Shown here piece after piece: positions 1 to 64,000 of a stretch of DNA of 64,000 nt. The notes below the pieces were generated by a model. That model had not been told where the DNA came from and searched no databases. It saw only the letters and a list, made by a program, of their open reading frames with translations. The stretch is taken from the NCBI GenBank assembly GCA_963663235.2, contig CAXXNO010000012.1:192001-256000 (forward strand), read 5' to 3'. A program made the position numbers and the translations under genes. Positions within the stretch are counted from its first letter, which is position 1. Each line of letters starts with the position of its first letter. This DNA comes from Dehalococcoidia bacterium. GTDB taxonomy: Bacteria; Chloroflexota; Dehalococcoidia; Bin125.

Positions 1-132
1 AGCTCGTGAGCACAGGCGTCGTGAGCTAGGACGTCAGCGGTCCGTTGTAAGACGACGCGGGCGATCGAGCGCGCCCGCCTCAGCACTCAGGCTCCTCCAC
101 GGGGCTCCCTTCGGTGGGCGGGGGTCAAGGAG

Positions 133-1371
133 TTGATCATGACCACGGGCGCGCTGACAGGCATCAAAGTCCTCGACACCGGCCGCTACGTGCTGGGGCC
201 GCTGGCCGGGGTGATGCTGGGCGACCTGGGAGCGGACGTCGTCAAGATCGAGGAACCGCTGGGCGATCCGTCGCGCGCGATCACGGACGTCAGCGGCGTT
301 GACGTCAGTCTGCCCGACGGTGGTAGTTCCATGTTCGAGATCATGAACCGGAACAAGCGCTCTCTCGCTCTCGACTTGGGGCGAGAGGAAGGGCGGCAAC
401 TGCTGCGCGACCTGGCTCGCGTGACCGACATTCTCATCGAGGACCCCGGGCCCGGCGGTCTCGACTTCGCCCAGCTGGGGCTCGACTACAAGGCGCTGTC
501 GGCGTCGAACCCGCGGCTGATCTACGGGGCGGCCAGCGCCTATGGCAGAAAAGGACCGGATGCGGGCCGGCCGATCCTCGATCCGCTGATCCAGGCGCGC
601 TCGGGCCTGATGTGGTCCGGCGGCGGTCCCGGCGACCCGCCCAACTGGAGCAGCATGGGAACTGCGGACGTCATGGGCGGGCAAACGTTGGCGTACGGGC
701 TGGTGGCCGCTATCGCCGCGCGGGAGCGAACCGGCCAGGGCCAGCGGGTGGACGTGTCGGAGCTGATGGCATCGCTGTGGTTGCAGTACTGGGCCATAGA
801 GGTGTGCGTCCTCAACCACCTGCCAGAATGGGCCCGCTTCGATCGGAAGAGCGTCGGCAACCCCCTCTGGAACTTCTACGAGTGCGCCGACGGTGAATGG
901 ATCTCCTTGGGGATGATCGACTCGGAACGGGACTGGGAGCCATTCTGTCGGATCATGGAGTTGCCACATCTCATCGACGACCCGCGCTCCCGCACCGTCG
1001 AAGCGCGAATCGAGAACGCGGCCGTCCTGATCGAGGAGTTGGATCGTCGCTTCGCGGCCGAGACGCGCCCCGAGTGGGAGCGACGGATCGGCGCCAACCC
1101 CAACCTCATCTACACGCGGGTCCAGCGGATCGGGGACCTCCCCACCGACCCGGCCGTGCAGGCCAACGAGTACCTGGTGGACGTGGACCATCCGCGCTAC
1201 GGACCGACGAAGATGCTCAACCACCCGGTGACGCTGAAGGCGACACCGGCCGCTATCCGGCGGACGGCGCCGGGTTTGGGAGAGCACAGCGCCGAGATCC
1301 TCCAGGAGTGGCTGGGCCTGGGAGAGGACCGGATCGCCGGGTTGCGCAGCGACGCCGTCATTACGGCCTGA
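133..1371 (+). CDS. CaiB/BaiF family (class III) CoA-transferase
   Basis: ALTGIKVLD, GPLAGVMLGDLGADVVKIE, NRNKRSLALDL and APGLGEHS motifs; start TTG 133 or ATG 139. Confidence 0.92.
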   Translation: MIMTTGALTGIKVLDTGRYVLGPLAGVMLGDLGADVVKIEEPLGDPSRAITDVSGVDVSLPDGGSSMFEIMNRNKRSLALDLGREEGRQLLRDLARVTDILIEDPGPGGLDFAQLGLDYKALSASNPRLIYGAASAYGRKGPDAGRPILDPLIQARSGLMWSGGGPGDPPNWSSMGTADVMGGQTLAYGLVAAIAARERTGQGQRVDVSELMASLWLQYWAIEVCVLNHLPEWARFDRKSVGNPLWNFYECADGEWISLGMIDSERDWEPFCRIMELPHLIDDPRSRTVEARIENAAVLIEELDRRFAAETRPEWERRIGANPNLIYTRVQRIGDLPTDPAVQANEYLVDVDHPRYGPTKMLNHPVTLKATPAAIRRTAPGLGEHSAEILQEWLGLGEDRIAGLRSDAVITA

Positions 1372-1529
1372 GCGACCGTCCCCTTCGTTGACCATCGCAC
1401 GTCCAGCGCCGTCCATCGGCCGCACAAGCCGTCGATCCTTCCCGGGACGTCGTTGCGTGCCACCCGGAGGGATCGAGCCGTTGCGATACACTGAGGCTGG
1501 TCCATCCCGGCACCAATGAAAGCGAATCC

Positions 1530-3050
1530 ATGGCCGACGCCCCCACGATCCTCGACTTGCTCCAGAGCGCCGACGGTGACGCGCCCGCGATCGGAGCGCC
1601 CGGCCGGCGATCGCTGACCTTTGATGGGCTGCGAGCCCACATCGCGCGGGTAGTCGAGACGCTGAACGGCTTCGGGCTGGGCCGGGGCGACCGCGTGGCG
1701 ATCGTGCTGCCCAACGGCCCGGAGATGGCCGCCGCCTTCCTGTCCGTGGCCGCGGGGGCGACGACCGCGCCACTCAACCCCGCCTGCCGCCGCGAGGAGT
1801 TCGAGTTCTACCTCTCCGACCTCGACGCGTCGGGAGTGATCGTGGAGGCGGGGTCCGCGTCGCCGGCTATCGCGGTGGCGCGCGAACGAGGCGTACCCGT
1901 CATCCAGCTCACGCCCCTTACGGATGGGGAAGCCGGGCGCTTCGAGCTCTCGGCGGATCGGCGCGGCGCACCGTCGAGCGGTGGTTACGCGGAGACGGAC
2001 GACGTCGCGCTCATGCTGCACACGTCCGGCACTACGTCACGGCCGAAACTGGTGCCGCTGCGGCATCGCAACCTGTGCGCGTCGGCGCGGCATATCCGCG
2101 AGACGCTTGACCTCCGCGCGGAGGATCGCTGCCTCAACATCATGCCGCTGTTTCACATCCACGGCCTCGTGGCGGCGGTGCTGTCCACCCTCGCGGCCGG
2201 CGGCAGCGTGTCCTGCAGCCCGGGCTTCGACGCGTTCAAGTTCTTCGACTGGATGTCAGCGGCGCAGCCGACCTGGTACACGGCGGTCCCGACGATGCAC
2301 CAAGCGATCTGCGCCCGCGCGGGGCGCCAGGCCGAGGTCATCGCCGCGAACCCCTTGCGCTTTATCCGCTCGTCCTCGGCATCCCTCCCCCCGAGTGCGA
2401 TGGGCGATCTGGAGAAGATGTTTCACGCCCCCGTCATCGAGAGCTACGGCATGACCGAAGCGGCGCACCAAATGACGTCCAACCCTCTGCCGCCAAGGGC
2501 GCGCAAGCCCGGCACAGTCGGCCCGGCGGCGGGACCCGAGGTCGCCATCATGGACGAAGCAGGCCGCCTGCAGCCGCCCGGCGCGACCGGCGAAGTAGTC
2601 ATCCGCGGCGCGAACGTGACGTTGGGCTACGAGCACAGTCCGGAGGCGAACGCGAGCGCCTTCAGCGATGGCTGGTTTCGCACGGGCGATGAAGGAGTGT
2701 TCGACGCGGACGGCTACCTCACCATCACCGGCCGCCTGAAGGAGATCATCAATCGCGGCGGCGAGAAGATCAGCCCGCGCGAAGTGGACGAGGCGCTGCT
2801 CGCGCACCCGGCCGTCGCGCAGGCGGTGGCGTTCGCCGTGCCTCACGACACACTGGGCGAGGACGTAGCGGCGGCGGTGGTCCTCCGGGAGGGGCACGAC
2901 GCCAGCGTGCAAGAGATCCGCTCCGTCGCGGCCGAGCGTGTCGTCGCGTTCAAGGTTCCACGACGGATCGTCATCGTGGACGAGATCCCGAAGGGCGCGA
3001 CCGGCAAGCTGCAACGGATCGGCCTGGCGAAGCAGCTCGGGCTAGCGTAA
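1530..3050 (+). CDS. Acyl-CoA synthetase, oxalate--CoA ligase (Oxs/AAE3)-like
   Basis: LHTSGTTSRPK, MPLFHIHGL, YTAVPTMHQ, ESYGMTEAAHQMTSNPLPP and PKGATGK motifs. Confidence 0.88.
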   Translation: MADAPTILDLLQSADGDAPAIGAPGRRSLTFDGLRAHIARVVETLNGFGLGRGDRVAIVLPNGPEMAAAFLSVAAGATTAPLNPACRREEFEFYLSDLDASGVIVEAGSASPAIAVARERGVPVIQLTPLTDGEAGRFELSADRRGAPSSGGYAETDDVALMLHTSGTTSRPKLVPLRHRNLCASARHIRETLDLRAEDRCLNIMPLFHIHGLVAAVLSTLAAGGSVSCSPGFDAFKFFDWMSAAQPTWYTAVPTMHQAICARAGRQAEVIAANPLRFIRSSSASLPPSAMGDLEKMFHAPVIESYGMTEAAHQMTSNPLPPRARKPGTVGPAAGPEVAIMDEAGRLQPPGATGEVVIRGANVTLGYEHSPEANASAFSDGWFRTGDEGVFDADGYLTITGRLKEIINRGGEKISPREVDEALLAHPAVAQAVAFAVPHDTLGEDVAAAVVLREGHDASVQEIRSVAAERVVAFKVPRRIVIVDEIPKGATGKLQRIGLAKQLGLA

Positions 3051-4030
3051 TGCGGATCTGCATCTACGGCGCCGGGGCCATCGGCGGATACATCGGCGCG
3101 CTGCTGGCCCGCTCCGGCGTCGATGTCACCCTCATCGCCCGAGGCCCACACTTGGCCGCCATGCGAGAGCGCGGCTTGACTCTGCGCATCGGCGGCGAGG
3201 AGATCATCACGCACCCCCGCTGCACCGATGACCCCGAAGAGGCGGGCCCGCAAGACTATGTCATCGTCACGCTCAAGGCGCACTCGGCGCCGGGCGTCGT
3301 AGAGCGGATGCAGCCGTTGCTGGCGCCGGAGACGGCCGTTGTCACGGCCATGAACGGCCTCCCCTGGTGGTACTTCTACGGGCTCGACGGCCCCTACCGC
3401 GACCGCCAACTGGAATGCTTAGATCCCAGCGGCAAGCAGTGGCGGGGGATTGGACCGGAGCGGGCCATCGGCGCCGTGCTCTGGCAATCGTGCGAACTCG
3501 TGGAGCCGGGCGTGGTGCTGCACGTCGAGGGGAACCGCATGACGATTGGAGAGCCCGACGGCGAACGTTCCGATCGCGCCGTGGCTCTCAGCAAAGCGTT
3601 GACCGCCGCCGGGTTGAAGGCGCCGGTGCACCGCAACATCCGCAACGAGATCTGGCTGAAGCTGTGGGGCAACCTCTCGTTCAACCCGATCAGCGCCTTG
3701 ACGCACGCCACGCTGGAGAGCATCGCCCGCGACCCGGGCACGCGCGCCGCCGTGCGCTCGATGATGGAGGAGAGCCGGGCCGTGGCCGAGAACCTGGGCG
3801 TCGAGTTCGCGATGAGCTTGGAGGAGCGGATCAAGACGGCCGAGAACGTCGGCGCGCACAAGACTTCTATGCTGCAAGACCTAGAACAAGGGCGGCCGAT
3901 GGAGATCGACGCCCTGGTCGGCGTCGTGAGCGAGTTGGGCCGCCTCGTGAGTGTCCCGACCCCCACCATCGACGTCGTCTACGCGCTGATCGTGCAGCGC
4001 GCCCGCGAAGCGGGATGCTACCCCCCGTAG
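3050..4030 (+). CDS. Ketopantoate reductase family protein (PanE2/oxalyl-CoA reductase-like)
   Basis: IYGAGAIGG Rossmann motif, WLKLWGN, HKTSMLQD; TAATG coupling to the upstream ligase. Confidence 0.88.
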   Translation: MRICIYGAGAIGGYIGALLARSGVDVTLIARGPHLAAMRERGLTLRIGGEEIITHPRCTDDPEEAGPQDYVIVTLKAHSAPGVVERMQPLLAPETAVVTAMNGLPWWYFYGLDGPYRDRQLECLDPSGKQWRGIGPERAIGAVLWQSCELVEPGVVLHVEGNRMTIGEPDGERSDRAVALSKALTAAGLKAPVHRNIRNEIWLKLWGNLSFNPISALTHATLESIARDPGTRAAVRSMMEESRAVAENLGVEFAMSLEERIKTAENVGAHKTSMLQDLEQGRPMEIDALVGVVSELGRLVSVPTPTIDVVYALIVQRAREAGCYPP

Positions 4031-4090
4031 GCACCCGGGACCACGATCACGAGTTCGCGGCGTAGCCGATAACCCCAAGGGCGACGGGGC

Positions 4091-4933
4091 TCAGGGCGCG
4101 GCTGCCAAGCCGTCGAGAAAGGCTTGAATCTCGACGGCGAGCGGTTGCGGCTCCTCGTCCACGAGGTATGCGCCGCCCGGCACGGTCACGCACTTCGCGT
4201 CGGGCCGCGCGTCGCACGCGGGCTGCAGGTAGGGATAGAGGATGTCGCGCTCGCCGCAGAGCAGCAGGATGGGACACCGCACACGCGCCAGGGCCGCGGG
4301 GAGGTCATGGTCGAACACGGCCAGGACGGCCTCGTGGTAGAGCTCGCCCGCGGAGAGGTTATCGACGGTGTCGCGATGAATGATGGCGGGCGCGGCCTGG
4401 GGATCGATGTCCTGGAGACGCTTCCAGATCGCCGTCAGATGGCTGCCGTCGGGCTGGATGATCATGGGACCAACGCTCACATTGCGGAAATCCGCACGCT
4501 TCTCCGCAGCGCCGGTGACCTTGCTCTTCCACTGCGCCCGCTCCTCCGCGTTGGCGTAGGGCGGGCCGCAGAGCATGATGCTCTCGACCCGTTCGGGGGC
4601 CACCACGGCCATCTCGCAAGCGATGGAGGCGCCGGTGTGGAAGCCGAAGGCGTGAAAGCGATCAACGCCGAGGTCCTGGAGCGCCTCCAGCAGCGCAGCG
4701 GCGTAGTACCCGACCGTGGGGTCCGGCGGAGGGAAATCGGACTGGCCGAAGCCGGGTGTGTCCGGGGCGACCATCCGATAGTGCCCTTGGAGAATCTCCA
4801 TGAGCGACTGATACATGGCCGAGGAGCCGGCGGTCTGGTGGAGGAGGACCAGCGGCGCACCCGGACCCTTGCCGCCGAGGCGGTAGTGGATCTGGCCGTC
4901 CGCCCAGTCGACGTAGTCCCGCGTGATGGCCAT
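4091..4933 (-). CDS. Alpha/beta fold hydrolase
   Basis: LVLLHQT, APDTPGFGQSD, and GFHTGA at the nucleophile elbow. Confidence 0.85.
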   Translation of the reverse strand: MAITRDYVDWADGQIHYRLGGKGPGAPLVLLHQTAGSSAMYQSLMEILQGHYRMVAPDTPGFGQSDFPPPDPTVGYYAAALLEALQDLGVDRFHAFGFHTGASIACEMAVVAPERVESIMLCGPPYANAEERAQWKSKVTGAAEKRADFRNVSVGPMIIQPDGSHLTAIWKRLQDIDPQAAPAIIHRDTVDNLSAGELYHEAVLAVFDHDLPAALARVRCPILLLCGERDILYPYLQPACDARPDAKCVTVPGGAYLVDEEPQPLAVEIQAFLDGLAAAP

Positions 4934-5177
4934 CGATCGAGATCCTCGCAGTCGTGCTCACGATCTCTGCGCCGTCTCTCGCTCCCAGGGGTCGACGCCG
5001 ACCCGCGGCAGCCTATCACACGCGCGCGCGCCGACCGAGCCACCCCGTGAGCGGTTGTGGCTCCAGTGGTAGCGCGCTGCATGTTGCGCAGAAAGCCCCT
5101 GATCTACGCTGTGGTGACGACAGGCAACGTCCGACGCGCGCCGGCAGAGGCGCGGGTGGGTGAAGACGTGAGGGGCG

Positions 5178-6386
5178 ATGGAACTCGGCGTTGCCTCCGG
5201 GCTCGGCTCGGCGATCACCGTGGCGATCACCGCCATGTTCATCACGACCGAAGCGCGGCGCATCGACACGCTCTCGTTAGGGTTCCTGCGCGCCATCTGG
5301 GCGGGCGTCTTCTTCGCGGTCATGCTCGTCGCGCTGTCGTCGGTGGACGACCTGCTGGAGATGAGCTTCGACCAGATGTGGCCGCTGGCGGTCTCCGGCT
5401 TCCTGGCGTCGGGGAGCGGGGAGACGATCTACGCGGCAACGTTCTACTTGATGGGGATGGTCCGGGCGCTGCCCATCGTGATGGGGCTGCACATCCTCCT
5501 GGCGTTCGTGGGCTCCGCGATCTTCCTCGGGGAGACGGCGACGGTGGAGGCAGGCGCGGGCGCGGCGCTGGTGGTCGGCGGCGTCTACCTGGTCGCGATC
5601 CACGGGCACCCACGTCGCGAAGCGCCGAGCGCCAGCGCACCATCGCGGAGAGGCCGGAAACGATTTCGTCCCTGGGCGAAGACAGATCCGGTCGTCGAGC
5701 CGAGCGGCCTTGCGATCGAAGCAGCTGCCGCAACCAGTGTCAGCCGGCCATCGCCGGACGTGCGCGGCGGGGGCGGAGAGCTCCAACTGCCGATCCGCAC
5801 CCCCAGCGGGACGTATCCGTCGCCGACAAGCTCCCGAGTGGCAGAAGCAACGATCGTGGCGCCCGTCGCGGTGCCGTTGCTGTTCCTGGGCTCCGCCCGC
5901 CTGGGCTCCCTCTCGAAAACGGCCGTGAGGTCGCCGCTCATGCGTTGGATCCTCGCCCACCGGGTGGCCGTCGGGCTGGCGGTCGCCCTGCTCACCGGCA
6001 TCAATTTCGCGACCGCCAGCGTCATGCTGCGCGACGCCTCAGTCGACATCGATCCGGCGGCCGCGACCTTCGTGCGGACGCCGGGGATGATTGTCGTGCT
6101 CGGAATCGCGGCGCTGGCCTGGCCCAAGTCCAACCTGCGGCGCATGGATTTCAGCCGACGCAGCATGATCTCCGTGGCGATCATCGGACTGATCGGCACC
6201 GGCGGGGGCGCGTTCTTCTTCATCCCGGCGGTTCAGGAACTCGGCGCCGGGAAGGCCGCGGCGCTGGCCTCGTCCGGCCCGATTTTCGGCCTGCCACTGG
6301 CGCTGTTCTTCCTCCGGGAGCGCGTCACGATCTGGGGCGTGCTCGGAACGGCCGCCGCGGTGGCCGGCATCGTCGTGATGTCCTGA
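5178..6386 (+). CDS. DMT/EamA family transporter with long central loop
   Basis: Two hydrophobic EamA repeats (IFLGE..., FFLRERVT) separated by a Pro/Ser/Arg-rich linker. Confidence 0.85.
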   Translation: MELGVASGLGSAITVAITAMFITTEARRIDTLSLGFLRAIWAGVFFAVMLVALSSVDDLLEMSFDQMWPLAVSGFLASGSGETIYAATFYLMGMVRALPIVMGLHILLAFVGSAIFLGETATVEAGAGAALVVGGVYLVAIHGHPRREAPSASAPSRRGRKRFRPWAKTDPVVEPSGLAIEAAAATSVSRPSPDVRGGGGELQLPIRTPSGTYPSPTSSRVAEATIVAPVAVPLLFLGSARLGSLSKTAVRSPLMRWILAHRVAVGLAVALLTGINFATASVMLRDASVDIDPAAATFVRTPGMIVVLGIAALAWPKSNLRRMDFSRRSMISVAIIGLIGTGGGAFFFIPAVQELGAGKAAALASSGPIFGLPLALFFLRERVTIWGVLGTAAAVAGIVVMS

Positions 6387-6511
6387 CGGGCACAGCCGCG
6401 CGCAAGGATGCGCCGGGCGGCGGCGCTCGCAGTCGCCGAGGCATGACCGCCGACGGGCAGTCGCGTACCATCCTCGATAAGACAGGCCGACGCCCACGGA
6501 AGGGCCGACCC

Positions 6512-7714
6512 ATGCCAGAGCCGATGTCCGAGGACCAGACACACGATGCACCGCTGCCGCTGTCACACATCACGGTCATCGACCTGACGAGGTTTCGCGC
6601 CGGCCCCACCTGCGTGCGGCAACTGGCGGACATGGGCGCGGACGTCATCCAGGTGGCGACCCCACCGGAAGAGAACGACGTGTTCCGCGCGCAAGGATCC
6701 GACTACCAGAACCTGCATCGCAACAAGCGCTCGATCATCCTGGACTTGAAGAGCGAGCAGGGCGCGGACATCTTCACGCGGCTCGTGCAGCGCGCCGACG
6801 TCCTGGTGGAGAACTACCGCCCGGACGTGAAGCGTCGGCTGGGGATCGACTACGAGGCCGTGAGCCGGATCAACCCTCGGCTGATCTACGGCAGCATCTC
6901 CGGATTCGGCGAGGAGGGACCCTACCGCGACCGACCCGGCTACGACCAGATCGCACAAGGGTTGGGCGGTCTCATGTCGATCACCGGCGCGCCGGGGGAC
7001 GGGCCGATGCGCGTAGGGATTCCGGTCGCCGACCTCTCCGCCGGCCTGTTTCTGGCACAGGGCATCCTGGTCGCGCTCCTGGAGCGGGAGCGCTCGGGCC
7101 AGGGGCAGTGGGTCCGCACCTCACTGCTGCAAGCGATGATCCACATGCTCGACTTCCAGGCCACCCGCTGGCTCATCGACGGCGTCGACCCGCCGCAGGC
7201 GGGGAACGATCACCCCACGGCGTTCCCCACGGGCGCGTTTCGCGTGCGCGCCGGGAGCATCAACATCGCCGCGACCACGCAGTCGCAGTGGGAGCGGCTG
7301 TGTGAAGTGATCGCCGCGCCGGAGCTGATCGAGGACGCTCGCTTCGCAGGGCCGCGCGAGCGCTCGAAGAACCGGCGCGACCTGACGGCGGAACTGGAGC
7401 AGCGGATCCAGGCGGTCGAGGCGGAGGAGTTGATCGAGCGGCTGAACCAGGCCGGTGTCCCGGCCGGGCCGATCCTCAGCGTGCGTGAGGTGTTCGAGAA
7501 CGAGCAGGTGCGCGCGCTTCCGACCACCGCGACGGTCGATCACCACCAATTGGGCCGGCTGGAGATCCTCGGGATCCCGTTCGGGTTGTCGCGCACGCCG
7601 GGGGCGGTGCGGGCAGCGGCTCCGGACCCGGGACAGCACACCGATGAAATCCTGGCCGAGCTGGGGTACGCCGAAACCGAGCGATCCGCCCTCCGCGAGG
7701 CCGGCACGGTCTGA
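6512..7714 (+). CDS. CaiB/BaiF family CoA-transferase (formyl-CoA transferase-like)
   Basis: PLSHITVIDLT, LADMGADVI, HRNKRSIILDLK, GYDQIAQG; real start near 6512 inside the track ORF 5057-7714. Confidence 0.92.
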   Translation: MPEPMSEDQTHDAPLPLSHITVIDLTRFRAGPTCVRQLADMGADVIQVATPPEENDVFRAQGSDYQNLHRNKRSIILDLKSEQGADIFTRLVQRADVLVENYRPDVKRRLGIDYEAVSRINPRLIYGSISGFGEEGPYRDRPGYDQIAQGLGGLMSITGAPGDGPMRVGIPVADLSAGLFLAQGILVALLERERSGQGQWVRTSLLQAMIHMLDFQATRWLIDGVDPPQAGNDHPTAFPTGAFRVRAGSINIAATTQSQWERLCEVIAAPELIEDARFAGPRERSKNRRDLTAELEQRIQAVEAEELIERLNQAGVPAGPILSVREVFENEQVRALPTTATVDHHQLGRLEILGIPFGLSRTPGAVRAAAPDPGQHTDEILAELGYAETERSALREAGTV

Positions 7715-7717
7715 CGC

Positions 7718-8590
7718 TCAGGATTTCTGTGTGGCCAGGAACCCACCCCCGCTGCTCGCCGGCCGGGAGGCCCACTTCCCCGCCTCCACGGCGGTGAGGA
7801 AATCCAGCACCGTCCGGTTGAACAGGTCCGGCTCCTCCAGGTTCATGGCGTGACCGGTCTGGGGAAAGACCACGAGCCCGGCCCGCTCGATCCGGGTCTT
7901 CAAGAAGAGGGAGGGCTCCATGGCGGCGGCGTCCTCATCGCCCACCATGACGAGCGTCGGGACATCGAGAGCGCGGAGCCGCTCATCGAAGGCGTAGATG
8001 GGGGGGCGCCCGCCCTGCACGCCCCGCAGCGTGAGCGCCGACCCGAGGGGTGAATGGCCCGCCAGCAACGTGGCGAACTCCTCCCAGCCGGTGGGGTCCT
8101 TGCGCTGAAGCTGTATCCGAGTCGGGCCGACGGCGTAGGCCTTCATCGCATCCATGCCCTCGGCATCGATGCGATCCGCCAGCCGCGCGCACTCCGTACG
8201 GAAGCGGTCCGGATCGGTGCTGCCGGTCCCAGCGCCGGCGACGATCAACGCCCGAGCCATCTCCGGGTGGTCGAGTCCGAATTGGAGGGTGGTGGAGCCG
8301 CCCATCGAAAGGCCACCGACGAAGGCCTGCTCAATGGCGAGATGACGGAGCAGTTCGTAGAGGTCCGCCGCCGCCTGCTCTTGTGAATAGGCCTCGGGAT
8401 CGTCCGGGACGTCGGAGGGGGGATAGCCCCGGGCGTTATACGTGATGACGCGGTACCGACGCGAAAAGAAGCGGACCTGTGACTCCCAGCTCTCGCGGCT
8501 GCCGCCGAACTCATGACACAAGACCAAGGGGAAGCCGTCGCCGGCCTCCGCGTACTCAATGCTCACGCCGTTCAGCGTCGCTCGTGGCAT
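7718..8590 (-). CDS. Alpha/beta hydrolase
   Basis: HEFGG, GLSMGG nucleophile motif, GDED, GHAMNLEEP. Confidence 0.9.
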   Translation of the reverse strand: MPRATLNGVSIEYAEAGDGFPLVLCHEFGGSRESWESQVRFFSRRYRVITYNARGYPPSDVPDDPEAYSQEQAAADLYELLRHLAIEQAFVGGLSMGGSTTLQFGLDHPEMARALIVAGAGTGSTDPDRFRTECARLADRIDAEGMDAMKAYAVGPTRIQLQRKDPTGWEEFATLLAGHSPLGSALTLRGVQGGRPPIYAFDERLRALDVPTLVMVGDEDAAAMEPSLFLKTRIERAGLVVFPQTGHAMNLEEPDLFNRTVLDFLTAVEAGKWASRPASSGGGFLATQKS

Positions 8591-8671
8591 GACACGCCTC
8601 ACTCTCCGCGCTGTTCGAGCAGTATACGGATCGGCGGCGGCGGACGAACGCCTGGGCCGCAGTTCCCGCGC

Positions 8672-9688
8672 TCAGGCGATCAGGGCGACACCGCCTACCG
8701 CGACCACCGTCCCCACGACCATCCAGACCGTCAGACGCTCTCTGAGGAAGATGGCGGCCAGCGGCAGCCCGAACACCGGCGAGGTGGCGAAGATGGTGGA
8801 GGCGGGGCCCGCGCCGATGCGCTGCAGCGCGAAGACGAAGAGGATGCCCGCCATGCCGATGGAGATCATCCCGGAGATGCCCACCAGGATCACGCTGCGC
8901 CGCGAGAGAGCGCGGCGATGCAGGGTCGTGTTGCGCGGAACCGAGGCGATGACGAGCAGGATGACGGCGACTACCGGCACGCGCACTCCGTGCACCGCCG
9001 CGGGCTCGAACCCTTCGGAGACGCCGCGCAGCCAGACGCTCTCGCCGGCCCAGGCCAAGGCGACGCCCGTGGCCAGCAGCAGCCCCAGCGCCAGGCGCGG
9101 GACCTCCAGGCCGACCAGCGGAATCCGCACCCGCGCGAGCCGGGGCGCAGGGAGGGCGGCTTCAGCGTCCAGCGTGGCCCCGGCGATGGGCGGACGCTTC
9201 GCCCGGCCGAGCCGAAGGAGGCGCGGCAGGCCACCCGCCGGACCGTCGGAGCCGGGCTGCGCCCGGCCGTACAGCACCACCACGCTTATGCCCGCGATCA
9301 CCAGCACCGACCCCAAGGCGACCTGCCAGCCGATGGATTCGCCAAGGAAGATGACGGAGAGGAAGTAGGCGAAGAAGCTCAACAAGCCCATGACCGTGGG
9401 AAAGGCGCGGGTCACGCCCAGCAGCGCGACGGCGCCAATAAAGAGCGGCTCGCCGAGGATCATCGCCAGGGCGGCCGTGCCGATGAACTGGAGGATGTGC
9501 CCGGCCTCCATGCGCCCGATTTCGCTGTAGGAGCCGAGCACGAACAGCGCCGCGATCAGGAACAGCGCCCCAGCGGCGGTCCGCATGGCGGCCATGGAGA
9601 TCGGATCGATCCGGCTGGTCTGGGAAGCAACAAGGGTGGTGGAGACGGCGAAATTGAAGGCGGTCCCAAGGGCCGCCAGCACCGCCAC
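8672..9688 (-). CDS. DMT/EamA family transporter (paralog of 5178-6386)
   Basis: IFLGE, SPVFGLPLAAIFLRERLT and the same central loop architecture. Confidence 0.85.
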   Translation of the reverse strand: MAVLAALGTAFNFAVSTTLVASQTSRIDPISMAAMRTAAGALFLIAALFVLGSYSEIGRMEAGHILQFIGTAALAMILGEPLFIGAVALLGVTRAFPTVMGLLSFFAYFLSVIFLGESIGWQVALGSVLVIAGISVVVLYGRAQPGSDGPAGGLPRLLRLGRAKRPPIAGATLDAEAALPAPRLARVRIPLVGLEVPRLALGLLLATGVALAWAGESVWLRGVSEGFEPAAVHGVRVPVVAVILLVIASVPRNTTLHRRALSRRSVILVGISGMISIGMAGILFVFALQRIGAGPASTIFATSPVFGLPLAAIFLRERLTVWMVVGTVVAVGGVALIA

Positions 9689-9872
9689 GCTTACGATCCG
9701 CGGACGAGAAGAGAGTCTGCAATCGCCAGCATGGGCTTATCCTAGAGGGCCGGTGGAACTCGAGGGGGTGGCGACAAGGGGCCGATCCTAATTGACGCCG
9801 ATGCGATACTGAGGCGCCACCGGCATAGGACGAGAACGGCCCGAGCGGTCGTCGGCGAACTGGAGGAGAACT

Positions 9873-10682
9873 GTGACCAAACGCATCAAAGTCGTCGCCT
9901 GCACGGGCGAGGAGAACACGGCAAAGTACCAGATCCCTCAGGAGATCATCAGTCCGGGCTTCGAGGTGGACTTCGAGACCACGCGCTTCCCGGTTTGGCC
10001 GGACAACTATGTTGACTACCACCTGGTGCAGCTGACGATTCTGGAGGCCGGCATGCGGGCGGAGAGGGAGGGCTTCGACGCCGTCTTCGTCTGCGACAGC
10101 ACGGACCTGGGCCTGGCCGAGCTGCGCAGCGCGCTCACGATCCCGGTGGTGGGCGGTGGGAGCGCCACGCTGTACGTCGCCGCGTCATTGGGACGGAAGT
10201 TCTCGATCGTGACCGTCTGGCCGCGTGACGTCCGCTTCTGGTACGAGGACATGCTGCGCGAGAACGACCTGAGCCACAAGGTGGCTTCCATCCGGCACAT
10301 CACACTCTTCGACGAGTTGCAGACGCTGGGCTCGGAAGACAGTTGGCTGAAGCAGATGTGGAACCGCCAGGAGGAGTTCCTCGATCGAGTGGAGGAGCAG
10401 TGCCGGCTGGCGATCGAGGAGGACGGCGCGGACACCATCATGTTCGGTTGCACGTGCATGGCGGCGATCCGCGACGTGATCGCCGAGCGGCTACCGGTTC
10501 CCGTGCTGAGCCCCGTGCACACCGGCTACCAGTTCACCGAGATGCAGGTCAACCTGAATATCCCGCACAGCAAGAAAGCGTACGGCCAGACTGGGCCGGT
10601 GAGCCGCGACATGATCGTGCCGATGATGGAGGCCGCCGCATCGCGGCAGACGATCATGGAGTTCGCGCCATCCAGGAGTTAG
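9873..10682 (+). CDS. Asp/Glu/hydantoin racemase family protein
   Basis: GFDAVFVCDSTDLG, RKFSIVT, DGADTIMFGCTCM; GGAGGAG RBS. Confidence 0.85.
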   Translation: MTKRIKVVACTGEENTAKYQIPQEIISPGFEVDFETTRFPVWPDNYVDYHLVQLTILEAGMRAEREGFDAVFVCDSTDLGLAELRSALTIPVVGGGSATLYVAASLGRKFSIVTVWPRDVRFWYEDMLRENDLSHKVASIRHITLFDELQTLGSEDSWLKQMWNRQEEFLDRVEEQCRLAIEEDGADTIMFGCTCMAAIRDVIAERLPVPVLSPVHTGYQFTEMQVNLNIPHSKKAYGQTGPVSRDMIVPMMEAAASRQTIMEFAPSRS

Positions 10683-10811
10683 GACGCCGCCGGCTCGGGC
10701 CCGCCGCACAGGGTTGACAGGACTCAAGCCGGCGTCACCATGTGTAGCAACGCAGTCGATCGCCCGTCGAGCGACGCAAATCATCGACACCAACAAGGTA
10801 GGGAGAGAGTG

Positions 10812-11375
10812 ATGGCCTTACGTCGAGTGCCGCGCGAGGAGATGACCGAGCAAGAGAGGAAATGGCTCGACGACAGCAAGGCGTTGGGGCTAGACACGCG
10901 CTGGATCGAGTTCATCGCCAACGCGCCCCACGTGAGCCGGTTCCTCTGGGAGGACTTCTACCAGAAGCTCTTCTACAACGGCATCGTGCCGGTGCACATC
11001 AAGGAGTTGACGCAGCTCAAGCTATCCCATCTCCACGGCTGCGCGTTCTGAAACAAGGTGAATACCGTCTCGGCGAGACGGAACGGCGTCACCGACGAGC
11101 AGATCGAGGCCCTCGACACCTTTGAAACGGGGCCGTTCAGCGAACAAGAGAAGGTCGCCCTGCGGTTCGCGGGCAAGATGGCGCTCACGGAGCCGCACGG
11201 GGAGGTGGACGACAACCTGATGGCGCAGATGCAAGAGCACTTCAGCGACGCGCAGATCGCTGAGCTGGCAGTGGTCCTGTGCGTCGACGTGGGGTGGGCG
11301 AAGATGCTCTTCACCCTGGACTGGGCGGAGAAGGAGACCTCCTGCTACTACCGGCATCCGGCAGAGGCGGAGTAG
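10812..11375 (+). CDS. AhpD/carboxymuconolactone decarboxylase-like selenoprotein (CxxU; Sec at TGA 11049-11051)
   Basis: Track ORFs 10740-11051 and 11058-11375 are in frame, giving KELTQLKLSHLHGCAF-U-NKVN...FSEQEKVALRFA...HFSDAQIAEL; hairpin 13 nt after the TGA. Confidence 0.88.
11065..11081 (+). promoter_or_regulatory. Putative SECIS hairpin
   Basis: CCGTCTC-GGC-GAGACGG, 13 nt after TGA 11049-11051. Confidence 0.75.
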
Positions 11376-11497
11376 CGGGCGACCCCCGGCGCGTCCATTC
11401 GCCCGCCGATGGCTGGAGAGACTAGCACTTCGCCGGCCGCGAATCGGCGAGGGGGTCAGGAGTGGTCCGGGAAAGCGGCGGGGGCGCGGAGACGCGC

Positions 11498-11917
11498 CTA
11501 GCGAAGCTCGACGATTTCGATGGCGAAGGTGAGCGCCTGGCCCGCCAGGGGATGGTTGGCATCGAGGGTGATCGTGGCATCGTCGACGGCGGCGACGGTC
11601 ACGTCGCGTCCGCCGATCTCCACTCGGTCCCCGACGCTCAGGCCTTTCGGTCCCTGGTCGATCGGCAGTTTGATGACTCGCCGCTCATCGCGATCGCCGT
11701 ACGCCTGATCGGGATCAAAGCGAACCGTCTTGCTCTCGCCAAGCGCCATGCCCCGCACGGCGGCGTCGAACCCGGCGATGACCTCGCCCGCCCCGACCCG
11801 GAAGGAGAAGGGCTTGCCCCGCTGCCGCGAGGAATCGACGACGCGCCCGTCGTCCAGCGTGACAGTGTAGTGGACGACCACGGTGTCCCCGTCTTGGGCC
11901 GTTGCGTCCAGTGGCAT
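11498..11917 (-). CDS. FKBP-type peptidyl-prolyl isomerase (SlyD/SlpA-like, no His tail)
   Basis: VVVHYTVTLDDG, GEVIAGFD, AYGDRDE, LDANHPLAGQALTF. Confidence 0.92.
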   Translation of the reverse strand: MPLDATAQDGDTVVVHYTVTLDDGRVVDSSRQRGKPFSFRVGAGEVIAGFDAAVRGMALGESKTVRFDPDQAYGDRDERRVIKLPIDQGPKGLSVGDRVEIGGRDVTVAAVDDATITLDANHPLAGQALTFAIEIVELR

Positions 11918-11927
11918 CGGGCGTCGC

Positions 11928-12380
11928 TCAGCGGCGGAGGATCTCGAGGAGCTCGAGGACCGTCCCGTCCGGGTCCTTGAGACAGACGAAGCGTTCGCCC
12001 CCGGCCAGGTTGATGTTCTGCGGCTCGGAGAGGAACTGCACGCCCTTCGCCTTGAGATCCTCATAGACCTGGGGGAGATTCTCCGTCCGCAGGGCGATGC
12101 GGCTGGCGCCCGCGTGATGCAGATGCGGGTAGGCCTTCCCCTCCGTCTTGGGCGTGGTCCACTCGATAAGGTCGATGCGGGTCGCCCAGGGATCATTGCC
12201 GATGCGCAGGAGGCCCGCGCGAGCGACGCCCTCAGACATCCCCAACCCTTTGGCCAGCTCCGGCGTCAGCGCCGTCTCCGGCATATCCAGCACCACCTCA
12301 AAGCCCAGCAGCTTGTAGAACGCCAGGGAGCGCTCGAAGTCCGTGCAGTTGATGTTGATGTGGAACAGCCCTTTGATCAT
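11928..12380 (-). CDS. VOC/glyoxalase family protein
   Basis: HININCTDFERSLAFY, KDPDGTVLELLE. Confidence 0.88.
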   Translation of the reverse strand: MIKGLFHININCTDFERSLAFYKLLGFEVVLDMPETALTPELAKGLGMSEGVARAGLLRIGNDPWATRIDLIEWTTPKTEGKAYPHLHHAGASRIALRTENLPQVYEDLKAKGVQFLSEPQNINLAGGERFVCLKDPDGTVLELLEILRR

Positions 12381-12457
12381 CGTTTCCCCCCTGTGCAACG
12401 CCGATAGTGTACTGATACGAGGCCGAAATGGCTTCGCACACGGCCGGGCGGAACAGG

Positions 12458-13588
12458 TCAGGCGCGCATCGACTCGGGATCGATCCCGTGCTCCCGGCAC
12501 CACGCGCCATAAGCGATGGGCGAGATCTCAGACGGCTTGATCTCGCTGCGACCGCCCCAAAAGACATTGGTGTAGCCGACAGGGATGCCGGCTTCCTCCA
12601 GGTGCGCGTCGATGGCGGCCTTGTGCGCCAGCACCAAGTCCTTCTCCATGCCGTGCGCCACGCCCATGACGTTGACGTCGCGGAACTCCGGCCCGCCCTC
12701 GCGCCAGTAGGCGTGGGTCATGATGTGATGGCGGCCGACCTCCCGCCCGGCGTCGATCTCCCGGCCCGGTGGCACACGCCAGTGGAAGAGCGCATTGTAG
12801 CGGGTGACACGCTGGTCCCCGGCGACCGCCTTGGCATGCTCCAGGAACGTGGAGAAGCGCCCGATGATCTTGCGCCGATCGAGGGCCTCCGCCACCGCGC
12901 AGAACTCCTCCATGCTCATCCCCGCCTCGACGGCGCGGCGGCGCCACAGGTCCGGTTCGATCTCCTCCGGGCGAAATTCGCGCTTGAGCGTCTCCAGCGC
13001 CTGCCACTCGCGGTCGCTGAGCGTGGCGATCACCGTATCGAGAACCTCGGCGGGCTCCTCGCTGCGGCTTCCGGGCGCGAGCCCGCGCCGGCGCGTATGG
13101 CCCACACCCAAGGCGAACAGCCGTTTCGCCGGCATGGTCCGGTAGCCCTGGGCGCCAATCTCGGCCGCCAGGTAGTCGGCGTGCTTCCGCATCGAGAAGC
13201 CCTGGGGCACCTTGAGCGTGGTCCAGAGGCGGTAGGCCGATCCAGGCGTCTCCGCGTCGGTCGTGCGAATCACCACATGCCCGGAGAAGGGGTCCTGCTG
13301 GAACAGGTAGTCGAACGCGGCGGGGAGGCGGTCGGGCGGCACCTGCCAGGCGATCAGGGCCCCGTGCGCCAGGTTGGTCGATAGCAAGGTCTGGCGCACC
13401 CGACGGATGGTGCCGGCCTGCAACATCGCGCGGATGCGCTCGATCACGACCGGCAGCTCGACGCCCGAGCGGTGGGCGATCTCCGCCAGGGGATCGCGCT
13501 GGAAGCCTTGGAGGCGGTCTTCCGAAACCGAGAGGATGGCCACGTTGACGGGGTCATCAATGGTGACGGGGACCGTGGACAGCGGCAT
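12458..13588 (-). CDS. Single-chain AsnC-fold protein, siroheme decarboxylase (AhbA/B, NirDLGH)-like
   Basis: Two tandem HTH plus AsnC-like halves; THAYWR (HxYxR) motif in the C-terminal half. Confidence 0.7.
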   Translation of the reverse strand: MPLSTVPVTIDDPVNVAILSVSEDRLQGFQRDPLAEIAHRSGVELPVVIERIRAMLQAGTIRRVRQTLLSTNLAHGALIAWQVPPDRLPAAFDYLFQQDPFSGHVVIRTTDAETPGSAYRLWTTLKVPQGFSMRKHADYLAAEIGAQGYRTMPAKRLFALGVGHTRRRGLAPGSRSEEPAEVLDTVIATLSDREWQALETLKREFRPEEIEPDLWRRRAVEAGMSMEEFCAVAEALDRRKIIGRFSTFLEHAKAVAGDQRVTRYNALFHWRVPPGREIDAGREVGRHHIMTHAYWREGGPEFRDVNVMGVAHGMEKDLVLAHKAAIDAHLEEAGIPVGYTNVFWGGRSEIKPSEISPIAYGAWCREHGIDPESMRA

Positions 13589-13647
13589 GGACCGATGATG
13601 GCCGCCCGCGCTGCCGGACGCAAGCAAACCCGGCCGGGCCTCGCCGA

Positions 13648-14370
13648 TCACCCGCTCGACGACGGGCCGAACAGCAGCTGGACCCCATCGAGGTCCAGCA
13701 GACGGATGCGCCGGCGGCCCAGTTCCACCAGCCCCGCCTTGGCCATTTGATTGAGGGCCCGGCTGACGGACTCCCGCGTGGCGCCCACCATCTCCGCCAG
13801 ATCCTGCTGGGACAGATCGCGGACCGTCTGCGTCCGGGGATCACATTCCCGCAGCAGCACGGAAGCCAGCCGCGCCTCCAGCCGCTGATACGCCAGCGTC
13901 TCCAAGCGCACCTCGGCATCGCGGAGGCGGGCGGCCAAGTGCTCGATCACGCGGTCGGCGATGTCGGGGTGGTGGCGGAGCAGGCGCGATACATCGGCCC
14001 GGCTCATGGCGCAGACGAGGCTGTCTTAGGTCGCCTCAGCGAAACTGCCGGACATCCCCTGCCCTAAGACGGATATTTCCCCGAAAAAGGAGCCCGGCTT
14101 GACATCGCCGACGGTGAGTTTCTTGCCCTCCGTGTTGAGCCGGTAAAGCTGCACGTGCCCTTTCTTGAGAAGGAAGAGCACCTCATCTCCTCCTTGCGGC
14201 TCGTAGAGCACGCGGCCGGCGGGGCACGTGGTGAGGTTGGTCATCGCGTCGACCTCGGCCAGGGTGTCGTCGCCGAGATCACGGAACAATTCGTTCGCGG
14301 CAAGCAACGCCCGCTTCTCGGCCGCGGCCAGCTCCGGCCGTCCGCGCGCGCGGGAGAGCAGAGCCTTCAT
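13648..14370 (-). pseudogene. Crp/Fnr family regulator interrupted by an in-frame TAA (14026-14028)
   Basis: ...FFGEIS...SFAEAT*DSLVCAMSRAD...SQQDLAEMVGATRESVSR; both halves in one frame, with TAA where GAA is expected. Confidence 0.85.
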
Positions 14371-14642
14371 GTGGCCGACTGTTCCAGACGAGCCACGAGG
14401 GTGTCCAGCAGCGCCCGGCTGATCTGGGTCCGGGAGGGGGTGCCGAACTGGATCAGGCGGCCCTCCAGCAGGAAGGCCGGCACCGCGATGACGGTGTCGG
14501 GCGTCGGCTGTCCGGGCTCTAGGCGGTGGATCGTCACCCGGACCATGGGGAACCACTCTTGGACTTCGGCGGCGACGGCTTCCGCGGCATCGCAGCTGGG
14601 GCACTGATCGTCGAGATTGACGTCAAAGCTCAGGGTAGCCAT
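14367..14642 (-). CDS. Small thioredoxin-fold protein (CPSC)
   Basis: DDQCPSCDAA, IAVPAFLLEG, FGTPS; ATGA coupling to the Crp gene. Confidence 0.75.
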   Translation of the reverse strand: MATLSFDVNLDDQCPSCDAAEAVAAEVQEWFPMVRVTIHRLEPGQPTPDTVIAVPAFLLEGRLIQFGTPSRTQISRALLDTLVARLEQSAT

Positions 14643-14676
14643 GGCTCCAGCTTCGTGGACCTGCCCCGGTTCGTCG

Positions 14677-14691
14677 GTGACCGTGCTCACA
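14677..14691. promoter_or_regulatory. CRP-type binding site 1
   Basis: GTGA-CCGTGC-TCACA. Confidence 0.6.
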
Positions 14692-14753
14692 AAACAGGAA
14701 ACCGGGCCAGGTCCTATACTTCCCGCTGGGCTCGGCGGAATTTTTCCCCGAAA

Positions 14754-14767
14754 GTGATCGAGGTCAC
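14754..14767. promoter_or_regulatory. CRP-type binding site 2
   Basis: GTGA-TCGAGG-TCAC. Confidence 0.55.
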
Positions 14768-14852
14768 GGTGGCGGCAGCGGGCCACCCGTAGCCTCCCAC
14801 TAAGAGTCGCGTTCAAGCAGTCACAAAGCGATCGACGGAATGGGGAAATGGC

Positions 14853-15293
14853 ATGGGAAAGCACACGGCCCAGATCGACATCCAAGCCCCGGCGGACAAG
14901 GTGTGGGGAGTCATCACCAACGGGGAACGGCTGTCTGACTGGCTCAGCCCAGTCAGCAACGTGGAAGGGATTGAGCCGGCCGGCCCGCTGGCGGCCGGGA
15001 GCAAGCTGGAGGTCACCATCGGCAAGATCGGAGGAGCCAAGCTCAACATCAAAGAGGCGCAGCGCGGCCGGACGCTCCGCTGGAACGCGGGGCCGGCCAT
15101 GGCGCACATGATGCGCATGCCGATGAAGATCGAGCTGGACCTGCAGCCGCGGGGCGAGACCACCACGGCGACGATCACCTTCAAGACCAACCCGATGATC
15201 GCGCCCCTCATGAAGATGATGACCGGCCTCAACTTCAAGGAAGAGGCGCCGAATACGGTGCAGAAGCTGAAGGCCGCGGTGGAAAGCGCCTAG
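14853..15293 (+). CDS. SRPBCC (polyketide cyclase/START-like) family protein
   Basis: IDIQAPADKVWGVI...LSDW; C-terminal LKAAVES helix. Confidence 0.85.
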   Translation: MGKHTAQIDIQAPADKVWGVITNGERLSDWLSPVSNVEGIEPAGPLAAGSKLEVTIGKIGGAKLNIKEAQRGRTLRWNAGPAMAHMMRMPMKIELDLQPRGETTTATITFKTNPMIAPLMKMMTGLNFKEEAPNTVQKLKAAVESA

Positions 15294-15305
15294 CGGGAGC
15301 CTCCC

Positions 15306-15760
15306 ATGCCAGTGCGGAAGCTGATGCGGGATCCCGTCGCGGATCTCGAGCGTGTGGCCGACGAGGCGCTCGGCCCGCCGGTCGTTGAGCGGATCGAGAA
15401 AGAGTTGGGCGACGCCCGCTGTTGCCGCTGATCGCCTTAGGGATGGTCGGCGCCGGCGTGGTGCTCATCGTCGTTCTGACGATCATCGCCGGGACCCTTT
15501 CCGACAACTTCGGCGCCGGCGGGGACTCAGAGCTCGCCGCGAGGACGTTCAAGCCCTGGTTCCGCATCACCTTGCTCACCGGCGCTGGGATCATCCTGGC
15601 GGGCATCCTCACCATGCTGCTCGCCATCATCGTGCGGATCTGGTGGGTGACGTTTACCAACATCAACTACCTGCCGGTGATCGTGGACGCGCGCCGTCAG
15701 GCCGCGGGCCGGCCGGCCCGGTTCACGACCGACAACGCGACGCGGAACGGAGAGAACTGA
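15306..15760 (+). CDS. Hypothetical 2-TM membrane protein, apparently frameshifted near 15407
   Basis: GGAG RBS and ATG 15306 read MPVRK...KELG, and the hydrophobic body continues in the -1 frame (RRPLLPLIALG...); one extra G in TTGGGC restores the frame. Confidence 0.6.
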
Positions 15761-16443
15761 TGGCCGTACGCACCGCGATCAAGCCGTCCGAGGCGTTGAC
15801 GCAACGGGTCAACGCGAGGGTGGCGGCGTTGCCGCCCGTGCACATGACCGCCATGCAGACCATGGCCACCTTCCTGTGGCGGCCGCTGGCGCTGATGGGC
15901 ATCCTGATGCTCGCCTCCGGGGCGATCATCGCCGGGGTCAGCTCGTTCCGGGTGGACGAGTTCTTCGGGCTCGCGCAGCCGGACCTCGGCGCGGAGGCGA
16001 CGTTCACCAGCATCCAGACGTGGCTGCCCGGCTACCAGTTCATGGGCATGGGCTTCCTGTTTGCGGCCATCACCATGGTGGTGGCGTCGCTCCTGGGCCG
16101 GCTGCGGATCCTTGGCGGCACGGTGCAAACCTCGCTGGGAGCGCAGGTCAGGTTCCCGCCCTTCCCGATGACGGCACGGATCTTTCCGCTGCTGATGCTC
16201 CTCGGCTTGATGGTCTTCATGGCCCAGCTGGGCGTCAGCGCCTGGCTGGCCACGGAGGCGAAGAGCGGTGACCTGCTGACGGTGGCCACCCACGCGGACT
16301 GGCTGCAGGGCATGCGGATCGCCGGGGTGGGGATCATGCTCGCCGGCATCGCGCTGGCCCTCTTCACCATCACCGGCCTGATGCGCTTCATGGCGCGGCG
16401 CGTGAGCGAGGTGGCAATCCAGGCGATCGAGGCGGACTCGTAG
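15760..16443 (+). CDS. Hypothetical 4-TM membrane protein with internal repeat
   Basis: TGATG coupling; two W-x7-GxG-x2-[LF]A[GA]I units. Confidence 0.8.
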   Translation: MAVRTAIKPSEALTQRVNARVAALPPVHMTAMQTMATFLWRPLALMGILMLASGAIIAGVSSFRVDEFFGLAQPDLGAEATFTSIQTWLPGYQFMGMGFLFAAITMVVASLLGRLRILGGTVQTSLGAQVRFPPFPMTARIFPLLMLLGLMVFMAQLGVSAWLATEAKSGDLLTVATHADWLQGMRIAGVGIMLAGIALALFTITGLMRFMARRVSEVAIQAIEADS

Positions 16444-16472
16444 GACGGGATGCCTGGTTCCCTGGCAGCGGT

Positions 16473-16490
16473 GGCGTCGACCTCGACGCC
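16473..16490 (-). promoter_or_regulatory. Putative SECIS hairpin for the second Sec, in the 3' UTR
   Basis: GGCGTCG-AGGT-CGACGCC on the minus strand, 13 nt after TGA 16506-16504. Confidence 0.65.
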
Positions 16491-16491
16491 G

Positions 16492-16809
16492 TCAGCGATG
16501 CGCTCAGGTAGGTCCGTGCACGTGGGCGCGCATGGGCTCCACGTCGACGGCGAACCACTTGAAGAAGAGGAAACGATTCAGGCGCAGGTCAACGCCCTTG
16601 GCCCATTGCACGAGCCGGAACGACAGGAGGATCTGGAGGCCATCCTGCTGGACCACCTGATAGCGGGAGGTGTTCTTGCCCTTGAGGTAGGTGTCGACCG
16701 ACACCTCCGGCTTGCCGCCTCAGCCGATGGGTGGGATGAAGTCGATGGCCATCGTCCCACCTCGGCGTTGCACCTCGTCGATCACGTCCGTGGTCAAGGT
16801 GATCTGCAT
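16492..16809 (-). CDS. Small HesB/CC-Se-like selenoprotein with two candidate Sec residues (TGA 16720-16722 and 16504-16506), 105 aa
   Basis: GGAGG RBS; MQITLTT...IDFIPPIG-U-GGKPEVSVD...YQVVQQDGLQILL...AHVHGPT-U-AHR-stop; each TGA has a hairpin 13 nt downstream. Confidence 0.8.
16689..16706 (-). promoter_or_regulatory. Putative SECIS hairpin for the first Sec
   Basis: AGGTGTC-GGTC-GACACCT on the minus strand, 13 nt after TGA 16722-16720. Confidence 0.78.
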
Positions 16810-16973
16810 GAGTGCCTCCGCGCGCCCGCAGCGGCCGCCGTCTTGCCATACGCCCGCGGCGTGCCGGCGGATGTGGGCTGGGCTCCGGCCTAGATTATCA
16901 TCGGGATGGTTCAGTTTCGACGTGCGCGCTGAAGCGCGCACAGGCTCAGTGGAGGACGCGGAAGGGAGGACCT

Positions 16974-18182
16974 ATGGAACGAATACGAATGTACGGCGCC
17001 CCTTGGTGCCCGGACTGCCGCCGCGCCAAGGCGTTCTTGAGCGAGCATCGCGTGCCCTACGACTGGCTCGACGTCGATCACGACGCCGAGGCGCTGCGCT
17101 ACATCCAAGAGCTGCAGAACGGCGGCCGCAGCATCCCCATGCTGTTGTTCGAGGACGGCAGTTCTCTGGTGGAGCCGACCAACGAAGATCTTGCGCGCAA
17201 GTTGCATCTCAAGCTGGAAGCGGAGCGATCGTTCTACGACCTCGCCATCATCGGCGGCGGCCCCGCAGGGCTCGCCGCAGCCATCTACGCCGCCCGCGAG
17301 GGCATCGGCGCGATCGTCATCGATCGGAGTGCCCTGGGGGGCCAAGCAGGCGTGACCGATCGGATCGACAACTATCCGGGTTTCCCGGAGGGCATTGGCG
17401 GGGCCGAGCTGGCGGAGCGCTTCGTGCAGCAGGCTCGGCGCTACGGCGTCGAGTTGGTCTCAGCCGTCGGCGTGGATGAGGTCAGCACGGAGGAGCAGGA
17501 CGTGCTGCTGCGCCTCAGCAGCGGCCAGACGATCTGCACGCACGCGGCGATCGTGGCGACCGGATCAGTGTATCGGCGGCTGGGAGTGCCCGGCGAAGAG
17601 GATCTCATCGGCGCCGGGGTTCACTTCTGCGCAACCTGCGACGGGCCTTTCTACAAAGGGGCGGAGGAGTTGCTCGTGATCGGTGGGGGAAACTCCGGGA
17701 TGGAGGAAGGCTTGTTCCTCTCGCAGTTTGCGGAGCGGATCCGCGTGGTCGAGTCTTCGCCGGAACTCAAGGCGTCACAGCTGCTCCAAGACAAGGTCCG
17801 CGCCCACCCGAAGTTCAGCGTGCACACCAATACCCAGGTGATCGAGATCCGCGGCGAAAGGAAAGTGGAGGAGGTCGTGGCGCGGGATCGCGAGAGCGGC
17901 CAGGAGTTTCACTGGACTCCCAGCGCCGTGTTCGTCTTCATCGGCCTGACGCCCAACACAGACTTCGTGAAGGGCACGCTGGACCTGGACCAGTGGGGCT
18001 TCATCACCACGGACGACACCTTGCAGACGTCGATGCGAGGCGTCTTCGCGGCGGGCGACGTGCGGGCGGGCGCCACCAAGCAGCTCGGTTCCGCCGTCGG
18101 CGAAGGCATCACCGCGCTCCTGATGGTGCGCCAGTATCTCCAGCAGCGGACGCACCTCAGCGCCACGCCGGTCAACGCGTAA
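16974..18182 (+). CDS. Glutaredoxin-thioredoxin reductase fusion
   Basis: N-terminal YGAPWCPDC Grx domain, then IIGGGPAG, CATCDG, GGGNSG and GVFAAGD; GGAGG RBS. Confidence 0.92.
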   Translation: MERIRMYGAPWCPDCRRAKAFLSEHRVPYDWLDVDHDAEALRYIQELQNGGRSIPMLLFEDGSSLVEPTNEDLARKLHLKLEAERSFYDLAIIGGGPAGLAAAIYAAREGIGAIVIDRSALGGQAGVTDRIDNYPGFPEGIGGAELAERFVQQARRYGVELVSAVGVDEVSTEEQDVLLRLSSGQTICTHAAIVATGSVYRRLGVPGEEDLIGAGVHFCATCDGPFYKGAEELLVIGGGNSGMEEGLFLSQFAERIRVVESSPELKASQLLQDKVRAHPKFSVHTNTQVIEIRGERKVEEVVARDRESGQEFHWTPSAVFVFIGLTPNTDFVKGTLDLDQWGFITTDDTLQTSMRGVFAAGDVRAGATKQLGSAVGEGITALLMVRQYLQQRTHLSATPVNA

Positions 18183-18204
18183 GCAGCACGGCGCCCCGGA
18201 CACC

Positions 18205-19071
18205 ATGCGTCTGACCCTCGGCGAGCACGAGATTGATTGCACCGACCGCACGGCGATCATGGCGATCCTGAACGTCGAGACAGATTCCCCCATCGCGGAG
18301 AGTGTCGTGGCGGTGGAGGAGGCCGTGACCCGCGGGCGGGCCTTGCGCGACGCCGGGGCAGAGATCATCGACGTAGGCGCGCACTCGACCCGCAGCGACG
18401 CGACGCCGATCTCACCACAGGAGGAGATCGAGCGTCTCTGCCCGGTGATCGAGAGGCTGCGGGCGGAAGGGATGATCGTTTCGGTCGACACCTGGACCCC
18501 GGCGGTGGCGCTGGCGGCGGCCCAGGCCGGCGTGCACATCCTCAACGACGTCAGCGGGGCGAGCGATCCGGCGATGGTCGCGGTCGCGGCGGAGCATCGG
18601 CTGCCGCTGATCATCATGCACATGCGTGGCCGGCCGACGCAGCATCGCCAAGCGGACCAGCGCTACGCGGACGTGGCCGCCGAGGTGCGCGGGTTCCTCA
18701 CCCAGCGCGCCGCGCAGTTGAGCGAGGCAGGCGTCGAGCAGGTGTGGCTGGACCCGGGCTTCCAGTTCGGCAAATCAGCGGCGGACAACGTACGCCTGCT
18801 GCTGGATTTGCCCAATCTCCTGGCGTTGGGTCGCCCGGTGGTGGTATCGGCGTCACGGAAGGGTTTTCTGTCGGAGCTGCTCGGGCACGGCGACCGGCAA
18901 GATGCGCCCGGCCTGCTGCCGGCCACGATCGCCGTGAACACGCTGGCGGCCTACTGGGGCGCCCACATTGTGCGCGTGCACGACGTGGCGGAGATGGCGG
19001 CCGCTCTGCGCATCGTGAACGGAGTCCGCGCCCAACGCCGCCTGGATGACGGCGCGCCGCCGTCCAACTGA
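18205..19071 (+). CDS. folP: Dihydropteroate synthase
   Basis: IMAILNV, IIDVGAHSTR, VSVDTW, LNDVSG, DPGFQFGK, SRKGF, IVRVHDV. Confidence 0.92.
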   Translation: MRLTLGEHEIDCTDRTAIMAILNVETDSPIAESVVAVEEAVTRGRALRDAGAEIIDVGAHSTRSDATPISPQEEIERLCPVIERLRAEGMIVSVDTWTPAVALAAAQAGVHILNDVSGASDPAMVAVAAEHRLPLIIMHMRGRPTQHRQADQRYADVAAEVRGFLTQRAAQLSEAGVEQVWLDPGFQFGKSAADNVRLLLDLPNLLALGRPVVVSASRKGFLSELLGHGDRQDAPGLLPATIAVNTLAAYWGAHIVRVHDVAEMAAALRIVNGVRAQRRLDDGAPPSN

Positions 19072-19098
19072 TACAATCGATCAGCGGAGCGAAGAGCC

Positions 19099-19305
19099 AT
19101 GCCCACGTACCAGTTTCGTTGCAAGGACGGCCACGAGTTCGAGCGTCTCATGTCGTTCGCCGAATTCGACCGCAGCAAGCGGGTGCGCTGCCCGGAGTGC
19201 AAGAAGGGCGCGACGCGCGCGCCGGGGGGCTTCCTGTCCTTTAACAGCAGCCAGACGCCGCTCAAGGCGGGCCGACCGCAACAGACCCGCTACCACCCCT
19301 GGTAG
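19099..19305 (+). CDS. FmdB family zinc-ribbon protein
   Basis: MPTYQFRC..GHEFE...CPEC. Confidence 0.85.
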   Translation: MPTYQFRCKDGHEFERLMSFAEFDRSKRVRCPECKKGATRAPGGFLSFNSSQTPLKAGRPQQTRYHPW

Positions 19306-19317
19306 GCGCCCGGCCAC

Positions 19318-20163
19318 ATGACCACGGAAGCCGTGGCGGACATCACCGACGGGACCTTCGCCAGCGAGGTGCTAGAGCGCTCGCGCGAGGTGCCGGTCGT
19401 CGTCGATTTTTGGGCCCCTTGGTGCGGCCCCTGCCGCCACCTGAGCCCCACGCTGGAGCAACTGGCCCAGGAGTACGCCGGTAAGGTCCGCCTAGTAAAG
19501 GTCAACATCGACGAGAATCCCGCCGTCGCCGGGCGGCTCGGCGTCCAGAGCATCCCCGCCGTCATGGCGTTCCGCGATGGAGAGATCGTCGACCAGTTCG
19601 TCGGGGCGCTGCCGGAGCCCGACGTCCGGCGTTTCTTCGAATCGACGCTGCCGTCCCCAGCCGACCTGCTGGTGGCCGAGGCGGCGCAATCGCTCGCTGG
19701 GGGCGACGTCGCCGCAGCCGAGCGGGCCTATCAGTCAGCGCTGGCGGGAGACCCCCGCCACGCGGACGCCGCGCTGGGACTCGCGGCGCTCGTCCTGGAC
19801 CGAGGTGACCTCCCGCAGGCAGGCGCCCTGGCCGAGCCATGGGCCGGCGACGCGCACGGCAAGCGGATCCTGGGATTGATCAGTCTACGGCTGGCGGCCG
19901 AGGGTGCGACACGCGCCGAGATCGAAGAGCGCCTGCGAGCGGATGAGCGCGACGCGGCGGCGCACTATGTCCTCGGCGCCCTGCTCGCCGTCGAGGGCGA
20001 ATGGGACGCCGCGCTGGAGCACCTGCTGGAAACCGTCCGGCTGGACCGCGCCTTCGCCGACGACGGCGGCCGTCTGCGGATGCTGGACGCCTTCAACGTC
20101 CTCGGCGACGACGATCCGCTCACGCAGAACTACCGTCGCAGGCTGAGCGCGGTTCTCTTCTAA
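19318..20163 (+). CDS. Thioredoxin-TPR chaperedoxin (YbbN/CnoX-like)
   Basis: VDFWAPWCGPC followed by a TPR region ending YRRRLSAVLF. Confidence 0.92.
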   Translation: MTTEAVADITDGTFASEVLERSREVPVVVDFWAPWCGPCRHLSPTLEQLAQEYAGKVRLVKVNIDENPAVAGRLGVQSIPAVMAFRDGEIVDQFVGALPEPDVRRFFESTLPSPADLLVAEAAQSLAGGDVAAAERAYQSALAGDPRHADAALGLAALVLDRGDLPQAGALAEPWAGDAHGKRILGLISLRLAAEGATRAEIEERLRADERDAAAHYVLGALLAVEGEWDAALEHLLETVRLDRAFADDGGRLRMLDAFNVLGDDDPLTQNYRRRLSAVLF

Positions 20164-20193
20164 CGCGTCGCGAGAGCGAAAACGAGACGGCCT

Positions 20194-20580
20194 TCAGGCC
20201 TCGGGCTCGGGGTCCATCCCACTCTCCGCTTCGGCTTGATCCGCATCTCCAGGCCGAACGCGCTTGGACCACGCCCACCAGCCCAGCGCCACCGTGGGCA
20301 CCAAGAAGATCAGCGGGAGGAAGATGGACGTGGCGAGCGTCTCGTCGCTCACGTGGAAGGGGTCGTCCGCACCGGCCTCCGCTTCCTGGCGGGGGGTGAC
20401 CGGGGGCCGACCGGCCACCGGATCATCCGTGGCCAACGCGACGGGCCGTTCACCCAGCGTGCTGTCGTCGAAGGCGGCCCCAGCCGTCGCCGAGCCGGCA
20501 GCCAGAGCGAGCGCCACCAGGCCGATCAACAGAGCGGCACGACTCGCGGACGGGGAGAGGCGGAACGCGACGCGGCTCAC
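20194..20580 (-). CDS. Hypothetical exported protein with C-terminal TM anchor
   Basis: AAGGAGG RBS, signal peptide, C-terminal hydrophobic helix followed by KRVR. Confidence 0.65.
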   Translation of the reverse strand: MSRVAFRLSPSASRAALLIGLVALALAAGSATAGAAFDDSTLGERPVALATDDPVAGRPPVTPRQEAEAGADDPFHVSDETLATSIFLPLIFLVPTVALGWWAWSKRVRPGDADQAEAESGMDPEPEA

Positions 20581-20646
20581 GACATCTCCTCCTTGGCCGA
20601 CCGCAGTCAGTTTGGCCCGGTCCGGCGCGGCGGTCAACCGGCGCCA

Positions 20647-21543
20647 TCAGGTGAAGATGGGCAGGATCTCCTCAATCGCGCGGGCCTGCTTGCCGGTCGC
20701 CGCGTAGACGGAGAGGGTCAGCGGCTTGACGCCGGCAGCGTGCCAGGCCTCCACCTTCTCCCGCACCTGGGAGGCGGTGCCGAAGAGGGCCACGTCCTCA
20801 GCCATACGCTCTGAGACCGCCTCGTCCATGGCTTGCTTGTTCCCCTCAGCCTGCGCGGCGCGCGCCCGCTCTACCTCCTCGGCGTAGCCCGCCTCGATGA
20901 AGTAGTTCTGGTAGTTGGGCGTGGACATGTAGAGACGCAAGGCGCGCCGGATCGCGGCCAGGGCGGCGGCGCGATCGTCGGAGACGGAGCAGGGCGCCAG
21001 ATTCCCCACGATGAACGTGTCGCGCCGCTCGGCGGGAATCTCCTTGAGCGACTCGGGCATGTGTGACAGAGCGGCGTTGGCCCACAGGGCGCCGTCGGCG
21101 ATCTCGCCGGCGAGGCGGGTCATCTTCTTCCGCAGCGTCGCCAGGATCACCGGCGGGAGCGGCTGATCCTGCGCGGCCGCGCGCAGTTGCTCAACATAGC
21201 GGCGCATGTCGGTGACCGGTTTTCCCGCGCTAATCCCGAGCGGCCGCAGCGTCGGCTCATGCGCCACGCCCAGCCCGAGACGAAACCGCCCGTCGCTGAG
21301 CTCGTGGATCAAGTTCGCGCTGGCCGCCATGACCGAGGGATGGCGGGTGTAGATCACCGCGATGCCCGTGCCAATCTCGATCCGCTGGGTAGACATGGCG
21401 AGGGCCAGTGACAGCGAGACCCCGTCGGCATACGACGGGCAGTAGATATTCGGAAACCCGCGGCGGTCCAGCTCCTGCGCCGTCTCGATGATCGCACGGC
21501 GGCGGCCCGGCAGCGCCACCAGAGCAAACCCGGGCATCTCCAT
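20647..21543 (-). CDS. LLM class flavin/F420-dependent oxidoreductase
   Basis: TQRIEIGTGI, SDGRFRLGLG, LAGEIADG. Confidence 0.9.
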   Translation of the reverse strand: MEMPGFALVALPGRRRAIIETAQELDRRGFPNIYCPSYADGVSLSLALAMSTQRIEIGTGIAVIYTRHPSVMAASANLIHELSDGRFRLGLGVAHEPTLRPLGISAGKPVTDMRRYVEQLRAAAQDQPLPPVILATLRKKMTRLAGEIADGALWANAALSHMPESLKEIPAERRDTFIVGNLAPCSVSDDRAAALAAIRRALRLYMSTPNYQNYFIEAGYAEEVERARAAQAEGNKQAMDEAVSERMAEDVALFGTASQVREKVEAWHAAGVKPLTLSVYAATGKQARAIEEILPIFT

Positions 21544-21648
21544 GCAGTCAGCCCTCCCCTCTCAGAGACGATGTCCAGCGGAGGGTAGCAGTCACGGCGC
21601 GCTCAGCGTGAACCGCAGCGCGCCTCGCCGGGGTTTATACTTTGCGGC

Positions 21649-23211
21649 ATGAAGCCACCTGCCGTCTTCACCCTGCGCGACGACCGAGGGGCAACGTACG
21701 CCTTCCCCGCCTCGCGGCCCACGCTTCTGGCGTTCGTGAAGGAAGACTGCGAGACCTGCAATCTGGCATTGCCGCTGCTCGAAGCGATCCACCGCGCGGC
21801 GGGCGACCGGATCAACGTCTGGGGCGTGGCGCAAGGGACCGATGACATCAGCATCCTGCGCGAGCGGCACGGGCTCACCATGCCACTCTTGGACGACGAC
21901 ACGCTGGACCTCTCCTACGACGCCGACATCGACACGGTGCCCTCACTGTTCCTGTACGACAGCAGCGGCGCTTGCGTGCGCGAGCTCACCGCCTTCTGGA
22001 AGGACGAATGGCAGACCCTGATCGACGAGGCCGTCGCCCTCGCCGGGAACGGACAGGCCCCGGCGATCGAGTGGCCGGCCCTGCCGGCGAACCAGCCCGG
22101 GTGCGGGGCGCGCAACGTGCTGCCCGGCATCGCCGAGAAGCTGGCGGCGCGCCGCAGCGGCGATCTGCTGTCGCGGCGCATCGACGTCGCCGAGGGCGAC
22201 GACCTGCACGAGTTCATGTTCGACCAGGGGTTCACCGACGGCCTGCCCGTGGTCCCGCCCACGCCGGAGCGCGTCTGGCGCATGCTGCAAGGCACGAAAC
22301 GGGACCCACGCGATGTCGTCGCGGTGATTCCGCCCAACATGGCCCCGGGGACGGTGGAGAAAATCGCGGTCAACGCCGTGATGGCAGGCGCCGAGCCAGC
22401 GTATCTGCCCGCCATCCTGACCGCGATCGAGGCCGCCTGCACCGACGAGTTCAACATGCACGGCGTGCTGGCCACCACCTGGCTGGCCGGCCCCATCGTC
22501 ATCGTCAACGGGCCGGCGCGCCACAAGCTGGGCATGAACATGCAGGGCAACGCCCTGGGCCAGGGCAACCGCGCCAACGCCGCCATCGGGCGGGCGTTGC
22601 AACTGGTCGTACGCAACGTCGGCGGCGGCCGGCCCGGTGAAGTGGACCGCGCCACCCTGGGGGGGCCGCACAAGTACACGTGCTGCTTCGCCGAATGGGA
22701 GGAGCGGTCGCCCTGGGAGCCGTTGCACGTGGAGCGAGGGTTCGCCGCGGAAGACTCGACGATCACCCTGTTCGCCGGTTCCGGGCCGCAACCGATCGCG
22801 GATCAACTCTCGCGCGACGGCCGCTCGCTGGTGCGAAGCCTAGCGCTGGGCCTGGAGTCGCTCTGGCACCCAAAGATGCACAACTTCGGCGAAACGTTCC
22901 TGGTGATCTCGCCGGAGCACGCGGACACACTGGCCGGCAGTGGCTGGAGCAAAGACGACATCCGCAAAGGCATCCAAGAAGCCACCGCGCGGCCCTGGCG
23001 GGAGCTTGTGGGTGACGCGGCGTGCGCCGAGGGCACGCGCCCGCCCAAAGACCCCGCCGACTTGGACAAGCTCGTGCCCAAGTTCCGCAGCGAGCGCGAG
23101 ATCAACATCGTGGTCGCCGGTGGGGAAGCGGGCATGTTCTCGCACGTGCTGGGAAACTGGGTAAGCGGGCCGATGGGTTCGATCAGCATCACCCGCAAGA
23201 TCGCGGAGTAA
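21649..23211 (+). CDS. Redoxin-domain (CETC) fusion protein of the family found next to UGSC proteins
   Basis: FVKEDCETC, PGCGA, TDGLPVVPPTPERV, TVEKIAVNAVMAG, NRANAAIGRA. Confidence 0.82.
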   Translation: MKPPAVFTLRDDRGATYAFPASRPTLLAFVKEDCETCNLALPLLEAIHRAAGDRINVWGVAQGTDDISILRERHGLTMPLLDDDTLDLSYDADIDTVPSLFLYDSSGACVRELTAFWKDEWQTLIDEAVALAGNGQAPAIEWPALPANQPGCGARNVLPGIAEKLAARRSGDLLSRRIDVAEGDDLHEFMFDQGFTDGLPVVPPTPERVWRMLQGTKRDPRDVVAVIPPNMAPGTVEKIAVNAVMAGAEPAYLPAILTAIEAACTDEFNMHGVLATTWLAGPIVIVNGPARHKLGMNMQGNALGQGNRANAAIGRALQLVVRNVGGGRPGEVDRATLGGPHKYTCCFAEWEERSPWEPLHVERGFAAEDSTITLFAGSGPQPIADQLSRDGRSLVRSLALGLESLWHPKMHNFGETFLVISPEHADTLAGSGWSKDDIRKGIQEATARPWRELVGDAACAEGTRPPKDPADLDKLVPKFRSEREINIVVAGGEAGMFSHVLGNWVSGPMGSISITRKIAE

Positions 23212-23223
23212 ATCGCGGAGTAA
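23200..23223 (+). repeat. 12-bp tandem duplication spanning the stop codon
   Basis: ATCGCGGAGTAA x2. Confidence 0.9.
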
Positions 23224-23233
23224 GGAGAGCGCT

Positions 23234-23761
23234 ATGGTCCAGATCCTCGACCCCACGGATGAACGGAAGCCGGTCCAGCGACGGCTGGCGCCGCGGCCCG
23301 AAGCGCTGGAGGGCACAGTGGGCCTGCTGGATATCTCGAAGCCGCGGGGCGACGTGCTGATCGATCGCATCGAAGAGCTGTTACACGACAAGGCTCCGTC
23401 GCTCACCATCAAGCGCTACCGCAAGCCGACTTTCTCCAAGCCCGCGCCGGCGGCGCTGTTGGAAGAGATCAAGGAGGGCTGCGACTTCGTCATCGAAGCG
23501 TTGGCCGATTGAGGGTCGTGCACCACGTGCAGTGTGCACGACACGACCTGGCTAGAGACCCACGGGACGCCGGCGCTGTTCATCGCTTCGTCGGCGTTCA
23601 CGGAAGCGGCGCAGAAACAAGCGACAGCGCTGGGCCTGCCGCAGGTGCGACGCGCAATCGTACCGCACCCGATCCAGGGCCAGAGAGACGAAGAGATGCG
23701 CGCGCGGGCCGACGCCGTGGCGGATGAGCTCATCGAGGCGCTGCTGCGGCCGCCGGACTAG
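23234..23761 (+). CDS. UGSC family selenoprotein (Sec at TGA 23510-23512)
   Basis: Track ORFs 23234-23512 and 23534-23761 are in frame, giving IEALAD-U-GSCTTCSVHD; hairpin at +14. Confidence 0.92.
23526..23540 (+). promoter_or_regulatory. Putative SECIS hairpin
   Basis: CGTGCA-GTG-TGCACG, 13 nt after the TGA. Confidence 0.75.
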
Positions 23762-23805
23762 ACGGCGACGCGTCTTCCAGGCAGCCGGCAGACGAGGACC
23801 GCCCT

Positions 23806-24429
23806 GTGGCAGAGCCCACGCCCTCCGATGAGCGGCGCGCCTTGCGCGCCCACCTGCAGGCGCCGCCGTCGTTCGCGATCGAAGGGGACCGCGGGACGGT
23901 CACGGTGGTGAGCGCCTGGGGCCTCTTCTCCGCCAAGCGGCTGGACGAGGGCAGCGCCATGCTGCTGGGCGAAGTGCGGGCGCTCGCGCCGCCGTCGCGG
24001 CTGCTGGACCTGGGCTGCGGCAACGGCGCTGTGGGCTTGGCGCTGGCCAAGAACTGGCCCGCCAGCACGGTCGTGCTGGCGGACAAGGATATCCTCGCGG
24101 TCGAGACGACCCAAGCCAACGTCGAGCGGAACCGGCTGGCGAACGCCCAAGCCCTGCTCTCCACCGGCTTTCGGGAGTTGCCGCCGGAGCCGTTTGACCT
24201 CATCGTCTCCAATCTGCCCGCGCAAGCGGGCAACGAGGCGATCGACGAACTCCTCCTCGACGCCTACGAGCATCTGGCTCCCAGCGGGGCGCTGGTGGTG
24301 GTGACGGTGCGGGGACTCAAGCGCTACATCAAACGACGATTGCTCGCGATCTTCGGCGATTATCACAAAGCCAAAGAGAGGCCGCGGCACGTGGTGAGCG
24401 AAGCGGCCCGCGAGCGGGAGAGCGCCTAA
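23806..24429 (+). CDS. Class I SAM methyltransferase, RsmC/MTS-like
   Basis: GLFS..RLDEGS, LLDLGCGNG, FDLIVSNLP. Confidence 0.88.
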   Translation: MAEPTPSDERRALRAHLQAPPSFAIEGDRGTVTVVSAWGLFSAKRLDEGSAMLLGEVRALAPPSRLLDLGCGNGAVGLALAKNWPASTVVLADKDILAVETTQANVERNRLANAQALLSTGFRELPPEPFDLIVSNLPAQAGNEAIDELLLDAYEHLAPSGALVVVTVRGLKRYIKRRLLAIFGDYHKAKERPRHVVSEAARERESA

Positions 24430-24471
24430 TGCGCGGGTCGCTGCACCGCGGCCGGCGGCGATGAGTCCATC

Positions 24472-25182
24472 ATGCCGATTCACCTGCGCGCCACGCCCGA
24501 CGACCTCGCTCCCACTGCTCTCCTGGTCGGCGACCCAGGGCGGGCTGAGCGCATCGCCGGAGGCCTGAGCGACGCCCGCTGCTACAACCGCAACCGCGGG
24601 CTGCTGGGCTACACCGGGGAGCACGCGGGCCTCCGCCTCTCCGTTCAGACCACGGGCATGGGCGGGCCTTCCGCGGCGATCGTTACCGAAGAGCTGGCCG
24701 AGCTGGGCGTCCGCACCGTGATCCGCCTGGGCACCTGCGGCGCGGTCGCCGAAGCGGTGGCGGTGCTGGATCTGGCCGTCGCGACGGCGTCCGTGCCGCT
24801 GGACGGCGCCACACGCCAGTACCTCCAGGGCGAGCCATTCGCGCCGGCCGCGGATTTTGCCGTGACGCACGCGCTCGTCGCCGCGGGCGAGGCCACGTCG
24901 CGCCCGGTTCATGTCGGGCTCTTCATGAGCAGCGATGCGTTCTACCGAGAGGAGACGGACTGGACCCGCTGGCGCGACCGAGGTGTGCTGGCCGTGGAGA
25001 TGGAGGCTGCCACGATCTTCACAGTCGCGCTGCATCGGGGGATGCGCGCCGGGGCGATCTGCCTGGTGGTGGACGAAGTGCGCGACCGATCCACCTGGGC
25101 CAGCGACGACGCGATCCAGGCGGCGACAGAGGATCTCATCGCCGTCGGGCTGCGGGCCGCGGTCGCGCTGAGCCGCTCCTAG
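24472..25182 (+). CDS. deoD: Purine nucleoside phosphorylase (DeoD-type)
   Basis: GDPGRA, NRGLLGYTG, GMGGPS, IRLGTCG, SSDAFY, AVEMEAA. Confidence 0.88.
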   Translation: MPIHLRATPDDLAPTALLVGDPGRAERIAGGLSDARCYNRNRGLLGYTGEHAGLRLSVQTTGMGGPSAAIVTEELAELGVRTVIRLGTCGAVAEAVAVLDLAVATASVPLDGATRQYLQGEPFAPAADFAVTHALVAAGEATSRPVHVGLFMSSDAFYREETDWTRWRDRGVLAVEMEAATIFTVALHRGMRAGAICLVVDEVRDRSTWASDDAIQAATEDLIAVGLRAAVALSRS

Positions 25183-25889
25183 GGGGGACCGCCCGACACG
25201 CTCAGCGAGTCGGCGCCCTCGCCCCTACCCGGCGGCCCCGCGGTCGAGCGCAAGTAGCGCACGGTCTCCAGCGCTTCGCCTCCCGGCAGCGCCCTGGCGC
25301 GCGTCAAATCCTCAGGCGTATCGATGTCCAGAGCCCAACGCGCCGTCTCCACGACCGCCACAACCGCACCGGCCGCGCGCGCCGCCGCTTGGTGACGCGC
25401 CGCGGAGCCCGGCCCGTAGGCGGGCGCCATCACGCCCGGCGGCCGCAGCAACAGGCCGTTGGTGCCGCCGTCGCGCGACGGCGCGATGACGACGCTCGGC
25501 GCGCGCGCGAGCGCATCCGTGAGAGCGATGATGTCGGCGGCGCTGATCAAGGGCAGATCACCCGGAACGACCAGCAGCGCGTCGGCGTCCGCGCGGGCCT
25601 CCTGAGCAAGGCGCACGGCCGCGTTGAGGTCGCCGATGCCGGGTGGCTCCTGGAGAAACGCGGCGCCCAGCCGGGAGGCCTCGCGCGCCGCCGCCGCATC
25701 GCGGCTGAGCACCGTCACCCCACTGATACCGGGCGCCGCCCGCAGCGCCCGCACCACGTCATGCAGCATGGCGCGGACCAAGCGGATGCGCTGCTCCGGT
25801 TGAAGAACGGCGGCCAGCCGTGACTTGCCCGCCGGCAGGCCACGGACGGGGACGACCGCCTCAATCGTCGGCCCATCTGTCGGTGTCAC
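25179..25889 (-). CDS. cofC: 2-phospho-L-lactate/PEP guanylyltransferase
   Basis: VPVR...KSRL, GDLP, DGGTNGL, YGPGS..RH, LDIDTPEDL. Confidence 0.92.
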   Translation of the reverse strand: MTPTDGPTIEAVVPVRGLPAGKSRLAAVLQPEQRIRLVRAMLHDVVRALRAAPGISGVTVLSRDAAAAREASRLGAAFLQEPPGIGDLNAAVRLAQEARADADALLVVPGDLPLISAADIIALTDALARAPSVVIAPSRDGGTNGLLLRPPGVMAPAYGPGSAARHQAAARAAGAVVAVVETARWALDIDTPEDLTRARALPGGEALETVRYLRSTAGPPGRGEGADSLSVSGGPP

Positions 25890-26866
25890 GCCGCACCCAG
25901 GGCGAGATCGGCGAGCGAATCGAGAGTGACGCGGGCCAGCGCCCGCTTCTCCTGCGGTCCCGCCATGATGGTCTGCGTGACCACGCAGGCAGCCGCGCTC
26001 TCTTCGCGGACCGCATCGGCCAGCGCCGCGTCCTCGTGGTCGAGGACGAAGAGGTCGATGAGGTCACGGTAGAGGCGCGCCACTCCCAACGCGGAGACAT
26101 CGTGGCCGAGGCTGGCCAGGATCGCCGCGGCCGGTCCCTTCAGCGCGCGGCCGCCCACGATCGGGCTGATCGCGGCCTTCGGCGCCTTGCTGGCCAGCAG
26201 GCAATCGCGGACGCCGGGGACCGCCAGGATGGGCTCGATGGAGAGGAACGGGTTGCTCGGCGCGATGATGATGGCCCGAGCCGCCATGATCGCCTCGTGC
26301 ACGCCGGGAGTCGCGACGGCGGCCTCGGCGCCGGCGAAGCGCAGCCCCAAGACACGGTCTTGCGTGCCCCGTCGCACGAAGTACTCCTGGAAGGCCAACT
26401 CTCCGTCCGGCGTCTCCACCATCGTGCGCAGGCGGCCGTCGGTTGCGGGCAGGATCGTGACGCGCAGGCCGAGCGCCCGCGCGATCTCGGCGGTCACCGC
26501 GCTCAGCGATGCGCCCTCACGCAGGCGCTGTGTGCGGTAGAGATGTGTCCCGATATCGCGGTCGCCCAGGCGGAACCAATCGGGTCCGCCGAGGCTGCGG
26601 AGCGCATCGAGCGCGTGGAACGTCTCCCCGCGCAGGCCCCAGCCCGTTTCCGGGTTCACCAGCCCCGCGAGGGTGTACGTGACGGTGTCTAGATCGGGGG
26701 CGATGTGCAGGCCGCCCAGTTCGAAGTCGTCACCGACGTTGACGATGGCGACCACCTCATCGGGCGGCACGACCTGAACCACGCCCTCCAAGAAGCGGGC
26801 CGCACCAACCCCGCCGGCCAGCGCCACGACCGGGGTCCCGCCCTTGCTCGCGGCATCGTCGGTCAC
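25886..26866 (-). CDS. cofD: 2-phospho-L-lactate transferase
   Basis: LAGGVGAARFL, NVGDD, PDLDTV, WFRLGDRD, FQEYFV, PSNPFLSI, KGPA. Confidence 0.95.
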   Translation of the reverse strand: MTDDAASKGGTPVVALAGGVGAARFLEGVVQVVPPDEVVAIVNVGDDFELGGLHIAPDLDTVTYTLAGLVNPETGWGLRGETFHALDALRSLGGPDWFRLGDRDIGTHLYRTQRLREGASLSAVTAEIARALGLRVTILPATDGRLRTMVETPDGELAFQEYFVRRGTQDRVLGLRFAGAEAAVATPGVHEAIMAARAIIIAPSNPFLSIEPILAVPGVRDCLLASKAPKAAISPIVGGRALKGPAAAILASLGHDVSALGVARLYRDLIDLFVLDHEDAALADAVREESAAACVVTQTIMAGPQEKRALARVTLDSLADLALGAA

Positions 26867-26894
26867 GGCGGCGAGCGTAACACGCCCGGCCGCG

Positions 26895-27245
26895 CTAGCC
26901 GCCGCCGAGCGTCAGCCGGAAGAGACCCGCCGTCTCCTCTTCCTCCAGTTGCAGCGAGGCCGCAGCGCCGGGGACGTCGGGAGCGCCGAAGCGGGCCCGC
27001 AGTCGCAGCGGCCCCTCGGCGTCCAGGCGCGCCCGCTCCAGCAGTGCGCCGGACCAGGGCCCGTCCGGCCCCTCCCCTTCGACTTCGGCCTCGTGCAGGT
27101 AGCCGTCACGCCCCACGATCAAGTGCAGCGTGCAGCGCCAGCGCTCGGTGTCGTCGCGCAGCTCGATGGTGAGGTGGCGGCTGCCGTCCAGCTGGCGCTC
27201 ATCGGAGGTGGCTTCGCCGCGCAGGGTCACGGTGCCGTCCGCCAT
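26895..27245 (-). CDS. Hypothetical protein
   Basis: Fills the gap between cofD and the RDD gene; TACCAT -10 element 6 nt before ATG. Confidence 0.6.
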   Translation of the reverse strand: MADGTVTLRGEATSDERQLDGSRHLTIELRDDTERWRCTLHLIVGRDGYLHEAEVEGEGPDGPWSGALLERARLDAEGPLRLRARFGAPDVPGAAASLQLEEEETAGLFRLTLGGG

Positions 27246-27341
27246 GCCGCGATGGTAGCGCCGCGCTTGACCCGCGGCTCCGCAGCGGCTGAGATGGGGC
27301 GAACGCCCAATCGAGAAGGTCTGTCAAGGGTGCCCCAGCCG

Positions 27342-27959
27342 ATGTCACACGACATGCCGCCAGTCATCGCCTCCTGCTCCAACTGCCGGGGCCCGGGCAG
27401 GCCGGGACCCTTCTGTCCGCACTGCGGCGTGCTCAACAGCCGTCCTGACAGCGGCGTGGTAGCGGCTTCCCGGCGGCGGCGGGGGGGCGGTCTTCTGCTG
27501 GAAGTGTTGTTGGTTCTCCTCACTTTGGGCGTGGGATGGCTCATCTGGCTGGCTAACGTCGCGCCCCGGGCGCAGACACCAGCCAAGTCGATCTTGAACA
27601 TGTACGTCCTCCGCCTCGACGGCACGCCCGCAACCGCCAGGCGGGTCTGGCTGCGTGAGATCGGGGTGAAGGTGCTGCTCTTCGGCGTCGTCAGTTCGCT
27701 GCTCGGTGGGCTGGGCTTTGTGGTGTGGCTGACAAACGCCGTCTGGCTGCTGTGGGACCGAAACCGGCAGACGCTGCACGACAAGATCGCGGAGACGATC
27801 GTGGTGTCGGCGCCGGAGGGCCTGGAATGGCGTGCGCCCGGAACCGGCCCGGGAAACGAGAGACTCGAGCAGCAGTTGCGCGAACTGGACCGCCTCCGCG
27901 ACACGGGCATGATCACCGGCAACGAATATGACAAGCGGCGCCGTCGGCTGCTGGAATGA
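27342..27959 (+). CDS. RDD family protein with N-terminal zinc ribbon and C-terminal SHOCT-like domain
   Basis: CSNC...FCPHCG, QTPAK, RQTLHDKIAETIVV, GMITGNEYDKRRRRLL. Confidence 0.85.
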   Translation: MSHDMPPVIASCSNCRGPGRPGPFCPHCGVLNSRPDSGVVAASRRRRGGGLLLEVLLVLLTLGVGWLIWLANVAPRAQTPAKSILNMYVLRLDGTPATARRVWLREIGVKVLLFGVVSSLLGGLGFVVWLTNAVWLLWDRNRQTLHDKIAETIVVSAPEGLEWRAPGTGPGNERLEQQLRELDRLRDTGMITGNEYDKRRRRLLE

Positions 27960-28019
27960 CCGTGGCGGGAGCCAGCCCGGCCGTGGTAGTCTCCACGCCG
28001 CAGGAAACGGAGGGATTGA

Positions 28020-28607
28020 ATGCCGTACCCCGTGGATCTCGAGGTCGGTTACCCAGATCAGATGTCCCGCCTGCTCTGGCTGGTGAAGGGGTGGCTGGTC
28101 ATCCCCCACTGGATCGTCCTGGTGCTGTTTGGCTTCGTGGTCGCGCTGGCGACCTGGGTGGCGATGTTTGCCATCCTGTTCACCGGCCGCTACCCGAAGT
28201 CGATCTTCGACCTCGTCGCCAGCTACGCCCGCTGGAACGGGCGAGTGATGGCCTATGGGGCACTGCTGCGCGACGAGTATCCGCCGTTCTCCGGGGATGA
28301 GGAGCCGGGCTATCCGGTCCGCCTCACGCTGGAGGAGCCCGAGCACCTCTCGCGCTGGTTGTGGCTGGTGAAGGGGTTTCTCGCCATCCCGCACGGCATC
28401 GCGCTCATGTTCTATGCGATCGCGGTCATGTTCGTCCTGGTCTTCGTTGGCTGGGTCATTCTCTTCACGGGGCGGTTCCCGCGCGGCCTGTTCGACTTCG
28501 TGGTCGGGTACCAGCGCTGGACTCTGCGGGTCAACGCCTATGCGCAGTGGCAGATCACGGACCAGTACCCGCCGTTCTCCGGCAAGCCGTCGCGGGAGAT
28601 TCCGTAG
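28020..28607 (+). CDS. DUF4389 domain membrane protein (tandem repeat)
   Basis: Two copies of KGxLxIPH...ILFTGRxP...YPPFS. Confidence 0.88.
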   Translation: MPYPVDLEVGYPDQMSRLLWLVKGWLVIPHWIVLVLFGFVVALATWVAMFAILFTGRYPKSIFDLVASYARWNGRVMAYGALLRDEYPPFSGDEEPGYPVRLTLEEPEHLSRWLWLVKGFLAIPHGIALMFYAIAVMFVLVFVGWVILFTGRFPRGLFDFVVGYQRWTLRVNAYAQWQITDQYPPFSGKPSREIP

Positions 28608-28621
28608 GCCCCCAGACACGC

Positions 28622-28650
28622 CGAGCCCCGGGATCCGGTCCCGGGGCTCG
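28622..28650. terminator. Hairpin between convergent genes
   Basis: CGAGCCCCGGGA-TCCGG-TCCCGGGGCTCG, 12-bp stem, no U tract. Confidence 0.5.
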
Positions 28651-28708
28651 AACGTCGCTGCGTGAGGGATGAGGGTCGGCGGCTCTACCTCACGCCTAAT
28701 GCGCTCAA

Positions 28709-31603
28709 CTAACTGCAGCCGCTCGTCGCGCCGCAGTTCAGGCAGGCGAAGCAACTGCCGTTGCGCACCATGACCTGCCCGCAGTCCGGACAGGGGGGCG
28801 CGTCCAAGTCGCTGCGCGGCGGCAGATCCTGTGCTCCGCTGATGCGGGGGTAGGTGCTGAGGAAATCAGGGACCGCCGCTTCGCCGCCGGGCTCCGCTCG
28901 CGGCGCGTCCGAGGGCTTGTCGTGCAGCGGGAGCGGCGCTTGGGCCGCTGCGGCGTCCTTGCGCTCCGCGGACAGATAGCGCAGCCCCATCCAGCGGAAG
29001 ACGTAATCCAGGATCGAATCGGCGTGGCCGATCTGCGAGTTGCGGGTCCAACCGCTGGGCTCAAAGCGGCTGTGGCTGAACTTGCGCACCAGCGTCTCCA
29101 GCGGCACGCCGGACTGCAGCGCCACGCTGGTCAGAGCGCCCACCGTGTCCATCAGTCCGGAGACGGTGGAGCCCTGCTTGGAGATGTGGACGAAGACCTC
29201 GCCCGGATGGCCGTCGTCGTACTGGCCCACGGTGAGGTAGCCCTCGTGCTCGCCGATGCTGAACTTGTGCGTGACGGCGTTGCGATCGTCGGGCAGGCGA
29301 TGCCGGCGATAGGCGGGCGGGCCGGCGGCGCTATCGATCACGGTGGGCTCGTCGGATGAGGAGGTCATCCGGCCGTCCGGGGGAGAGGTGGAGGCGGAGC
29401 CGTCAACCTTGGCTCCATCCTTGCGCTCCACGGTCTCCAGCGGCTGGATGCGCTTGGAGTTGTCGCGGTAGATGGCGATGGCCTTGAGGCCCAGCTTCCA
29501 GGACTGGATGTAGGTCTCCATGATCTCCTCGACGGTGGCCTCTTCGGGCACGTTCACCGTCTTGGAGATGGCGCCGGAGAGGAACGGCTGCACCGCGCCC
29601 ATCATGCGGACGTGGCCCATGGAGGCGATGGTGCGAGCGCCGTTGGCGGGCTTGAAGGCGCAGTCGAAGACGGGGAGGTCGGCGTCGCGCAGGCCGGGAG
29701 CGCCCTCGATGGTGCCGTGCTCGTCGATGAACGCCGCGATCTCTTCGCTGTCGCTGTCGTCGTAGCCCAGCCGGGCGAGCGCGACGGGGACCGTCTTGTT
29801 GACGATCTTGAGGTAGCCCCCGCCGGAGAGGTTCTTGTATTTGACCAGGGCGATGTCCGGCTCGATGCCGGTGGTGTCGCAGTCCATCATGAAGGCGATG
29901 GTGCCCGTGGGCGCCAGCACCGTGACCTGCGCGTTGCGGTACCCGTAGAGCAGCCCCAGGCGCAGCACCTCGTCCCAGGCGTCCTGCGCGGCGGCGCCGA
30001 GGTCGGGGGGGACTGTGTCCAGTCCCTCGATGCGGCCGACGTGCTCTCGGTGCTTCTTGATGACGCGCAGGAACGGCTCGCGGTTGCTCTGGTAGGCCAC
30101 GAAGGGGCCGAGCCGCTCGGCCACGCGCGCGGACTGGGCGTAGGCCTCGCCGGTCATGACGGCCGTCAGCGTGGCGGCCATGGCCCGCCCCTCCACCGAG
30201 TCGTAGGCCAGGCCACGCGCCATCAGCAACGCGCCGAGGTTGGCGTAGCCCAGGCCCAGCGGCCGGAAATTGCTGCTGTTCTCCGCGATCTTCGCGGAGG
30301 GGTAGGACGCGTTATCGACGACGATCTCCTGCGCCGTGATCAGGATCCGGCAGGCGTGCCGGTAGGCGGGGACATCAAACGTATGCGTGTTGAGGTCGTA
30401 GAACTTGAGCAGGTTGAGCGAGGACAGATTGCAGGCCGTGTCGTTGAGGAACATGTACTCGGAGCAGGGGTTGCTGGCGTGGATGCGGTCCGAGTTGGCG
30501 CAGGGGTTCCAGTCGTTGATGGTGGTGTCGAACTGGAGGCCGGGATCGCCGCAGGTATGGGTCGCTTGCGCAACCTCGCGGAGGGCATCGCGGGCGCGGA
30601 TCTCCTGCATACGCTCGCCGGTGGTCACGGCGCGGGTCCAGTACGTGGCGTCGGTCTCCACGGTGCGCATGAATTCGTCGTTCACGCGCACGCTGTGATT
30701 GGCGTTCTGAAACGAGACCGAGGAGTAGGCGGCCCCGTTGAGGGAGCCGTCGTAGCCGCTATCGATGAGCGCCCAGGCTTTCCGCTCCTCCTCGGCCTTG
30801 CAGCGGATGAACTCCATGACGTCGGGGTGGTCGGCGTCCAGGATGACCATCTTGGCCGCGCGGCGGGTCTTGCCGCCGGACTTGATCACGTTGGCGAAGG
30901 CGTCGTAGCCGCGCATGAAGGAGACCGGGCCGGAGGGCACGCCGCCGCCGGTCAGCTTCTCGCGGCGGGAGCGGAGGCTGGAGAGGTTCGTGCCGGTGCC
31001 GCTGCCCCATTTGAAGAGCAGCGCCTCCCGCGTGGCGAGATCCATGATCGACTCCATGGTGTCGTCGACCGAGTTGATGAAGCAGGCCGAGCACTGCGGC
31101 TTCTCCACCACGCCCACGTTGAACCACACGGGGCTGTTGAAGGCGGCGAACTGGTTGACCAGGAGGAAGCGCAGCTCCTGCTCGAAGCATTCGCCCTCCG
31201 CCTCCGAGCGGAAGTAGCCGCCCTCGCGGCCCCAGCGCGCGATGGTGACGGCGACGCGGTCGACGAGCTGGCGCACGGAGGTCTCGCGCTCCGGGCCCCG
31301 GACATCGCCGTAGAAGTACTTGGAGACCACGATGTTGGTGGCGTTCTGCGACCAGAACGCGGGCACCTCCGCGTCCTTCTGCTCGAACAGCACCGCACCG
31401 CCGTCCGAGGTGATGGTGGCGGTGCGATACTCCCAAGAGATGTCGTCGTACGGGTGCCGGTCGGCGCTGGTGAACAAGCGGTCGATGAGGGGAGGCTCAT
31501 CGCTCACGCGGCCGGCCGCTTGCGGCGTGGCACTCTCCACAGCCATCGGAGCCGACGTCTGCTCGGTCAACGTGGCGGGAGCGTTCTCAGGCTGCTCGAT
31601 CAT
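28709..31603 (-). CDS. nrdJ: Class II (B12-dependent) ribonucleotide reductase with TSCPD domain
   Basis: FNSPVWFN, QCSACFI, ASNPCSEY, APTGTIAF, C-terminal CPDCG...CLNCGATSGCS. Confidence 0.96.
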   Translation of the reverse strand: MIEQPENAPATLTEQTSAPMAVESATPQAAGRVSDEPPLIDRLFTSADRHPYDDISWEYRTATITSDGGAVLFEQKDAEVPAFWSQNATNIVVSKYFYGDVRGPERETSVRQLVDRVAVTIARWGREGGYFRSEAEGECFEQELRFLLVNQFAAFNSPVWFNVGVVEKPQCSACFINSVDDTMESIMDLATREALLFKWGSGTGTNLSSLRSRREKLTGGGVPSGPVSFMRGYDAFANVIKSGGKTRRAAKMVILDADHPDVMEFIRCKAEEERKAWALIDSGYDGSLNGAAYSSVSFQNANHSVRVNDEFMRTVETDATYWTRAVTTGERMQEIRARDALREVAQATHTCGDPGLQFDTTINDWNPCANSDRIHASNPCSEYMFLNDTACNLSSLNLLKFYDLNTHTFDVPAYRHACRILITAQEIVVDNASYPSAKIAENSSNFRPLGLGYANLGALLMARGLAYDSVEGRAMAATLTAVMTGEAYAQSARVAERLGPFVAYQSNREPFLRVIKKHREHVGRIEGLDTVPPDLGAAAQDAWDEVLRLGLLYGYRNAQVTVLAPTGTIAFMMDCDTTGIEPDIALVKYKNLSGGGYLKIVNKTVPVALARLGYDDSDSEEIAAFIDEHGTIEGAPGLRDADLPVFDCAFKPANGARTIASMGHVRMMGAVQPFLSGAISKTVNVPEEATVEEIMETYIQSWKLGLKAIAIYRDNSKRIQPLETVERKDGAKVDGSASTSPPDGRMTSSSDEPTVIDSAAGPPAYRRHRLPDDRNAVTHKFSIGEHEGYLTVGQYDDGHPGEVFVHISKQGSTVSGLMDTVGALTSVALQSGVPLETLVRKFSHSRFEPSGWTRNSQIGHADSILDYVFRWMGLRYLSAERKDAAAAQAPLPLHDKPSDAPRAEPGGEAAVPDFLSTYPRISGAQDLPPRSDLDAPPCPDCGQVMVRNGSCFACLNCGATSGCS

Positions 31604-31782
31604 GGCGCGACTTCGCTTTCCTTATGCCCTGCGCACTCCGCACAAACGCTGAGTAGGCGCATTGCGGCGCCCGACCTAGAACAAATGTGTCATTATGTCG
31701 CTTACGCACAAGGGCTACAACCCTTGAACAATTATGCGGACAGGTACGCACAATGGCATAGCTAGCGTCGTTGTCAACCCCT

Positions 31783-31798
31783 CCGCTACATATTGCGG
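31783..31798. promoter_or_regulatory. NrdR box
   Basis: CCGCTACATATTGCGG fits the acaCwAtATaTwGtgt consensus and lies upstream of nrdJ. Confidence 0.72.
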
Positions 31799-31912
31799 CA
31801 ACTCCTATTGGGAGGATTGGGCGCTGCGCCGGTTTGGTCCCGGTGCGGCAGCGTCTCGACCATCGCGCAGCGGATATGAGTGAGACCGTCCCACCGTGAA
31901 GCAAGCAACGCG

Positions 31913-32917
31913 ATGAACGTTTCCCTCCCACCCCTCGTGCCGACCGGCGCCGGCTCGACATCCCACACCGACCCCGACGCCGCCGCAGAGGACGTCCTGC
32001 GCCACTACCCGCGGCTGCCGTTCTGGCCGCAGCTGCCGAATCGGGCCGAGGCGGAGCAGATGATCCCGCAGGTGGGGCTCAGCCTCCCGGACGGGCGCTG
32101 GGACGGCCGCACGCTGACCTGGAGCGAGCAACTGAGCGACGCCGCGCTGGAGCGTGCCGGCCTCCTCCCGCCGGACCGGGCGGCGGGGCTGCACGCGCTC
32201 CTCGCCCGCCTGGACGCCACGCCGCCGGATGCACGGCCGCGCGTCGTCAAAGGGCAGCTGGCCGGCCCCCTGACGCTGGCGTCTTTACTCAGGGGTCCCA
32301 ACGGCCGGCCCTCTACCGGCGACGCCGAACGGACGCGCTGGCTGGGGGCGTTCGTGGGGCGCATGGGGGCGGCGCAGGCGCGCGAGTTCACGCGGCGGGG
32401 GCTGCCCTCGCTCATCCTCTTCGACGAGCCCCTCCTGGGCGCCGTTGATGCGGCGGCTTGGCGCGACGCCATCGCCGCGCTGGAAGCAGCCTTCGCGCCC
32501 GTGCGCGCGGAAGGGGCGCTGGTCGGGATCCACTGCTGCGCGACGCCCGACTGGACCCGAGCGCTCGAGAGCCGGCCGGACCTGGTCCACTTCGACGCCA
32601 CGCCCGGGCACGCCGACGCGGCGCTGGCGCACGCGCCGGCGCTGCGCGCGCACCTGGCGCGGGGCGGCTACCTGGGGTGGGGAATCTGGCCCACCGACGA
32701 CGTGTCGCCGCCGTACGACGCGGCCGCCGCCGAACGCAGCCTCGCGGCGGCCGTGCGCACCCTGGCCACGGACGCCGTCGGGCCGCAGCAGATCGTGACG
32801 CGTTCGATCGTCAGCGGCGTTTGCGGCGCGGCCGGCCTCGGCGTCGAGACCGCGGGGCGGATGGCGGCGGATCTGGAGGCGCTCTCGTCCGCGGTGCGCG
32901 ATCGGATCAGGAGTTGA
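31913..32917 (+). CDS. Cobalamin-independent methionine synthase (core MetE)-like protein
   Basis: TGAGS, PFWPQLP, KGQLAGPLT, FDEP, GIHCCA, LGWGIWPT, CG near the C-terminus. Confidence 0.75.
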   Translation: MNVSLPPLVPTGAGSTSHTDPDAAAEDVLRHYPRLPFWPQLPNRAEAEQMIPQVGLSLPDGRWDGRTLTWSEQLSDAALERAGLLPPDRAAGLHALLARLDATPPDARPRVVKGQLAGPLTLASLLRGPNGRPSTGDAERTRWLGAFVGRMGAAQAREFTRRGLPSLILFDEPLLGAVDAAAWRDAIAALEAAFAPVRAEGALVGIHCCATPDWTRALESRPDLVHFDATPGHADAALAHAPALRAHLARGGYLGWGIWPTDDVSPPYDAAAAERSLAAAVRTLATDAVGPQQIVTRSIVSGVCGAAGLGVETAGRMAADLEALSSAVRDRIRS

Positions 32918-34133
32918 GCCAGGCCAAGGGATCGACCGGGACGCCGCCCATGATGATCTCGAAGTGCAGGTGCGGCCCTGTCGAGTATCCGGTACTGCCG
33001 ACGAAGCCGAGGAGGGTACCGGGATCCACGAATGCGCCCAGGAACACGTCGATGGCGCTGAGATGCGCGTAGCGCGTGATCACGCCGCCACCATGATCCA
33101 CCAGCACGCTCAAGCCGAAGGAGCCGGCCCAGCCCGCCTGGATCACCGTCCCCGGCGCCGCCGCGCCCACGAAGGTGCCGGTGGGGGCGGAGAGGTCGAT
33201 GCCCGTGTGGTAGCCGAAGCGATTGCCCCGGCCGCTTCCAAAGAAATCGACCAGCACCCCGCCGAGCGGCCAGCGGAAGTCGGGGATGGCGAAGACCGGG
33301 CCGGCGGCGCCGACCACCAAGGAGGCGCTGCCGGCCACCAGCAGGATCGTGTTGCCCTCCACCAGATCGTTGGCGCTGCGGAGCGCGTTGCCCGGGAAGG
33401 CCACCGTGGCCTCCAGGTCCGCGGCGAAGTTGTCGATGACGTCGGTCAGCGTGTCGCCCAGTCGCACGGTGTAGACGACACCGTCGCGGGTGGGGACGGT
33501 CATTTGCGCGCCCGGCTCTAGGTGGTCCGGGTCCCGGATCTCCCAGTTGTTGAAGAGGATCGACTCGGGCTGGATGCGGAAGCGTCGCGCCAGTTTCTCC
33601 ACCGAGTCACCCCGCTGGATCTCGTAGGTGAAGAAGGACGGGAGGGCCGCGCCGGGCGGCAGGCCGAGCCGCGCCAGGAGGACGGCGTCGCTCGTGACAT
33701 CATCCTCGAAGGACGGCAGCGCCACGCGGACCAACTGGGGCGACATGGCGACCGCGAGCGCCGCCTGCACCTGCTCCGGCGAGGTGAGCGGCAGCGCCAC
33801 CGCAGAGGGGGCCGTAAGGAGATCGGCGATCAGGTGGGTCGCGTAGCGACGCGCCGCCTCTTCGCCCGGGATCGCATCCCCGAGCTCGGCCAGGGTCCGC
33901 GGCGCGCCGCTGCCAATACCGGGCAGCGCGACTTGCAAGGTGATTTGCGGCTCGCCCACGAGACTGGAGGCCTCTTCGCCGTCCGAGCGCACGACGGCCA
34001 CAAGCGCAGCCACGAGCGCGGCGACCGCCAGTGACACGAGCGACGCACGCTGGAGCCAGCGGGCCGGCGGCGGCCCCGGAGCCAATGGACGCCTTCCGAA
34101 CGCGCCATCCGCGCGGGCTGTTCGACCAGTCAC
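32907..34133 (-). CDS. LysM-domain M23 metallopeptidase
   Basis: TM anchor, two LysM repeats, HTGID, YAHL, STGPHLHFE. Confidence 0.92.
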   Translation of the reverse strand: MTGRTARADGAFGRRPLAPGPPPARWLQRASLVSLAVAALVAALVAVVRSDGEEASSLVGEPQITLQVALPGIGSGAPRTLAELGDAIPGEEAARRYATHLIADLLTAPSAVALPLTSPEQVQAALAVAMSPQLVRVALPSFEDDVTSDAVLLARLGLPPGAALPSFFTYEIQRGDSVEKLARRFRIQPESILFNNWEIRDPDHLEPGAQMTVPTRDGVVYTVRLGDTLTDVIDNFAADLEATVAFPGNALRSANDLVEGNTILLVAGSASLVVGAAGPVFAIPDFRWPLGGVLVDFFGSGRGNRFGYHTGIDLSAPTGTFVGAAAPGTVIQAGWAGSFGLSVLVDHGGGVITRYAHLSAIDVFLGAFVDPGTLLGFVGSTGYSTGPHLHFEIIMGGVPVDPLAWLNS

Positions 34134-34252
34134 GCTCCGCCTCAGTCTCGGCCCAGCCGCCCGCCAGTGATCTTTGTGCAGTTCGATGTGCGGGTCAAAT
34201 GGCCCGCCACATCTTACCGCCCACGCCAGACGGCGCCGGCCGGAGGCTCATT

Positions 34253-34268
34253 TGTAAAGGGTGTTACA
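34253..34268. promoter_or_regulatory. Palindromic transcription-factor site
   Basis: TGTAA-AGGGTG-TTACA in an AT-rich patch. Confidence 0.45.
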
Positions 34269-34283
34269 TTTGTCCCGCAAGGA

Positions 34284-34601
34284 TCCGGAAGGAGGGTAGT
34301 GGATGCTTCGAGTCGCGATTCACGCTCTCTTCGGAGTATGGCAGGTCGATTGATCAGCCCTCCGGTCCGGAGGGCTGCGTGCGAAACGCACGGAAGGCCG
34401 GATCTCCCCGTTAGCCGCGATTCGTGCGCCAATTCTCCGGCAAGCCGGAGTGGGCGATGAGCGAAGGCTCCCGAGTCACGGGGACGGGATGGAGCCGGTT
34501 GATAACCAGTAAAGACCAAGGAACCAGGGGCCGGCGGTAACGCGTTGGTGCTCCTGCTCTCTCAAAGAGGAAAACGCCCCCGCGCTGCGGGGGCGTTTTT
34601 T
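34284..34601 (+). other. Candidate structured RNA or micro-ORF unit
   Basis: Series of strong hairpins and two RBS-preceded micro-ORFs ending at an intrinsic terminator. Confidence 0.35.
34571..34601 (+). terminator. Intrinsic terminator
   Basis: AAAACGCCCCCGC-GCT-GCGGGGGCG-TTTTTT. Confidence 0.85.
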
Positions 34602-34664
34602 GCGCCGCTTCCTTCCGTTGTCAAGGGAACACACGCGCCCTAGGCTGCCGCAGAGGAGTGACCG

Positions 34665-35486
34665 GTGGGCGACGAGCACAGCGCCGTTCCGGCCCCAATA
34701 GACGCCGACCCACTGGCCGAGTTGGTTGAGCAGGCCAGCGAGATCTTGGCGCGCGCCCGCTACTGCATCGCGCTGACGGGCGCCGGGATCAGCGCCGAGA
34801 GCGGCATCCCCACCTTCCGAGGCAAGGATGGCCTCTGGACCCGGAACGGCGAGCCGCCGCTCAATCAGTATCAGCGGTTCCTCGCCGACCCGGCGGCCTG
34901 GTGGGAGACCATGCGGGAACGGCGGCAGACCCCGGACGAACTGACCGCCACGCTCCAAGAAGCCGTGCCCAACGACGGTCACTTCAGCCTGGCGGAGCTG
35001 GAGCGCCTGGGCGTGCTGCGGCACACCATCACGCAGAACATCGACAACCTGCACCGGCTCGCCGGCAGCCGGCGGCTCACCGAGATCCACGGCAACCGCT
35101 CCTTCTTGCGCTGCACCGGCTGTAACGCCCGCTCAGCACTGGACGATCTCCCGGAAGGGGCCAGCCCCCGTTGCGACGCCTGCGGCGGCCTGCTGAAGAG
35201 CGACACCGTGATGTTCGGCGAGCCCATCCCCCGTGACACCCTGGCCTCCTGCATGAGCGAAGCCGAGCAGGCGGATTGCATGCTGCTCGTCGGCACCACG
35301 GCTGTCGTAACCCCGGCGGCGGATTTCGCCTGGGAGATCTACCAGCGCGGCCATCCGCTCATTGAGGTCAACCCGGAGCCAACAGTGATCACCGATCACT
35401 GCGCCGTGAGCATGCGCGCCGCCGCGGGCGAAGCGCTGCCGCGGATTGTGGACCTCCTCAAGCGACGGCTGAAGGACACCGGATGA
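34665..35486 (+). CDS. cobB: NAD-dependent protein deacylase (Sir2 family)
   Basis: TGAGISAESGIPTFRG, ITQNIDNLH, EIHG, two CxxC, VMFGE. Confidence 0.92.
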   Translation: MGDEHSAVPAPIDADPLAELVEQASEILARARYCIALTGAGISAESGIPTFRGKDGLWTRNGEPPLNQYQRFLADPAAWWETMRERRQTPDELTATLQEAVPNDGHFSLAELERLGVLRHTITQNIDNLHRLAGSRRLTEIHGNRSFLRCTGCNARSALDDLPEGASPRCDACGGLLKSDTVMFGEPIPRDTLASCMSEAEQADCMLLVGTTAVVTPAADFAWEIYQRGHPLIEVNPEPTVITDHCAVSMRAAAGEALPRIVDLLKRRLKDTG

Positions 35487-36790
35487 CGGGCGCGCCCGAC
35501 GTCAACTGGGACGACGTCCAGGCCGAGGTCGTCGCGACGCTGCGCGAGTACATCCGCATCGACACCAGCAACCCACCCGGACGCGAGGAGACGGCGGCTC
35601 GCTTCCTGGGCGCCATCCTGGAGCGGGAGGGGATCGCGCCCGAGTACTTCGAGGCCGGTGAGGGCCGCACTTCGCTGCGGGCCGTGCTCAAGGGCGACGG
35701 CCGCAAGGCGCCGGTCATGCTGCTCAACCACACCGACGTCGTGCCCGCCGAGGCGGCGTACTGGCAGGTCCCCCCCTTCGAGGGCGTGCTGAAAGACGGG
35801 TGTGTCTGGGGACGCGGCGCCATCGACATGAAGGGCATGGGGGTGCTGGAGCTCCTCACACTGCTGCTCTTCAAACGGCTCGGCCTGACGCCCAGTCGCG
35901 ACCTGATCTTTCTCGCCGTGGCCGACGAAGAGACCGGCGGGTCGATGGGGATCGAGTTCCTGGACCGCCGCCATCCCGCCCTCCTCCGCGATGCCGAGTA
36001 CTGCCTCAACGAAGGCGGGCTGGCCACGTTCCAGTTCCTGGGCGCCCGCCGTCCGGTCTTTGTCTGTAGCCCGGCCGAAAAGGGGCCGCTCTGGCTGCGC
36101 CTGCGGGCGCACGGGGCGCCCGGACACGGGTCCATCCCCCACAACCAGAACGCCGCCGTGCGCCTGGTGCGCGCCCTGGACGCCATCGAGGGCTGGGAAC
36201 GCGCCGTCACTGTGCAGCCCCTCACCCAAGCCATGCTCGACGGGCTGCGCGCCGGCCAAGCCTGGCCCGACCCGCCGCCCTCCGTGGAGCAACTCTGCGC
36301 CGAGCACGCCGCCTTCCGCGCCATGGTCACCAACACGATCTCGCTCACCACGCTCAGCGCCGGCGTCAAGCACAACGTCATCCCGGCCAGCGCAGAGGCC
36401 ACGCTGGACTGTCGCCTGCTCCCGGGCGCATCGCAGGACGCGTTTCTGCGGGAGATCCGCGAAATCATCGACGACCCGGACGTCGAGCTGGAGGTCGTCT
36501 TTCAATCGGAGTCGGGCCTCTCCGACTGGCGCACCGAGCTGGTGTCGATCATCCAAGAGGTGGTGACGGAGGAGGTGGAGGACGCGCTGGTGCTGCCGGT
36601 GACCTCAATGGGCTTCACGGACTCGCGCGTGCTGCGTCGGCGGGGGGTGCAGGCCTACGGCTTCATCCCCGCCATGATGGACGCCAGCCTGGCGAAGGGG
36701 ATCCACGGCCACGACGAACGGATCCCCGTCTCCGGCCTGGGCAGCGGTGTGCGCATCCTCTTCGAGGTGGTCCGACGCCTGACGGCCTGA
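35483..36790 (+). CDS. M20/M25/M40 family metallo-hydrolase
   Basis: NHTDVVP, GRGAIDMKG, ADEETGG, GHGS, HGHDER. Confidence 0.92.
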   Translation: MTGAPDVNWDDVQAEVVATLREYIRIDTSNPPGREETAARFLGAILEREGIAPEYFEAGEGRTSLRAVLKGDGRKAPVMLLNHTDVVPAEAAYWQVPPFEGVLKDGCVWGRGAIDMKGMGVLELLTLLLFKRLGLTPSRDLIFLAVADEETGGSMGIEFLDRRHPALLRDAEYCLNEGGLATFQFLGARRPVFVCSPAEKGPLWLRLRAHGAPGHGSIPHNQNAAVRLVRALDAIEGWERAVTVQPLTQAMLDGLRAGQAWPDPPPSVEQLCAEHAAFRAMVTNTISLTTLSAGVKHNVIPASAEATLDCRLLPGASQDAFLREIREIIDDPDVELEVVFQSESGLSDWRTELVSIIQEVVTEEVEDALVLPVTSMGFTDSRVLRRRGVQAYGFIPAMMDASLAKGIHGHDERIPVSGLGSGVRILFEVVRRLTA

Positions 36791-36797
36791 GCGTCCG

Positions 36798-38546
36798 CTA
36801 CTCGATCCGCACGTCCGCCCACTGCCAGCTGTTGTCCAGAACGTCGGGCCGGCGCCCCACGATCCCCGGGCGAAGGCCAGTGGCCAGCGCGGGATGAACC
36901 AGCGGCACGGTCGGCAGCAGGTCGAGCAGCGTTCGCTGCAGCGCCTCCACGCGCAAGCGGCGGGCGGCGCGATCGAACGTGCCCAGGATCTCCGCGATCG
37001 CTTCGTCCACCTCGGCGTTGGCGAAGGCGAACCCGTTGAGCTCGCCCCGGCTGTGGACAAGCGGAATCACCGCGTCCAAAGCATCGGGGCTCGCGGGCGC
37101 GAAGTCGATCAGCCACGGCACGCGCCCATCGACCAGCGCCGCCACGATCTCGGCGTCCTCCTGCGGCGTCACCTGGATCGTCACGCCGAGCGTCTCTCTC
37201 AGCTGTGCCGCGACGGCGGCGGCCGGCGCGAAGTCGCGCTCGTCGGCGGCCCGGACGGAGAGAGTGAGCGGCTCCACCGCCTCGGAGCCGCCCGCAGCCT
37301 CCCACAGGGAGCGAGCGGCCGCGCGATCGTCCGGATCATTGCGGTAGCCCGGAAGCGACGCCAGCTCACTCGGCGGCAGCGCCCAGGCCGAGTGCGGCGG
37401 TGCGATGTAGCCGCTGGGGCCCGCGCCCTCGCCGAACCATGCCGCCGCCAAGGCCGAGCGATCAAGCGCGAGATGCAGCGCCCGGCGGCGCCTGACGTCA
37501 TCCCACGGCGGCCGTTCGATCCGAAAGAAGAGATGCATCACCGCTGCCAGGCCGGCCACGCTGACGGCATCGTCGGTGCGTGCGACGGAGCGCGCCACCG
37601 CGACCGCGGCGCGCTCCAGCGCGTTCTGCTCTCCCGCGGCGAACGCCTGCGCCTGCTCCGACCCCGTGCGCGCCGCCAGATCGATCGCGCGGATGGCCGG
37701 GGCGCCGAAGTGATAATCGGGATTGGCCACCAGCGACCAACCACTCTCGTCGGCGGCCTCCAGCCGGAACGGCCCGCTGCCGCGCTGCTCCTCCGGCGCC
37801 GTGAGGTCCTGGTCCAGGAGCTCGGCCGGGAGGACCGCCATCCAGCGGTCGGCGGGGAGTGTCGCGAGGCGAACGTCCGGCTGCTCGGAGCGAATCACCA
37901 GCCGCGCGGCGTCGAGCGTCTCAACCGTCAGCCCCCCCAGACGCCCGCCGCGGGCAAAGGTGGGGTCGCCGCGGTCCTGCTGCGACTCAATGGTCAGGCG
38001 GACGTCGTCGGCGTCCAGCGATCGGTCCCGGCCGGGCGGGCGCGAATCCCAGCGCACGCCCGGCCGGAGCGTGTAGATCAGCGTGGTGGGATCGGGCGCT
38101 TCGGGCAGCGCCAGCGCCAAGTCCGGCTCCAAGCGGTCCTCTCCGACGTCCTCGCGACGTAGCAGCTTGCTGTAGACAAGCTGGCCGATCCAGCGCTCGC
38201 TGACGGGCGAGATGGAGCGGCGCAGGTCCGCGGTGTCGAGCGCGGCGAGATTGTCACCGGTGCGCAGGACCGCCGGCTCCGGCGCGGAGCGCGGGACCGG
38301 GATTTCATCCGCCGCATCTTCGACCACAGCGGAGAGATCGGGCATCTCATCGCTCGCGGGCTCCGGGAGTGACGGACGCGGCTCATCGTCATCGCGGTCG
38401 CCTCCACAGCCGGCCAGGGCCAGCGCGGAGAGCCCGACGCCGCTCGACGCGGCCGCCCCCAGGAGCGCCCGCCGGCTGACCCGGGCGGGGATCCCTCGAT
38501 CCCCTTGCCCCCGCTTCGGTTGCCATGGTGTCCGTCGCCGCCGCAC
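36798..38546 (-). CDS. ABC substrate-binding protein (family 5), Tat lipoprotein
   Basis: SRRALL twin-Arg signal with LAGC lipobox, LRPGVRW, GSGPF, NPDY, PPWDDVR; start uncertain. Confidence 0.85.
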   Translation of the reverse strand: MRRRRTPWQPKRGQGDRGIPARVSRRALLGAAASSGVGLSALALAGCGGDRDDDEPRPSLPEPASDEMPDLSAVVEDAADEIPVPRSAPEPAVLRTGDNLAALDTADLRRSISPVSERWIGQLVYSKLLRREDVGEDRLEPDLALALPEAPDPTTLIYTLRPGVRWDSRPPGRDRSLDADDVRLTIESQQDRGDPTFARGGRLGGLTVETLDAARLVIRSEQPDVRLATLPADRWMAVLPAELLDQDLTAPEEQRGSGPFRLEAADESGWSLVANPDYHFGAPAIRAIDLAARTGSEQAQAFAAGEQNALERAAVAVARSVARTDDAVSVAGLAAVMHLFFRIERPPWDDVRRRRALHLALDRSALAAAWFGEGAGPSGYIAPPHSAWALPPSELASLPGYRNDPDDRAAARSLWEAAGGSEAVEPLTLSVRAADERDFAPAAAVAAQLRETLGVTIQVTPQEDAEIVAALVDGRVPWLIDFAPASPDALDAVIPLVHSRGELNGFAFANAEVDEAIAEILGTFDRAARRLRVEALQRTLLDLLPTVPLVHPALATGLRPGIVGRRPDVLDNSWQWADVRIE

Positions 38547-38678
38547 GTCATCAGAGTCGCGAGCCAGGCTCGCCGGATCAATGGGCGGCCGAGCCGGTTG
38601 TCGGGGGCAGGGGCGCTGCATAGAATCGAGCCCGGCCCCGGCGACGACAGCCACCAGGTGAGGATGAGAGGGGAATGC

Positions 38679-39497
38679 ATGCCAGAAGCGCCGCTCGACG
38701 GGCAATGGGCGCTGATCCTCGGCGCCTCGAGCGGGTTCGGCGAGGCGACGGCGCTGGCGCTGGCGGAAGCCGGGATGCACATCGCCGGCGTGCACCTGGA
38801 CCGCCGGGCCACGCTTCCCAACGTCGAGCGGATCGTGCGCACCATTGAGGAGACCCACCACCGGCAGGCCTTCTTCCAGAACATCAACGCCGCCGACGAG
38901 GGCAAGCGCCGAGCGTTCCTCGATGCGCTGCGAGAGCGGTTGGACGGCGAAGGAAGACCGACTACGGTCCGTGTGCTCCTCCACTCGCTGGCATTCGGGA
39001 CGCTGGGCCCGTACATCGCGCGGTCGGAAGGGGACCACCCCCTCACGCAGCGCCAGGTCGAGATGACGCTGGACGTCATGGCCAACTCGATCGTGTATTG
39101 GACGCAAGACGCACTGGCCCGCACCCTCATGGGACCGGGGAGCAAGATCTTCGCCATGACCTCCGCGGGCGACGCGCGGGTGATCCCCACCTACGGGGCC
39201 GTCAGCGCCGCGAAGGCCGCCCTGGGCGCTCACATCCGGCAACTCGCCGTCGAGTTGGCCCCGCTGGGGATCGCCGCCAACGCGATCAAAGCGGGCGTCA
39301 CCGACACGCCCGCCCTGGCCCGCATCCCTGCCGCGGATCTGCTGAAAACGTTCGCCGTGGAGCACAACCCGAGCGGACGCATGACCAGGCCTGAAGACGT
39401 CGGGCGCGCCATTGTGCGCTTAAGCCTTGATGACTCGCACTGGCTGACGGGAAACACCATCAACGTCGACGGCGGCGAGGACATCGTCGCCGTCTGA
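38679..39497 (+). CDS. SDR oxidoreductase, enoyl-ACP reductase (FabL-like)
   Basis: ILGASSGFG, YGAVSAAK, GVTDTPAL, VDGG. Confidence 0.85.
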   Translation: MPEAPLDGQWALILGASSGFGEATALALAEAGMHIAGVHLDRRATLPNVERIVRTIEETHHRQAFFQNINAADEGKRRAFLDALRERLDGEGRPTTVRVLLHSLAFGTLGPYIARSEGDHPLTQRQVEMTLDVMANSIVYWTQDALARTLMGPGSKIFAMTSAGDARVIPTYGAVSAAKAALGAHIRQLAVELAPLGIAANAIKAGVTDTPALARIPAADLLKTFAVEHNPSGRMTRPEDVGRAIVRLSLDDSHWLTGNTINVDGGEDIVAV

Positions 39498-39585
39498 TCG
39501 GGACCGAGAGCAAGGGCCCGCCCGCTCGCGTCATGCAGTTTGTGGAGCGGTCGCCCGCTGGGAGCGGTCCCCTTAGCATGGGGGC

Positions 39586-40437
39586 ATGGCCGACACGCCC
39601 AGCCGCCGCCGTCGTCGTCGCCGTCGCCGCCGCGGCGGGCAGCGCACCGACGCCGCAGCCGCTGGGGCGGCCGGGGAGGCGGCCGGGGAGGCCGCCTCCG
39701 CCGCCGCGGACACACCGTCCACCGAATCCCCGTACACCGAGGACGAAGCGGAGAACGCCAGCGGCGCGCGCCGCTCCAAGCGCGGCGAGCGCGGCAAGCG
39801 CGGAGGGCGAGCGCAGCCGGACACAGTGTTCGGGATTCCGCGGATGCTCTTCGTTATCGGTTTGGGCGTCATGGTCGCCACCCTCGCGATGTTCGTGCTC
39901 CCGAAGGTGTTGGGCACCTCCTCCGGTGGCGGCGACGACCTGGACCTGTCCAGCGTGGAGACCTTCCCCGACCAGGGGCGGCGGCACTTGAAGCCGGGCG
40001 AGTCGTTCGTGTACAAGAGCATCGCCGACGGCGTTCCCCCGACCTCCGGCCCGCAGGACGCCGCCGGGGTGGCGCCGGGCATCTACGACGGCCCCCAGCC
40101 CTTCGCATCGCTGCTGCCGGTGCTGGAGCAAGGCGGCATCGTGATCTACTACCGGCCGGACCTTGTCGACAGCGCTGGTGTGACCGGCCTCAAACAGATC
40201 GCCCAAGGCTTCCTGGACCAGAACGACCCAATCGTGCTCACTGCCGACGACAGGATCGATGACCCCATTGTCGCCACAGCGTGGCGGCACGCGCTGCGGC
40301 TGGATGCGTTCGATAGGGAGCGGCTCAGGGATTTCATCCTCGGTTTCGGGGGCCTGTTCAATGCGGAGCCGGAGCCGCCCATTGCCCAGGACGAAACGGG
40401 TGGGGAGAGGGGAGGGGATGATGCGGACACTGGTTGA
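39586..40437 (+). CDS. DUF3105 domain membrane protein with poly-Arg N-terminus
   Basis: PPTSGP, LEQGGIVIYY, IVATAW. Confidence 0.78.
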   Translation: MADTPSRRRRRRRRRRGGQRTDAAAAGAAGEAAGEAASAAADTPSTESPYTEDEAENASGARRSKRGERGKRGGRAQPDTVFGIPRMLFVIGLGVMVATLAMFVLPKVLGTSSGGGDDLDLSSVETFPDQGRRHLKPGESFVYKSIADGVPPTSGPQDAAGVAPGIYDGPQPFASLLPVLEQGGIVIYYRPDLVDSAGVTGLKQIAQGFLDQNDPIVLTADDRIDDPIVATAWRHALRLDAFDRERLRDFILGFGGLFNAEPEPPIAQDETGGERGGDDADTG

Positions 40438-41116
40438 GCGCGCGCGCCGGCGGCGACCCCTCTGGCCGGCGGGCTTGGCCCTGGCGCTGGCTGTCGCGCT
40501 GGTCGCGGCCGCCTGTGGTGGTGGCGACGGCGACGACGGAGCGCCCGCCCAGCCGTTGGAGCTGGAGCAGGCCACGCTTGATCCCAGCGACGAGAGCCCC
40601 GCCGCCGAGGAGGTCGTGGGCCCAGAGCCGCCGGACGCCGCCCAAGCGGCGCCGAGCCCACTCGGCGCTTTCGGCGTGGTGCAGGAGTTCGATGACAACC
40701 TCACCACGCCGGGCCAGCAGCACCTCACCCCGGGATCCACGTTCGACTACCCAACCATCCCGCCGTACGGCGGCCCGCACGCCGCGGATCCGGCCCAGTG
40801 CGGCATCTACTTCCAACCCCTCTCCTTTGAAGCGCTGGTCCACAGCATGGAGCACGGCGCGGTGATCTGGTACACCCAGCCGGACATGCTCAACACCCAG
40901 GACGCGGCCGCGGGCGAGGTGCTCGCCCGGGAGCTCCTGAACGACAACAAACGCTTGATATACCTCCCCGATCAGCGCATCGAAGCGCCCATCGTACTGG
41001 CCTCGTGGGGCCGGCTGCTGCCCCTCGATCGATTCGACACGGAGACGATCCGAGACTTCGTCGGGAAGTTCGACAGTGAGGGGCCCGAGCGCCTGCCGCG
41101 CAACATCGCCTGCTGA
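40418..41116 (+). CDS. DUF3105 domain lipoprotein
   Basis: AAACGG lipobox, PPYGGPH, VHSMEHGAV, LASWG, GPE. Confidence 0.82.
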   Translation: MMRTLVERARRRRPLWPAGLALALAVALVAAACGGGDGDDGAPAQPLELEQATLDPSDESPAAEEVVGPEPPDAAQAAPSPLGAFGVVQEFDDNLTTPGQQHLTPGSTFDYPTIPPYGGPHAADPAQCGIYFQPLSFEALVHSMEHGAVIWYTQPDMLNTQDAAAGEVLARELLNDNKRLIYLPDQRIEAPIVLASWGRLLPLDRFDTETIRDFVGKFDSEGPERLPRNIAC

Positions 41117-41152
41117 CAGCCGGGGCGACAGACGGGGCGCATGCCGGAGCGA

Positions 41153-41440
41153 CTAGGTGTCCAGCGTGCTCATGTCGTCCACCTTCCAGGAGTCGCCGCT
41201 GGCCACCCAGCGGGTGCCAATGGCGCCGCCGCCGTCCGGCGCCGAGAAGATGATGTGCACTACCCCGTCGCCCCGCTCCTCGATAACGTATCCGGTGGCG
41301 TCCTGGGCGCCCCCCGTTTGCGCCTGGACGGTCAGCGCCTTCTTCATGCCGGACGCCGTGAAGACGCGCATGAGGCCCATGAGGTTATTGGCGATGATAT
41401 CGCGGGCCAGCTGGTCGGCGGCGTCATGGAGGGTCGTCAT
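41153..41440 (-). CDS. Hypothetical protein
   Basis: GGAG RBS; 95-aa globular-looking sequence. Confidence 0.6.
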   Translation of the reverse strand: MTTLHDAADQLARDIIANNLMGLMRVFTASGMKKALTVQAQTGGAQDATGYVIEERGDGVVHIIFSAPDGGGAIGTRWVASGDSWKVDDMSTLDT

Positions 41441-41672
41441 CGTCGCTCCCGGGGTTGCACGGCTGATCCGATGCCGGAGTCTATCCGCACCCTCGGCGCG
41501 GGTCAAAGCGGCGACGAGCCTTGAGGGATCGGATGCGGGCCTTTGATCGTCGCGCTCCTCCTCGATCCGGGGTCGTTTCCCGGCGCTCCGCAAGGGAGTC
41601 CCCGATCTCCAGTCCTCAGCGGATACCCCATGCGAGCGCTTCACGATTACCCTGATGCGGGAGGAGGCGCAC

Positions 41673-42425
41673 GTGGCTGACGACGGTGCAATCGTTGAAG
41701 CGGAACAGGTGCACAAGACGTATCGCTCGGGAGGGCGCGCGGAGGTGCACGCGCTGCGCGGGGTCTCTCTCTCCGCGCCGCGCGGCGAGATGGTCAGCAT
41801 CATGGGGCCGTCTGGCTGCGGCAAGACGACGCTCCTCAACGCGCTCTCCGGGCTGGACGACATCGACTCCGGCGAGATCCGCATCGAGGGACGGGAGATC
41901 CAGAAGCTCTCCGACAACGCCCGCACCGACTACCGCGCCCGGCGGATGGGCTTCATCTTCCAGTTCTACAACCTGCTGCCCGTGCTCTCGGCGGTGGAGA
42001 ATGTGGAGTTGCCGTTGCTGGTGAGCGGGGTCCCCGCCCGTGAGGCGCGGACCCGAGCCATGGCCGCGCTGGAGCAGGTCCACCTCACAGACTGGGCCCA
42101 GCACCGGCCGGCCCAGCTGTCCGGCGGTCAGCGCCAGCGCGTGACCATCGCGCGGGCGCTGGTCAACAACCCCGCCATCGTCTGGGCGGACGAGCCCACG
42201 GGTGACCTGGACAGCACCAACGCCGGCGAGATCATGGACTTCATTCAGCAGCTCAACGAGCAAAACAGTCAGACGTTCGTGATCGTCACGCACGACGAGG
42301 GGGTCGGGGGGCGCTGCCACCGGACCATCCACATGCGGGACGGCCGCATCGAGGGGGAGACGCAGCACCGGCCATTCCAGCCGCGTACGGGGGTCGCCGC
42401 AGCCGAGTCCGCGGGCAGCGCATGA
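41673..42425 (+). CDS. ABC transporter ATP-binding protein (LolD/MacB-type)
   Basis: [25 protein letters not shown]; GGAGG RBS before GTG. Confidence 0.95.
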
Positions 42426-45400
42426 AAGAGCTCTTCGGCGCGCCCATGAGCGACGTGCTCTTGGTGGTGGTGGTGCTCCTGATCATCAGCGCCGCGCTGG
42501 TCTCGGTGCTCGCCTGGCGCAACCCGCTCCTGTTCAAGATCGGGCTCCGGAATATCCCGCGCCGCCGGGCGCAGACGGCGCTGATCGCCATCGGGCTGAT
42601 GCTGAGCACGCTGCTGATCTCGTCGGCCTTCGCCACCGGCGACACGCTGAGCAGCAGCCTGCGCAACCTCGCCTTCGAGATCACCGGCCCCATCGATCAC
42701 ATCGTCCAGTTCGACACCGACGCCGGCCGCAGCGTCGCGCAGCGCGACGCCGTCGTGCCGCAACAGATCGCCGATGACTTGCAACAGGAGTTCGCGGAGG
42801 ACGAGGACATCGAACAGTTCGTCCGCGTCATGTTCGACGCCGTCTCCATGGAGAACCTTGATAAGGGGCAGTCGGAGCCGCTGGTCTTCACGCTGGGCCT
42901 GGACCCCGACGAGGTCGACGCGGTGGGCGGCATCCCCCGGCTTCGCGGGGGCAAGATCCAGCTTGCCGACCTGCCCCCGAACGGCATCGTCCTGAACGAG
43001 TCAGCCGCCGACCTGCTGGCGGCGGAGACCGGCGACCGGGTCCGGCTGCGGGTCTTGGGCCGGCTGCAAGAGTTTCAGGTGTTCGACATCGCGGAGGACA
43101 CGCTGCTGAGCGGCAAGGTGAACCCGGCCGATCCGCAAGGAGGCGTCATTCGCCTGGAAGACGCGCAGCAGATCTTCCAGCAGGAGGGCCGACTCACCGG
43201 CATCGGCGTCACGGCCGGCGGGGTCGACCGATCGGACGACGTCGAGGCGCGCCTCAACCGCTTCTTCGAGCTGAAGGCGCAGGACGAGGTCCTTGGCGGC
43301 ATCGAAGGCGACGACCGCGTCTACGCCGACGACCTCGGCCGGCCCCAGTTCGAAGCGGCCCCCTTCAAGAAGGACACCGTGGACGACGCCGAAGCGTTCG
43401 GCTCCATCTTCACCTCGTTCTTCTTGGTGATGGGGCTGTTCGCCATCGCGGCGGGGCTGCTGCTGATCCTGCTCATCTTCGTCATGCTGGCGCAGGAGCG
43501 GAAAACGGAGATGGGGATCTCCCGCGCCGTGGGCATGCAACGCAGCCAGTTGGTGCAGGCGTTCCTGGCGGAAGGGATCGCCTACAACCTGGGCGCGGCG
43601 GTGATCGGCACCGTGGCCGGCATCTTGATCTCGTTCGGCATGGTGGCTGTGCTGGAATCCGCCTTCGACGACTTCGGGATCACCTTCACCCAGCACATCG
43701 AGCCACGCAGCGTCGTGGTGGCGGCGGGCCTCGGCATCCTGCTGACGTTGATCGTGGTAGTGGTGTCGTCGTTCGTGGTGAGCCAGCTCAACATCGTCGC
43801 GGCGATCCGGGACATCCCGGACGACCGTGCGCGGGACCGGCGACGGATCTCAGTGCCCGGCGTAGTTACCACGACCGTTGGGTTGATCCTCACGGCGACG
43901 ATCTTCATCCCCGTGATCAACGCGGTAGTTGGGTTCGTCGCCTTGAACCTGCCGGGGTTGGGAGCCGCGATCCGGCGGCGCGGCTGGGGCGAGTGGGTCG
44001 TGATCAGCACCTGGCGCCTGATGCGCTGGCGACAGGAGTGGTGGTTCGTGCTGTTGTTGCTGGGCGCGATCGCGGTCCTGTTGGGCCTCGATTCGGAAAG
44101 CGCCTTCTTCTACCTCCTAGGGCTCTCCCTGATCACCATCGGGCTGGTACTCCTAGCCCGCCGCCTGAATCTCGCGGGGCGCGCCGCCTACAGCCTGATG
44201 GGCCTGGCCATCCTCTTCTTCTGGCTGGCGCCGCGAGATTGGCATACCGAGGTCTGGGGCAAGGAGTTTGAAGGCGGCATCGAGATGTTCGTGCTCTCCG
44301 GCATCATGATGGTGACGAGTGCAACCGTCTTCGTGATCTTCAACCTGGACCTTCTCATCGAGCCGATCCGCTGGATCGGCCGCGCCTTCGGCCGCTTCGC
44401 CCCCGCGGTGCGGACCGCCGTCGCCTACCCCACCACGGCGCGCTACCGGACGGGCATGACCGTCGCCATGATCGCCATCATCATGTTCGCCCTGGTCACC
44501 TTCACCACCATCAACCGGAACTTCGCCGCCGCGTTCACCAGCGACGCCGCCGCCGGCGGCTTCGACGTGCAGGTGGACTCCACCATCAACGACGAACTCA
44601 GCGACCTCCGCGCCGCCCTCATCGAGGCGGAGGCGGACGACCTCGCCCGCAATCTGGAGACGATCACGCGGCTGCGCATCGGCAGCGTCCTCGGAACGGA
44701 CGTGCTCACGCTGGAGAGCGAGCGCTGGAACGCGTTGGATGACCGGCCGATTCGAGACGAGAGCGGCGAGCCGATCTTCGACCCGGCATCATCCTCCGGC
44801 GATCGCTCGACGTCCCAGCTCACCTTCCTCACCGGCGCCGACGACGCCTTCCTCGTGGAGAACCGCGTCCCGCTCCAGGCCCGCGCCGTCGGCTTTGAAT
44901 CCGACGGAGAAGTGTGGGACGCCCTGCGCGACCCCGGTAACAACTTCGCCGTGGTGACCTTCAACGCCGTCGTACAAGACGACTTCGGTGGTTTTGAAGA
45001 CGCGAGCTTCGAGATGCCCGACGTCATCGATGAGGAGTCAACCCGTGCGCCGCGGGTGCGCGTGCAACTGCGCAACGGTGACCGTACGACGGAGGTGACG
45101 ATTATCGGCGTAGTGAGTCAGGTCGCCGGCGTCACGGAGCCCACCTTCCCCTTCCTCCCCAGCATCATCACCCACGACGAGATCCTCGCCGGGCTGTACG
45201 ACAAGGTGGACGTGACCCGCCACCTCGCCGGCGTCGGTCCGGGGGTCGATCCGCTGGAGACGGCTCGGGCCATCGAGGCGACGCTCAACGTGCAGGCGTT
45301 TTCCATCATCGACGAGTTGGAGGACCAGCAGGCGCAGTTCGATGCCATCCTCAAGCTGTTCCAGGGGTTCACCGGCCTGGGGCTGCTCGTGGGCATCGCC

Positions 45401-45748
45401 GCGCTGGGCGTCATCGCGTGGCGGGCGGTGGTCGAGCGGCGCCAGCAGATCGGCGTGCTGCGGGCCATCGGTTACCGCCGCGGGATGGTGCGGCTGGAGA
45501 TGCTGTTGGAGATGGGCTTCATCGCCGCGCTGGGGATCGGGATCGGGATCGCGCTGGCGCTGGCGCTCGCCTGGCGCCTCTTCGACGAGCAGACGTTCGG
45601 CGGCTTCGGCGGGATCGCCTTCCAGATCCCGGTGGTGGAGATCGTCATCTTCGCCGCCGCCGCGCAGACCGGCGCGCTGCTCATGACCTACCTGCCGGCC
45701 CGTCAGGCGGCCCGTCTGCCGCCGGCGGAGGCCCTGCGCTACGAGTAG
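42422..45748 (+). CDS. FtsX-like ABC permease (1108 aa)
   Basis: [13 protein letters not shown] and [13 protein letters not shown] FtsX motifs; ends PAEALRYE. Confidence 0.92.
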
Positions 45749-45757
45749 GAGCGCCGG

Positions 45758-46594
45758 ATGACGGCCCCGACCCTGGACCCCGCCACCCGCGCGCTCTTCT
45801 ATCGCTACGACCGCGCCCTCCCGCTCAACGCCGAAACCACCGTGGTCGCCGATTCCAAGGCGCTGCGCATTGAGCGGTTCGCGATCTCCTCGCGCCACGA
45901 TGCGCGGGTGCCCGGCCTGTTTCTGCACAACCCGAACGCCGGCGAGCCCCGCCCGACTGTGCTGATCGCGCACCCGGCCACGCTCGATAAGAGCAGCGAC
46001 TACGTCATGGAGCCAGCGCGCGCTTGGGTGGAGCGCGGCGCGATCTGCGTGACCATCGACCAGGCCGGACACGGCGAGCGGCGCGACGGCGCGCTGGACG
46101 TCCGCGAGTCGCTGCGCTCCCCGGTCCGGCGGGCGGACGAGTCGGTACAGACCGCGGTCGACTGGATGCGCACCGTGGACTACATCATCGGGCGGCCCGA
46201 GGTGGATGCAGAACGCATCGGCTTCGCGGGCTTCTCCCTTGGGGGCATGCGCGGCGCGGCCTTCGTGGGGCTGGACGCGCGGGTGAAGGCCTCCGTCTTC
46301 GCGATCTGCGGCGCGGCGGGATCGGTCCGGGCCCAGGTCAAAGGCGACGACGCCGACGCCATCGCCGCTTCGCTCGCCATCACCGACCCTTTGCACTTCG
46401 CCCCCCTGATCGCGCCGCGCGCCGCGCTCGTGCTGGCCGGGCGGCAAGATGACTACGTGCCGCCGGAGTCGACGCAGGCGTTCTTCGACGCCCTCGGCGA
46501 CCCCAAAGCGATCCAGTGGCTGGACTGCGGCCACTTCGACTTTTGGCCGCAAGGGCTGGCGCCCATCTGGCCCTTTCTGGAGTCGCACCTCTAA
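45758..46594 (+). CDS. Alpha/beta hydrolase (dienelactone hydrolase/esterase-like)
   Basis: GHGER, RIGFAGFSLGG, DDYVP, GH. Confidence 0.85.
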   Translation: MTAPTLDPATRALFYRYDRALPLNAETTVVADSKALRIERFAISSRHDARVPGLFLHNPNAGEPRPTVLIAHPATLDKSSDYVMEPARAWVERGAICVTIDQAGHGERRDGALDVRESLRSPVRRADESVQTAVDWMRTVDYIIGRPEVDAERIGFAGFSLGGMRGAAFVGLDARVKASVFAICGAAGSVRAQVKGDDADAIAASLAITDPLHFAPLIAPRAALVLAGRQDDYVPPESTQAFFDALGDPKAIQWLDCGHFDFWPQGLAPIWPFLESHL

Positions 46595-46631
46595 CCGCCC
46601 ACCGAGCGGTCGATCACGGACTGGAGCAGCG

Positions 46632-47547
46632 ATGCGAGCCGTCTACATCACAGAGCAGGGTGGGCCGGTCGCGCGAGTTCGCGGAGCCGTTCATTCTCGG
46701 CGCCGATATCGCCGGGACGGTGGCGGCGCTTGGGGCTGGAGCGGAGGCGGTGTCGGTCGGTCAGCGCGTGCTCATCAACCCCGGCATCAGCGACAACACC
46801 TGCGACTACTGCTTGATTGGCAAGAGCAACCTCTGCCGCACCTACAGGCTGCTGGGCCTGCACGTGAACGGGGGCTACGCCGAATACGTGAAGGCGCCGG
46901 CCGAGAACATCCACGCGATCCCCGATTCGCTGCCGTTCGACGAGGCGGCGGCGATCCCGCTCACCGTCGCCACCGCCTACCACATGCTGGTGACCCGAGC
47001 GCGCATCCGCCCCGGTGACAGCGTCTTAGTGCAGGCGGCGGGCAGCGGCGTCGGCGCCGCGGCGATCCAGATCGCCAAGGCGCTGGGCGCCTGGGTCGTG
47101 ACGACCGCCGGCAGGGACGACACGCTGGCCAAGGGGATCGCGCTGGGCGCCGACGCGGGCATCAACTACACCGCCGAGCCGCGGTTCAGCGAGCGCGTGC
47201 GCGAGCTGACCGACGGCGAGGGCGTGGACATCGTGATCGACCACATCGGACCGGCCACGTTCGACGAGAACCTCAAGTCGCTCAGGCGGGGCGGCCAGCT
47301 CCTCAACTGCGGGCGCACCACCGGCGAGGTGGTGGAGCTGCCCCTGTTCCAACTCATGCTCAACCAGCAGACCGTGCACGGCACCTTCATGGGCACCAAG
47401 GCGGAGATGCAGGACTGGATGCGGCTGGTCCGCACCGGGAAGATCCGTGGCGTGGTGGGTGAGACGTTCGCACTGCAGGACGCCGCCGAGGCGCACCGAC
47501 GGATGGCGAGCCGGCACTTCTTCGGCAAGCTGGTGCTGCGGCCGTAG
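46632..47547 (+). pseudogene. Zinc-binding dehydrogenase (MDR) with an internal deletion/frameshift near 46667
   Basis: RBS plus MRAVYITEQGGP in one frame, then PFILGADIAG...CDYC..C...AAGSGVG...FGKLVL in another; the intervening GroES segment is absent. Confidence 0.78.
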
Positions 47548-47560
47548 GACCAGAAAGCGC

Positions 47561-47590
47561 TTGACAGCGTATATTAGTGATTGCTAATAT
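47561..47590 (+). promoter_or_regulatory. Sigma70 promoter with operator inverted repeat for the TA operon
   Basis: TTGACA-18 nt-TAATAT overlapped by ATATTAG-N6-CTAATAT. Confidence 0.78.
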
Positions 47591-47594
47591 CCCC

Positions 47595-47963
47595 ATGGCC
47601 TGGCGGATCTATCAGTATCAGAGCCGGCGCGGCGACCTGCCGCTGGACGACTACCTCGCGAGACTGAGTCCGAAAGAGCGCGCGGTGGCTCTGCGGTTCA
47701 TCAGCCGCCTAGCAGAGTTTGGTCCTCAATTGGGTGAGCCCCACGTCAAGCGACTGCACGATCCCCGTCGACAGCTTTTCGAGCTCCGTCCCGGCGCGCA
47801 TCGGATCTTCTTTTGTTGCGTCGTGCGGAATGCGGTGGTGCTGCTGCACGGCTATCGCAAGCGGTCGACGAACACCCCACCGCGAGAGTTGACGACCGCT
47901 CAGCGGCGCTACGACGAAGTGGTCGGCGGATCCTCAACGCCGCTATTGGGAAAGAGTCAATGA
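47595..47963 (+). CDS. RelE/ParE superfamily toxin (HigB/Gp49-like)
   Basis: LGEPHVKRL, LFELR, RIFF, VLLHGYRKRS..TP..EL. Confidence 0.9.
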   Translation: MAWRIYQYQSRRGDLPLDDYLARLSPKERAVALRFISRLAEFGPQLGEPHVKRLHDPRRQLFELRPGAHRIFFCCVVRNAVVLLHGYRKRSTNTPPRELTTAQRRYDEVVGGSSTPLLGKSQ

Positions 47964-48361
47964 TCGCGAACGCCGTCCCCTGGGAAGAGTCGAAGCGTAG
48001 GCTCCTCGCCGACCCAGAAACCCGCGCCGCCTACGACGCGCTGGAGGATCGTTACCAACTGACCAGGGGACTGATCCGCATCCGCCTGGAAGCCGGCCTC
48101 ACTCAGGCCCAGGTGGCGCGGCGGATGGGCGTGACACAGGGGCGGGTGGCGCAAATCGAGTCTCTGAACAGTACCGCCCTCCCCAGCCTCACGAGCATCC
48201 GTCGCTTCGCGGCGGCCTGCGGACAGCAGCCGGTGATCGGGTTTGAGCCGCTGGCAGAGGACTCGCGCGCGTCCACGAAGTCACCTCGGGCGCTGAAAGT
48301 CGCGGAACGGCGCCGCCGAAGCTACGCAGCCAAAGCGAAACCGCGGCCGCGTCGACGCTAG
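47960..48361 (+). CDS. XRE-HTH antitoxin (HigA-like)
   Basis: LLADPETRAAYDAL, RLEAGLTQAQVARRMGVTQGRVAQIE; ATGA overlap with the toxin. Confidence 0.9.
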   Translation: MIANAVPWEESKRRLLADPETRAAYDALEDRYQLTRGLIRIRLEAGLTQAQVARRMGVTQGRVAQIESLNSTALPSLTSIRRFAAACGQQPVIGFEPLAEDSRASTKSPRALKVAERRRRSYAAKAKPRPRRR

Positions 48362-48402
48362 GGGCCGCCGGTCGCGCCCGCCCCGCTTGCTACACTGCGA
48401 CC

Positions 48403-48549
48403 ATGCGGCTGCAGTTGAAGCTGGCCCTGGCCGGCGCGGCGCTGATCGTTGGGCTGCTGATCGTGATCCTGATCAACAGCAGCCTGGGCGTCGACAGCGA
48501 CGAGACGATCACCGATCTCAACCGCCCGGAGATCGTGGGCGAGCGGTAG
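48403..48549 (+). CDS. Small single-TM protein, 48 aa (below the track cutoff)
   Basis: MRLQLKLALAGAALIVGLLIVILINSSLGVDSDETITDLNRPEIVGER; TACACT -10 element 6 nt upstream; GC3-rich codons. Confidence 0.68.
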   Translation: MRLQLKLALAGAALIVGLLIVILINSSLGVDSDETITDLNRPEIVGER

Positions 48550-48574
48550 GCCGTCCGCCTCACAGGAGCGTCGC

Positions 48575-48883
48575 TTGCCCAAAGTCACCATCGAGCCGTC
48601 CGGGATCGAGATCGAGGTTTCCCGGGGCGAGACGATGATGGCCGCGGCCCGCGCCCAGGGGTACTACTGGCCCACCACCTGCGACATGCAGTGCCGCTGC
48701 GCGACCTGCTTCGTCATCGTGCTGGAGGGCGCCGACCACCTCTCGCCCATGTCCGCCGCCGAGCGCAAGGCCTTAATCGAGCAGCGCGGCCGGCGGGCCC
48801 TGGAACAGCTGGTGCGCCTGGGCTGCCAGGCCTCGGTCCACGGCGACGTCACTGTGCGCAAGCCCGGCGTCCGGCTCGAGTAG
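48575..48883 (+). CDS. 2Fe-2S ferredoxin
   Basis: CDMQCRCATC...RLGCQ; AGGAG RBS before TTG. Confidence 0.88.
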   Translation: MPKVTIEPSGIEIEVSRGETMMAAARAQGYYWPTTCDMQCRCATCFVIVLEGADHLSPMSAAERKALIEQRGRRALEQLVRLGCQASVHGDVTVRKPGVRLE

Positions 48884-49051
48884 AGCCCGCGAGCCCGGCC
48901 CTGAGGCCGTCCCTGAGTCGCTACTGCGCGGCCGTCGGCATATTGATAAGAGTCGTAGTTCTCGGCCGCTCGGATAGAGCGATCCGATATAATGCGTATC
49001 GCCCGGAACCAGTGGGCGGGGCGTGAGGCCCGTGACGTCCGGGGGGGCACC

Positions 49052-50035
49052 ATCGAGATCGGCCGGCTTGAAGCGTTCGTGCGCGTCGCGCAATTGCGCT
49101 CCTTTTCGAAGGCGGCGGAGGCGATCTACCTCACGCAGCCCACGGTGACCGCCCGCATCCAGGCGTTGGAGCGGGAGCTGGGCGAGCCAATGTTCGAGCG
49201 GATGGGACGCAGCATCCGCCTCACCGACGCCGGGGCGGCCTTCCTGCCCCACGCGCAGCGCGCGCTCCAGGCGCTGGTCGAAGGCCGCGACGCCCTGGTC
49301 AGCGTGCGCAACGTGGAGCACGGCACGCTGGCATTGGGGACGGCCCCCACCGTCGGCACCTACGTCTTGCCTCGGCTCTTGGAGCGCTTCGCCGATCGCC
49401 ATCCCGGCGTGGAGATCACCATTCGCACCGGCCGCTCCGAGGAAGTGATGGCCATGGTGCTGGCGGACGAGGTCCAGGTGGGCTTGGAACGCTACCTGAA
49501 CCACCCGGACATCGAGACCGTGCCGTTGTACCAGGACGCCATCTTCCTCATGGCGGGCACGGACCATCCCATCGCCCAGCGTCAGCGGGTGCGTGTCCAG
49601 GACGTCGTGCACGAGTCCGTCATCTTCTTCGACGTCGGCTCGTCGTATCACGCCATCAGTCACGGGATCTTCCGCGAGACGGGCACGCCGCCCCGGCACG
49701 CGCTGGAGGTCGACAACCTGGAGATGGCCAAGCACCTGGTGCTCGAGGGGCTGGGCCTGGCGTTCCTGCCGCAAGTCGCGGTGGAGCAGGAACTAGCGGA
49801 AGGCCAACTGGTCACCATCGACATCGAGGGCGCCGAGCCACTGACACGGGAGATCGCCGTGATCTATCGCAAGCACCGCCTCCAGAGCCGCTCCGTGGTG
49901 GCGTTCCTTAACCTCCTGCAAGAGGTGTACCAGTTCGAATACCCCGATCCGGAGGGCGCTCCAGCGACGGAAAGCGACACCCGGCCCACCGGAGAGGGCG
50001 AGCGCGCCGCGCCCGCCGCCGGGCGGCGCGGCTGA
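49052..50035 (+). CDS. LysR family transcriptional regulator (start uncertain: ATC 49052 or ATG 48992)
   Basis: SFSKAAEAIYLTQPTVTARIQALERELG..MFER, LTDAG, GLGLAFLP. Confidence 0.92.
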   Translation: MEIGRLEAFVRVAQLRSFSKAAEAIYLTQPTVTARIQALERELGEPMFERMGRSIRLTDAGAAFLPHAQRALQALVEGRDALVSVRNVEHGTLALGTAPTVGTYVLPRLLERFADRHPGVEITIRTGRSEEVMAMVLADEVQVGLERYLNHPDIETVPLYQDAIFLMAGTDHPIAQRQRVRVQDVVHESVIFFDVGSSYHAISHGIFRETGTPPRHALEVDNLEMAKHLVLEGLGLAFLPQVAVEQELAEGQLVTIDIEGAEPLTREIAVIYRKHRLQSRSVVAFLNLLQEVYQFEYPDPEGAPATESDTRPTGEGERAAPAAGRRG

Positions 50036-50049
50036 ACGGAGGCAGTGTC

Positions 50050-50409
50050 GTGCCGCCTGCGCCGACCTTCTTCTGCAAGAGGGGCTGAAGCACCTGCAAT
50101 CGAGCCCGTGCATGGCTCCAGGCGCAAGGAGTAGCCTTTGACGAGCGAGAGTTCTTTCGCAGCCCGCTGACGCCCGCTGAGCTCCACACCTTGATCGGCC
50201 AGCGCGAGGCGCGCGAGCTTTTCGCCGCGCGAAGCCCGAGCGTGCGCAAGCGCGGCCTCAACGTCGACAGCCTGACCGACGATCAGATGCGCGCGCTGAT
50301 GCTGGAGGAGCCGCGTCTGCTGCGGCGGCCGCTGTTGAGAATTGGGCGGCGGGTGCTGGTGGGCTTCAACGAGAGCGCTTGGCGAGAGGCGCTGCCGCGG
50401 GAGCCTTGA
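50050..50409 (+). CDS. ArsC/Spx/MgsR family selenoprotein (UxxC; Sec at TGA 50086-50088)
   Basis: GGAGG RBS plus GTG: MPPAPTFFCKRG-U-STCNRARAWL...EPRLLRRPLL...LVGFNE, in frame with track ORF 50191-50409. Confidence 0.88.
50102..50118 (+). promoter_or_regulatory. Putative SECIS hairpin
   Basis: GAGCC-CGTGCAT-GGCTC, 13 nt after the TGA. Confidence 0.6.
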
Positions 50410-51412
50410 CGGCTTCGTCGCGGAGCTTTTTCAAGATCTTCACGTTCTTGGCATCGGGGCCGCCGCCCCCGAAGCCGGGCACTTCCAGAAGGAATGGGAG
50501 CCGTCGAAAGGCGGAGTGCGTCAGCACGTTACGGAACCCCGCTTTGCCGATAGACCCCTGGCCGATGTTCTCGTGCCGGTCCTTACCCGAGCCGAAGGGC
50601 GTCTTCGAGTCGTTCGCGTGCACAGCGACCAGGTTGGCCAGCCCGATCTCGCGGTCGAAGCGGGCCATGGCCTCCTCCAGCCCCTGCGGATCGGTCAGGT
50701 CGTAGCCGGAGGAGAAAGCGTGGCAGGTATCGATGCAGACCTTCACGCGGTCGCTGCCCACCGCGTCCATGATGGCCCCGATCTCCTCCCAGGTGCTCCC
50801 CACGCTGGCCCCTGTGCCGGCGTTGTTCTCGATGCAGAGCCAAGCGTCGTTCGGTGAGTCCGCCACGATGCGGCGCATGGCCTCCGCGATCTGCGGCAGC
50901 ATAGTCTCGAAGCCCGCGCCCTTGTGGCTGCCGACGTGAAAGATCACCCCGGCGATGCCAAGGTCCGAAGCCAAGCGCAGGTCGGCCGTAAGCGACTCGA
51001 TCCCTTTCTCCAGGTTGGTCTGGTCTTCCGTCGCCAGGTTGGTGAGATAGATGCCGTGGATGAAATTGGGGCCGATCCCCGCCTCGTCCATGCCTTGCCG
51101 GAAGGCGGCGATCGCCTCCGGCGCGTGCTGCTTGCGCCGCCACTGCTGCGGAGCAGCGGCGAAGATCTGCACCGCCTCCGCCCCGATGCTCAGCGCGTTC
51201 TGCACGGCCACCTCGATGCTCCCCGCCGTCGAAACGTGCGCACCGATTCGCGGCCAGCGATTATCCTCCTGCGCCCCGGCGCGCTTCGCGGCGTGCGTCC
51301 TCGCCGCCGCCGTGCCGTCTGCCCGCTTCTTCGCGGCGCTCTTCTTCGCTGCGGGCCTCTTGGCCGCGGGTTTCTTCGCTGCGCTCTTCCGGGTCACGAT
51401 CTTTCTGGGCAT
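50366..51412 (-). CDS. nfo: Endonuclease IV with Lys/Ala-rich N-terminal tail
   Basis: IGAHVS, QIF, HGIYLTNL, FHVGS, IENNAG, CIDTCH, HANDSK, DRHENIG. Confidence 0.93.
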   Translation of the reverse strand: MPRKIVTRKSAAKKPAAKRPAAKKSAAKKRADGTAAARTHAAKRAGAQEDNRWPRIGAHVSTAGSIEVAVQNALSIGAEAVQIFAAAPQQWRRKQHAPEAIAAFRQGMDEAGIGPNFIHGIYLTNLATEDQTNLEKGIESLTADLRLASDLGIAGVIFHVGSHKGAGFETMLPQIAEAMRRIVADSPNDAWLCIENNAGTGASVGSTWEEIGAIMDAVGSDRVKVCIDTCHAFSSGYDLTDPQGLEEAMARFDREIGLANLVAVHANDSKTPFGSGKDRHENIGQGSIGKAGFRNVLTHSAFRRLPFLLEVPGFGGGGPDAKNVKILKKLRDEAVKAPAAAPLAKRSR

Positions 51413-51583
51413 GAAGCACTTTCCCGCCGATTCCGCCACGACGATGGGGCAGCCGTCACCCGCCACCCGCGGCGCAGTATATCGCCGCGCGCGCAACGTG
51501 GCGCGCCCCGAAATCGCGGGGTCGTTGGACGCGCGCGCGGCGTCCGGTAGGCTGGGCGCGCAGCGAGCCCCGGGACAGCGAGA

Positions 51584-52039
51584 GTGGTCGTGGCAGTTAT
51601 CGAATCGATCCCCACGCGCGCCGAGCAACTGGAACTGGAACCCACGGTCCCGCCGGAAGCGTGCGCGGGCCTCCAGGCGGGCGCGGCGCTGTTCGATCGC
51701 GGCCGATTCTGGGACGCGCACGAGGCCTGGGAGGAGGTCTGGCAGGCGGAGCGCCGCCCCATTCGCTCCTTCTACCAGGGTCTGATCCAGATCGCCGCCG
51801 GTCTGCATCACTGGACCGTGAAGCGCAACCCCACAGGCGTGGAGCGAAACATCTCGCGGGGAGTCGAGAAGTTGTCCTGGTACCGACCCGCCTATCTCGG
51901 TGTCGACATCGACGCGATGATCGACGACGCCGAGGCCCTGCGCGCCGCCGCCCAAGGGCGCGACGCCGCCTGGCTGGGCGCGTTTCCAGCCGACCGGCTG
52001 CCCAAGTTCCGCTGGCTCGCCGACGGTGGCCGCGGATAG
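51584..52039 (+). CDS. DUF309 domain protein
   Basis: LFDRGRFWDAHEAWEEVW, QGLIQIAAGLHH. Confidence 0.9.
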   Translation: MVVAVIESIPTRAEQLELEPTVPPEACAGLQAGAALFDRGRFWDAHEAWEEVWQAERRPIRSFYQGLIQIAAGLHHWTVKRNPTGVERNISRGVEKLSWYRPAYLGVDIDAMIDDAEALRAAAQGRDAAWLGAFPADRLPKFRWLADGGRG

Positions 52040-52481
52040 CCCGGCTCGCCTCAAGGTGAAGCGGCTGCGCCCCAGCGCCCGCCTGCCCGAGCGTCGCACG
52101 CCGGGCAGCGCCGGCCTCGATATCTACGCCGACCTCGCGGCCGAAGGCGAGAGCCTGGAGCTGGGGGACCGTCCCCGCCTCGTACCCACCGGCATCGCCG
52201 TGGAGCCGCCGCCCGGGTACGAGGTGCAGATCCGGCCCCGCTCGGGCCTCTCCAAGGAGGGGGTGGACGTCGCCTTCGGCACGGTGGACGGCGACTACCG
52301 GGGCGAACTGCTGGTCAACATGTCGGTGCGAGGCGGCCCCGGACAGCGGTTCCGTATCCGCCACGGCGACCGCATCGCGCAGATCGTGGTCGCGCCGGTG
52401 GCGACAGCAGTGGTCGAGGAGGTGTCGGAACTGTCGCCCACCGACCGCGGGGCCGACGGCTTCGGCTCAACAGGGCGCTAG
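52026..52481 (+). CDS. dut: dUTP diphosphatase
   Basis: SAGLDI, RPRSGL, GTVDGDYRGE, RIAQ, RGADGFGSTG. Confidence 0.95.
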   Translation: MAADSPARLKVKRLRPSARLPERRTPGSAGLDIYADLAAEGESLELGDRPRLVPTGIAVEPPPGYEVQIRPRSGLSKEGVDVAFGTVDGDYRGELLVNMSVRGGPGQRFRIRHGDRIAQIVVAPVATAVVEEVSELSPTDRGADGFGSTGR

Positions 52482-52500
52482 CGGCAAACCCGCACCAGCG

Positions 52501-54267
52501 ATGGAGCCCGTCATGCAATGGAGCGTGCAACGGAGCCTGCGACGCGGCCTCATCCCCGGCCTCGTCCTGATCGCCGCCGGCGCGCTCGCCTGTTCCACCG
52601 ATTCCGAGCCGGACCGCCCTGCCGAGCCGGATCGCCCGGCCGCGGCAGCGGCCCCACGGGTCGATCCCGCTCCCGACACGTCCAGCGCCGCTCCCGCGGT
52701 GCCCGTCGAGACGCTGCCTCCACCACTCCAGGTATTCGTCGATCTCGGGAGTGAGACGGAGCGCGACGCGACGCTTGCCGCCCTGCGCTCGCTCGGGCCG
52801 GTAGAAACGCTGACGGATGTTGCGGCCGCCGACATCGCCGTCCGCGACCACGCGCTGCCGGACGCCGAGCGCTATGTGATCGGCGCGTGGGCGGCCGTGG
52901 TCCATCAGCGTCAGGACGTGCTGGAATTGAGCCTGGACGCGGTTCGCTCAATCGTCGGCGGCGAGGTGACGGACTGGTCGGACTTCGGCGCAGCGCCCCA
53001 GCCGCTCACGCTCTACCTCCCCGAAGCGGACGCCGACGCCATCGCAACGGCGCTGTTCACGCGGCCGTCGCCGCAGGCGCACCTCGGGCCGCCCGCGTCG
53101 ATCGTCGAACGGGTGGCCAATGAGCCCGGCGCCATCGCGCTTGTGCCGGTGTCGGCGCTGCGCTTGGGCGTCCGGGCGCTGGTGGTGGAAGGCCACGACC
53201 CCTACCGCGACCCCGCAGCCGCCTCCCCGATCCGCACACAGCGCTGGCTGCGCGTGGACCCGGCCATCGGGTCCGAGACCGTCGTCGATCTCCTCGGCTG
53301 GACCGATCAGGCCCCCACGGCAGATCCGGCCGGCCTGCTGGCCACCGGCGATCTGATGCCGGGACGCTGCGTAGGCGAACGACTGGAGGCGCTGGCCGAC
53401 TACGGGGCGATGTTCGATGGCACGCGCGACCTCATCCAGGCGGCCGACCTCGCCGTGGCCGCGCTGGAGGCGGGCGTCACGGACCTGGGCCCACCCACGC
53501 CCTGCACGCGGACGTTCATCCTGCACGCGAGTCCCCAGGTCATCGCCCCCATGATCGAAGCGGGCTTCGACGTAGAGAACACCGCCGCCAACCACGCGGG
53601 CGACTGCTGGGACGGCTGCCTCTGGCCGCAGGCGTTGCTCCACACGGGAGAGCGGTTGGACGCGGCCGGCCTGGTCCGCGTCGGCACCGGCCCCGACCTC
53701 TCCGCCGCCGGCGCGCCCGCCATCGTCGAGCGCGACGGCGTGCGCCTCGCCCTGCTAGCCTACGACGACATCGCCCCCTACTACGCGGCGACGCCGGAGT
53801 CGGCCGGCGTCGCGCCGCTGGACCTGGAGACCCTCGCAGCCGATATCACCGCTGTGAAGACGCAGGTCGATCACGTCATCGTGATGGTGCACTGGGGCAT
53901 CGAGTACGTGGCGGACCCTTCACCCCGGCAGCGCGAGGCCGCCGCGGTGGCGGTGGCGGCCGGGGCGTCGCTGGTCATCGGCAACCACCCGCATTGGGTG
54001 CAGGCCGTGGAGGAGTTCGAGGGCGCCGTCGTCGCCTACGCGCTCGGCAACTTCGTCTTCGACCAGAACTGGTCGGTCGCGACGACGCAGGGGATGGTGC
54101 TGGAGGTGGGCTTCGACCGAGAACGCGTGCTCGGCTACCGTCTGCGGCCGATCATCATTCGCGACATCCATCGCCCGGAGTTCGTCGACCCCGCCGACGA
54201 AGGGGACCCCATCCTGCGCCGCGTCTGGGACGCGACCGACCGGCTGCCGCCGCGGACCAACGACTAA
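52501..54267 (+). CDS. CapA/PGA_cap metallophosphoesterase lipoprotein with N-terminal PBP-like domain
   Basis: ALAC lipobox, ATGDLM, AANHAGD, VHWGIEY, IGNHPHWVQ, YALGNFVFDQ. Confidence 0.9.
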   Translation: MEPVMQWSVQRSLRRGLIPGLVLIAAGALACSTDSEPDRPAEPDRPAAAAAPRVDPAPDTSSAAPAVPVETLPPPLQVFVDLGSETERDATLAALRSLGPVETLTDVAAADIAVRDHALPDAERYVIGAWAAVVHQRQDVLELSLDAVRSIVGGEVTDWSDFGAAPQPLTLYLPEADADAIATALFTRPSPQAHLGPPASIVERVANEPGAIALVPVSALRLGVRALVVEGHDPYRDPAAASPIRTQRWLRVDPAIGSETVVDLLGWTDQAPTADPAGLLATGDLMPGRCVGERLEALADYGAMFDGTRDLIQAADLAVAALEAGVTDLGPPTPCTRTFILHASPQVIAPMIEAGFDVENTAANHAGDCWDGCLWPQALLHTGERLDAAGLVRVGTGPDLSAAGAPAIVERDGVRLALLAYDDIAPYYAATPESAGVAPLDLETLAADITAVKTQVDHVIVMVHWGIEYVADPSPRQREAAAVAVAAGASLVIGNHPHWVQAVEEFEGAVVAYALGNFVFDQNWSVATTQGMVLEVGFDRERVLGYRLRPIIIRDIHRPEFVDPADEGDPILRRVWDATDRLPPRTND

Positions 54268-54321
54268 GTCCCCGACCCACCAGCCTGGATCGCCCGGCCG
54301 CGCTCGTACAATGCCGCCGAC

Positions 54322-54834
54322 ATGCGCACGCGACACGTGGTCACGGCGTTTCTCCTGCACCCGGACACGGCCCGCCCCCGCCTCTTGCTGGGCAAGCGCA
54401 GTCGCGCCGTGCGCACCTACCCCGGCCGGTGGGCGGCCATCAGCGGGGCGCTCCCTCCCGACGTCGCACCCGAAGCGCAGGCGCGACGCGAGGTGCGGGA
54501 AGAGGCCGGGCTGCCGGCATCGAGGCTGCGCTTTCTGCTCGAAGGGCCGCCCTTCGCGACGGTGGACCAGGGGTTGGCGGCGCGCGCGGCGGGCGTGCCC
54601 GTGATCGCCGCGCTGGACAGCGCCAAGCTCCGCTCGCGGCCGCGGCTCTGGCTGGACCTGGAAATCCGCGCCCACCCGGGAACCACGCCTCCCGGCCCGA
54701 CGTTAGATCGGACCGAGGGGTCTCTGCTGGACTCGATCGTCACTGAGGGTGGTGCGCTCAGCGATCGCGCGCGACGCCGCCTGGTTCAACGACACGCCCG
54801 CGCCCTACGGGCGCTGCAGCCTCCGGCACGATAA
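54322..54834 (+). CDS. NUDIX N-terminus joined to an eIF-2B/MtnA-like C-terminal fragment (probable internal deletion)
   Basis: VVTAFL..KRS..YPGRWAAISG..ARREVREEAG, then LAARAAGVPVI..K...PTLDRT..LLDSIVTEGG. Confidence 0.65.
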   Translation: MRTRHVVTAFLLHPDTARPRLLLGKRSRAVRTYPGRWAAISGALPPDVAPEAQARREVREEAGLPASRLRFLLEGPPFATVDQGLAARAAGVPVIAALDSAKLRSRPRLWLDLEIRAHPGTTPPGPTLDRTEGSLLDSIVTEGGALSDRARRRLVQRHARALRALQPPAR

Positions 54835-54874
54835 AGTGCAAGGAGCCGCGGAGACGCCGGCATCGGAGAAGCTC

Positions 54875-56479
54875 ATGCCGTATCGACGCCTGCTGGTGCT
54901 CACCTTGCCGCTGATCGCGGCGCTGGCGCTGGCCGCCTGCGGCGGCGATGGCGACGGCGACGGCGGTGAGCAAGGCATCGCCGCTCCCGAAGAACCCCTC
55001 CCCCCTCTCACGGACGGGGAGGGGCCGCTCACCGTCGATGATCTGGACGGCCTCGCCGAGGAGGCCGCCCGCGAGTCGGCCGAGCAGGCCGCCGCTGACC
55101 AAGAGCGGCCCGAGGCGACTGAGGAGCCCGCCGACGTCGTGGAGGTCGATACGCCCCAGCGCACCGAAGCCACCACCCACACCGTGCAGGCGGGTGACAG
55201 CCTGCTAGCCATCGCCGACCGCTTCGGCATCACGCTGGAAGCGCTGCTTGAGGTCAACGGGATCTTGGACCCCAACGACCTGGACGTCGGGCAGGTCCTG
55301 ATCATCCCACCGCAGCAAGAAGACGCCGAGGACGACGAGGACGCCGAAGACGCCGAGGGGCCGGGCGAGGCTGGTGAAGCGGTGATCATCCCGGCGCGGC
55401 CGGATCAGTTCGACGCCTTCATCAACGCGGCGGCCGGCTGGGTCAACGCCCGTAACAACATCAGCGATTGCCTGGTGCCCCTCTTCGAGCAGTGGGGCAT
55501 GCCGCCGGTCGCGGGCGGCGACCGCTGTCATCTGGTGGACACCAACCTGGACGGAGAGGCAAGCGCGGTGGTGGTCTTCACCGATCCCCGTCCGTCCGAC
55601 CTCCCCTATATCAACAGCGACCTGGTGATCTTCGAGCCGCTGGAAGACGAAAGCGGCTACCGCGTCGCCTACCGCCTCGCCAGCGGGGAGCCCGACTTCA
55701 TGGCCCTCGACGTCGCGGTGATCCATACCGGCGATCTCACCGGCGACGGCGAGCCGGAGGTCACCTTCCGGGAGCTCCAATGCGGCGCCAGCACCTGCGT
55801 CACCATCATCCACGTCCTGGAATGGCAGGACCCCATCGACGCCTACGTCGATCTCGCCACGGGACCGGGACTCATCGAGATCCCCACCGCTACCTCCATC
55901 GACCTGAGCGACCGCACCGGCGACGGCGTGCCGGACATTACGGTGGAGGGCGGCGCGTTCGGATCGGTCGGGGCGGGGCCGCCCTGCCCGGGCCGGTTCA
56001 CCTACAGCGCCGCCGGAGGCGTCGTGGACTTGGTCGCGGTGGAGCGGCTGCCCACCGTCTGGCTTGCCTGCGCCGTTGCGCCCGGGAACGAGGCGTTTGA
56101 CGCGGGTGAATACGAGAGCGCGCTGAGCCTCTACGGGAACATGATTGCGGACACGTCGCTCCAGGAGTCCGGGTTCGTGACCAACGAACGGGCGGAGATC
56201 ATCGCCTTTGCCCGCTTGCGGCGCGCGCTCGCGCAGGCGGCGCTGGGCGACAGCGCCGAAGCCATCATCGAGGCGCAAGCCGCGGCCGGAGGCGAGGGAC
56301 TGCACCCGCTGCTGGCAGAGGCGTTTCTCGCCGGCTTCGCGGGAAGCCGGGACCTCAGCGCCGGCTGCCGGGCACTCAACGACCAACTCGCCCTGTTCGT
56401 CGATCTCTTCGACGGTTTCTGGCAGCAATTAGGCTACGGGCTGCCGTCCGTGCGCGCGGAGAATCTCTGCCCGTTCTAG
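54875..56479 (+). CDS. LysM-domain lipoprotein
   Basis: LAAC lipobox, HTVQAGDSLLAIADRFG LysM, DLTGDG/DRTGDG motifs, CGASTC. Confidence 0.85.
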   Translation: MPYRRLLVLTLPLIAALALAACGGDGDGDGGEQGIAAPEEPLPPLTDGEGPLTVDDLDGLAEEAARESAEQAAADQERPEATEEPADVVEVDTPQRTEATTHTVQAGDSLLAIADRFGITLEALLEVNGILDPNDLDVGQVLIIPPQQEDAEDDEDAEDAEGPGEAGEAVIIPARPDQFDAFINAAAGWVNARNNISDCLVPLFEQWGMPPVAGGDRCHLVDTNLDGEASAVVVFTDPRPSDLPYINSDLVIFEPLEDESGYRVAYRLASGEPDFMALDVAVIHTGDLTGDGEPEVTFRELQCGASTCVTIIHVLEWQDPIDAYVDLATGPGLIEIPTATSIDLSDRTGDGVPDITVEGGAFGSVGAGPPCPGRFTYSAAGGVVDLVAVERLPTVWLACAVAPGNEAFDAGEYESALSLYGNMIADTSLQESGFVTNERAEIIAFARLRRALAQAALGDSAEAIIEAQAAAGGEGLHPLLAEAFLAGFAGSRDLSAGCRALNDQLALFVDLFDGFWQQLGYGLPSVRAENLCPF

Positions 56480-56656
56480 CTCCGCGACTGTTCGAACCCG
56501 TTTGTAGCGGCTCCAAGAGGGCCGAGAGGTGCGCTCAACCCCTCGCCATGACGCGCGTTGAGCGAGCCGTCCGGCGCCCGCCGGCGCCCGTGGCCCGCAC
56601 TACGGAACCAGACACCGCCGGGGAGGCCGGCGACATCCCCTAGGATCGGAAGCGGC

Positions 56657-57070
56657 ATGGCGGACCGGACGTACACCCTTGCGGAAGCGCGGCACCTCTT
56701 GCCGCAGGTGATTGCGCTGGTCGAGTCGCTCAGCGACACACGACGGCGCTTCACCCAGGCGCAGGCGCTCGCCGACAGTGTGCGGCGCTCGGCCGGGCCC
56801 AACGGTCACGGCACGCTCCCCCGCGCACGCGAGCAGGAGCGTCAGGCCACCGCTCTCGCCGCCGAGATCCAGCAGGTGGTGACGGAACTGAACGAGTTGG
56901 GCGTGGAAATCAAGAATCTCGACCGCGGCTTGATCGATTTCCCCGCACTGCGCGAAGGCCGGCGCGTCTACCTCTGCTGGCAGCAGGGCGAAGCCACGAT
57001 CGAGTGGTGGCACGAGATCGCCGACGGCTTCGCCGGCCGGAGACGCGTCGTGCCGCAAGAGTGGGCCTAG
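56657..57070 (+). CDS. DUF2203 domain protein
   Basis: YTLAEA..LLP, GVEIK..GLIDFP, VYLCW..GE, WH..GFAGR. Confidence 0.9.
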   Translation: MADRTYTLAEARHLLPQVIALVESLSDTRRRFTQAQALADSVRRSAGPNGHGTLPRAREQERQATALAAEIQQVVTELNELGVEIKNLDRGLIDFPALREGRRVYLCWQQGEATIEWWHEIADGFAGRRRVVPQEWA

Positions 57071-57194
57071 CCTCCGCGCACGGCCGGGCCGTCGCGGTCG
57101 TATCGGGCGTCCGTGCGTACTATGCTCGCCAGACTGCGTCGCGGCCCGGTCGCCGATTTCGGGCCGGTGACGCGGAGCCGCCGAGGAGCGTCGC

Positions 57195-57506
57195 ATGGCC
57201 GCCAAAGTCCTGATCGAGCGATTGGTCCAGCACGGCCACGAGACGGAAATCATCGCCCTGCTCAAGGACTTACGCACCCGCTGCCTGGACCAACCCGGCT
57301 ACCTGCAGGGGGAAACGCTGCGCGACGCCACCAATCCCAGCCGTCTCCTGGTGATCAGCCACTGGTCCGGCCTGGCGCAATGGCGGGACTGGGAAACCAG
57401 CGCGGATCGGGACGCGATCGAGGGGCGGATCCGGCCTCACCTCGAGCAGGATCCGGCCATCGACGTCTACCTGGAGGGGCTCTCCGAGGAGATATCCGGC
57501 GCCTGA
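57195..57506 (+). CDS. Antibiotic biosynthesis monooxygenase (ABM) family protein
   Basis: QPGYLQGETL, VISHW, W..S..R; GAGGAG RBS. Confidence 0.85.
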   Translation: MAAKVLIERLVQHGHETEIIALLKDLRTRCLDQPGYLQGETLRDATNPSRLLVISHWSGLAQWRDWETSADRDAIEGRIRPHLEQDPAIDVYLEGLSEEISGA

Positions 57507-58390
57507 TCCCGCGAGGCCCCATCGACCGGTCGCGACCAATCGCCCCGAGCGCCCCGTGAGGAAGGGCCGCGCAGGCCACGCGGCGCCAGCAAGAACACCA
57601 CGCCAAAGCAGAGCACAGCGACCAACACGATGCTGGGCGCTGTGGCCACATCCAGGTGGAACGACGCGTACAGGCCCGCGACGACCGCGACCAGTCCAAC
57701 CACGATCCCGCCCAGCATGATCTGCGGGAGCCGCCGCACCAGGAGGCTGGCGGTGGCGGCCGGCGCCACCAGCATCGCCACGACCAGCACCACCCCAACC
57801 AGGCGGAAGGCGACCACCGCGGCGAGCGCCACCAGCACCAGCAGTCCCGCCTCCACCAGGCCAACGCGCACACCGCTGGCAGCCGCCATCTCCGGGTCAT
57901 AGGCGACGAAGCGAAGCTCCGCGAAGAAGTAGATCGTCAGCGCGACGATCACGGCCGTGAGCGCGCCCATGACGATCAGGTCGGTCGTGCTGACGCCGAG
58001 GATGTTGCCCACGAGGAACGAGTTGAGGTCGAGCGCGTAGTTGCGGGCGCGGCTGACGAGGAGGATGCCGAGAGCGAAGAGCCCGGCGAAGAAGATGGCG
58101 ATCGCGGTATCAAGGCGGACCCGGCTGCGACGGCTGACCGTGGTCACACCCAGCGCCGTGATCACGGCGGCGACGCCCGCGCCCAGGCTGATCAGGGCAG
58201 AGCCCCCGCCCGCCAGGAAGGCCACCGCCGCGCCGGCCAGCGACGTATGCGCCACCGCGTCGCCAAGGAACGCCAGCCCCCGCACCACCACGAACGTGCC
58301 GACCACCGCCCCGGCCACCGCCACGAAGACGCCGGCGAGCAACGCCCGTTGCATGAATTCGAAGTGCCAGGGGTCGGTGAGCCAATCCAC
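57467..58390 (-). CDS. Zn/Mn ABC transporter permease (ZnuB/MntB-like)
   Basis: FMQRALL, LGDAVAH..LAG, FLVGNIL, VGVVLV..ML..PAA. Confidence 0.92.
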   Translation of the reverse strand: MDWLTDPWHFEFMQRALLAGVFVAVAGAVVGTFVVVRGLAFLGDAVAHTSLAGAAVAFLAGGGSALISLGAGVAAVITALGVTTVSRRSRVRLDTAIAIFFAGLFALGILLVSRARNYALDLNSFLVGNILGVSTTDLIVMGALTAVIVALTIYFFAELRFVAYDPEMAAASGVRVGLVEAGLLVLVALAAVVAFRLVGVVLVVAMLVAPAATASLLVRRLPQIMLGGIVVGLVAVVAGLYASFHLDVATAPSIVLVAVLCFGVVFLLAPRGLRGPSSRGARGDWSRPVDGASRDQAPDISSESPSR

Positions 58391-58392
58391 GG

Positions 58393-59241
58393 CTAGGTCT
58401 CGTGTGTGGCGTGATCGACGTGCGGCTCCGTCGCGTACATCTGCTCCCCGATTTGAAACACCAGGACGTGACGCCCGAATGCCTCGGTCAGCACGTTCTC
58501 GGTCAGCACGCTGCTCGGCGGCCCGAAGGCCAGCAGGCGACGATTGATGCACAACGCGCTGGAGTACCGGCGATACACACAGGCAAGGTCGTGCGTGGCG
58601 ACGATCAACGTCTTGCCCGCGGCGGCCAGCTCCGCAAAGAGCTGAAGCATGTCCTCCTCCACGCTAACGTCCAGCCCCGCCGTCGGCTCGTCCAAGAGGA
58701 AGACGTCCGGATCCTTCACCAGCGTCCGAGCCAGGAGCACCCGCCGCTGCTGCCCGGCGCTCAGCTCCCTGATCTGCTCCGATGCCAAATCCGCCGTCCC
58801 CGTCCGCTCCATCGCCGCGCTCACCTTTGGGGAGCGCCCGCCCATGAACAACCGCACCAGATCGCGCCCCAGGCGGGGGCGGTACAGCCCCATCGCCACA
58901 ACCTCCTGCGCCGTGATCGGGAAGGTCCAGTCCACGTGCTCGGCCTGGGGCATGTAGCCCACGGTCGCCCGGGCCCGCTCCGGCTCACGGCCCAGAACGC
59001 GCACGCGGCCCGTCCAGGCCGGCAGCAGCCCGAGGAGCGCACGGATGAGCGTGCTCTTCCCCGACCCGTTCGGTCCGATCAGTCCCACCATGTCCCCGCG
59101 CGCCGCGACAAAGGAGATCTCTTCTATCGCCGCGCCCCCGTCGTAGCCCGTTGTCAAACCGTCCACGACCACCGCGGCCGTCGGGGCCGCCGGCGCCTCC
59201 GGGGCTTGCCGCGGGCCGTTAGTCGGCGATGGCATGGGCAT
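58393..59241 (-). CDS. Zn/Mn ABC transporter ATPase (ZnuC-like)
   Basis: GPNGSGKST, GYMPQ, LSAGQQRR, LLDEP. Confidence 0.93.
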   Translation of the reverse strand: MPMPSPTNGPRQAPEAPAAPTAAVVVDGLTTGYDGGAAIEEISFVAARGDMVGLIGPNGSGKSTLIRALLGLLPAWTGRVRVLGREPERARATVGYMPQAEHVDWTFPITAQEVVAMGLYRPRLGRDLVRLFMGGRSPKVSAAMERTGTADLASEQIRELSAGQQRRVLLARTLVKDPDVFLLDEPTAGLDVSVEEDMLQLFAELAAAGKTLIVATHDLACVYRRYSSALCINRRLLAFGPPSSVLTENVLTEAFGRHVLVFQIGEQMYATEPHVDHATHET

Positions 59242-60166
59242 TCGCTCTCATCAGATCGATGTACGTCGGCGCGGCGGCGGCGTCGATCGTGGAGAAGATG
59301 TCGCGCACCATCGCGCCGGTTTCCGACGCGATCTCCTCAACGATCGGCGTGGTGAACTGCGGCTCCCGGAAAATGAACGCGACGCCCCGCTCGCGCATCT
59401 CCTCAATCAGGTCGGCGACCGCCGCCGCATTGGCGTGCTCTTCCGGACTTTCCACCACGAACCCCAGGATTTCCAGGCCGTAGCGGGCGGCGAAGCGGCC
59501 GTAGGCGTCATGGAACGTCACCAAGACGCGCCGCTCCGCCGGGAGGCCCTGGAACAGGTTCCGGACCTCGCTATCCAGCGCTTCGAGCCGCGCGCTGTAA
59601 CCGGCGGCGCGTCTCGTATACGCCGTCGCTCCGGCCGGATCGAGCGCGCCGAGCGCCTCCCCGATCACCGCTGTCGCGTCGATCATCAACCTGGGGTCCA
59701 GCCAGAGGTGCGGATCGAGCGCGTGGTTCGTCGGATTTTGCGCAGCGGAGCCGTCGTTTCCAACGGAGCGCACGTCCAGCGCCTGAGACAGCACGAGCAA
59801 TTCGCCATCCATATTCTCCTCGATGACGTCCTGGAAGGCGGCCTCCAACCCGGCCCCGTTGAGGATCACGAGGTCGGCGTCCGCAATCGCAATCGCATCG
59901 CCGGGCGAGAGCGTGAACGTGTGGACGTCCGCCAGCGGCGCGACCAGAGATCTGACCGCTACCCGATCCCCCCCGACCTCCCTCGCGACGTCCGCAATCA
60001 CCGCTGTGGACGTCACCACTCGCACGGCCTCCCTTGCAACCGTTTGCAGATCCGCCGGCGACTCGCCCTCCGAGCCACTGCAAGCGGCAAGGACAGCCGC
60101 AGCGAGAACCGCGACGGCCACGGTCCCATGAGGCCAGAATCGATACCATGTCTCAATAGCGCGCAA
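59219..60166 (-). CDS. Zn/Mn ABC substrate-binding lipoprotein (ZnuA/TroA-like)
   Basis: LAAC lipobox, DVH, NGAGLE, DPHLWLDP, TFHDAYG; start uncertain. Confidence 0.92.
   Translation of the reverse strand: MRAIETWYRFWPHGTVAVAVLAAAVLAACSGSEGESPADLQTVAREAVRVVTSTAVIADVAREVGGDRVAVRSLVAPLADVHTFTLSPGDAIAIADADLVILNGAGLEAAFQDVIEENMDGELLVLSQALDVRSVGNDGSAAQNPTNHALDPHLWLDPRLMIDATAVIGEALGALDPAGATAYTRRAAGYSARLEALDSEVRNLFQGLPAERRVLVTFHDAYGRFAARYGLEILGFVVESPEEHANAAAVADLIEEMRERGVAFIFREPQFTTPIVEEIASETGAMVRDIFSTIDAAAAPTYIDLMRANAHAIAD
60141..60155. promoter_or_regulatory. Second Fur/Zur-like box
   Basis: Minus strand TGAGAC-ATG-GTATCG, preceded by TAT like the first box. Confidence 0.45.
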
Positions 60167-60170
60167 GGGT

Positions 60171-60671
60171 TCACGCAGCCCCCGTCACCGACGTGACTTC
60201 TTCGCTTCGCGGCGCAGCGCCCGTCGCGCGCTTGGCGTCCAGCGCGGGCCGCTCCCCCTCACCGGCGAGGCAGCGCTGACAGCGACCGTAAACCTCCAGC
60301 CAGTGCCCCTCCATCGCAAAGCCGGCCACCCGCGCGGCTTCGCCGAGCAGTTCAGGGATCCCGCACTGACTTATGTCGCGTGTGGCGCCGCAGGTCCGGC
60401 ACACAAGGTGGTGGTGATGGCCCCGTCGGCTCCAGCGATAGAGCAGCCGCCCATCATCCTGGATCACCCGGCAGATGATGTCGGCATCGACGAGGAGCTT
60501 CAGCGTCCGAAAGATGGTTGCCCGACCGACCCGTGGGAGCTCGCGCTGGATCTCCTCGGCGGAGAAGCGCTCCGCCGCCGCCGCCGCCGCCGCCAGCACC
60601 GCCAGGCGCGGCGGTGTGAGGCGAACGTTGCGGTCCTCCAACAGTTGCACGACCTGCGCCAACTGGGACAT
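60171..60671 (-). CDS. Fur family repressor (Zur-like)
   Basis: RLTPPR, GRATIFRTL, HHHHLVCRTCG, YGRCQRC. Confidence 0.92.
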   Translation of the reverse strand: MSQLAQVVQLLEDRNVRLTPPRLAVLAAAAAAAERFSAEEIQRELPRVGRATIFRTLKLLVDADIICRVIQDDGRLLYRWSRRGHHHHLVCRTCGATRDISQCGIPELLGEAARVAGFAMEGHWLEVYGRCQRCLAGEGERPALDAKRATGAAPRSEEVTSVTGAA

Positions 60672-60711
60672 CGCCGCCCGCCTCTCCGTCCGGCCGTCAG
60701 CCGGTCGCAAC

Positions 60712-60740
60712 AGGCTATATTGAGACAAAGTATCAGTCAA
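60712..60740 (-). promoter_or_regulatory. Sigma70 promoter with overlapping Fur/Zur-like operator
   Basis: TTGACT-17 nt-TAGCCT on the minus strand; palindrome TGATAC-TTT-GTCTCA at 60721-60735. Confidence 0.68.
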
Positions 60741-60786
60741 CGCTCCGGCGCGGGCCGCGCGAAGACCTAACCTCGACGCGCCGCGG

Positions 60787-61602
60787 TCAGCGTGAAAGCA
60801 GGAGAACGGACTCCGACGGCTGCTGCGATGCCGCCGCGCTCGGCTCGTGGGTGACGATGACGCCGTCCGCGGAATCGAGCCCTACCGGCAGGTAGCTGTG
60901 CAGGATCCCCTGCCCCGTCGCATCGACGTAGAACACGCCAACCTTCTGGAAGCCGTCGCTCGTCTCCATCCACACCACGTAGGCGGAGCCGCCCTTGGTC
61001 GGCTCCAGGCCGCTCGCCACCAGCGTGATCGCCTCGTCGTGGGGGTCCCAGATCATCCGGCCGCTGGCGCGGGGCGCAGCCTGCGTTTGAGCCAGCGTGA
61101 TCACCTGCGTCTCCCGCGCAGACAGCGCGATGAGTGCATCGGCGTCCGCATTCGCTCTGGCCGCCGGAGCCGCCGCTGTGACTGAGGCGACCACCGACTC
61201 CAACCCCTCGTTGCTGGTCTCAAGCTCGTCGACGCGGTCGTGCAGCAGGACGTTCCACGTCGCCAGCCCAGCGACCGTGGCCACCGCGACGGACGCCGCC
61301 AGCGCCGCCAGCCCCGCCCGCCGCCCCAGGAAACCCATCAGCGCCGGCGGCCCGCGCCGTCCCGATGCGCCGCCCTCGTACGCCTCCGCCAGCACCCGCT
61401 CTTTCAGCCGGGGCCGCGGGCTCACGACCGGGGCGGCCAACCCCAGGGCAGCCGCCACTCGCCGGAGCGCCGAGACCGTCTCCTCACAGTCCTCACAACC
61501 CTCGTCCAGGTGATCGCTGACAGATTGCTGCTCATCCGGCTCAAGGGCGTCGAGCGCGTACGCCTCCAGGAGATCGGCCGTGCGCTCGTGACCTTCGCTC
61601 AC
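60787..61602 (-). CDS. Anti-sigma factor (RskA-like, zf-HC2 N-terminus)
   Basis: AYALDAL...HL..CEDC, TM helix, Y..W, VTHEP. Confidence 0.88.
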   Translation of the reverse strand: MSEGHERTADLLEAYALDALEPDEQQSVSDHLDEGCEDCEETVSALRRVAAALGLAAPVVSPRPRLKERVLAEAYEGGASGRRGPPALMGFLGRRAGLAALAASVAVATVAGLATWNVLLHDRVDELETSNEGLESVVASVTAAAPAARANADADALIALSARETQVITLAQTQAAPRASGRMIWDPHDEAITLVASGLEPTKGGSAYVVWMETSDGFQKVGVFYVDATGQGILHSYLPVGLDSADGVIVTHEPSAAASQQPSESVLLLSR

Positions 61603-61624
61603 CGCTGGCCTCCAGGTAGATCGC

Positions 61625-62290
61625 TCACGCGATCCCCTCGCTCCGCGCGGTCCCGTCCGTGGGGCCGCCGCCCGCCGCGCGGGGCTTGTCCTCAGCGGCG
61701 CGGACGGAGTCGATGGTCCCCACGCGGCCGTCGAGCGCGATGCGCAACTTCTGCATGCCCAAGCGGATGCGTGTCTTCACCGTCCCCAGTGGTGCACCCT
61801 GCGCCTCCGCGATCTCCGCCTGGGTCAGCCCTTTGAAGTAGGCCAGCTCAATCGTCACCCGTTGCTCCTTGGGCAGGCTCTGCAACGCCTCTCGCACCAG
61901 GGCCCGCTGATCCACTAATTCCACGCGGTGGAACTCCACCGCCGGCGCCTCGCTGGCGATCAACTCCCCGGCCGGCTGATCGATGATCTGACGCTCCTTG
62001 CCAGTCCGCCGCCTACGCGAGCGATACTCATCGATCGCACGGTTGCGCGTCACGCTCAGAAGCCAGCCCACAAACCTGCCCCGCTCCTCCACGTACCGCT
62101 GCGGCCGCCGCCAGATCCGGACGAACACCTCCTGGACCACGTCCTCGGCGCTGTGGGAATCTTCCAGGACGCCGTAGGCCGTGGAATAGACAAGCCGCAC
62201 ATAGCGGTCGTAGAGGGCCTCGAACGCCTCCACGCCCCCCGTGGCAACCGCCCGCATTAACTCTTCGTCGCTCTGGTCGCGAAGGTGCAC
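61625..62290 (-). CDS. ECF sigma factor (SigK-like)
   Basis: AFEALYDRY, AEDVVQEVF..IW, RNRAID, LAYFKGLTQAEIA...PLGTVKTRIR. Confidence 0.93.
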   Translation of the reverse strand: MHLRDQSDEELMRAVATGGVEAFEALYDRYVRLVYSTAYGVLEDSHSAEDVVQEVFVRIWRRPQRYVEERGRFVGWLLSVTRNRAIDEYRSRRRRTGKERQIIDQPAGELIASEAPAVEFHRVELVDQRALVREALQSLPKEQRVTIELAYFKGLTQAEIAEAQGAPLGTVKTRIRLGMQKLRIALDGRVGTIDSVRAAEDKPRAAGGGPTDGTARSEGIA

Positions 62291-62434
62291 CGAGACAGCA
62301 TAATGGAGGCGTCATCACACAACCGCGCAATCTCTACTATCGATCTCTACGTCCCGGGCGGTGGAATGGTTGTCCCGCCGGCCCGGACGGCCGGTGCTAT
62401 ACTCGGCGCCGCCGCCGTTGCGAAAGAGGGAGCG

Positions 62435-62923
62435 ATGGACCCGGAGGCCAAGAAAACCGCCCTGCGGATGATCCCGTACGGCCTCTTTGTGCTGACCACC
62501 ACCGGCGAGCGCATCGGCACCGGGACGGTGAACTGGGTCTCGCAGATGTCCTTCCATCCTCCGCTGGTGGCGCTGGGAGTGAAAAAAGACTCCCAGAACT
62601 TCGCCAACATCAAAGCGGGCGGCGCCATCGCCCTCTCCGCCCTGGGGACAGGGCAAGGCGATCTCGCCTTCGCGTTCTTTGGCGACGTGGAGGTCAAGGG
62701 CGAGACCTTCGTCTCCAAAGACAAGAGCGTCCCGTTCGAGCGCACGACCGGGGGAACGCCGGTGCTCGCGGAGGCGCCGGCGTGGCTCGAAGTGAAGCTC
62801 GTTGACACCGTCGAGGCCGGCGACCACGCGGTAGTCGTGGTGGAGGTAATCGATGCCGGGCTTCGCGAGCAAAAGCCGCAGGTCCTCACCCTCAAAGAGC
62901 TAGGTCTGAACTACGGGGGCTGA
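62435..62923 (+). CDS. Flavin reductase family protein
   Basis: ALRMIPYGLFVLT, WVSQMSF.PP, GDH, ends NYGG. Confidence 0.9.
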   Translation: MDPEAKKTALRMIPYGLFVLTTTGERIGTGTVNWVSQMSFHPPLVALGVKKDSQNFANIKAGGAIALSALGTGQGDLAFAFFGDVEVKGETFVSKDKSVPFERTTGGTPVLAEAPAWLEVKLVDTVEAGDHAVVVVEVIDAGLREQKPQVLTLKELGLNYGG

Positions 62924-62948
62924 TCGCTCCCGCTCACGCCGTCCCCAT

Positions 62949-64000
62949 ATGCCAACCGCCACCGACGCCCTGGGGCGCACCGTCACCCTCGCCCAGCCGG
63001 CGACACGGGTGATCTCGCTCGTTCCCAGCGTCACCGAGTCGGTCGTCGCTTTCGGTCGCGCATCCAGCCTGACGGCCGTGACCAAGTTCTGTGTAGAACC
63101 GCCCGAGGTCACAACCGCCCTCCGCAAGGTGGGCGGGACGAAGAATCCAGACCTGGAGGCGATCCTGACGCTCCAGCCGGACTTGGTGCTGGCGAACGTG
63201 GAGGAGAACCGCCGCGAGGATGTGGAGTCCCTCATCGCCGCCGGGCTCAACGTCTTCGTGGGCTATCCGCGCACCGTCGCCGCCGCCGCCGAGGAGCTGG
63301 AAGCGATCGCCCAACTCGTGGGCGGCATCCCCGGCGGCGCCCTGGTCCGGAGCGCACGCGAGGCGCTGGCGCGCCAGCAGGAGCTCAATGAGAGCCGTCC
63401 GCGCGTCCGCGTCTTCTGCCCGATCTGGCGCAACCCGTACATGGCCGTCGGCGGCGACACCTATGCCGGCGACGTGATCCGCTTGGCCGGCGGAGTGAAC
63501 GTCTTCGAACACCACCCGAGCGGCGCCCGCTATCCCCAGGTGACGCTGCGGGAGATCACGGCCGCCGACCCCCAGGTGATTCTGCTCCCAGATGAGCCCT
63601 ACCAGTTTCGCGAGCGGCATCGCGATGAGTTCCTGGTGCATCGCGACATCGAAGCCGTGCGCGAGCGACGCCTCTTCCTGGTGGACGGGCGCTGGCTGAC
63701 CTGGTACGGGCCGCGCATGAGCGATGGGCTGCGGACGGTCGAGATACTCCTCGACAAAGCACGCCGGGAGTGGTCGCCGCCGCCCGAGGAATCGAAACCG
63801 AAGCGCGCATCCACGCGCTCGTTAACGAAGCCCGCCGGCGCGAAGTCGACGAGCAAGAAGCCGGACGCCGCCGGCACGGGCCGTTCGTCCGGCAAGCGCC
63901 GTTCGTCCGGCAAGCAAAGGAGCCCCCGAGACGCGGGCACTCCACCGCTGCCGCCGGGCCTGCGCCTGAACGTCGATCAACAGGACGTCGTGGATGAGGG
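62949..64000 (+). CDS. BtuF-like helical-backbone metal/cobalamin-binding protein; runs off the window end (absent from the track)
   Basis: MPTATDALGR..RVISLVPSVTE, VTKFC..P, VGGTKNPD, NVEEN, IWRNPYM, RYP, LPDEPYQF, WYGPR. Confidence 0.88.
   Translation, partial: MPTATDALGRTVTLAQPATRVISLVPSVTESVVAFGRASSLTAVTKFCVEPPEVTTALRKVGGTKNPDLEAILTLQPDLVLANVEENRREDVESLIAAGLNVFVGYPRTVAAAAEELEAIAQLVGGIPGGALVRSAREALARQQELNESRPRVRVFCPIWRNPYMAVGGDTYAGDVIRLAGGVNVFEHHPSGARYPQVTLREITAADPQVILLPDEPYQFRERHRDEFLVHRDIEAVRERRLFLVDGRWLTWYGPRMSDGLRTVEILLDKARREWSPPPEESKPKRASTRSLTKPAGAKSTSKKPDAAGTGRSSGKRRSSGKQRSPRDAGTPPLPPGLRLNVDQQDVVDE
63880..63915 (+). repeat. 18-bp tandem repeat in the basic C-terminal tail
   Basis: GCCGTTCGTCCGGCAAGC x2 (encodes RSSGK twice). 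Confidence 0.9.

Follow-up and report, generated by a model that had tools for sequence, protein, structure and literature searches.

Introduction

The SECIS element of E. coli fdhF, which is read by SelB, is a hairpin that closely follows the UGA on its 3' side and has G/U in its apical loop. Its minimal upper stem-loop starts 11 nt after the UGA and carries a bulged U. [quoted passage not shown] The text of that review places bacterial SECIS elements within coding regions, and its table has rows for several families close to the genes described here (PMC13188914). These are the UGSC family; the CC/Se motif family NF041239 ('Moor_selen_rel'), with the motif CxxU and one Sec; the HesB-like selenoprotein TIGR01911, with the motif UxGP; and UXX-star along with other NCBIfam families that have a C-terminal Sec (NF041212 and NF041211). 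AhpD-like and arsenate reductase-like families are known from the Sargasso Sea/GOS marine surveys, where the SECIS figures show both (PMC1088965).

Here, we analyze 64 kb of a Dehalococcoidia bacterium genome (68% G+C); this whole stretch is referred to as the window. A preliminary description had reported five TGAs in the window, each followed by a hairpin after exactly 13 nt, and had taken this fixed spacer as a SECIS rule of the lineage. We find all five hairpins with the sequences and spacers described. We consider it highly likely that the five TGAs are Sec codons in four genes, each with an ordinary SECIS, and that the shared spacer is a coincidence of family-specific geometries.

Four probable selenoprotein genes

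Homology and TGA conservation mark all five TGAs as probable Sec codons, so the view that the window holds four selenoprotein genes stands. The five hairpins are maximal perfect Watson-Crick stems, each starting 13 nt past the A of TGA. For the two minus-strand codons, 16722-16720 and 16506-16504, the low coordinate had been given.

The AhpD/CMD-like gene (positions 10740 to 11375, plus strand) was identified from its read-through translation and the motif C-A-F-U; its start could be either ATG 10740 or ATG 10812. The protein matches the Pfam CMD family (PF02627; 48.8 bits, cut-off 23), with a domain that spans U104, the residue assigned to TGA 11049-11051 (plus strand). This TGA is kept in all four matches, including a paralogue in the same genome and two orthologues in other genomes. 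The putative SECIS hairpin (11065-11081, plus strand; 7-bp stem, loop GGC, 13-nt spacer) is identical in three relatives, and flanking synonymous sites vary. Against the YciW-related (seleno)protein model NF053654, the protein scored 64 bits, below the cut-off of 310.

The ArsC/Spx-like gene (50050-50409, plus strand) starts at GTG 50050, with a GGAGG a few bases upstream. It carries the motif G-U-S-T-C, thus a UxxC, and matches Pfam ArsC (PF03960; 60.1 bits, cut-off 24); its score against the ArsC family (seleno)protein model NF041106 was 47.1 bits, below the cut-off of 85. The predicted Sec, U13, is encoded by TGA 50086-50088 (plus strand). Among ArsC-like matches in genomes of the class, 26 of 31 have the TGA and 5 have none; one of these five (L179) was inspected and carries Cys where the Sec aligns. 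The hairpin (50102-50118, plus strand) has a 5-bp stem and a 7-nt loop, CGTGCAT. Its stem is 6 to 7 bp long in the three closest orthologues, and more distant orthologues have a covarying 8-bp stem at spacer 15. The CMD-like and ArsC-like proteins have the same folds and the same place for Sec (CxxU and UxxC, respectively) as the families in the marine survey figures (PMC1088965). They are relatives of NF053654 and NF041106, not members of those exact models.

The UGSC-family gene (23234-23761, plus strand) is an ordinary member of its family, from which we found no difference: it scores 160.6 bits against NCBIfam NF041046 (cut-off 125) and 169.9 bits against Pfam PF24696 (cut-off 25). A 'UGSC-containing protein' family was reportedly among those of the GOS survey. 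Within the motif D-U-G-S-C, U93 falls on TGA 23510-23512 (plus strand), and an in-frame TGA is present in every match listed, from 20 of the 61 genomes of the class. The hairpin (23526-23540, plus strand; 6-bp stem, loop GTG) was compared across 11 orthologous loci. Where the stem has changed, pairing is kept through changes on both sides, with a loop of GTG or GTT at the same distance.

Might these TGAs instead be nonsense mutations or assembly errors in decaying genes, followed by hairpins that arose by chance at high G+C? The assembly is a 14-contig draft from a metagenome, about 0.8% of all TGAs in the genome carry such a hairpin by chance, and a transposase copy elsewhere has a TGA where its paralogues have TGG, as in a pseudogene. 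However, the same TGAs recur at the same codon in many genomes, they occupy catalytic or redox Cys positions within family domains that span the U, coding signal continues downstream of them, and the genome has complete Sec machinery (below). Decay or error is therefore extremely improbable, and on this comparative evidence all five TGAs very probably encode Sec.

A small IscA-fold protein with two predicted Sec residues

The fourth gene (16492-16809, minus strand) encodes a protein of about 105 amino acids with two predicted Sec residues, the first in the context PPIG-U-GG and the second in the C-terminal context HGPT-U-AHR. Its real stop is TGA 16494-16492, three sense codons past the second Sec. 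We assigned it to the IscA/SufA fold from an AlphaFold model (pLDDT 87.7), for which Foldseek returned SufA 2d2a (E = 1e-4, TM 0.63) and IscA 1x0g and 1r94. The likeness to these A-type Fe-S carriers is one of fold, without a match at the sequence level: the protein drew no match from TIGR01911 (E up to 0.01) or from any family of Fe-S carriers, and the only TIGR01911 match in the genome is a different gene without a TGA. In IscA, one Sec/Cys position falls roughly one third into the chain and a second at the C-terminus, and the Sec residues of the window protein are similarly placed. However, the C-terminal motif of IscA is C-G-C, whereas that of the small protein is His-rich.

NF041239 is the only NCBIfam family that the small protein touches, and the score of 25.7 to 25.8 bits falls short of the cut-off (40). 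The match spans residues 1-89 of 91 model positions and recurs at E <= 0.01 in 65 of 67 orthologues (best orthologue, E = 8.2e-11). The CxxU given for NF041239 in the review table (PMC13188914) is not shared, because the small protein has no Cys three residues before its Sec (I-P-P-I-G-U), nor does any of the 80 loci listed. It also differs in having a second Sec/Cys, which lies in a C-terminal tail (H-x-H-x-P-x-U/C-x-H) that extends past the model. In the database, the 18 homologues of the protein are all stored as fragments of 64 to 69 residues.

At the first site (U30; TGA 16720-16722, minus strand), the codon is TGA in all 80 orthologous loci, with no Cys form among them, although such orthologue counts include related genomes and overstate independence. 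The hairpin SECIS 1 (16689-16706, minus strand) lies in the coding region, with a 7-bp stem and the loop GGTC. Its exact sequence recurs in 60 of the 80 orthologues, and its spacer is 13 in 78 of 80, from two phyla. The geometry was claimed to be specific to the lineage; here, as in the other families, it is rather a trait of the family, kept across distant genomes. Across the five codons of the hairpin, wobble positions are invariant in 76 to 78 of 78 sequences, and flanking wobble sites vary. This invariance points to a constraint at the RNA level.

The second site (U102; TGA 16504-16506, minus strand) is the fifth TGA of the preliminary description. Of 18 database homologues, 11 have Cys at the aligned position, and the codon is TGA in 31 of the 80 orthologous loci, where the next two or three codons are conserved and then a stop follows. 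Because this Sec lies only four codons from the real stop, its hairpin, SECIS 2 (16473-16490, minus strand; 7-bp stem, loop AGGT), falls wholly past that stop, in the 3' UTR. Hairpins of this type occur in 26 of 31 Sec-form orthologues, compared with 7 of 39 among those of the Cys form and about 2 of 31 in shuffled sequence. Those 26 have 18 different inner stem sequences, and 3'-UTR spacers among the orthologues range from 10 to 16, with a mode of 12. UXX-star and its kin, as they appear in the review table, likewise have a Sec a few residues before the stop that forces the SECIS into the 3' UTR (PMC13188914). They differ from the small protein in fold and family, and the UTR hairpin of the latter is documented by comparing Sec and Cys forms.

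If TGA 16504-16506 were simply a true stop, the window would have four Sec codons and the hairpin would be a terminator or another 3' element. A hairpin past a stop codon does look like a terminator, only three sense codons precede the next TGA, and gene callers end 7 of the 18 database homologues at this codon. However, no T-run follows the hairpin, either in the window or in the two closest orthologues, and the aligned position otherwise holds an invariant Cys (C102; the 11 of 18 above). Furthermore, in 31 of 31 Sec-form loci the codon leads into two or three conserved residues (x-H, with or without G) and then a stop. SECIS-type loops (GTC, GGT, GGTC, GTT and GGC) are kept 17 to 24 nt after the TGA, and the hairpin is common only where the codon is TGA. 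We therefore regard a true stop here as unlikely, and continue to read this TGA as the second Sec codon.

Hairpin geometry and background frequency

In the order GGC, GGTC, AGGT, GTG and CGTGCAT, the five stems are 7, 7, 7, 6 and 5 bp long, and the loops start 20, 20, 20, 19 and 18 nt after the TGA. Compared with the published consensus as set out in the review (PMC13188914), all five hairpins fit in loop size (3, 4, 4, 3 and 7 nt), stem, and distance (18 to 20 nt), and the loops GGC, GGUC, AGGU, GUG and CGUGCAU agree with it in the placement of G. The 13-nt 'rule' is a narrow subset of that model, from which the hairpins do not differ in any essential way. Four hairpins lie in coding regions, as that text has it for bacterial SECIS elements, and the fifth lies past a real stop. 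The 47-nt stretches that contain the hairpins fold at -14.8 to -18.6 kcal/mol. As isolated hairpins in our bulge-free implementation, those of the UGSC and ArsC-like genes are weaker than the consensus threshold (minimum free energy of -7.5 kcal/mol or lower). The window hairpins have in common with E. coli fdhF a position just 3' of the UGA, a G/U loop and a set distance; they differ in having perfect stems that start at 13 nt, where fdhF has a start at 11 nt and a bulged U.

Such hairpins are not in themselves unusual in this genome. We defined a strict rule as a stem of at least 5 bp and a loop of 3 to 7 nt containing G, at one given spacer. At any one spacer, 0.6 to 0.8% of the 59,888 TGAs in the genome have such a hairpin, a level that is flat over spacers 0 to 40. 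For spacer 13, matches were found at 463 of the 59,888 TGAs, 3 of 553 confident ordinary TGA stops and 31 of 3,590 in-frame Cys codons; note that the stop and candidate sets rest on our own codon log-odds score, which is unvalidated as a gene caller. The window has 1,490 TGAs, of which 15 fit the rule and about 11 would be expected to do so by chance. Each of the ten beyond the five has a 5-bp stem; judged by coding score, most are in frames that look non-coding, and one (6384) resembles an ordinary stop. Folding energies of the five do not separate them from shuffled sequence (z from -0.3 to -2.1), and Rfam gave no match anywhere in the window. The hairpin alone is therefore not beyond chance in a genome of 68% G+C. 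Chance does not account for the way in which these hairpins fall at TGAs marked as Sec positions by homology, an independent line of evidence. Under the checks that had been proposed to refute it, the reading of the five hairpins as SECIS elements holds up: the hairpin is seen after 3 of 553 ordinary stops, compared with 5 of 21 Sec codons, and selB and selC are present.

Sec codons elsewhere in the genome

No sel genes lie within the 64-kb window, as had been noted, and all were found elsewhere in the genome. A selB gene is located 60 kb upstream on the same contig (359 bits, cut-off 242). Other contigs carry selA (552 bits), selD (358 bits; itself with an in-frame TGA) and tRNA-Sec. Both components whose presence the preliminary description wished to see checked, selB and tRNA-Sec, are therefore there, and the genome encodes the full set by which selenoprotein genomes are recognized (selA, selB, selD and tRNA-Sec).

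A genome-wide scan that was blind to hairpins put the number of selenoprotein genes at 20 or more, with 21 Sec codons, and at least 16 of these genes lie outside the window. The 21 codons comprise 19 in our main tabulation (of which four fit the rule), the second TGA of the small gene, and that of CUAEP (spacer 12). The genome is thus rich in selenoproteins, as proposed. This richness is not new, given that Dehalococcoidia with 46 and 49 selenoproteins are already in print (PMC13326102).

The remaining question is whether the SelB of this lineage demands a stem exactly 14 nt after the UGA, so that a G-loop hairpin at +14 would be a rule for finding families. Such a demand would account for a spacer of 13 at five of five window Sec codons and for the rarity of the hairpin after ordinary stops. 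Outside the window it fails. None of the other 16 homology-supported Sec codons has spacer 13; their spacers are 8, 10, 10, 10, 12, 12, 15, 15, 17, 18, 25 and 28, and the remaining four lack a simple hairpin. The CMD-2 and UGSC-2 paralogues of window genes start their stems at 12 or 10 and keep the loop position, and the 3'-UTR spacers of the small-protein orthologues, with their mode of 12, do not conform. As a search tool, the rule recovers 5 of 21 Sec codons, all five in the window, among 463 matches. We therefore consider a lineage rule very improbable, and return to ordinary SECIS elements with family-specific geometries. What the Sec codons of this genome have in common is only the loop position (mostly 17 to 25 nt) and a loop containing G. 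A G-containing loop that starts 17 to 25 nt after the UGA is found at 14 of 21 Sec codons, and at 32 of 553 stops and 214 of 3,590 Cys codons in the controls (about 6%). The looser published SECIS model catches about two thirds of the Sec codons, with a background of 12 to 16% in this genome.

Discussion

Each of the five TGAs is followed by a short stem and, 18 to 20 nt away, a small loop whose first positions hold G (then G or U). By analogy with E. coli, SelB carrying Sec-tRNA(Sec) would bind this loop as the ribosome reaches the UGA, such that Sec would be inserted instead of termination. Four hairpins are within the coding sequence and the fifth is in the 3' UTR. The 13-nt spacer that the five share is very probably not a trait of the organism's Sec machinery. 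Note that if spacers were drawn from the range of 8 to 28 seen in the genome, it would be unlikely for all five to come out at exactly 13 nt, so there may be a local cause.

Overall, these findings amount to known biology, a useful re-annotation and one mildly novel detail, which is the 3'-UTR SECIS of a double-Sec IscA-fold protein. Standard gene calling cuts or splits the four window genes and at least 16 others at their Sec codons. The neat local regularity is unfit as a search rule.

Beyond the window, we tentatively suggest that Sec is obligatory at the first site of the IscA-fold family, where TGA stands in 80 of 80 species genomes from Chloroflexota and Actinomycetota, and that its second site toggles between Sec and Cys, with a covarying 3'-UTR SECIS whenever it is Sec. 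We consider this picture, taken together with its corollaries below, somewhat less likely than not. If true, the family would supply a naturally occurring 3'-UTR SECIS in bacteria, supported by comparison across many genomes. There would also be a two-selenium, His-rich site (U30, H96, H98, U/C102 and H104) on an Fe-S-carrier fold, suggesting a predicted metal- or cluster-binding selenoprotein that is not yet described as a double selenoprotein. The 3'-UTR SECIS of this small protein offers a natural series of spacers (10 to 16 nt) and stems free of coding constraint, which would be useful for studying what SelB requires.

Probable selenocysteine codons and their hairpins in the window

Five in-frame TGAs in the window are very probably selenocysteine (Sec) codons, distributed over four genes and each followed by a SECIS hairpin. 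This selenoprotein reading, proposed in the preliminary description from sequence alone, is upheld at all five codons by domain spans, conservation of the TGAs, comparison of the hairpins and the presence of sel machinery. Three genes lie on the plus strand. The carboxymuconolactone-decarboxylase (CMD)/AhpD-like gene (10740-11375; Pfam CMD, 48.8 bits, spanning U) has its TGA at 11049 (U104), which on read-through gives the motif C-A-F-U. The product of 23234-23761 (TGA 23510, U93) belongs squarely to the UGSC family (NF041046, 160.6 bits against a cut-off of 125; PF24696, 169.9 bits). The ArsC/Spx-like gene (50050-50409; TGA 50086, U13; PF03960, 60.1 bits) has G-U-S-T-C close to its N-terminus. 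The fourth gene, on the minus strand (16809-16492), encodes a small protein of ~105 residues whose sole family contact is NF041239 ('CC/Se motif family'; 25.8 bits against a cut-off of 40). It has two such codons, at 16722-16720 (site 1, U30) and 16506-16504 (site 2, U102).

Upon re-reading, the five TGAs and the sequences downstream of them were letter for letter as previously described. A script that considers only maximal perfect Watson-Crick stems starts all five 13 nt past the TGA, with no outward extension possible. In the order 11049, 16720, 16504, 23510 and 50086, the stems are 7, 7, 7, 6 and 5 bp long and the loops are GGC, GGTC, AGGT, GTG and CGTGCAT. The ViennaRNA minimum-energy fold of each 47-nt stretch includes the hairpin (5/5), and all five fit the published bacterial SECIS model, as set out in a 2026 review (PMC13188914), in stem length, loop size, loop G and distance from UGA to loop. 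Their folding energies are ordinary for their composition (z-scores from -0.3 to -2.1), a measure that is uninformative as SECIS evidence in this GC-rich DNA. At the gathering threshold, Rfam gave no match across the whole window.

The genome (2.75 Mb, 14 contigs, 68% G+C, 92% complete) encodes both selB and tRNA-Sec, on whose presence the selenoprotein reading had been made to depend. On the contig that carries the window (C12), selB lies 60 kb upstream of it (C12:131112-132980); tRNA-Sec is on another contig, C4, and no tRNA genes were found within the window. We also found selA and selD, the latter with an in-frame TGA in its own gene. ARAGORN additionally called a 100-nt 'tRNA-?(SeC|Leu)' on contig C5 (C5:159277-159376), which has a shortened anticodon loop and acceptor-stem mismatches, unlike the tRNA-Sec on C4, and is probably spurious or the remnant of a gene.

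Conservation of the CMD-like, UGSC and ArsC-like hairpins

Among the 11 orthologous UGSC loci examined, wherever one arm of the stem has changed the other has too, along with the amino acids encoded, and the loop, GTG or GTT, stays at 19 nt. For the ArsC-like gene, the window's hairpin is common to the three closest relatives, where its stem is 6-7 bp, and in remoter relatives the stem is 8 bp long, starts at spacer 15 and shows compensatory variants. Matches to this gene in 121 class genomes have the TGA in 26/31 cases and none in 5/31; the one TGA-less match whose sequence was read (L179) has Cys at the aligned position. The CMD-like gene is present in 3/61 class genomes, with the TGA and an identical hairpin in all four copies. 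The 3' stem arm of its SECIS (11075-11080) is the Arg codon pair AGA-CGG in 4/4 copies examined. AGA is expected to be rare as a codon in a genome of 68% G+C, and its retention here fits selection at the RNA level rather than the protein level.

UGSC genes are numerous in some relatives from the class. A 5.0-Mb Dehalococcoidia genome with 7% contamination (G056) has at least 54 UGSC matches, each with an in-frame TGA (57 of 190 candidates scored), and another (G058) has 20. These counts suggest that one selenoprotein family has expanded to a very large size.

Selenoproteins across the genome

We compiled Sec codons without reference to hairpins, using a codon log-odds score trained on 919 long, high-GC3 frames. 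A first coding-potential filter missed UGSC, the ArsC-like gene and selD, and was relaxed; 179 of 17,053 in-frame TGAs were then kept, having coding-looking frames both upstream and downstream. Pfam was scanned for 175 of the 179, and separately for the four window genes, with U positions compared with domain spans; NCBIfam was scanned for 18 of the candidates. In 20 genes (21 Sec codons), U lies within a domain, at the position of a catalytic or redox Cys: selD, an FtrB-like gene, two glutaredoxin-like genes, a DsbA-like gene, an OsmC-like gene, an ArsM-like methyltransferase gene, a second CMD-like gene (CMD-2), AhpC/TSA, a SelL-related AhpC-TSA_2, a SelW-like gene, a second UGSC gene (UGSC-2), a rhodanese, two PrdB/GrdB-like genes, a radical SAM protein with a CUAEP tail and the four window genes. 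The count is a minimum, since the filter demands at least 15 codons past the TGA as well as clear coding signal.

With at least 20 such genes, the genome is indeed selenoprotein-rich, as had been supposed, given the definition of six or more genes in the part of PMC5029168 available to us. Such richness is already known for the class: among the largest sets in the accessible part of the BSepDB paper (PMC13326102) are those of Dehalococcoidia genomes, with 49 and 46 selenoproteins. In the literature searched, no paper mentions both 'selenoprotein' and 'SAR202'.

The genes are clustered in places. Four lie inside 40 kb of the window (11049-50118), compared with about 20 in the whole 2.75-Mb genome, and AhpC/TSA, SelW-like and UGSC-2 lie inside 6 kb (C5:45281-50703). 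The AhpC/TSA frame (C5:45281, L049:6220-6642) stops 55 codons past Sec, with Pfam coverage of 1-82 of 124, and its shortness may reflect a downstream frameshift or an assembly error. Several other in-frame TGAs were set apart. A transposase copy (C8:168005, L069:693-1649) was rejected, as its TGA stands against TGG (Trp) in two paralogous copies (motif E-N-P-T-W-G) and is probably a nonsense mutation. A DUF1801 gene on C12, outside the window (C12:335390, L088:15793-16152), has a TGA inside its domain (I-K-U-G-Y-P), at what is presumably a Trp position, and no G-loop hairpin after it; a pseudogene and read-through are among the possible explanations. A tandem NIPSNAP gene (C4:707639, L038:304-918), with a TGA close to the end of the first domain, is a candidate for either one selenoprotein or two adjacent genes.

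The 13-nt spacing is not a rule of the lineage

The five identical spacers had been taken as a fixed rule of the lineage that could be used to find new selenoprotein families. We applied it strictly, requiring at spacer 13 the start of a maximal perfect stem (5 bp or more) closed by a 3-7 nt loop that contains G. The hairpin is not equally frequent after ordinary stops: it follows 3/553 confident ordinary TGA stops (coding signal upstream, none downstream) and 31/3,590 in-frame Cys codons of long genes, versus 5/21 Sec codons. These five are exclusively the window codons, and none of the genome's 16 other Sec codons has spacer 13. Their spacers are 8, 10, 10, 10, 12, 12, 15, 15, 17, 18, 25 and 28, and four codons lack a simple hairpin. 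As a finder the rule also fails, recovering 5/21 Sec codons against 463 matches among all 59,888 TGAs on both strands. The hairpin background is flat, at 0.6-0.8% for each spacer from 0 to 40. Within the window the rule matches 15/1,490 TGAs, the original five and ten others with 5-bp stems, most of which lie in non-coding-looking frames by their coding scores; one, 6384, resembles an ordinary stop. The infB stop was likewise rejected as a Sec codon, and its 5-bp hairpin at spacer 13 is due to chance.

Looser definitions gave other frequencies. A perfect hairpin whose G-loop starts 17-25 nt after the UGA was found at 14/21 Sec codons (12/19, plus two codons added later), 32/553 ordinary stops and 214/3,590 Cys codons; a bulge-free version of the published SECIS model was found at 14/21, 88/553 and 433/3,590, respectively. 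CMD-2 and UGSC-2 keep the loop position of their window copies (20 and 19 nt), with stems that start at 12 and 10. Spacers vary among the 21 Sec codons and only the window five obey the rule, so no fixed spacing is demanded in this organism. That the five window spacers agree is coincidental, each family having a geometry of its own.

A small IscA-fold protein with two probable selenocysteines

An AlphaFold model of the small protein, built with 67 orthologues, has a mean pLDDT of 87.7 and a pTM of 0.76; its last 15 residues are poorly modelled, with a mean pLDDT of 67 over 91-100 and of 53 over 101-105. Foldseek against the PDB returned A-type iron-sulfur carriers: SufA 2d2a (E 1e-4, TM 0.63), IscA 1x0g and IscA 1r94. 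On sequence grounds the protein is distinct from the HesB-like selenoprotein TIGR01911, a model that matched another gene only, and it is no more than a sub-threshold relative of NF041239, for which a six-frame search of the genome (E up to 1) gave no match. Its invariant columns include U30 and U/C102; within the set of database homologues, H96 and H98 do not vary either. The metal/cluster site of IscA serves as an analogue: the two Sec/Cys residues and the histidines H96, H98 and H104 may form a metal- or cluster-binding site, one that is not apparent in the AlphaFold model.

Adjoining the gene, and divergent from it, is a fusion of a glutaredoxin domain with a pyridine-nucleotide disulfide oxidoreductase (16812-18179, plus strand), after which comes a thioredoxin-TPR protein (19318-20160). 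This arrangement is not conserved: within 1.5-kb flanks of 80 orthologous loci, the fusion recurs in 1/80 and three other neighbours in 0/80.

These 80 loci come from one-per-species genomes of Dehalococcoidia and other Chloroflexota and of Acidimicrobiia and Nitriliruptoria. Site 1 is TGA in all of them (80/80). Its spacer is 13 in 78/80 orthologues from two phyla, and is therefore a trait of the small-protein family. Across the 78 standard-register orthologues, each wobble position in the five hairpin codons (V-S-V-D-T) is shared by 76-78 sequences, versus free synonymous variation in the five codons that follow (for example, 57 vs 21, 62 vs 15 and 51 vs 27). One orthologue has a double compensatory change in the hairpin.

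Site 2 was at first expected to be a true stop, because another TGA occurs four codons later; this was rejected after comparison of orthologues, given the Cys alignment, the conserved tail and the hairpin. Two orthologues from genomes of the same family retain both TGAs and the tail H-G-P-T-TGA-A-H-stop, with a hairpin 12-13 nt past the second TGA whose stem sequence is wholly different in each. Database entries for all 18 homologues are fragments of 64-69 residues that begin right after the first TGA; 7/18 end at the second, and 11/18 run on as x-x-C-x-H, with Cys at the aligned position. Site 2 is TGA at 31 of the 80 loci, and in each of these two or three conserved codons separate it from a stop; 39 were scored as Cys forms, and 10 were left out, being cut or having Cys at a greater distance from the end.

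RNAalifold yielded no base pairs when run on the 31 3'-UTR stretches aligned with MAFFT, in which the variable spacers were misaligned, and hairpins were therefore called per sequence, with Cys forms and shuffles as controls. A hairpin of 6 bp or more, counting G-U pairs, with a G-containing loop beginning 17-24 nt after the codon, occurs in 26/31 Sec forms, compared with 7/39 Cys forms and a mean of 2.0/31 (maximum 6) in 200 rounds of dinucleotide-type shuffles of the Sec forms. The orthologues come from related, non-independent genomes, so the rank test applied here overstates significance. Among the 26 hairpins there are 18 different inner stem sequences, with spacers of 10-16 (mode 12), and no T-run follows the site 2 hairpin in the window or the two closest orthologues. 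Judged from these comparisons, the pattern is that of a SECIS in the 3' UTR, which would serve a Sec four codons before the stop.

The tables of the papers compared, of which parts were available to us (PMC13188914 and the BSepDB paper), may already include this small family. We single out as a possibly new detail the double-Sec IscA-fold protein with its putative 3'-UTR SECIS.

Follow-up and report, generated by a model that had tools for sequence, protein, structure and literature searches.

Three in-frame TGA codons in a short minus-strand gene

The window, a stretch of 64,000 nucleotides from the genome of a Dehalococcoidia bacterium (GCA_963663235.2, CAXXNO010000012.1:192001-256000), carries on its minus strand a short gene in which two TGA codons lie in frame before a third closes it. 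The features of the locus, with positions counted from the first letter of the window, are the following.

16815..16819, minus strand: Shine-Dalgarno-like GGAGG, read in the sequence, with the ATG 5 nt further on
16492..16809, minus strand: coding sequence of a 105-residue protein, with ATG at 16809, Sec30, Sec102 and the stop TGA at 16494-16492; homologues align over the full length
16720..16722, minus strand: TGA of codon 30 (Sec30, site 1), in the motif G-U-G-G; full-length homologues have cysteine here
16689..16706, minus strand: hairpin within the open reading frame (SECIS 1), stem 16706-16700/16695-16689 of 7 bp with loop GGUC, 13 nt after UGA-30 (RNAfold)
16504..16506, minus strand: TGA of codon 102 (Sec102, site 2), in the tail H-V-H-G-P-T-U-A-H-R; TGA and cysteine alternate here among relatives
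16492..16494, minus strand: TGA of codon 106, the true stop, 4 codons past the Sec102 codon; the frames of relatives close alike
16473..16490, minus strand: hairpin wholly 3' of the open reading frame (SECIS 2), stem 16490-16484/16479-16473 (GGCGUCG/CGACGCC) of 7 bp with loop AGGU (RNAfold)
16974..18182, plus strand: divergent neighbour, a glutaredoxin-domain and thioredoxin-reductase-like flavoprotein (Grx-TrxR; Pfam Glutaredoxin and Pyr_redox_2), listed as context only

Translation of the window gives the minus-strand reading MQITLTTDVIDEVQRRGGTMAIDFIPPIG-TGA-GGKPEVSVDTYLKGKN...EPMRAHVHGPT-TGA-AHR-TGA. With the first two TGA codons read as selenocysteine (Sec, U), the product is MQITL...IPPIG-U-GGKPEV...HVHGPT-U-AHR-stop. 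The original prediction had been made from this sequence, and its ribosome-binding site, ATG, TGA positions and translation were correct in every detail that we checked. Contigs from four sequencing runs in four studies, one of which may be the window's own source, covered 16440-16699 and 16682-16840 with zero differing letters, all three TGA codons included. Because these contigs agree letter for letter, the three TGA codons are not assembly errors. Among the runs listed, no RNA sequencing run carried this stretch. Relatives show no homology past the true stop TGA at 16494-16492.

The host genome encodes the selenocysteine machinery

The host genome (2.75 Mb, 68% G+C) contains a tRNA-Sec together with selA (552 bits), selB (359 bits) and selD (358 bits), each scoring above its curated cut-off. 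The selD gene has an in-frame TGA of its own, in ...CGG-U-GSK. The presence of this machinery had been proposed as a check on the prediction, and every component that it named (tRNA-Sec, selA, selB and selD) was found. By its gene content, this genome can make selenoproteins.

A selenocysteine or cysteine position at codon 30

The SECIS 1 hairpin codes for part of the peptide E-V-S-V-D-T-Y, and its 20-nt core is identical across four genera. In an alignment of 42 sequences (A2), the pattern V-x-V-D-T-Y was present in all 36 rows with Sec at site 1 and in none of the six rows with cysteine at that site, a distribution that constraint of the peptide by the RNA would produce. The stretch 16650-16719 was also matched by many other contigs in four metagenomes, at 10-30 times the flanking depth.

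A protein profile search revealed full-length homologues of about 100 residues (P0004-P0007, P0009 and P0015) with cysteine at site 1, which makes it a Cys/Sec position. Site 1 is TGA in 80 of 80 related loci, although this count is partly a selection effect: one of the two patterns used in the 80-locus search was VDTYLKGK, the peptide encoded at SECIS 1, and it biases the sample towards Sec forms at site 1, with no effect on the split between cysteine and TGA at site 2. UGA-30 would be recoded by an ordinary SECIS inside the reading frame, and we consider this very probable as part of the overall explanation given below.

TGA and cysteine alternate at codon 102

Scanning GTDB species genomes yielded 92 relatives, of which 80 were kept; these fall in the Dehalococcoidia (Chloroflexota) and in the Acidimicrobiia and Nitriliruptoraceae (Actinomycetota). 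At site 2, 34 of the 80 loci have a tail of TGA-x-His followed by 0-2 residues and a stop, while 35 have Cys-x-His-stop within the same H-x-H-x-x-x-[C]-x-H tail. One locus ends in Cys-Arg-Arg-stop, nine have other cysteine-containing tails and in one the tail is cut by the contig end. TAA or TAG at site 2 was found in none of the 80. The histidine at position +2 is present in 69 of 69 loci with a TGA-x-H or Cys-x-H tail, and TGA forms and cysteine forms both occur in each of the two phyla. As the 80 loci are kin, the 34 versus 35 split, like the hairpin counts of 28/36 versus 4/32 reported in the next section, overstates the number of independent events.

The stop that ends the 34 TGA forms is TGA in 17, TAG in nine and TAA in eight. 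Between this stop and the Sec there are two residues in 24 of the forms, three in nine and four in one; in the window there are three (A-H-R). Of 100 other genomes searched in the window's own taxonomic family, three carry an intact ortholog. All three orthologs read ...HAHGPT-TGA-GCGCAC and then stop at TAG, TAG and TGA, respectively. Their His104 codon is CAC and that of the window is CAT, a synonymous change downstream of TGA-102.

Only seven columns of alignment A2 are invariant, namely G17, G18, A21, D23, [U/C]30, Y50 and [U/C]102, so that both proposed Sec positions are among them; H96 and H98 are kept in at least 90% of rows. The HxHGPxCxH-type tail, which the original prediction took for a known metal-binding motif, is present in cysteine forms of the window protein's own family. 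The full-length homologues with cysteine at both sites (those listed above for site 1) end in Cys-x-x-stop, and several all-cysteine relatives keep both cysteines without having the histidine residues.

The alternation of 34 TGA with 35 cysteine codons bears out the original prediction of a second Sec in a His-rich tail. That prediction was to be given up if homologues ended in TAA or TAG at this position, if the 3' hairpin was not conserved or if the genome lacked the Sec machinery; no relative ends in this way, the hairpin is conserved (next section) and the machinery is present. The assignment of codon 102 as selenocysteine is strongly supported by these comparisons, as is the existence, in a Chloroflexota bacterium, of a small protein with two selenocysteines.

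A conserved hairpin beyond the stop codon

SECIS 2 starts 13 nt past UGA-102 and 1 nt past the stop UGA. It lies wholly in the 3' UTR because the spacer has room for only three sense codons and the stop. The hairpin is an exact 8-nt inverted repeat (16473-16480 with 16483-16490). At both sites in the window a 13-nt spacer precedes a 7-bp stem with G in its apical loop, as expected of a bacterial SECIS, and both hairpins were found where they had been described, 13 nt after the first two TGA codons and with loops GGTC and AGGT. In the excerpts of PMC10778597 that we used, the distance from UGA to loop in a bacterial SECIS is 16-37 nt; that from UGA-102 to the SECIS 2 loop is about 20 nt, within this range.

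Neither hairpin of the window folds better than shuffled sequence (RNAfold z-scores of -0.81 and -0.98). Since their folding energy is ordinary, the case beyond chance rests on the comparison with relatives. We folded 55 nt from the site-2 codon of each relative and counted a hairpin where the minimum free energy or centroid structure had at least 5 consecutive pairs, a loop of 3-7 nt and a 5' arm starting 10-16 nt after the codon; the tallies were read by eye from the RNAfold output under this criterion. Such a hairpin was present in 28 of 36 TGA forms versus 4 of 32 cysteine forms (L053, L054, L074 and L083), three of the 35 cysteine forms having been omitted because their downstream sequence was too short. 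Three more of the 36 TGA forms have exact 6-8-nt inverted repeats at the same position, and the remaining five have interrupted or mismatched stems. A search for inverted repeats at a maximum distance of 8 missed many obvious hairpins and served as a supplement only.

The stems of SECIS 2 vary from lineage to lineage (GGCGUCG, CUCAUCG, GACCCGC, CGCGCCC, GGUGCCC, CCCGCC and others), with loops such as GGU, GUU, GUC, GGUC and AGGU, nearly all of which contain GU. In one relative with a longer tail (L031, U-S-H-K-L), the hairpin still begins 15 nt past the Sec UGA, directly after the stop. All seven pairs of SECIS 2 show compensatory changes in an alignment of 33 sites that was fitted to the model and leans towards the structure, with only 69% of cells pairing. 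Covariation in this alignment was 0.324, compared with 0.130 +/- 0.020 in shuffled controls, none of which reached it in 500 trials, and it was at most 0.175 when the pairing partners were slid. The covarying hairpins that had been proposed as a check on the prediction are thus present at site 2.

A covariance model of the 3' regions (R1) was noisy because it was built on a MAFFT alignment (A3) that is out of register where loop lengths differ. The model recovers 35 of its 36 training sites, by construction, missing only L034, and it scores only 18.0 bits at the window's own site. On the cysteine-form sites it gave matches at E <= 5 in only 2 of 35 (16.0 and 13.5 bits), and in 537 kb of sequence it gave 19 unrelated matches of 13-21 bits. 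The R1 search found neither the tail hairpin of G449 nor any site-1 SECIS. An Rfam search of 15500-18000 at E <= 10 returned no SECIS family, and its snoRNA and miRNA matches are attributed to chance. No T-run terminator was found at hairpin 2 of the window.

Together, the fold in the window, the hairpins of relatives and their covariation agree with the proposal that the SECIS of the second Sec lies past the true stop. That the 3' hairpin behaves as a SECIS and not as a generic terminator is strongly supported by the comparative evidence.

Termination, recoding or both at UGA-102

The simplest competing account is that the TGA at 16506-16504 is a real stop, that the protein ends in ...HVHGPT and that the hairpin is a terminator or stabiliser between convergent genes. 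The gene is indeed convergent with a membrane-protein open reading frame that ends at 16443, hairpins are common after stop codons, gene callers terminate the product at this TGA and hairpin 2 is energetically ordinary by its RNAfold z-score. A genuine stop would not, however, be expected to align with cysteine in 35 of 80 loci, to be followed two codons later by a histidine kept in 69 of 69 loci with the tail, or to be backed in every one of the 34 TGA forms by a second in-frame stop 2-4 codons on (17 times TAA or TAG). Nor is TAA or TAG used at site 2 in any locus (0/80). The hairpin, moreover, tracks TGA and not cysteine (28/36 versus 4/32), and the window's hairpin 2 has no detected T-run. 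We regard termination at this codon as the sole outcome as very improbable.

A different possibility is that recoding of UGA-102 is inefficient or varies with selenium supply, so that cells contain both a 101-residue form, without the tail Sec, and the 105-residue form. Release factor and SelB compete at UGA, as is generally known; with just three sense codons after UGA-102, termination there would cost little, and a mixture fits every comparative result on site 2. Against this, [U/C]-x-H is strictly conserved, a sign that selection acts on the full-length form, and UGA-30 already ties all of the product to selenium. A functionally relevant mixture seems to us rather unlikely.

Returning to the reading of codon 102 as Sec, the two UGA codons near the 3' end could be told apart as follows. 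SelB recognises the apical loop of a SECIS. UGA-102 would be recoded by SECIS 2, 13 nt downstream: SelB carrying Sec-tRNA would bind the GU-containing apical loop and would supply Sec only where a UGA stands at the right distance upstream. The stop UGA, 12 nt after UGA-102, would have no hairpin at that distance, and by then hairpin 2 would be inside the ribosome or melted by it, so that this second UGA would be read by release factor. The distance rule used here comes from excerpts of PMC10778597 and PMC4607533, and we infer both steps, delivery by SelB and SECIS 2 at UGA-102 and reading of the stop UGA by release factor, from what is established for SelB and SECIS elements.

Our best explanation of the locus is a double-Sec protein with an IscA/SufA-like fold (described below), encoded with SECIS 1 in the reading frame and SECIS 2 in the 3' UTR and having a putative metal- or cluster-binding site. 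We put the probability of this joint reading at roughly 85%.

The family is present in databases as fragments

A profile search of 1.84 billion representative proteins gave 89 matches at E <= 0.001. Most of them are pieces of 62-69 residues that start just after site 1, and a few are full-length, at about 100 residues. All 18 database entries that we checked have 64-69 residues, nine being named 'hypothetical protein' and nine unnamed. The annotation can be corrected on this basis: public collections hold the family only as pieces cut at both TGA codons, whereas the true product would have about 100 residues and two Sec. Such a double-Sec product appears to be encoded in many metagenome-assembled genomes of Dehalococcoidia, Acidimicrobiia and Nitriliruptoraceae. 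The family is a further well-supported example from nature of a bacterial SECIS situated wholly past the stop codon. Half of the TGA forms would have a UGA for Sec and a UGA for stop within 9-15 nt of each other, which makes the family a handy test of the position dependence of SelB-dependent recoding.

The protein models as an A-type carrier fold

We searched the window protein against NCBIfam, where the sole match was NF041239, the CC/Se motif family (seleno)protein (E = 1.1e-5; profile positions 1-89 of 91, residues 1-89). At 25.4-25.7 bits, the match falls short of the model's 40-bit cut-off. NF041239 also matches 41 of the 42 relatives at E <= 0.01, the best at 7.9e-11. The adjacent Cys-Cys or Cys-Sec motif is absent from the Sec site of the window protein, which reads I-G-U-G-G; the distant homologues G185 and G384 have R-C-U-S-G there. 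By sequence comparison the protein is a divergent, below-threshold relative of the CC/Se-motif selenoprotein family.

AlphaFold2 run on the 42-sequence alignment gave a model with a mean pLDDT of 89.8 and a pTM of 0.79, with low confidence over the last 13 residues (pLDDT 70 and 57 in the final two blocks). Searching the PDB with Foldseek placed SufA (2d2a) or IscA (1x0g, 1r94, 1s98) at ranks 1-3, 5, 6 and 8, with E-values of 1e-4 to 1e-2, TM-scores of 0.56-0.62 and a probability of 1.0. Sequence searches were less productive. Pfam gave no PF01521 match at E <= 1, only a chance match to GIT_SHD, and a PDB sequence search with the family profile gave no match at E <= 10. TIGR01911 (HesB-like selenoprotein) matched neither the 42 members nor the window protein, whose motif is G-U-G-G and not U-x-G-P. 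Aligning the family with the genome's own A-type carrier by hhalign gave a weak match (E = 0.012, probability 3.5%) that placed G-[U/C]-G-G on GGGCSG. The protein therefore models as an IscA/SufA-type (A-type carrier) fold, and the relationship to CC/Se-motif and HesB/IscA-like proteins suggested in the original prediction is upheld by the NF041239 match and the Foldseek matches to SufA and IscA.

A-type carriers have three conserved cysteines, one after strand 2 and two in a C-G-C motif in the C-terminal tail. Where they have C-G-C, the tail of this family has one [U/C] and His residues. In the model, Sec30 would sit on the loop where A-type carriers have their first cluster-binding cysteine, and together with Sec102 on the flexible tail and His96, His98 and His104 it would form a predicted metal- or cluster-binding site; the Sec30/Sec102 site could also cycle as a diselenide. 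The two Sec and three His may thus make up a putative site that is either metal- or cluster-binding or a redox-active diselenide. The proximity of Sec30 and Sec102 is conjectural, the tail being modelled at low pLDDT.

Gene neighbourhood and the putative active site

The genes beside the selenoprotein gene differ among the six loci examined. In the window the neighbour is Grx-TrxR; in G005 the gene is flanked by an NfuA-like gene (divergent) and an isochorismatase gene (downstream), and in G003 an isochorismatase gene again lies downstream. The neighbours are CAP and cytidylate kinase in L035, a class-I flavoprotein disulfide reductase and alpha-amylase in L049, and MFS and PIG-L in L074. No conserved operon partner was found across these six loci, and because the neighbours differ, gene order does not name a partner. 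Grx-TrxR had been put forward as a possible reductant of the protein. The divergent adjacency in the window stands, but a conserved partnership does not: G003 has a Grx-TrxR ortholog (70% identical) at 1.73 Mb and its selenoprotein gene at 0.59 Mb, about 1.1 Mb apart, and the other loci differ.

The two Sec could be a redox pair and not metal ligands: a diselenide would form between the body of the protein and a swinging C-terminal tail, comparable to the redox tail at the C-terminus of thioredoxin reductase, and a flavoprotein disulfide reductase would recycle it. Divergent genes for such reductases adjoin the gene in the window and in L049, two of the six loci examined, although this adjacency is not conserved. 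All-cysteine relatives without the His residues still keep both cysteines, which keeps a redox role in play and means that not every member of the family can have a metal site built on His. In addition, the canonical CC/Se family has an adjacent CC or CU pair, as in G185 and G384, that the distant Sec or Cys of the tail may replace. Conserved His residues flanking Sec or Cys are typical of metal sites, and here three conserved His flank the tail Sec, two of them (H96 and H98) being kept in at least 90% of the rows of A2. Foldseek places the fold with Fe-S carriers, and in one relative the divergent neighbour encodes an NfuA-like Fe-S protein. We view this redox reading as possible but doubtful. 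Given the His residues and the fold, we lean towards metal or cluster binding.

Cys/Sec alternation at two sites of a predicted A-type-carrier fold points to a two-chalcogen active site. As a tentative proposal that goes further, the protein might represent an undescribed IscA-fold family in which selenium replaces ligand cysteines, with one Sec in the body and one in a His-rich tail, a 3'-UTR SECIS and a nearby stop UGA. If this is true, the family would provide a natural ruler for how narrow SelB/SECIS positioning is. It could moreover carry selenium-ligated metal or Fe-S(e) centres, and it would be spread widely through Chloroflexota and Actinomycetota while escaping current annotation.

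Comparison with known systems

The original prediction knew of no description of a C-terminal Sec served by a SECIS beyond the stop. Such descriptions exist, as DUF466, SaoC and UXX-star-type proteins have a C-terminal Sec with a SECIS after the stop, so the architecture itself is already known in other bacterial selenoproteins. DUF466 was described in 2015 as a natural bacterial case (excerpts of PMC4607533). SaoC has its SECIS after UGA-UAG; the stem of 7 bp, capped by a GGU loop, lies 10 nt past the UGA (bioRxiv 10.1101/2022.07.06.499078, in part). The DUF466 'KCU-star' proteins of Campylobacterales and SaoC, which ends in Cys-Sec-COOH, share with the window protein a C-terminal UGA for Sec and a short hairpin with a G-containing loop after the stop. 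They differ in that the proteins are unrelated and have one Sec, at the very end, with TAA or TAG as stop; in the window, as in 17 of the 34 relatives, a second UGA 9-15 nt beyond the Sec UGA serves as the stop.

In engineered thioredoxin reductase constructs in E. coli, a bacterial SECIS placed after the stop works and stays untranslated when Sec is near the C-terminus, as it would be here (excerpts of PMC10778597). That construct is synthetic, while the arrangement reported here is natural and conserved across Chloroflexota and Actinomycetota.

The passages that we used of a 2026 review (PMC13188914) list UXX-star families 1 and 2, an HUGP/GUXX-star fusion, the UXPK-star double selenoprotein and other proteins with two or three Sec. 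In the UXX-star, GUXX-star and UXPK-star families (NF041114, NF041211, NF041212 and NF047649; Haft and Tolstoy 2025, as cited in those passages), Sec lies 2-3 residues before the stop, so their SECIS must lie beyond the reading frame. The UXX-star arrangement has two residues between Sec and stop; that number is found in 24 of the 34 TGA-form relatives, and the window has three. Some of these families are double selenoproteins, as proposed here, and compared through the same review they differ from the window protein in fold and motifs. None of the UXX-star-type NCBIfam models matched the window protein at E <= 1 or the 42 members at E <= 0.01. Our literature searches (UXX-star; selenoprotein with IscA, SufA or two selenocysteines), whose scope lay outside Haft and Tolstoy 2025 and its supplements, returned no description of the family.

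The predicted fold is like that of IscA, SufA and ErpA (PF01521). In the window protein Sec30 of G-[U/C]-G-G is placed on the loop after strand 2, and a second ligand-bearing residue on a flexible C-terminal tail is a further likeness of these carriers to the predicted site. A-type carriers have C-G-C at the C-terminus where this family has H-x-H-x-P-T-[U/C]-x-H.

The one NCBIfam relative is NF041239, a family founded on a Moorella thermoacetica protein. This family agrees in size and in having Sec near residue 30, and it is carried with one Sec in the portions of the 2026 review that we used (PMC13188914). It has a CC/CU motif where the window protein has G-U-G-G without an adjacent cysteine. 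The NF041239 profile ends before the tail, so that the [U/C]-x-H tail and the second SECIS are extra here. As judged from these comparisons, this is a real, unannotated double-Sec subfamily, a relative of the CC/Se-motif proteins with a tail that resembles the UXX-star type.

Conservation of the first SECIS element

A stretch of about 50 nt comprising SECIS 1, the hairpin that follows the Sec30 UGA inside the selenoprotein ORF, together with the codons after it (window 16650-16719), matched many other contigs at an identity of at least 90% in four metagenome runs. Depth over this region reached 10-30 times that of the flanks in the same four runs, and several metagenome contigs end within it. 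The SECIS 1 sequence is nearly unaltered across many organisms of the four communities, and it behaves as an assembly repeat in those metagenomes.

The selD gene and an unassigned tRNA call in the host genome

The selD gene of the window's own genome (L011 1531-1560, G000:C4) is itself a selenoprotein gene, reading ...VCGG-U-GSKYG. The hairpin found 12 nt past its UGA has only a 4-bp GGGG/CCCC stem with a CUGAA loop and is followed by a stronger second hairpin, so that SECIS shapes differ within this one genome. ARAGORN further reported a 100-nt 'tRNA-???' with the odd anticodon loop '(ca)' at G000:C5:159277-159376, which matches in length the tRNA-Sec of the same genome at C4:239791-239890.

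Genomic neighbourhood

In two relatives carrying an ortholog (G003 and G005), the selenoprotein gene is followed by a co-oriented gene of the isochorismatase family. Divergent from the G005 ortholog is a gene (L032 2149-2790) for an NfuA-like protein that combines an Fe-S_biosyn domain with a NifU domain. The window also encodes, at 19099-19305, an FmdB-family zinc-ribbon protein (Zn_ribbon_8) in its all-Cys form; a 2026 review of selenoprotein families places FmdB among those able to carry two Sec residues (PMC13188914).

Decayed and divergent relatives

A same-family genome, G001, holds a copy of the selenoprotein gene (L016/L021, G001:C44:6350-6640) whose reading frame is interrupted by TAG codons at three places, including the Sec30 position, and whose tail has drifted to ...EHSYGPS. 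This copy looks like a pseudogene. Two other relatives, from an Acidobacteria-labelled and an Acidimicrobiales MAG (L067 and L103), read G-U-G-K at site 1 and have the C-terminal ends ...ADAC-TGA and ...TDCA-TGA. This last codon may be either a stop or a C-terminal Sec; folding there gave no typical hairpin in either relative.

The class-level relative L022 (G449:C27, 242-553) has a tail unlike that of the window, ...EEDQQCLDGL-TGA-GGA-GTG-TAA (U-G-V-stop), with a Cys placed six residues ahead of the Sec. A hairpin with a 7-bp stem and a GGU loop (556-572) lies 11 nt downstream of the tail TGA. This single example is possibly a further form, within the selenoprotein's superfamily, of the known UXX-star architecture, in which Sec stands two residues before the stop and the SECIS lies beyond the ORF.
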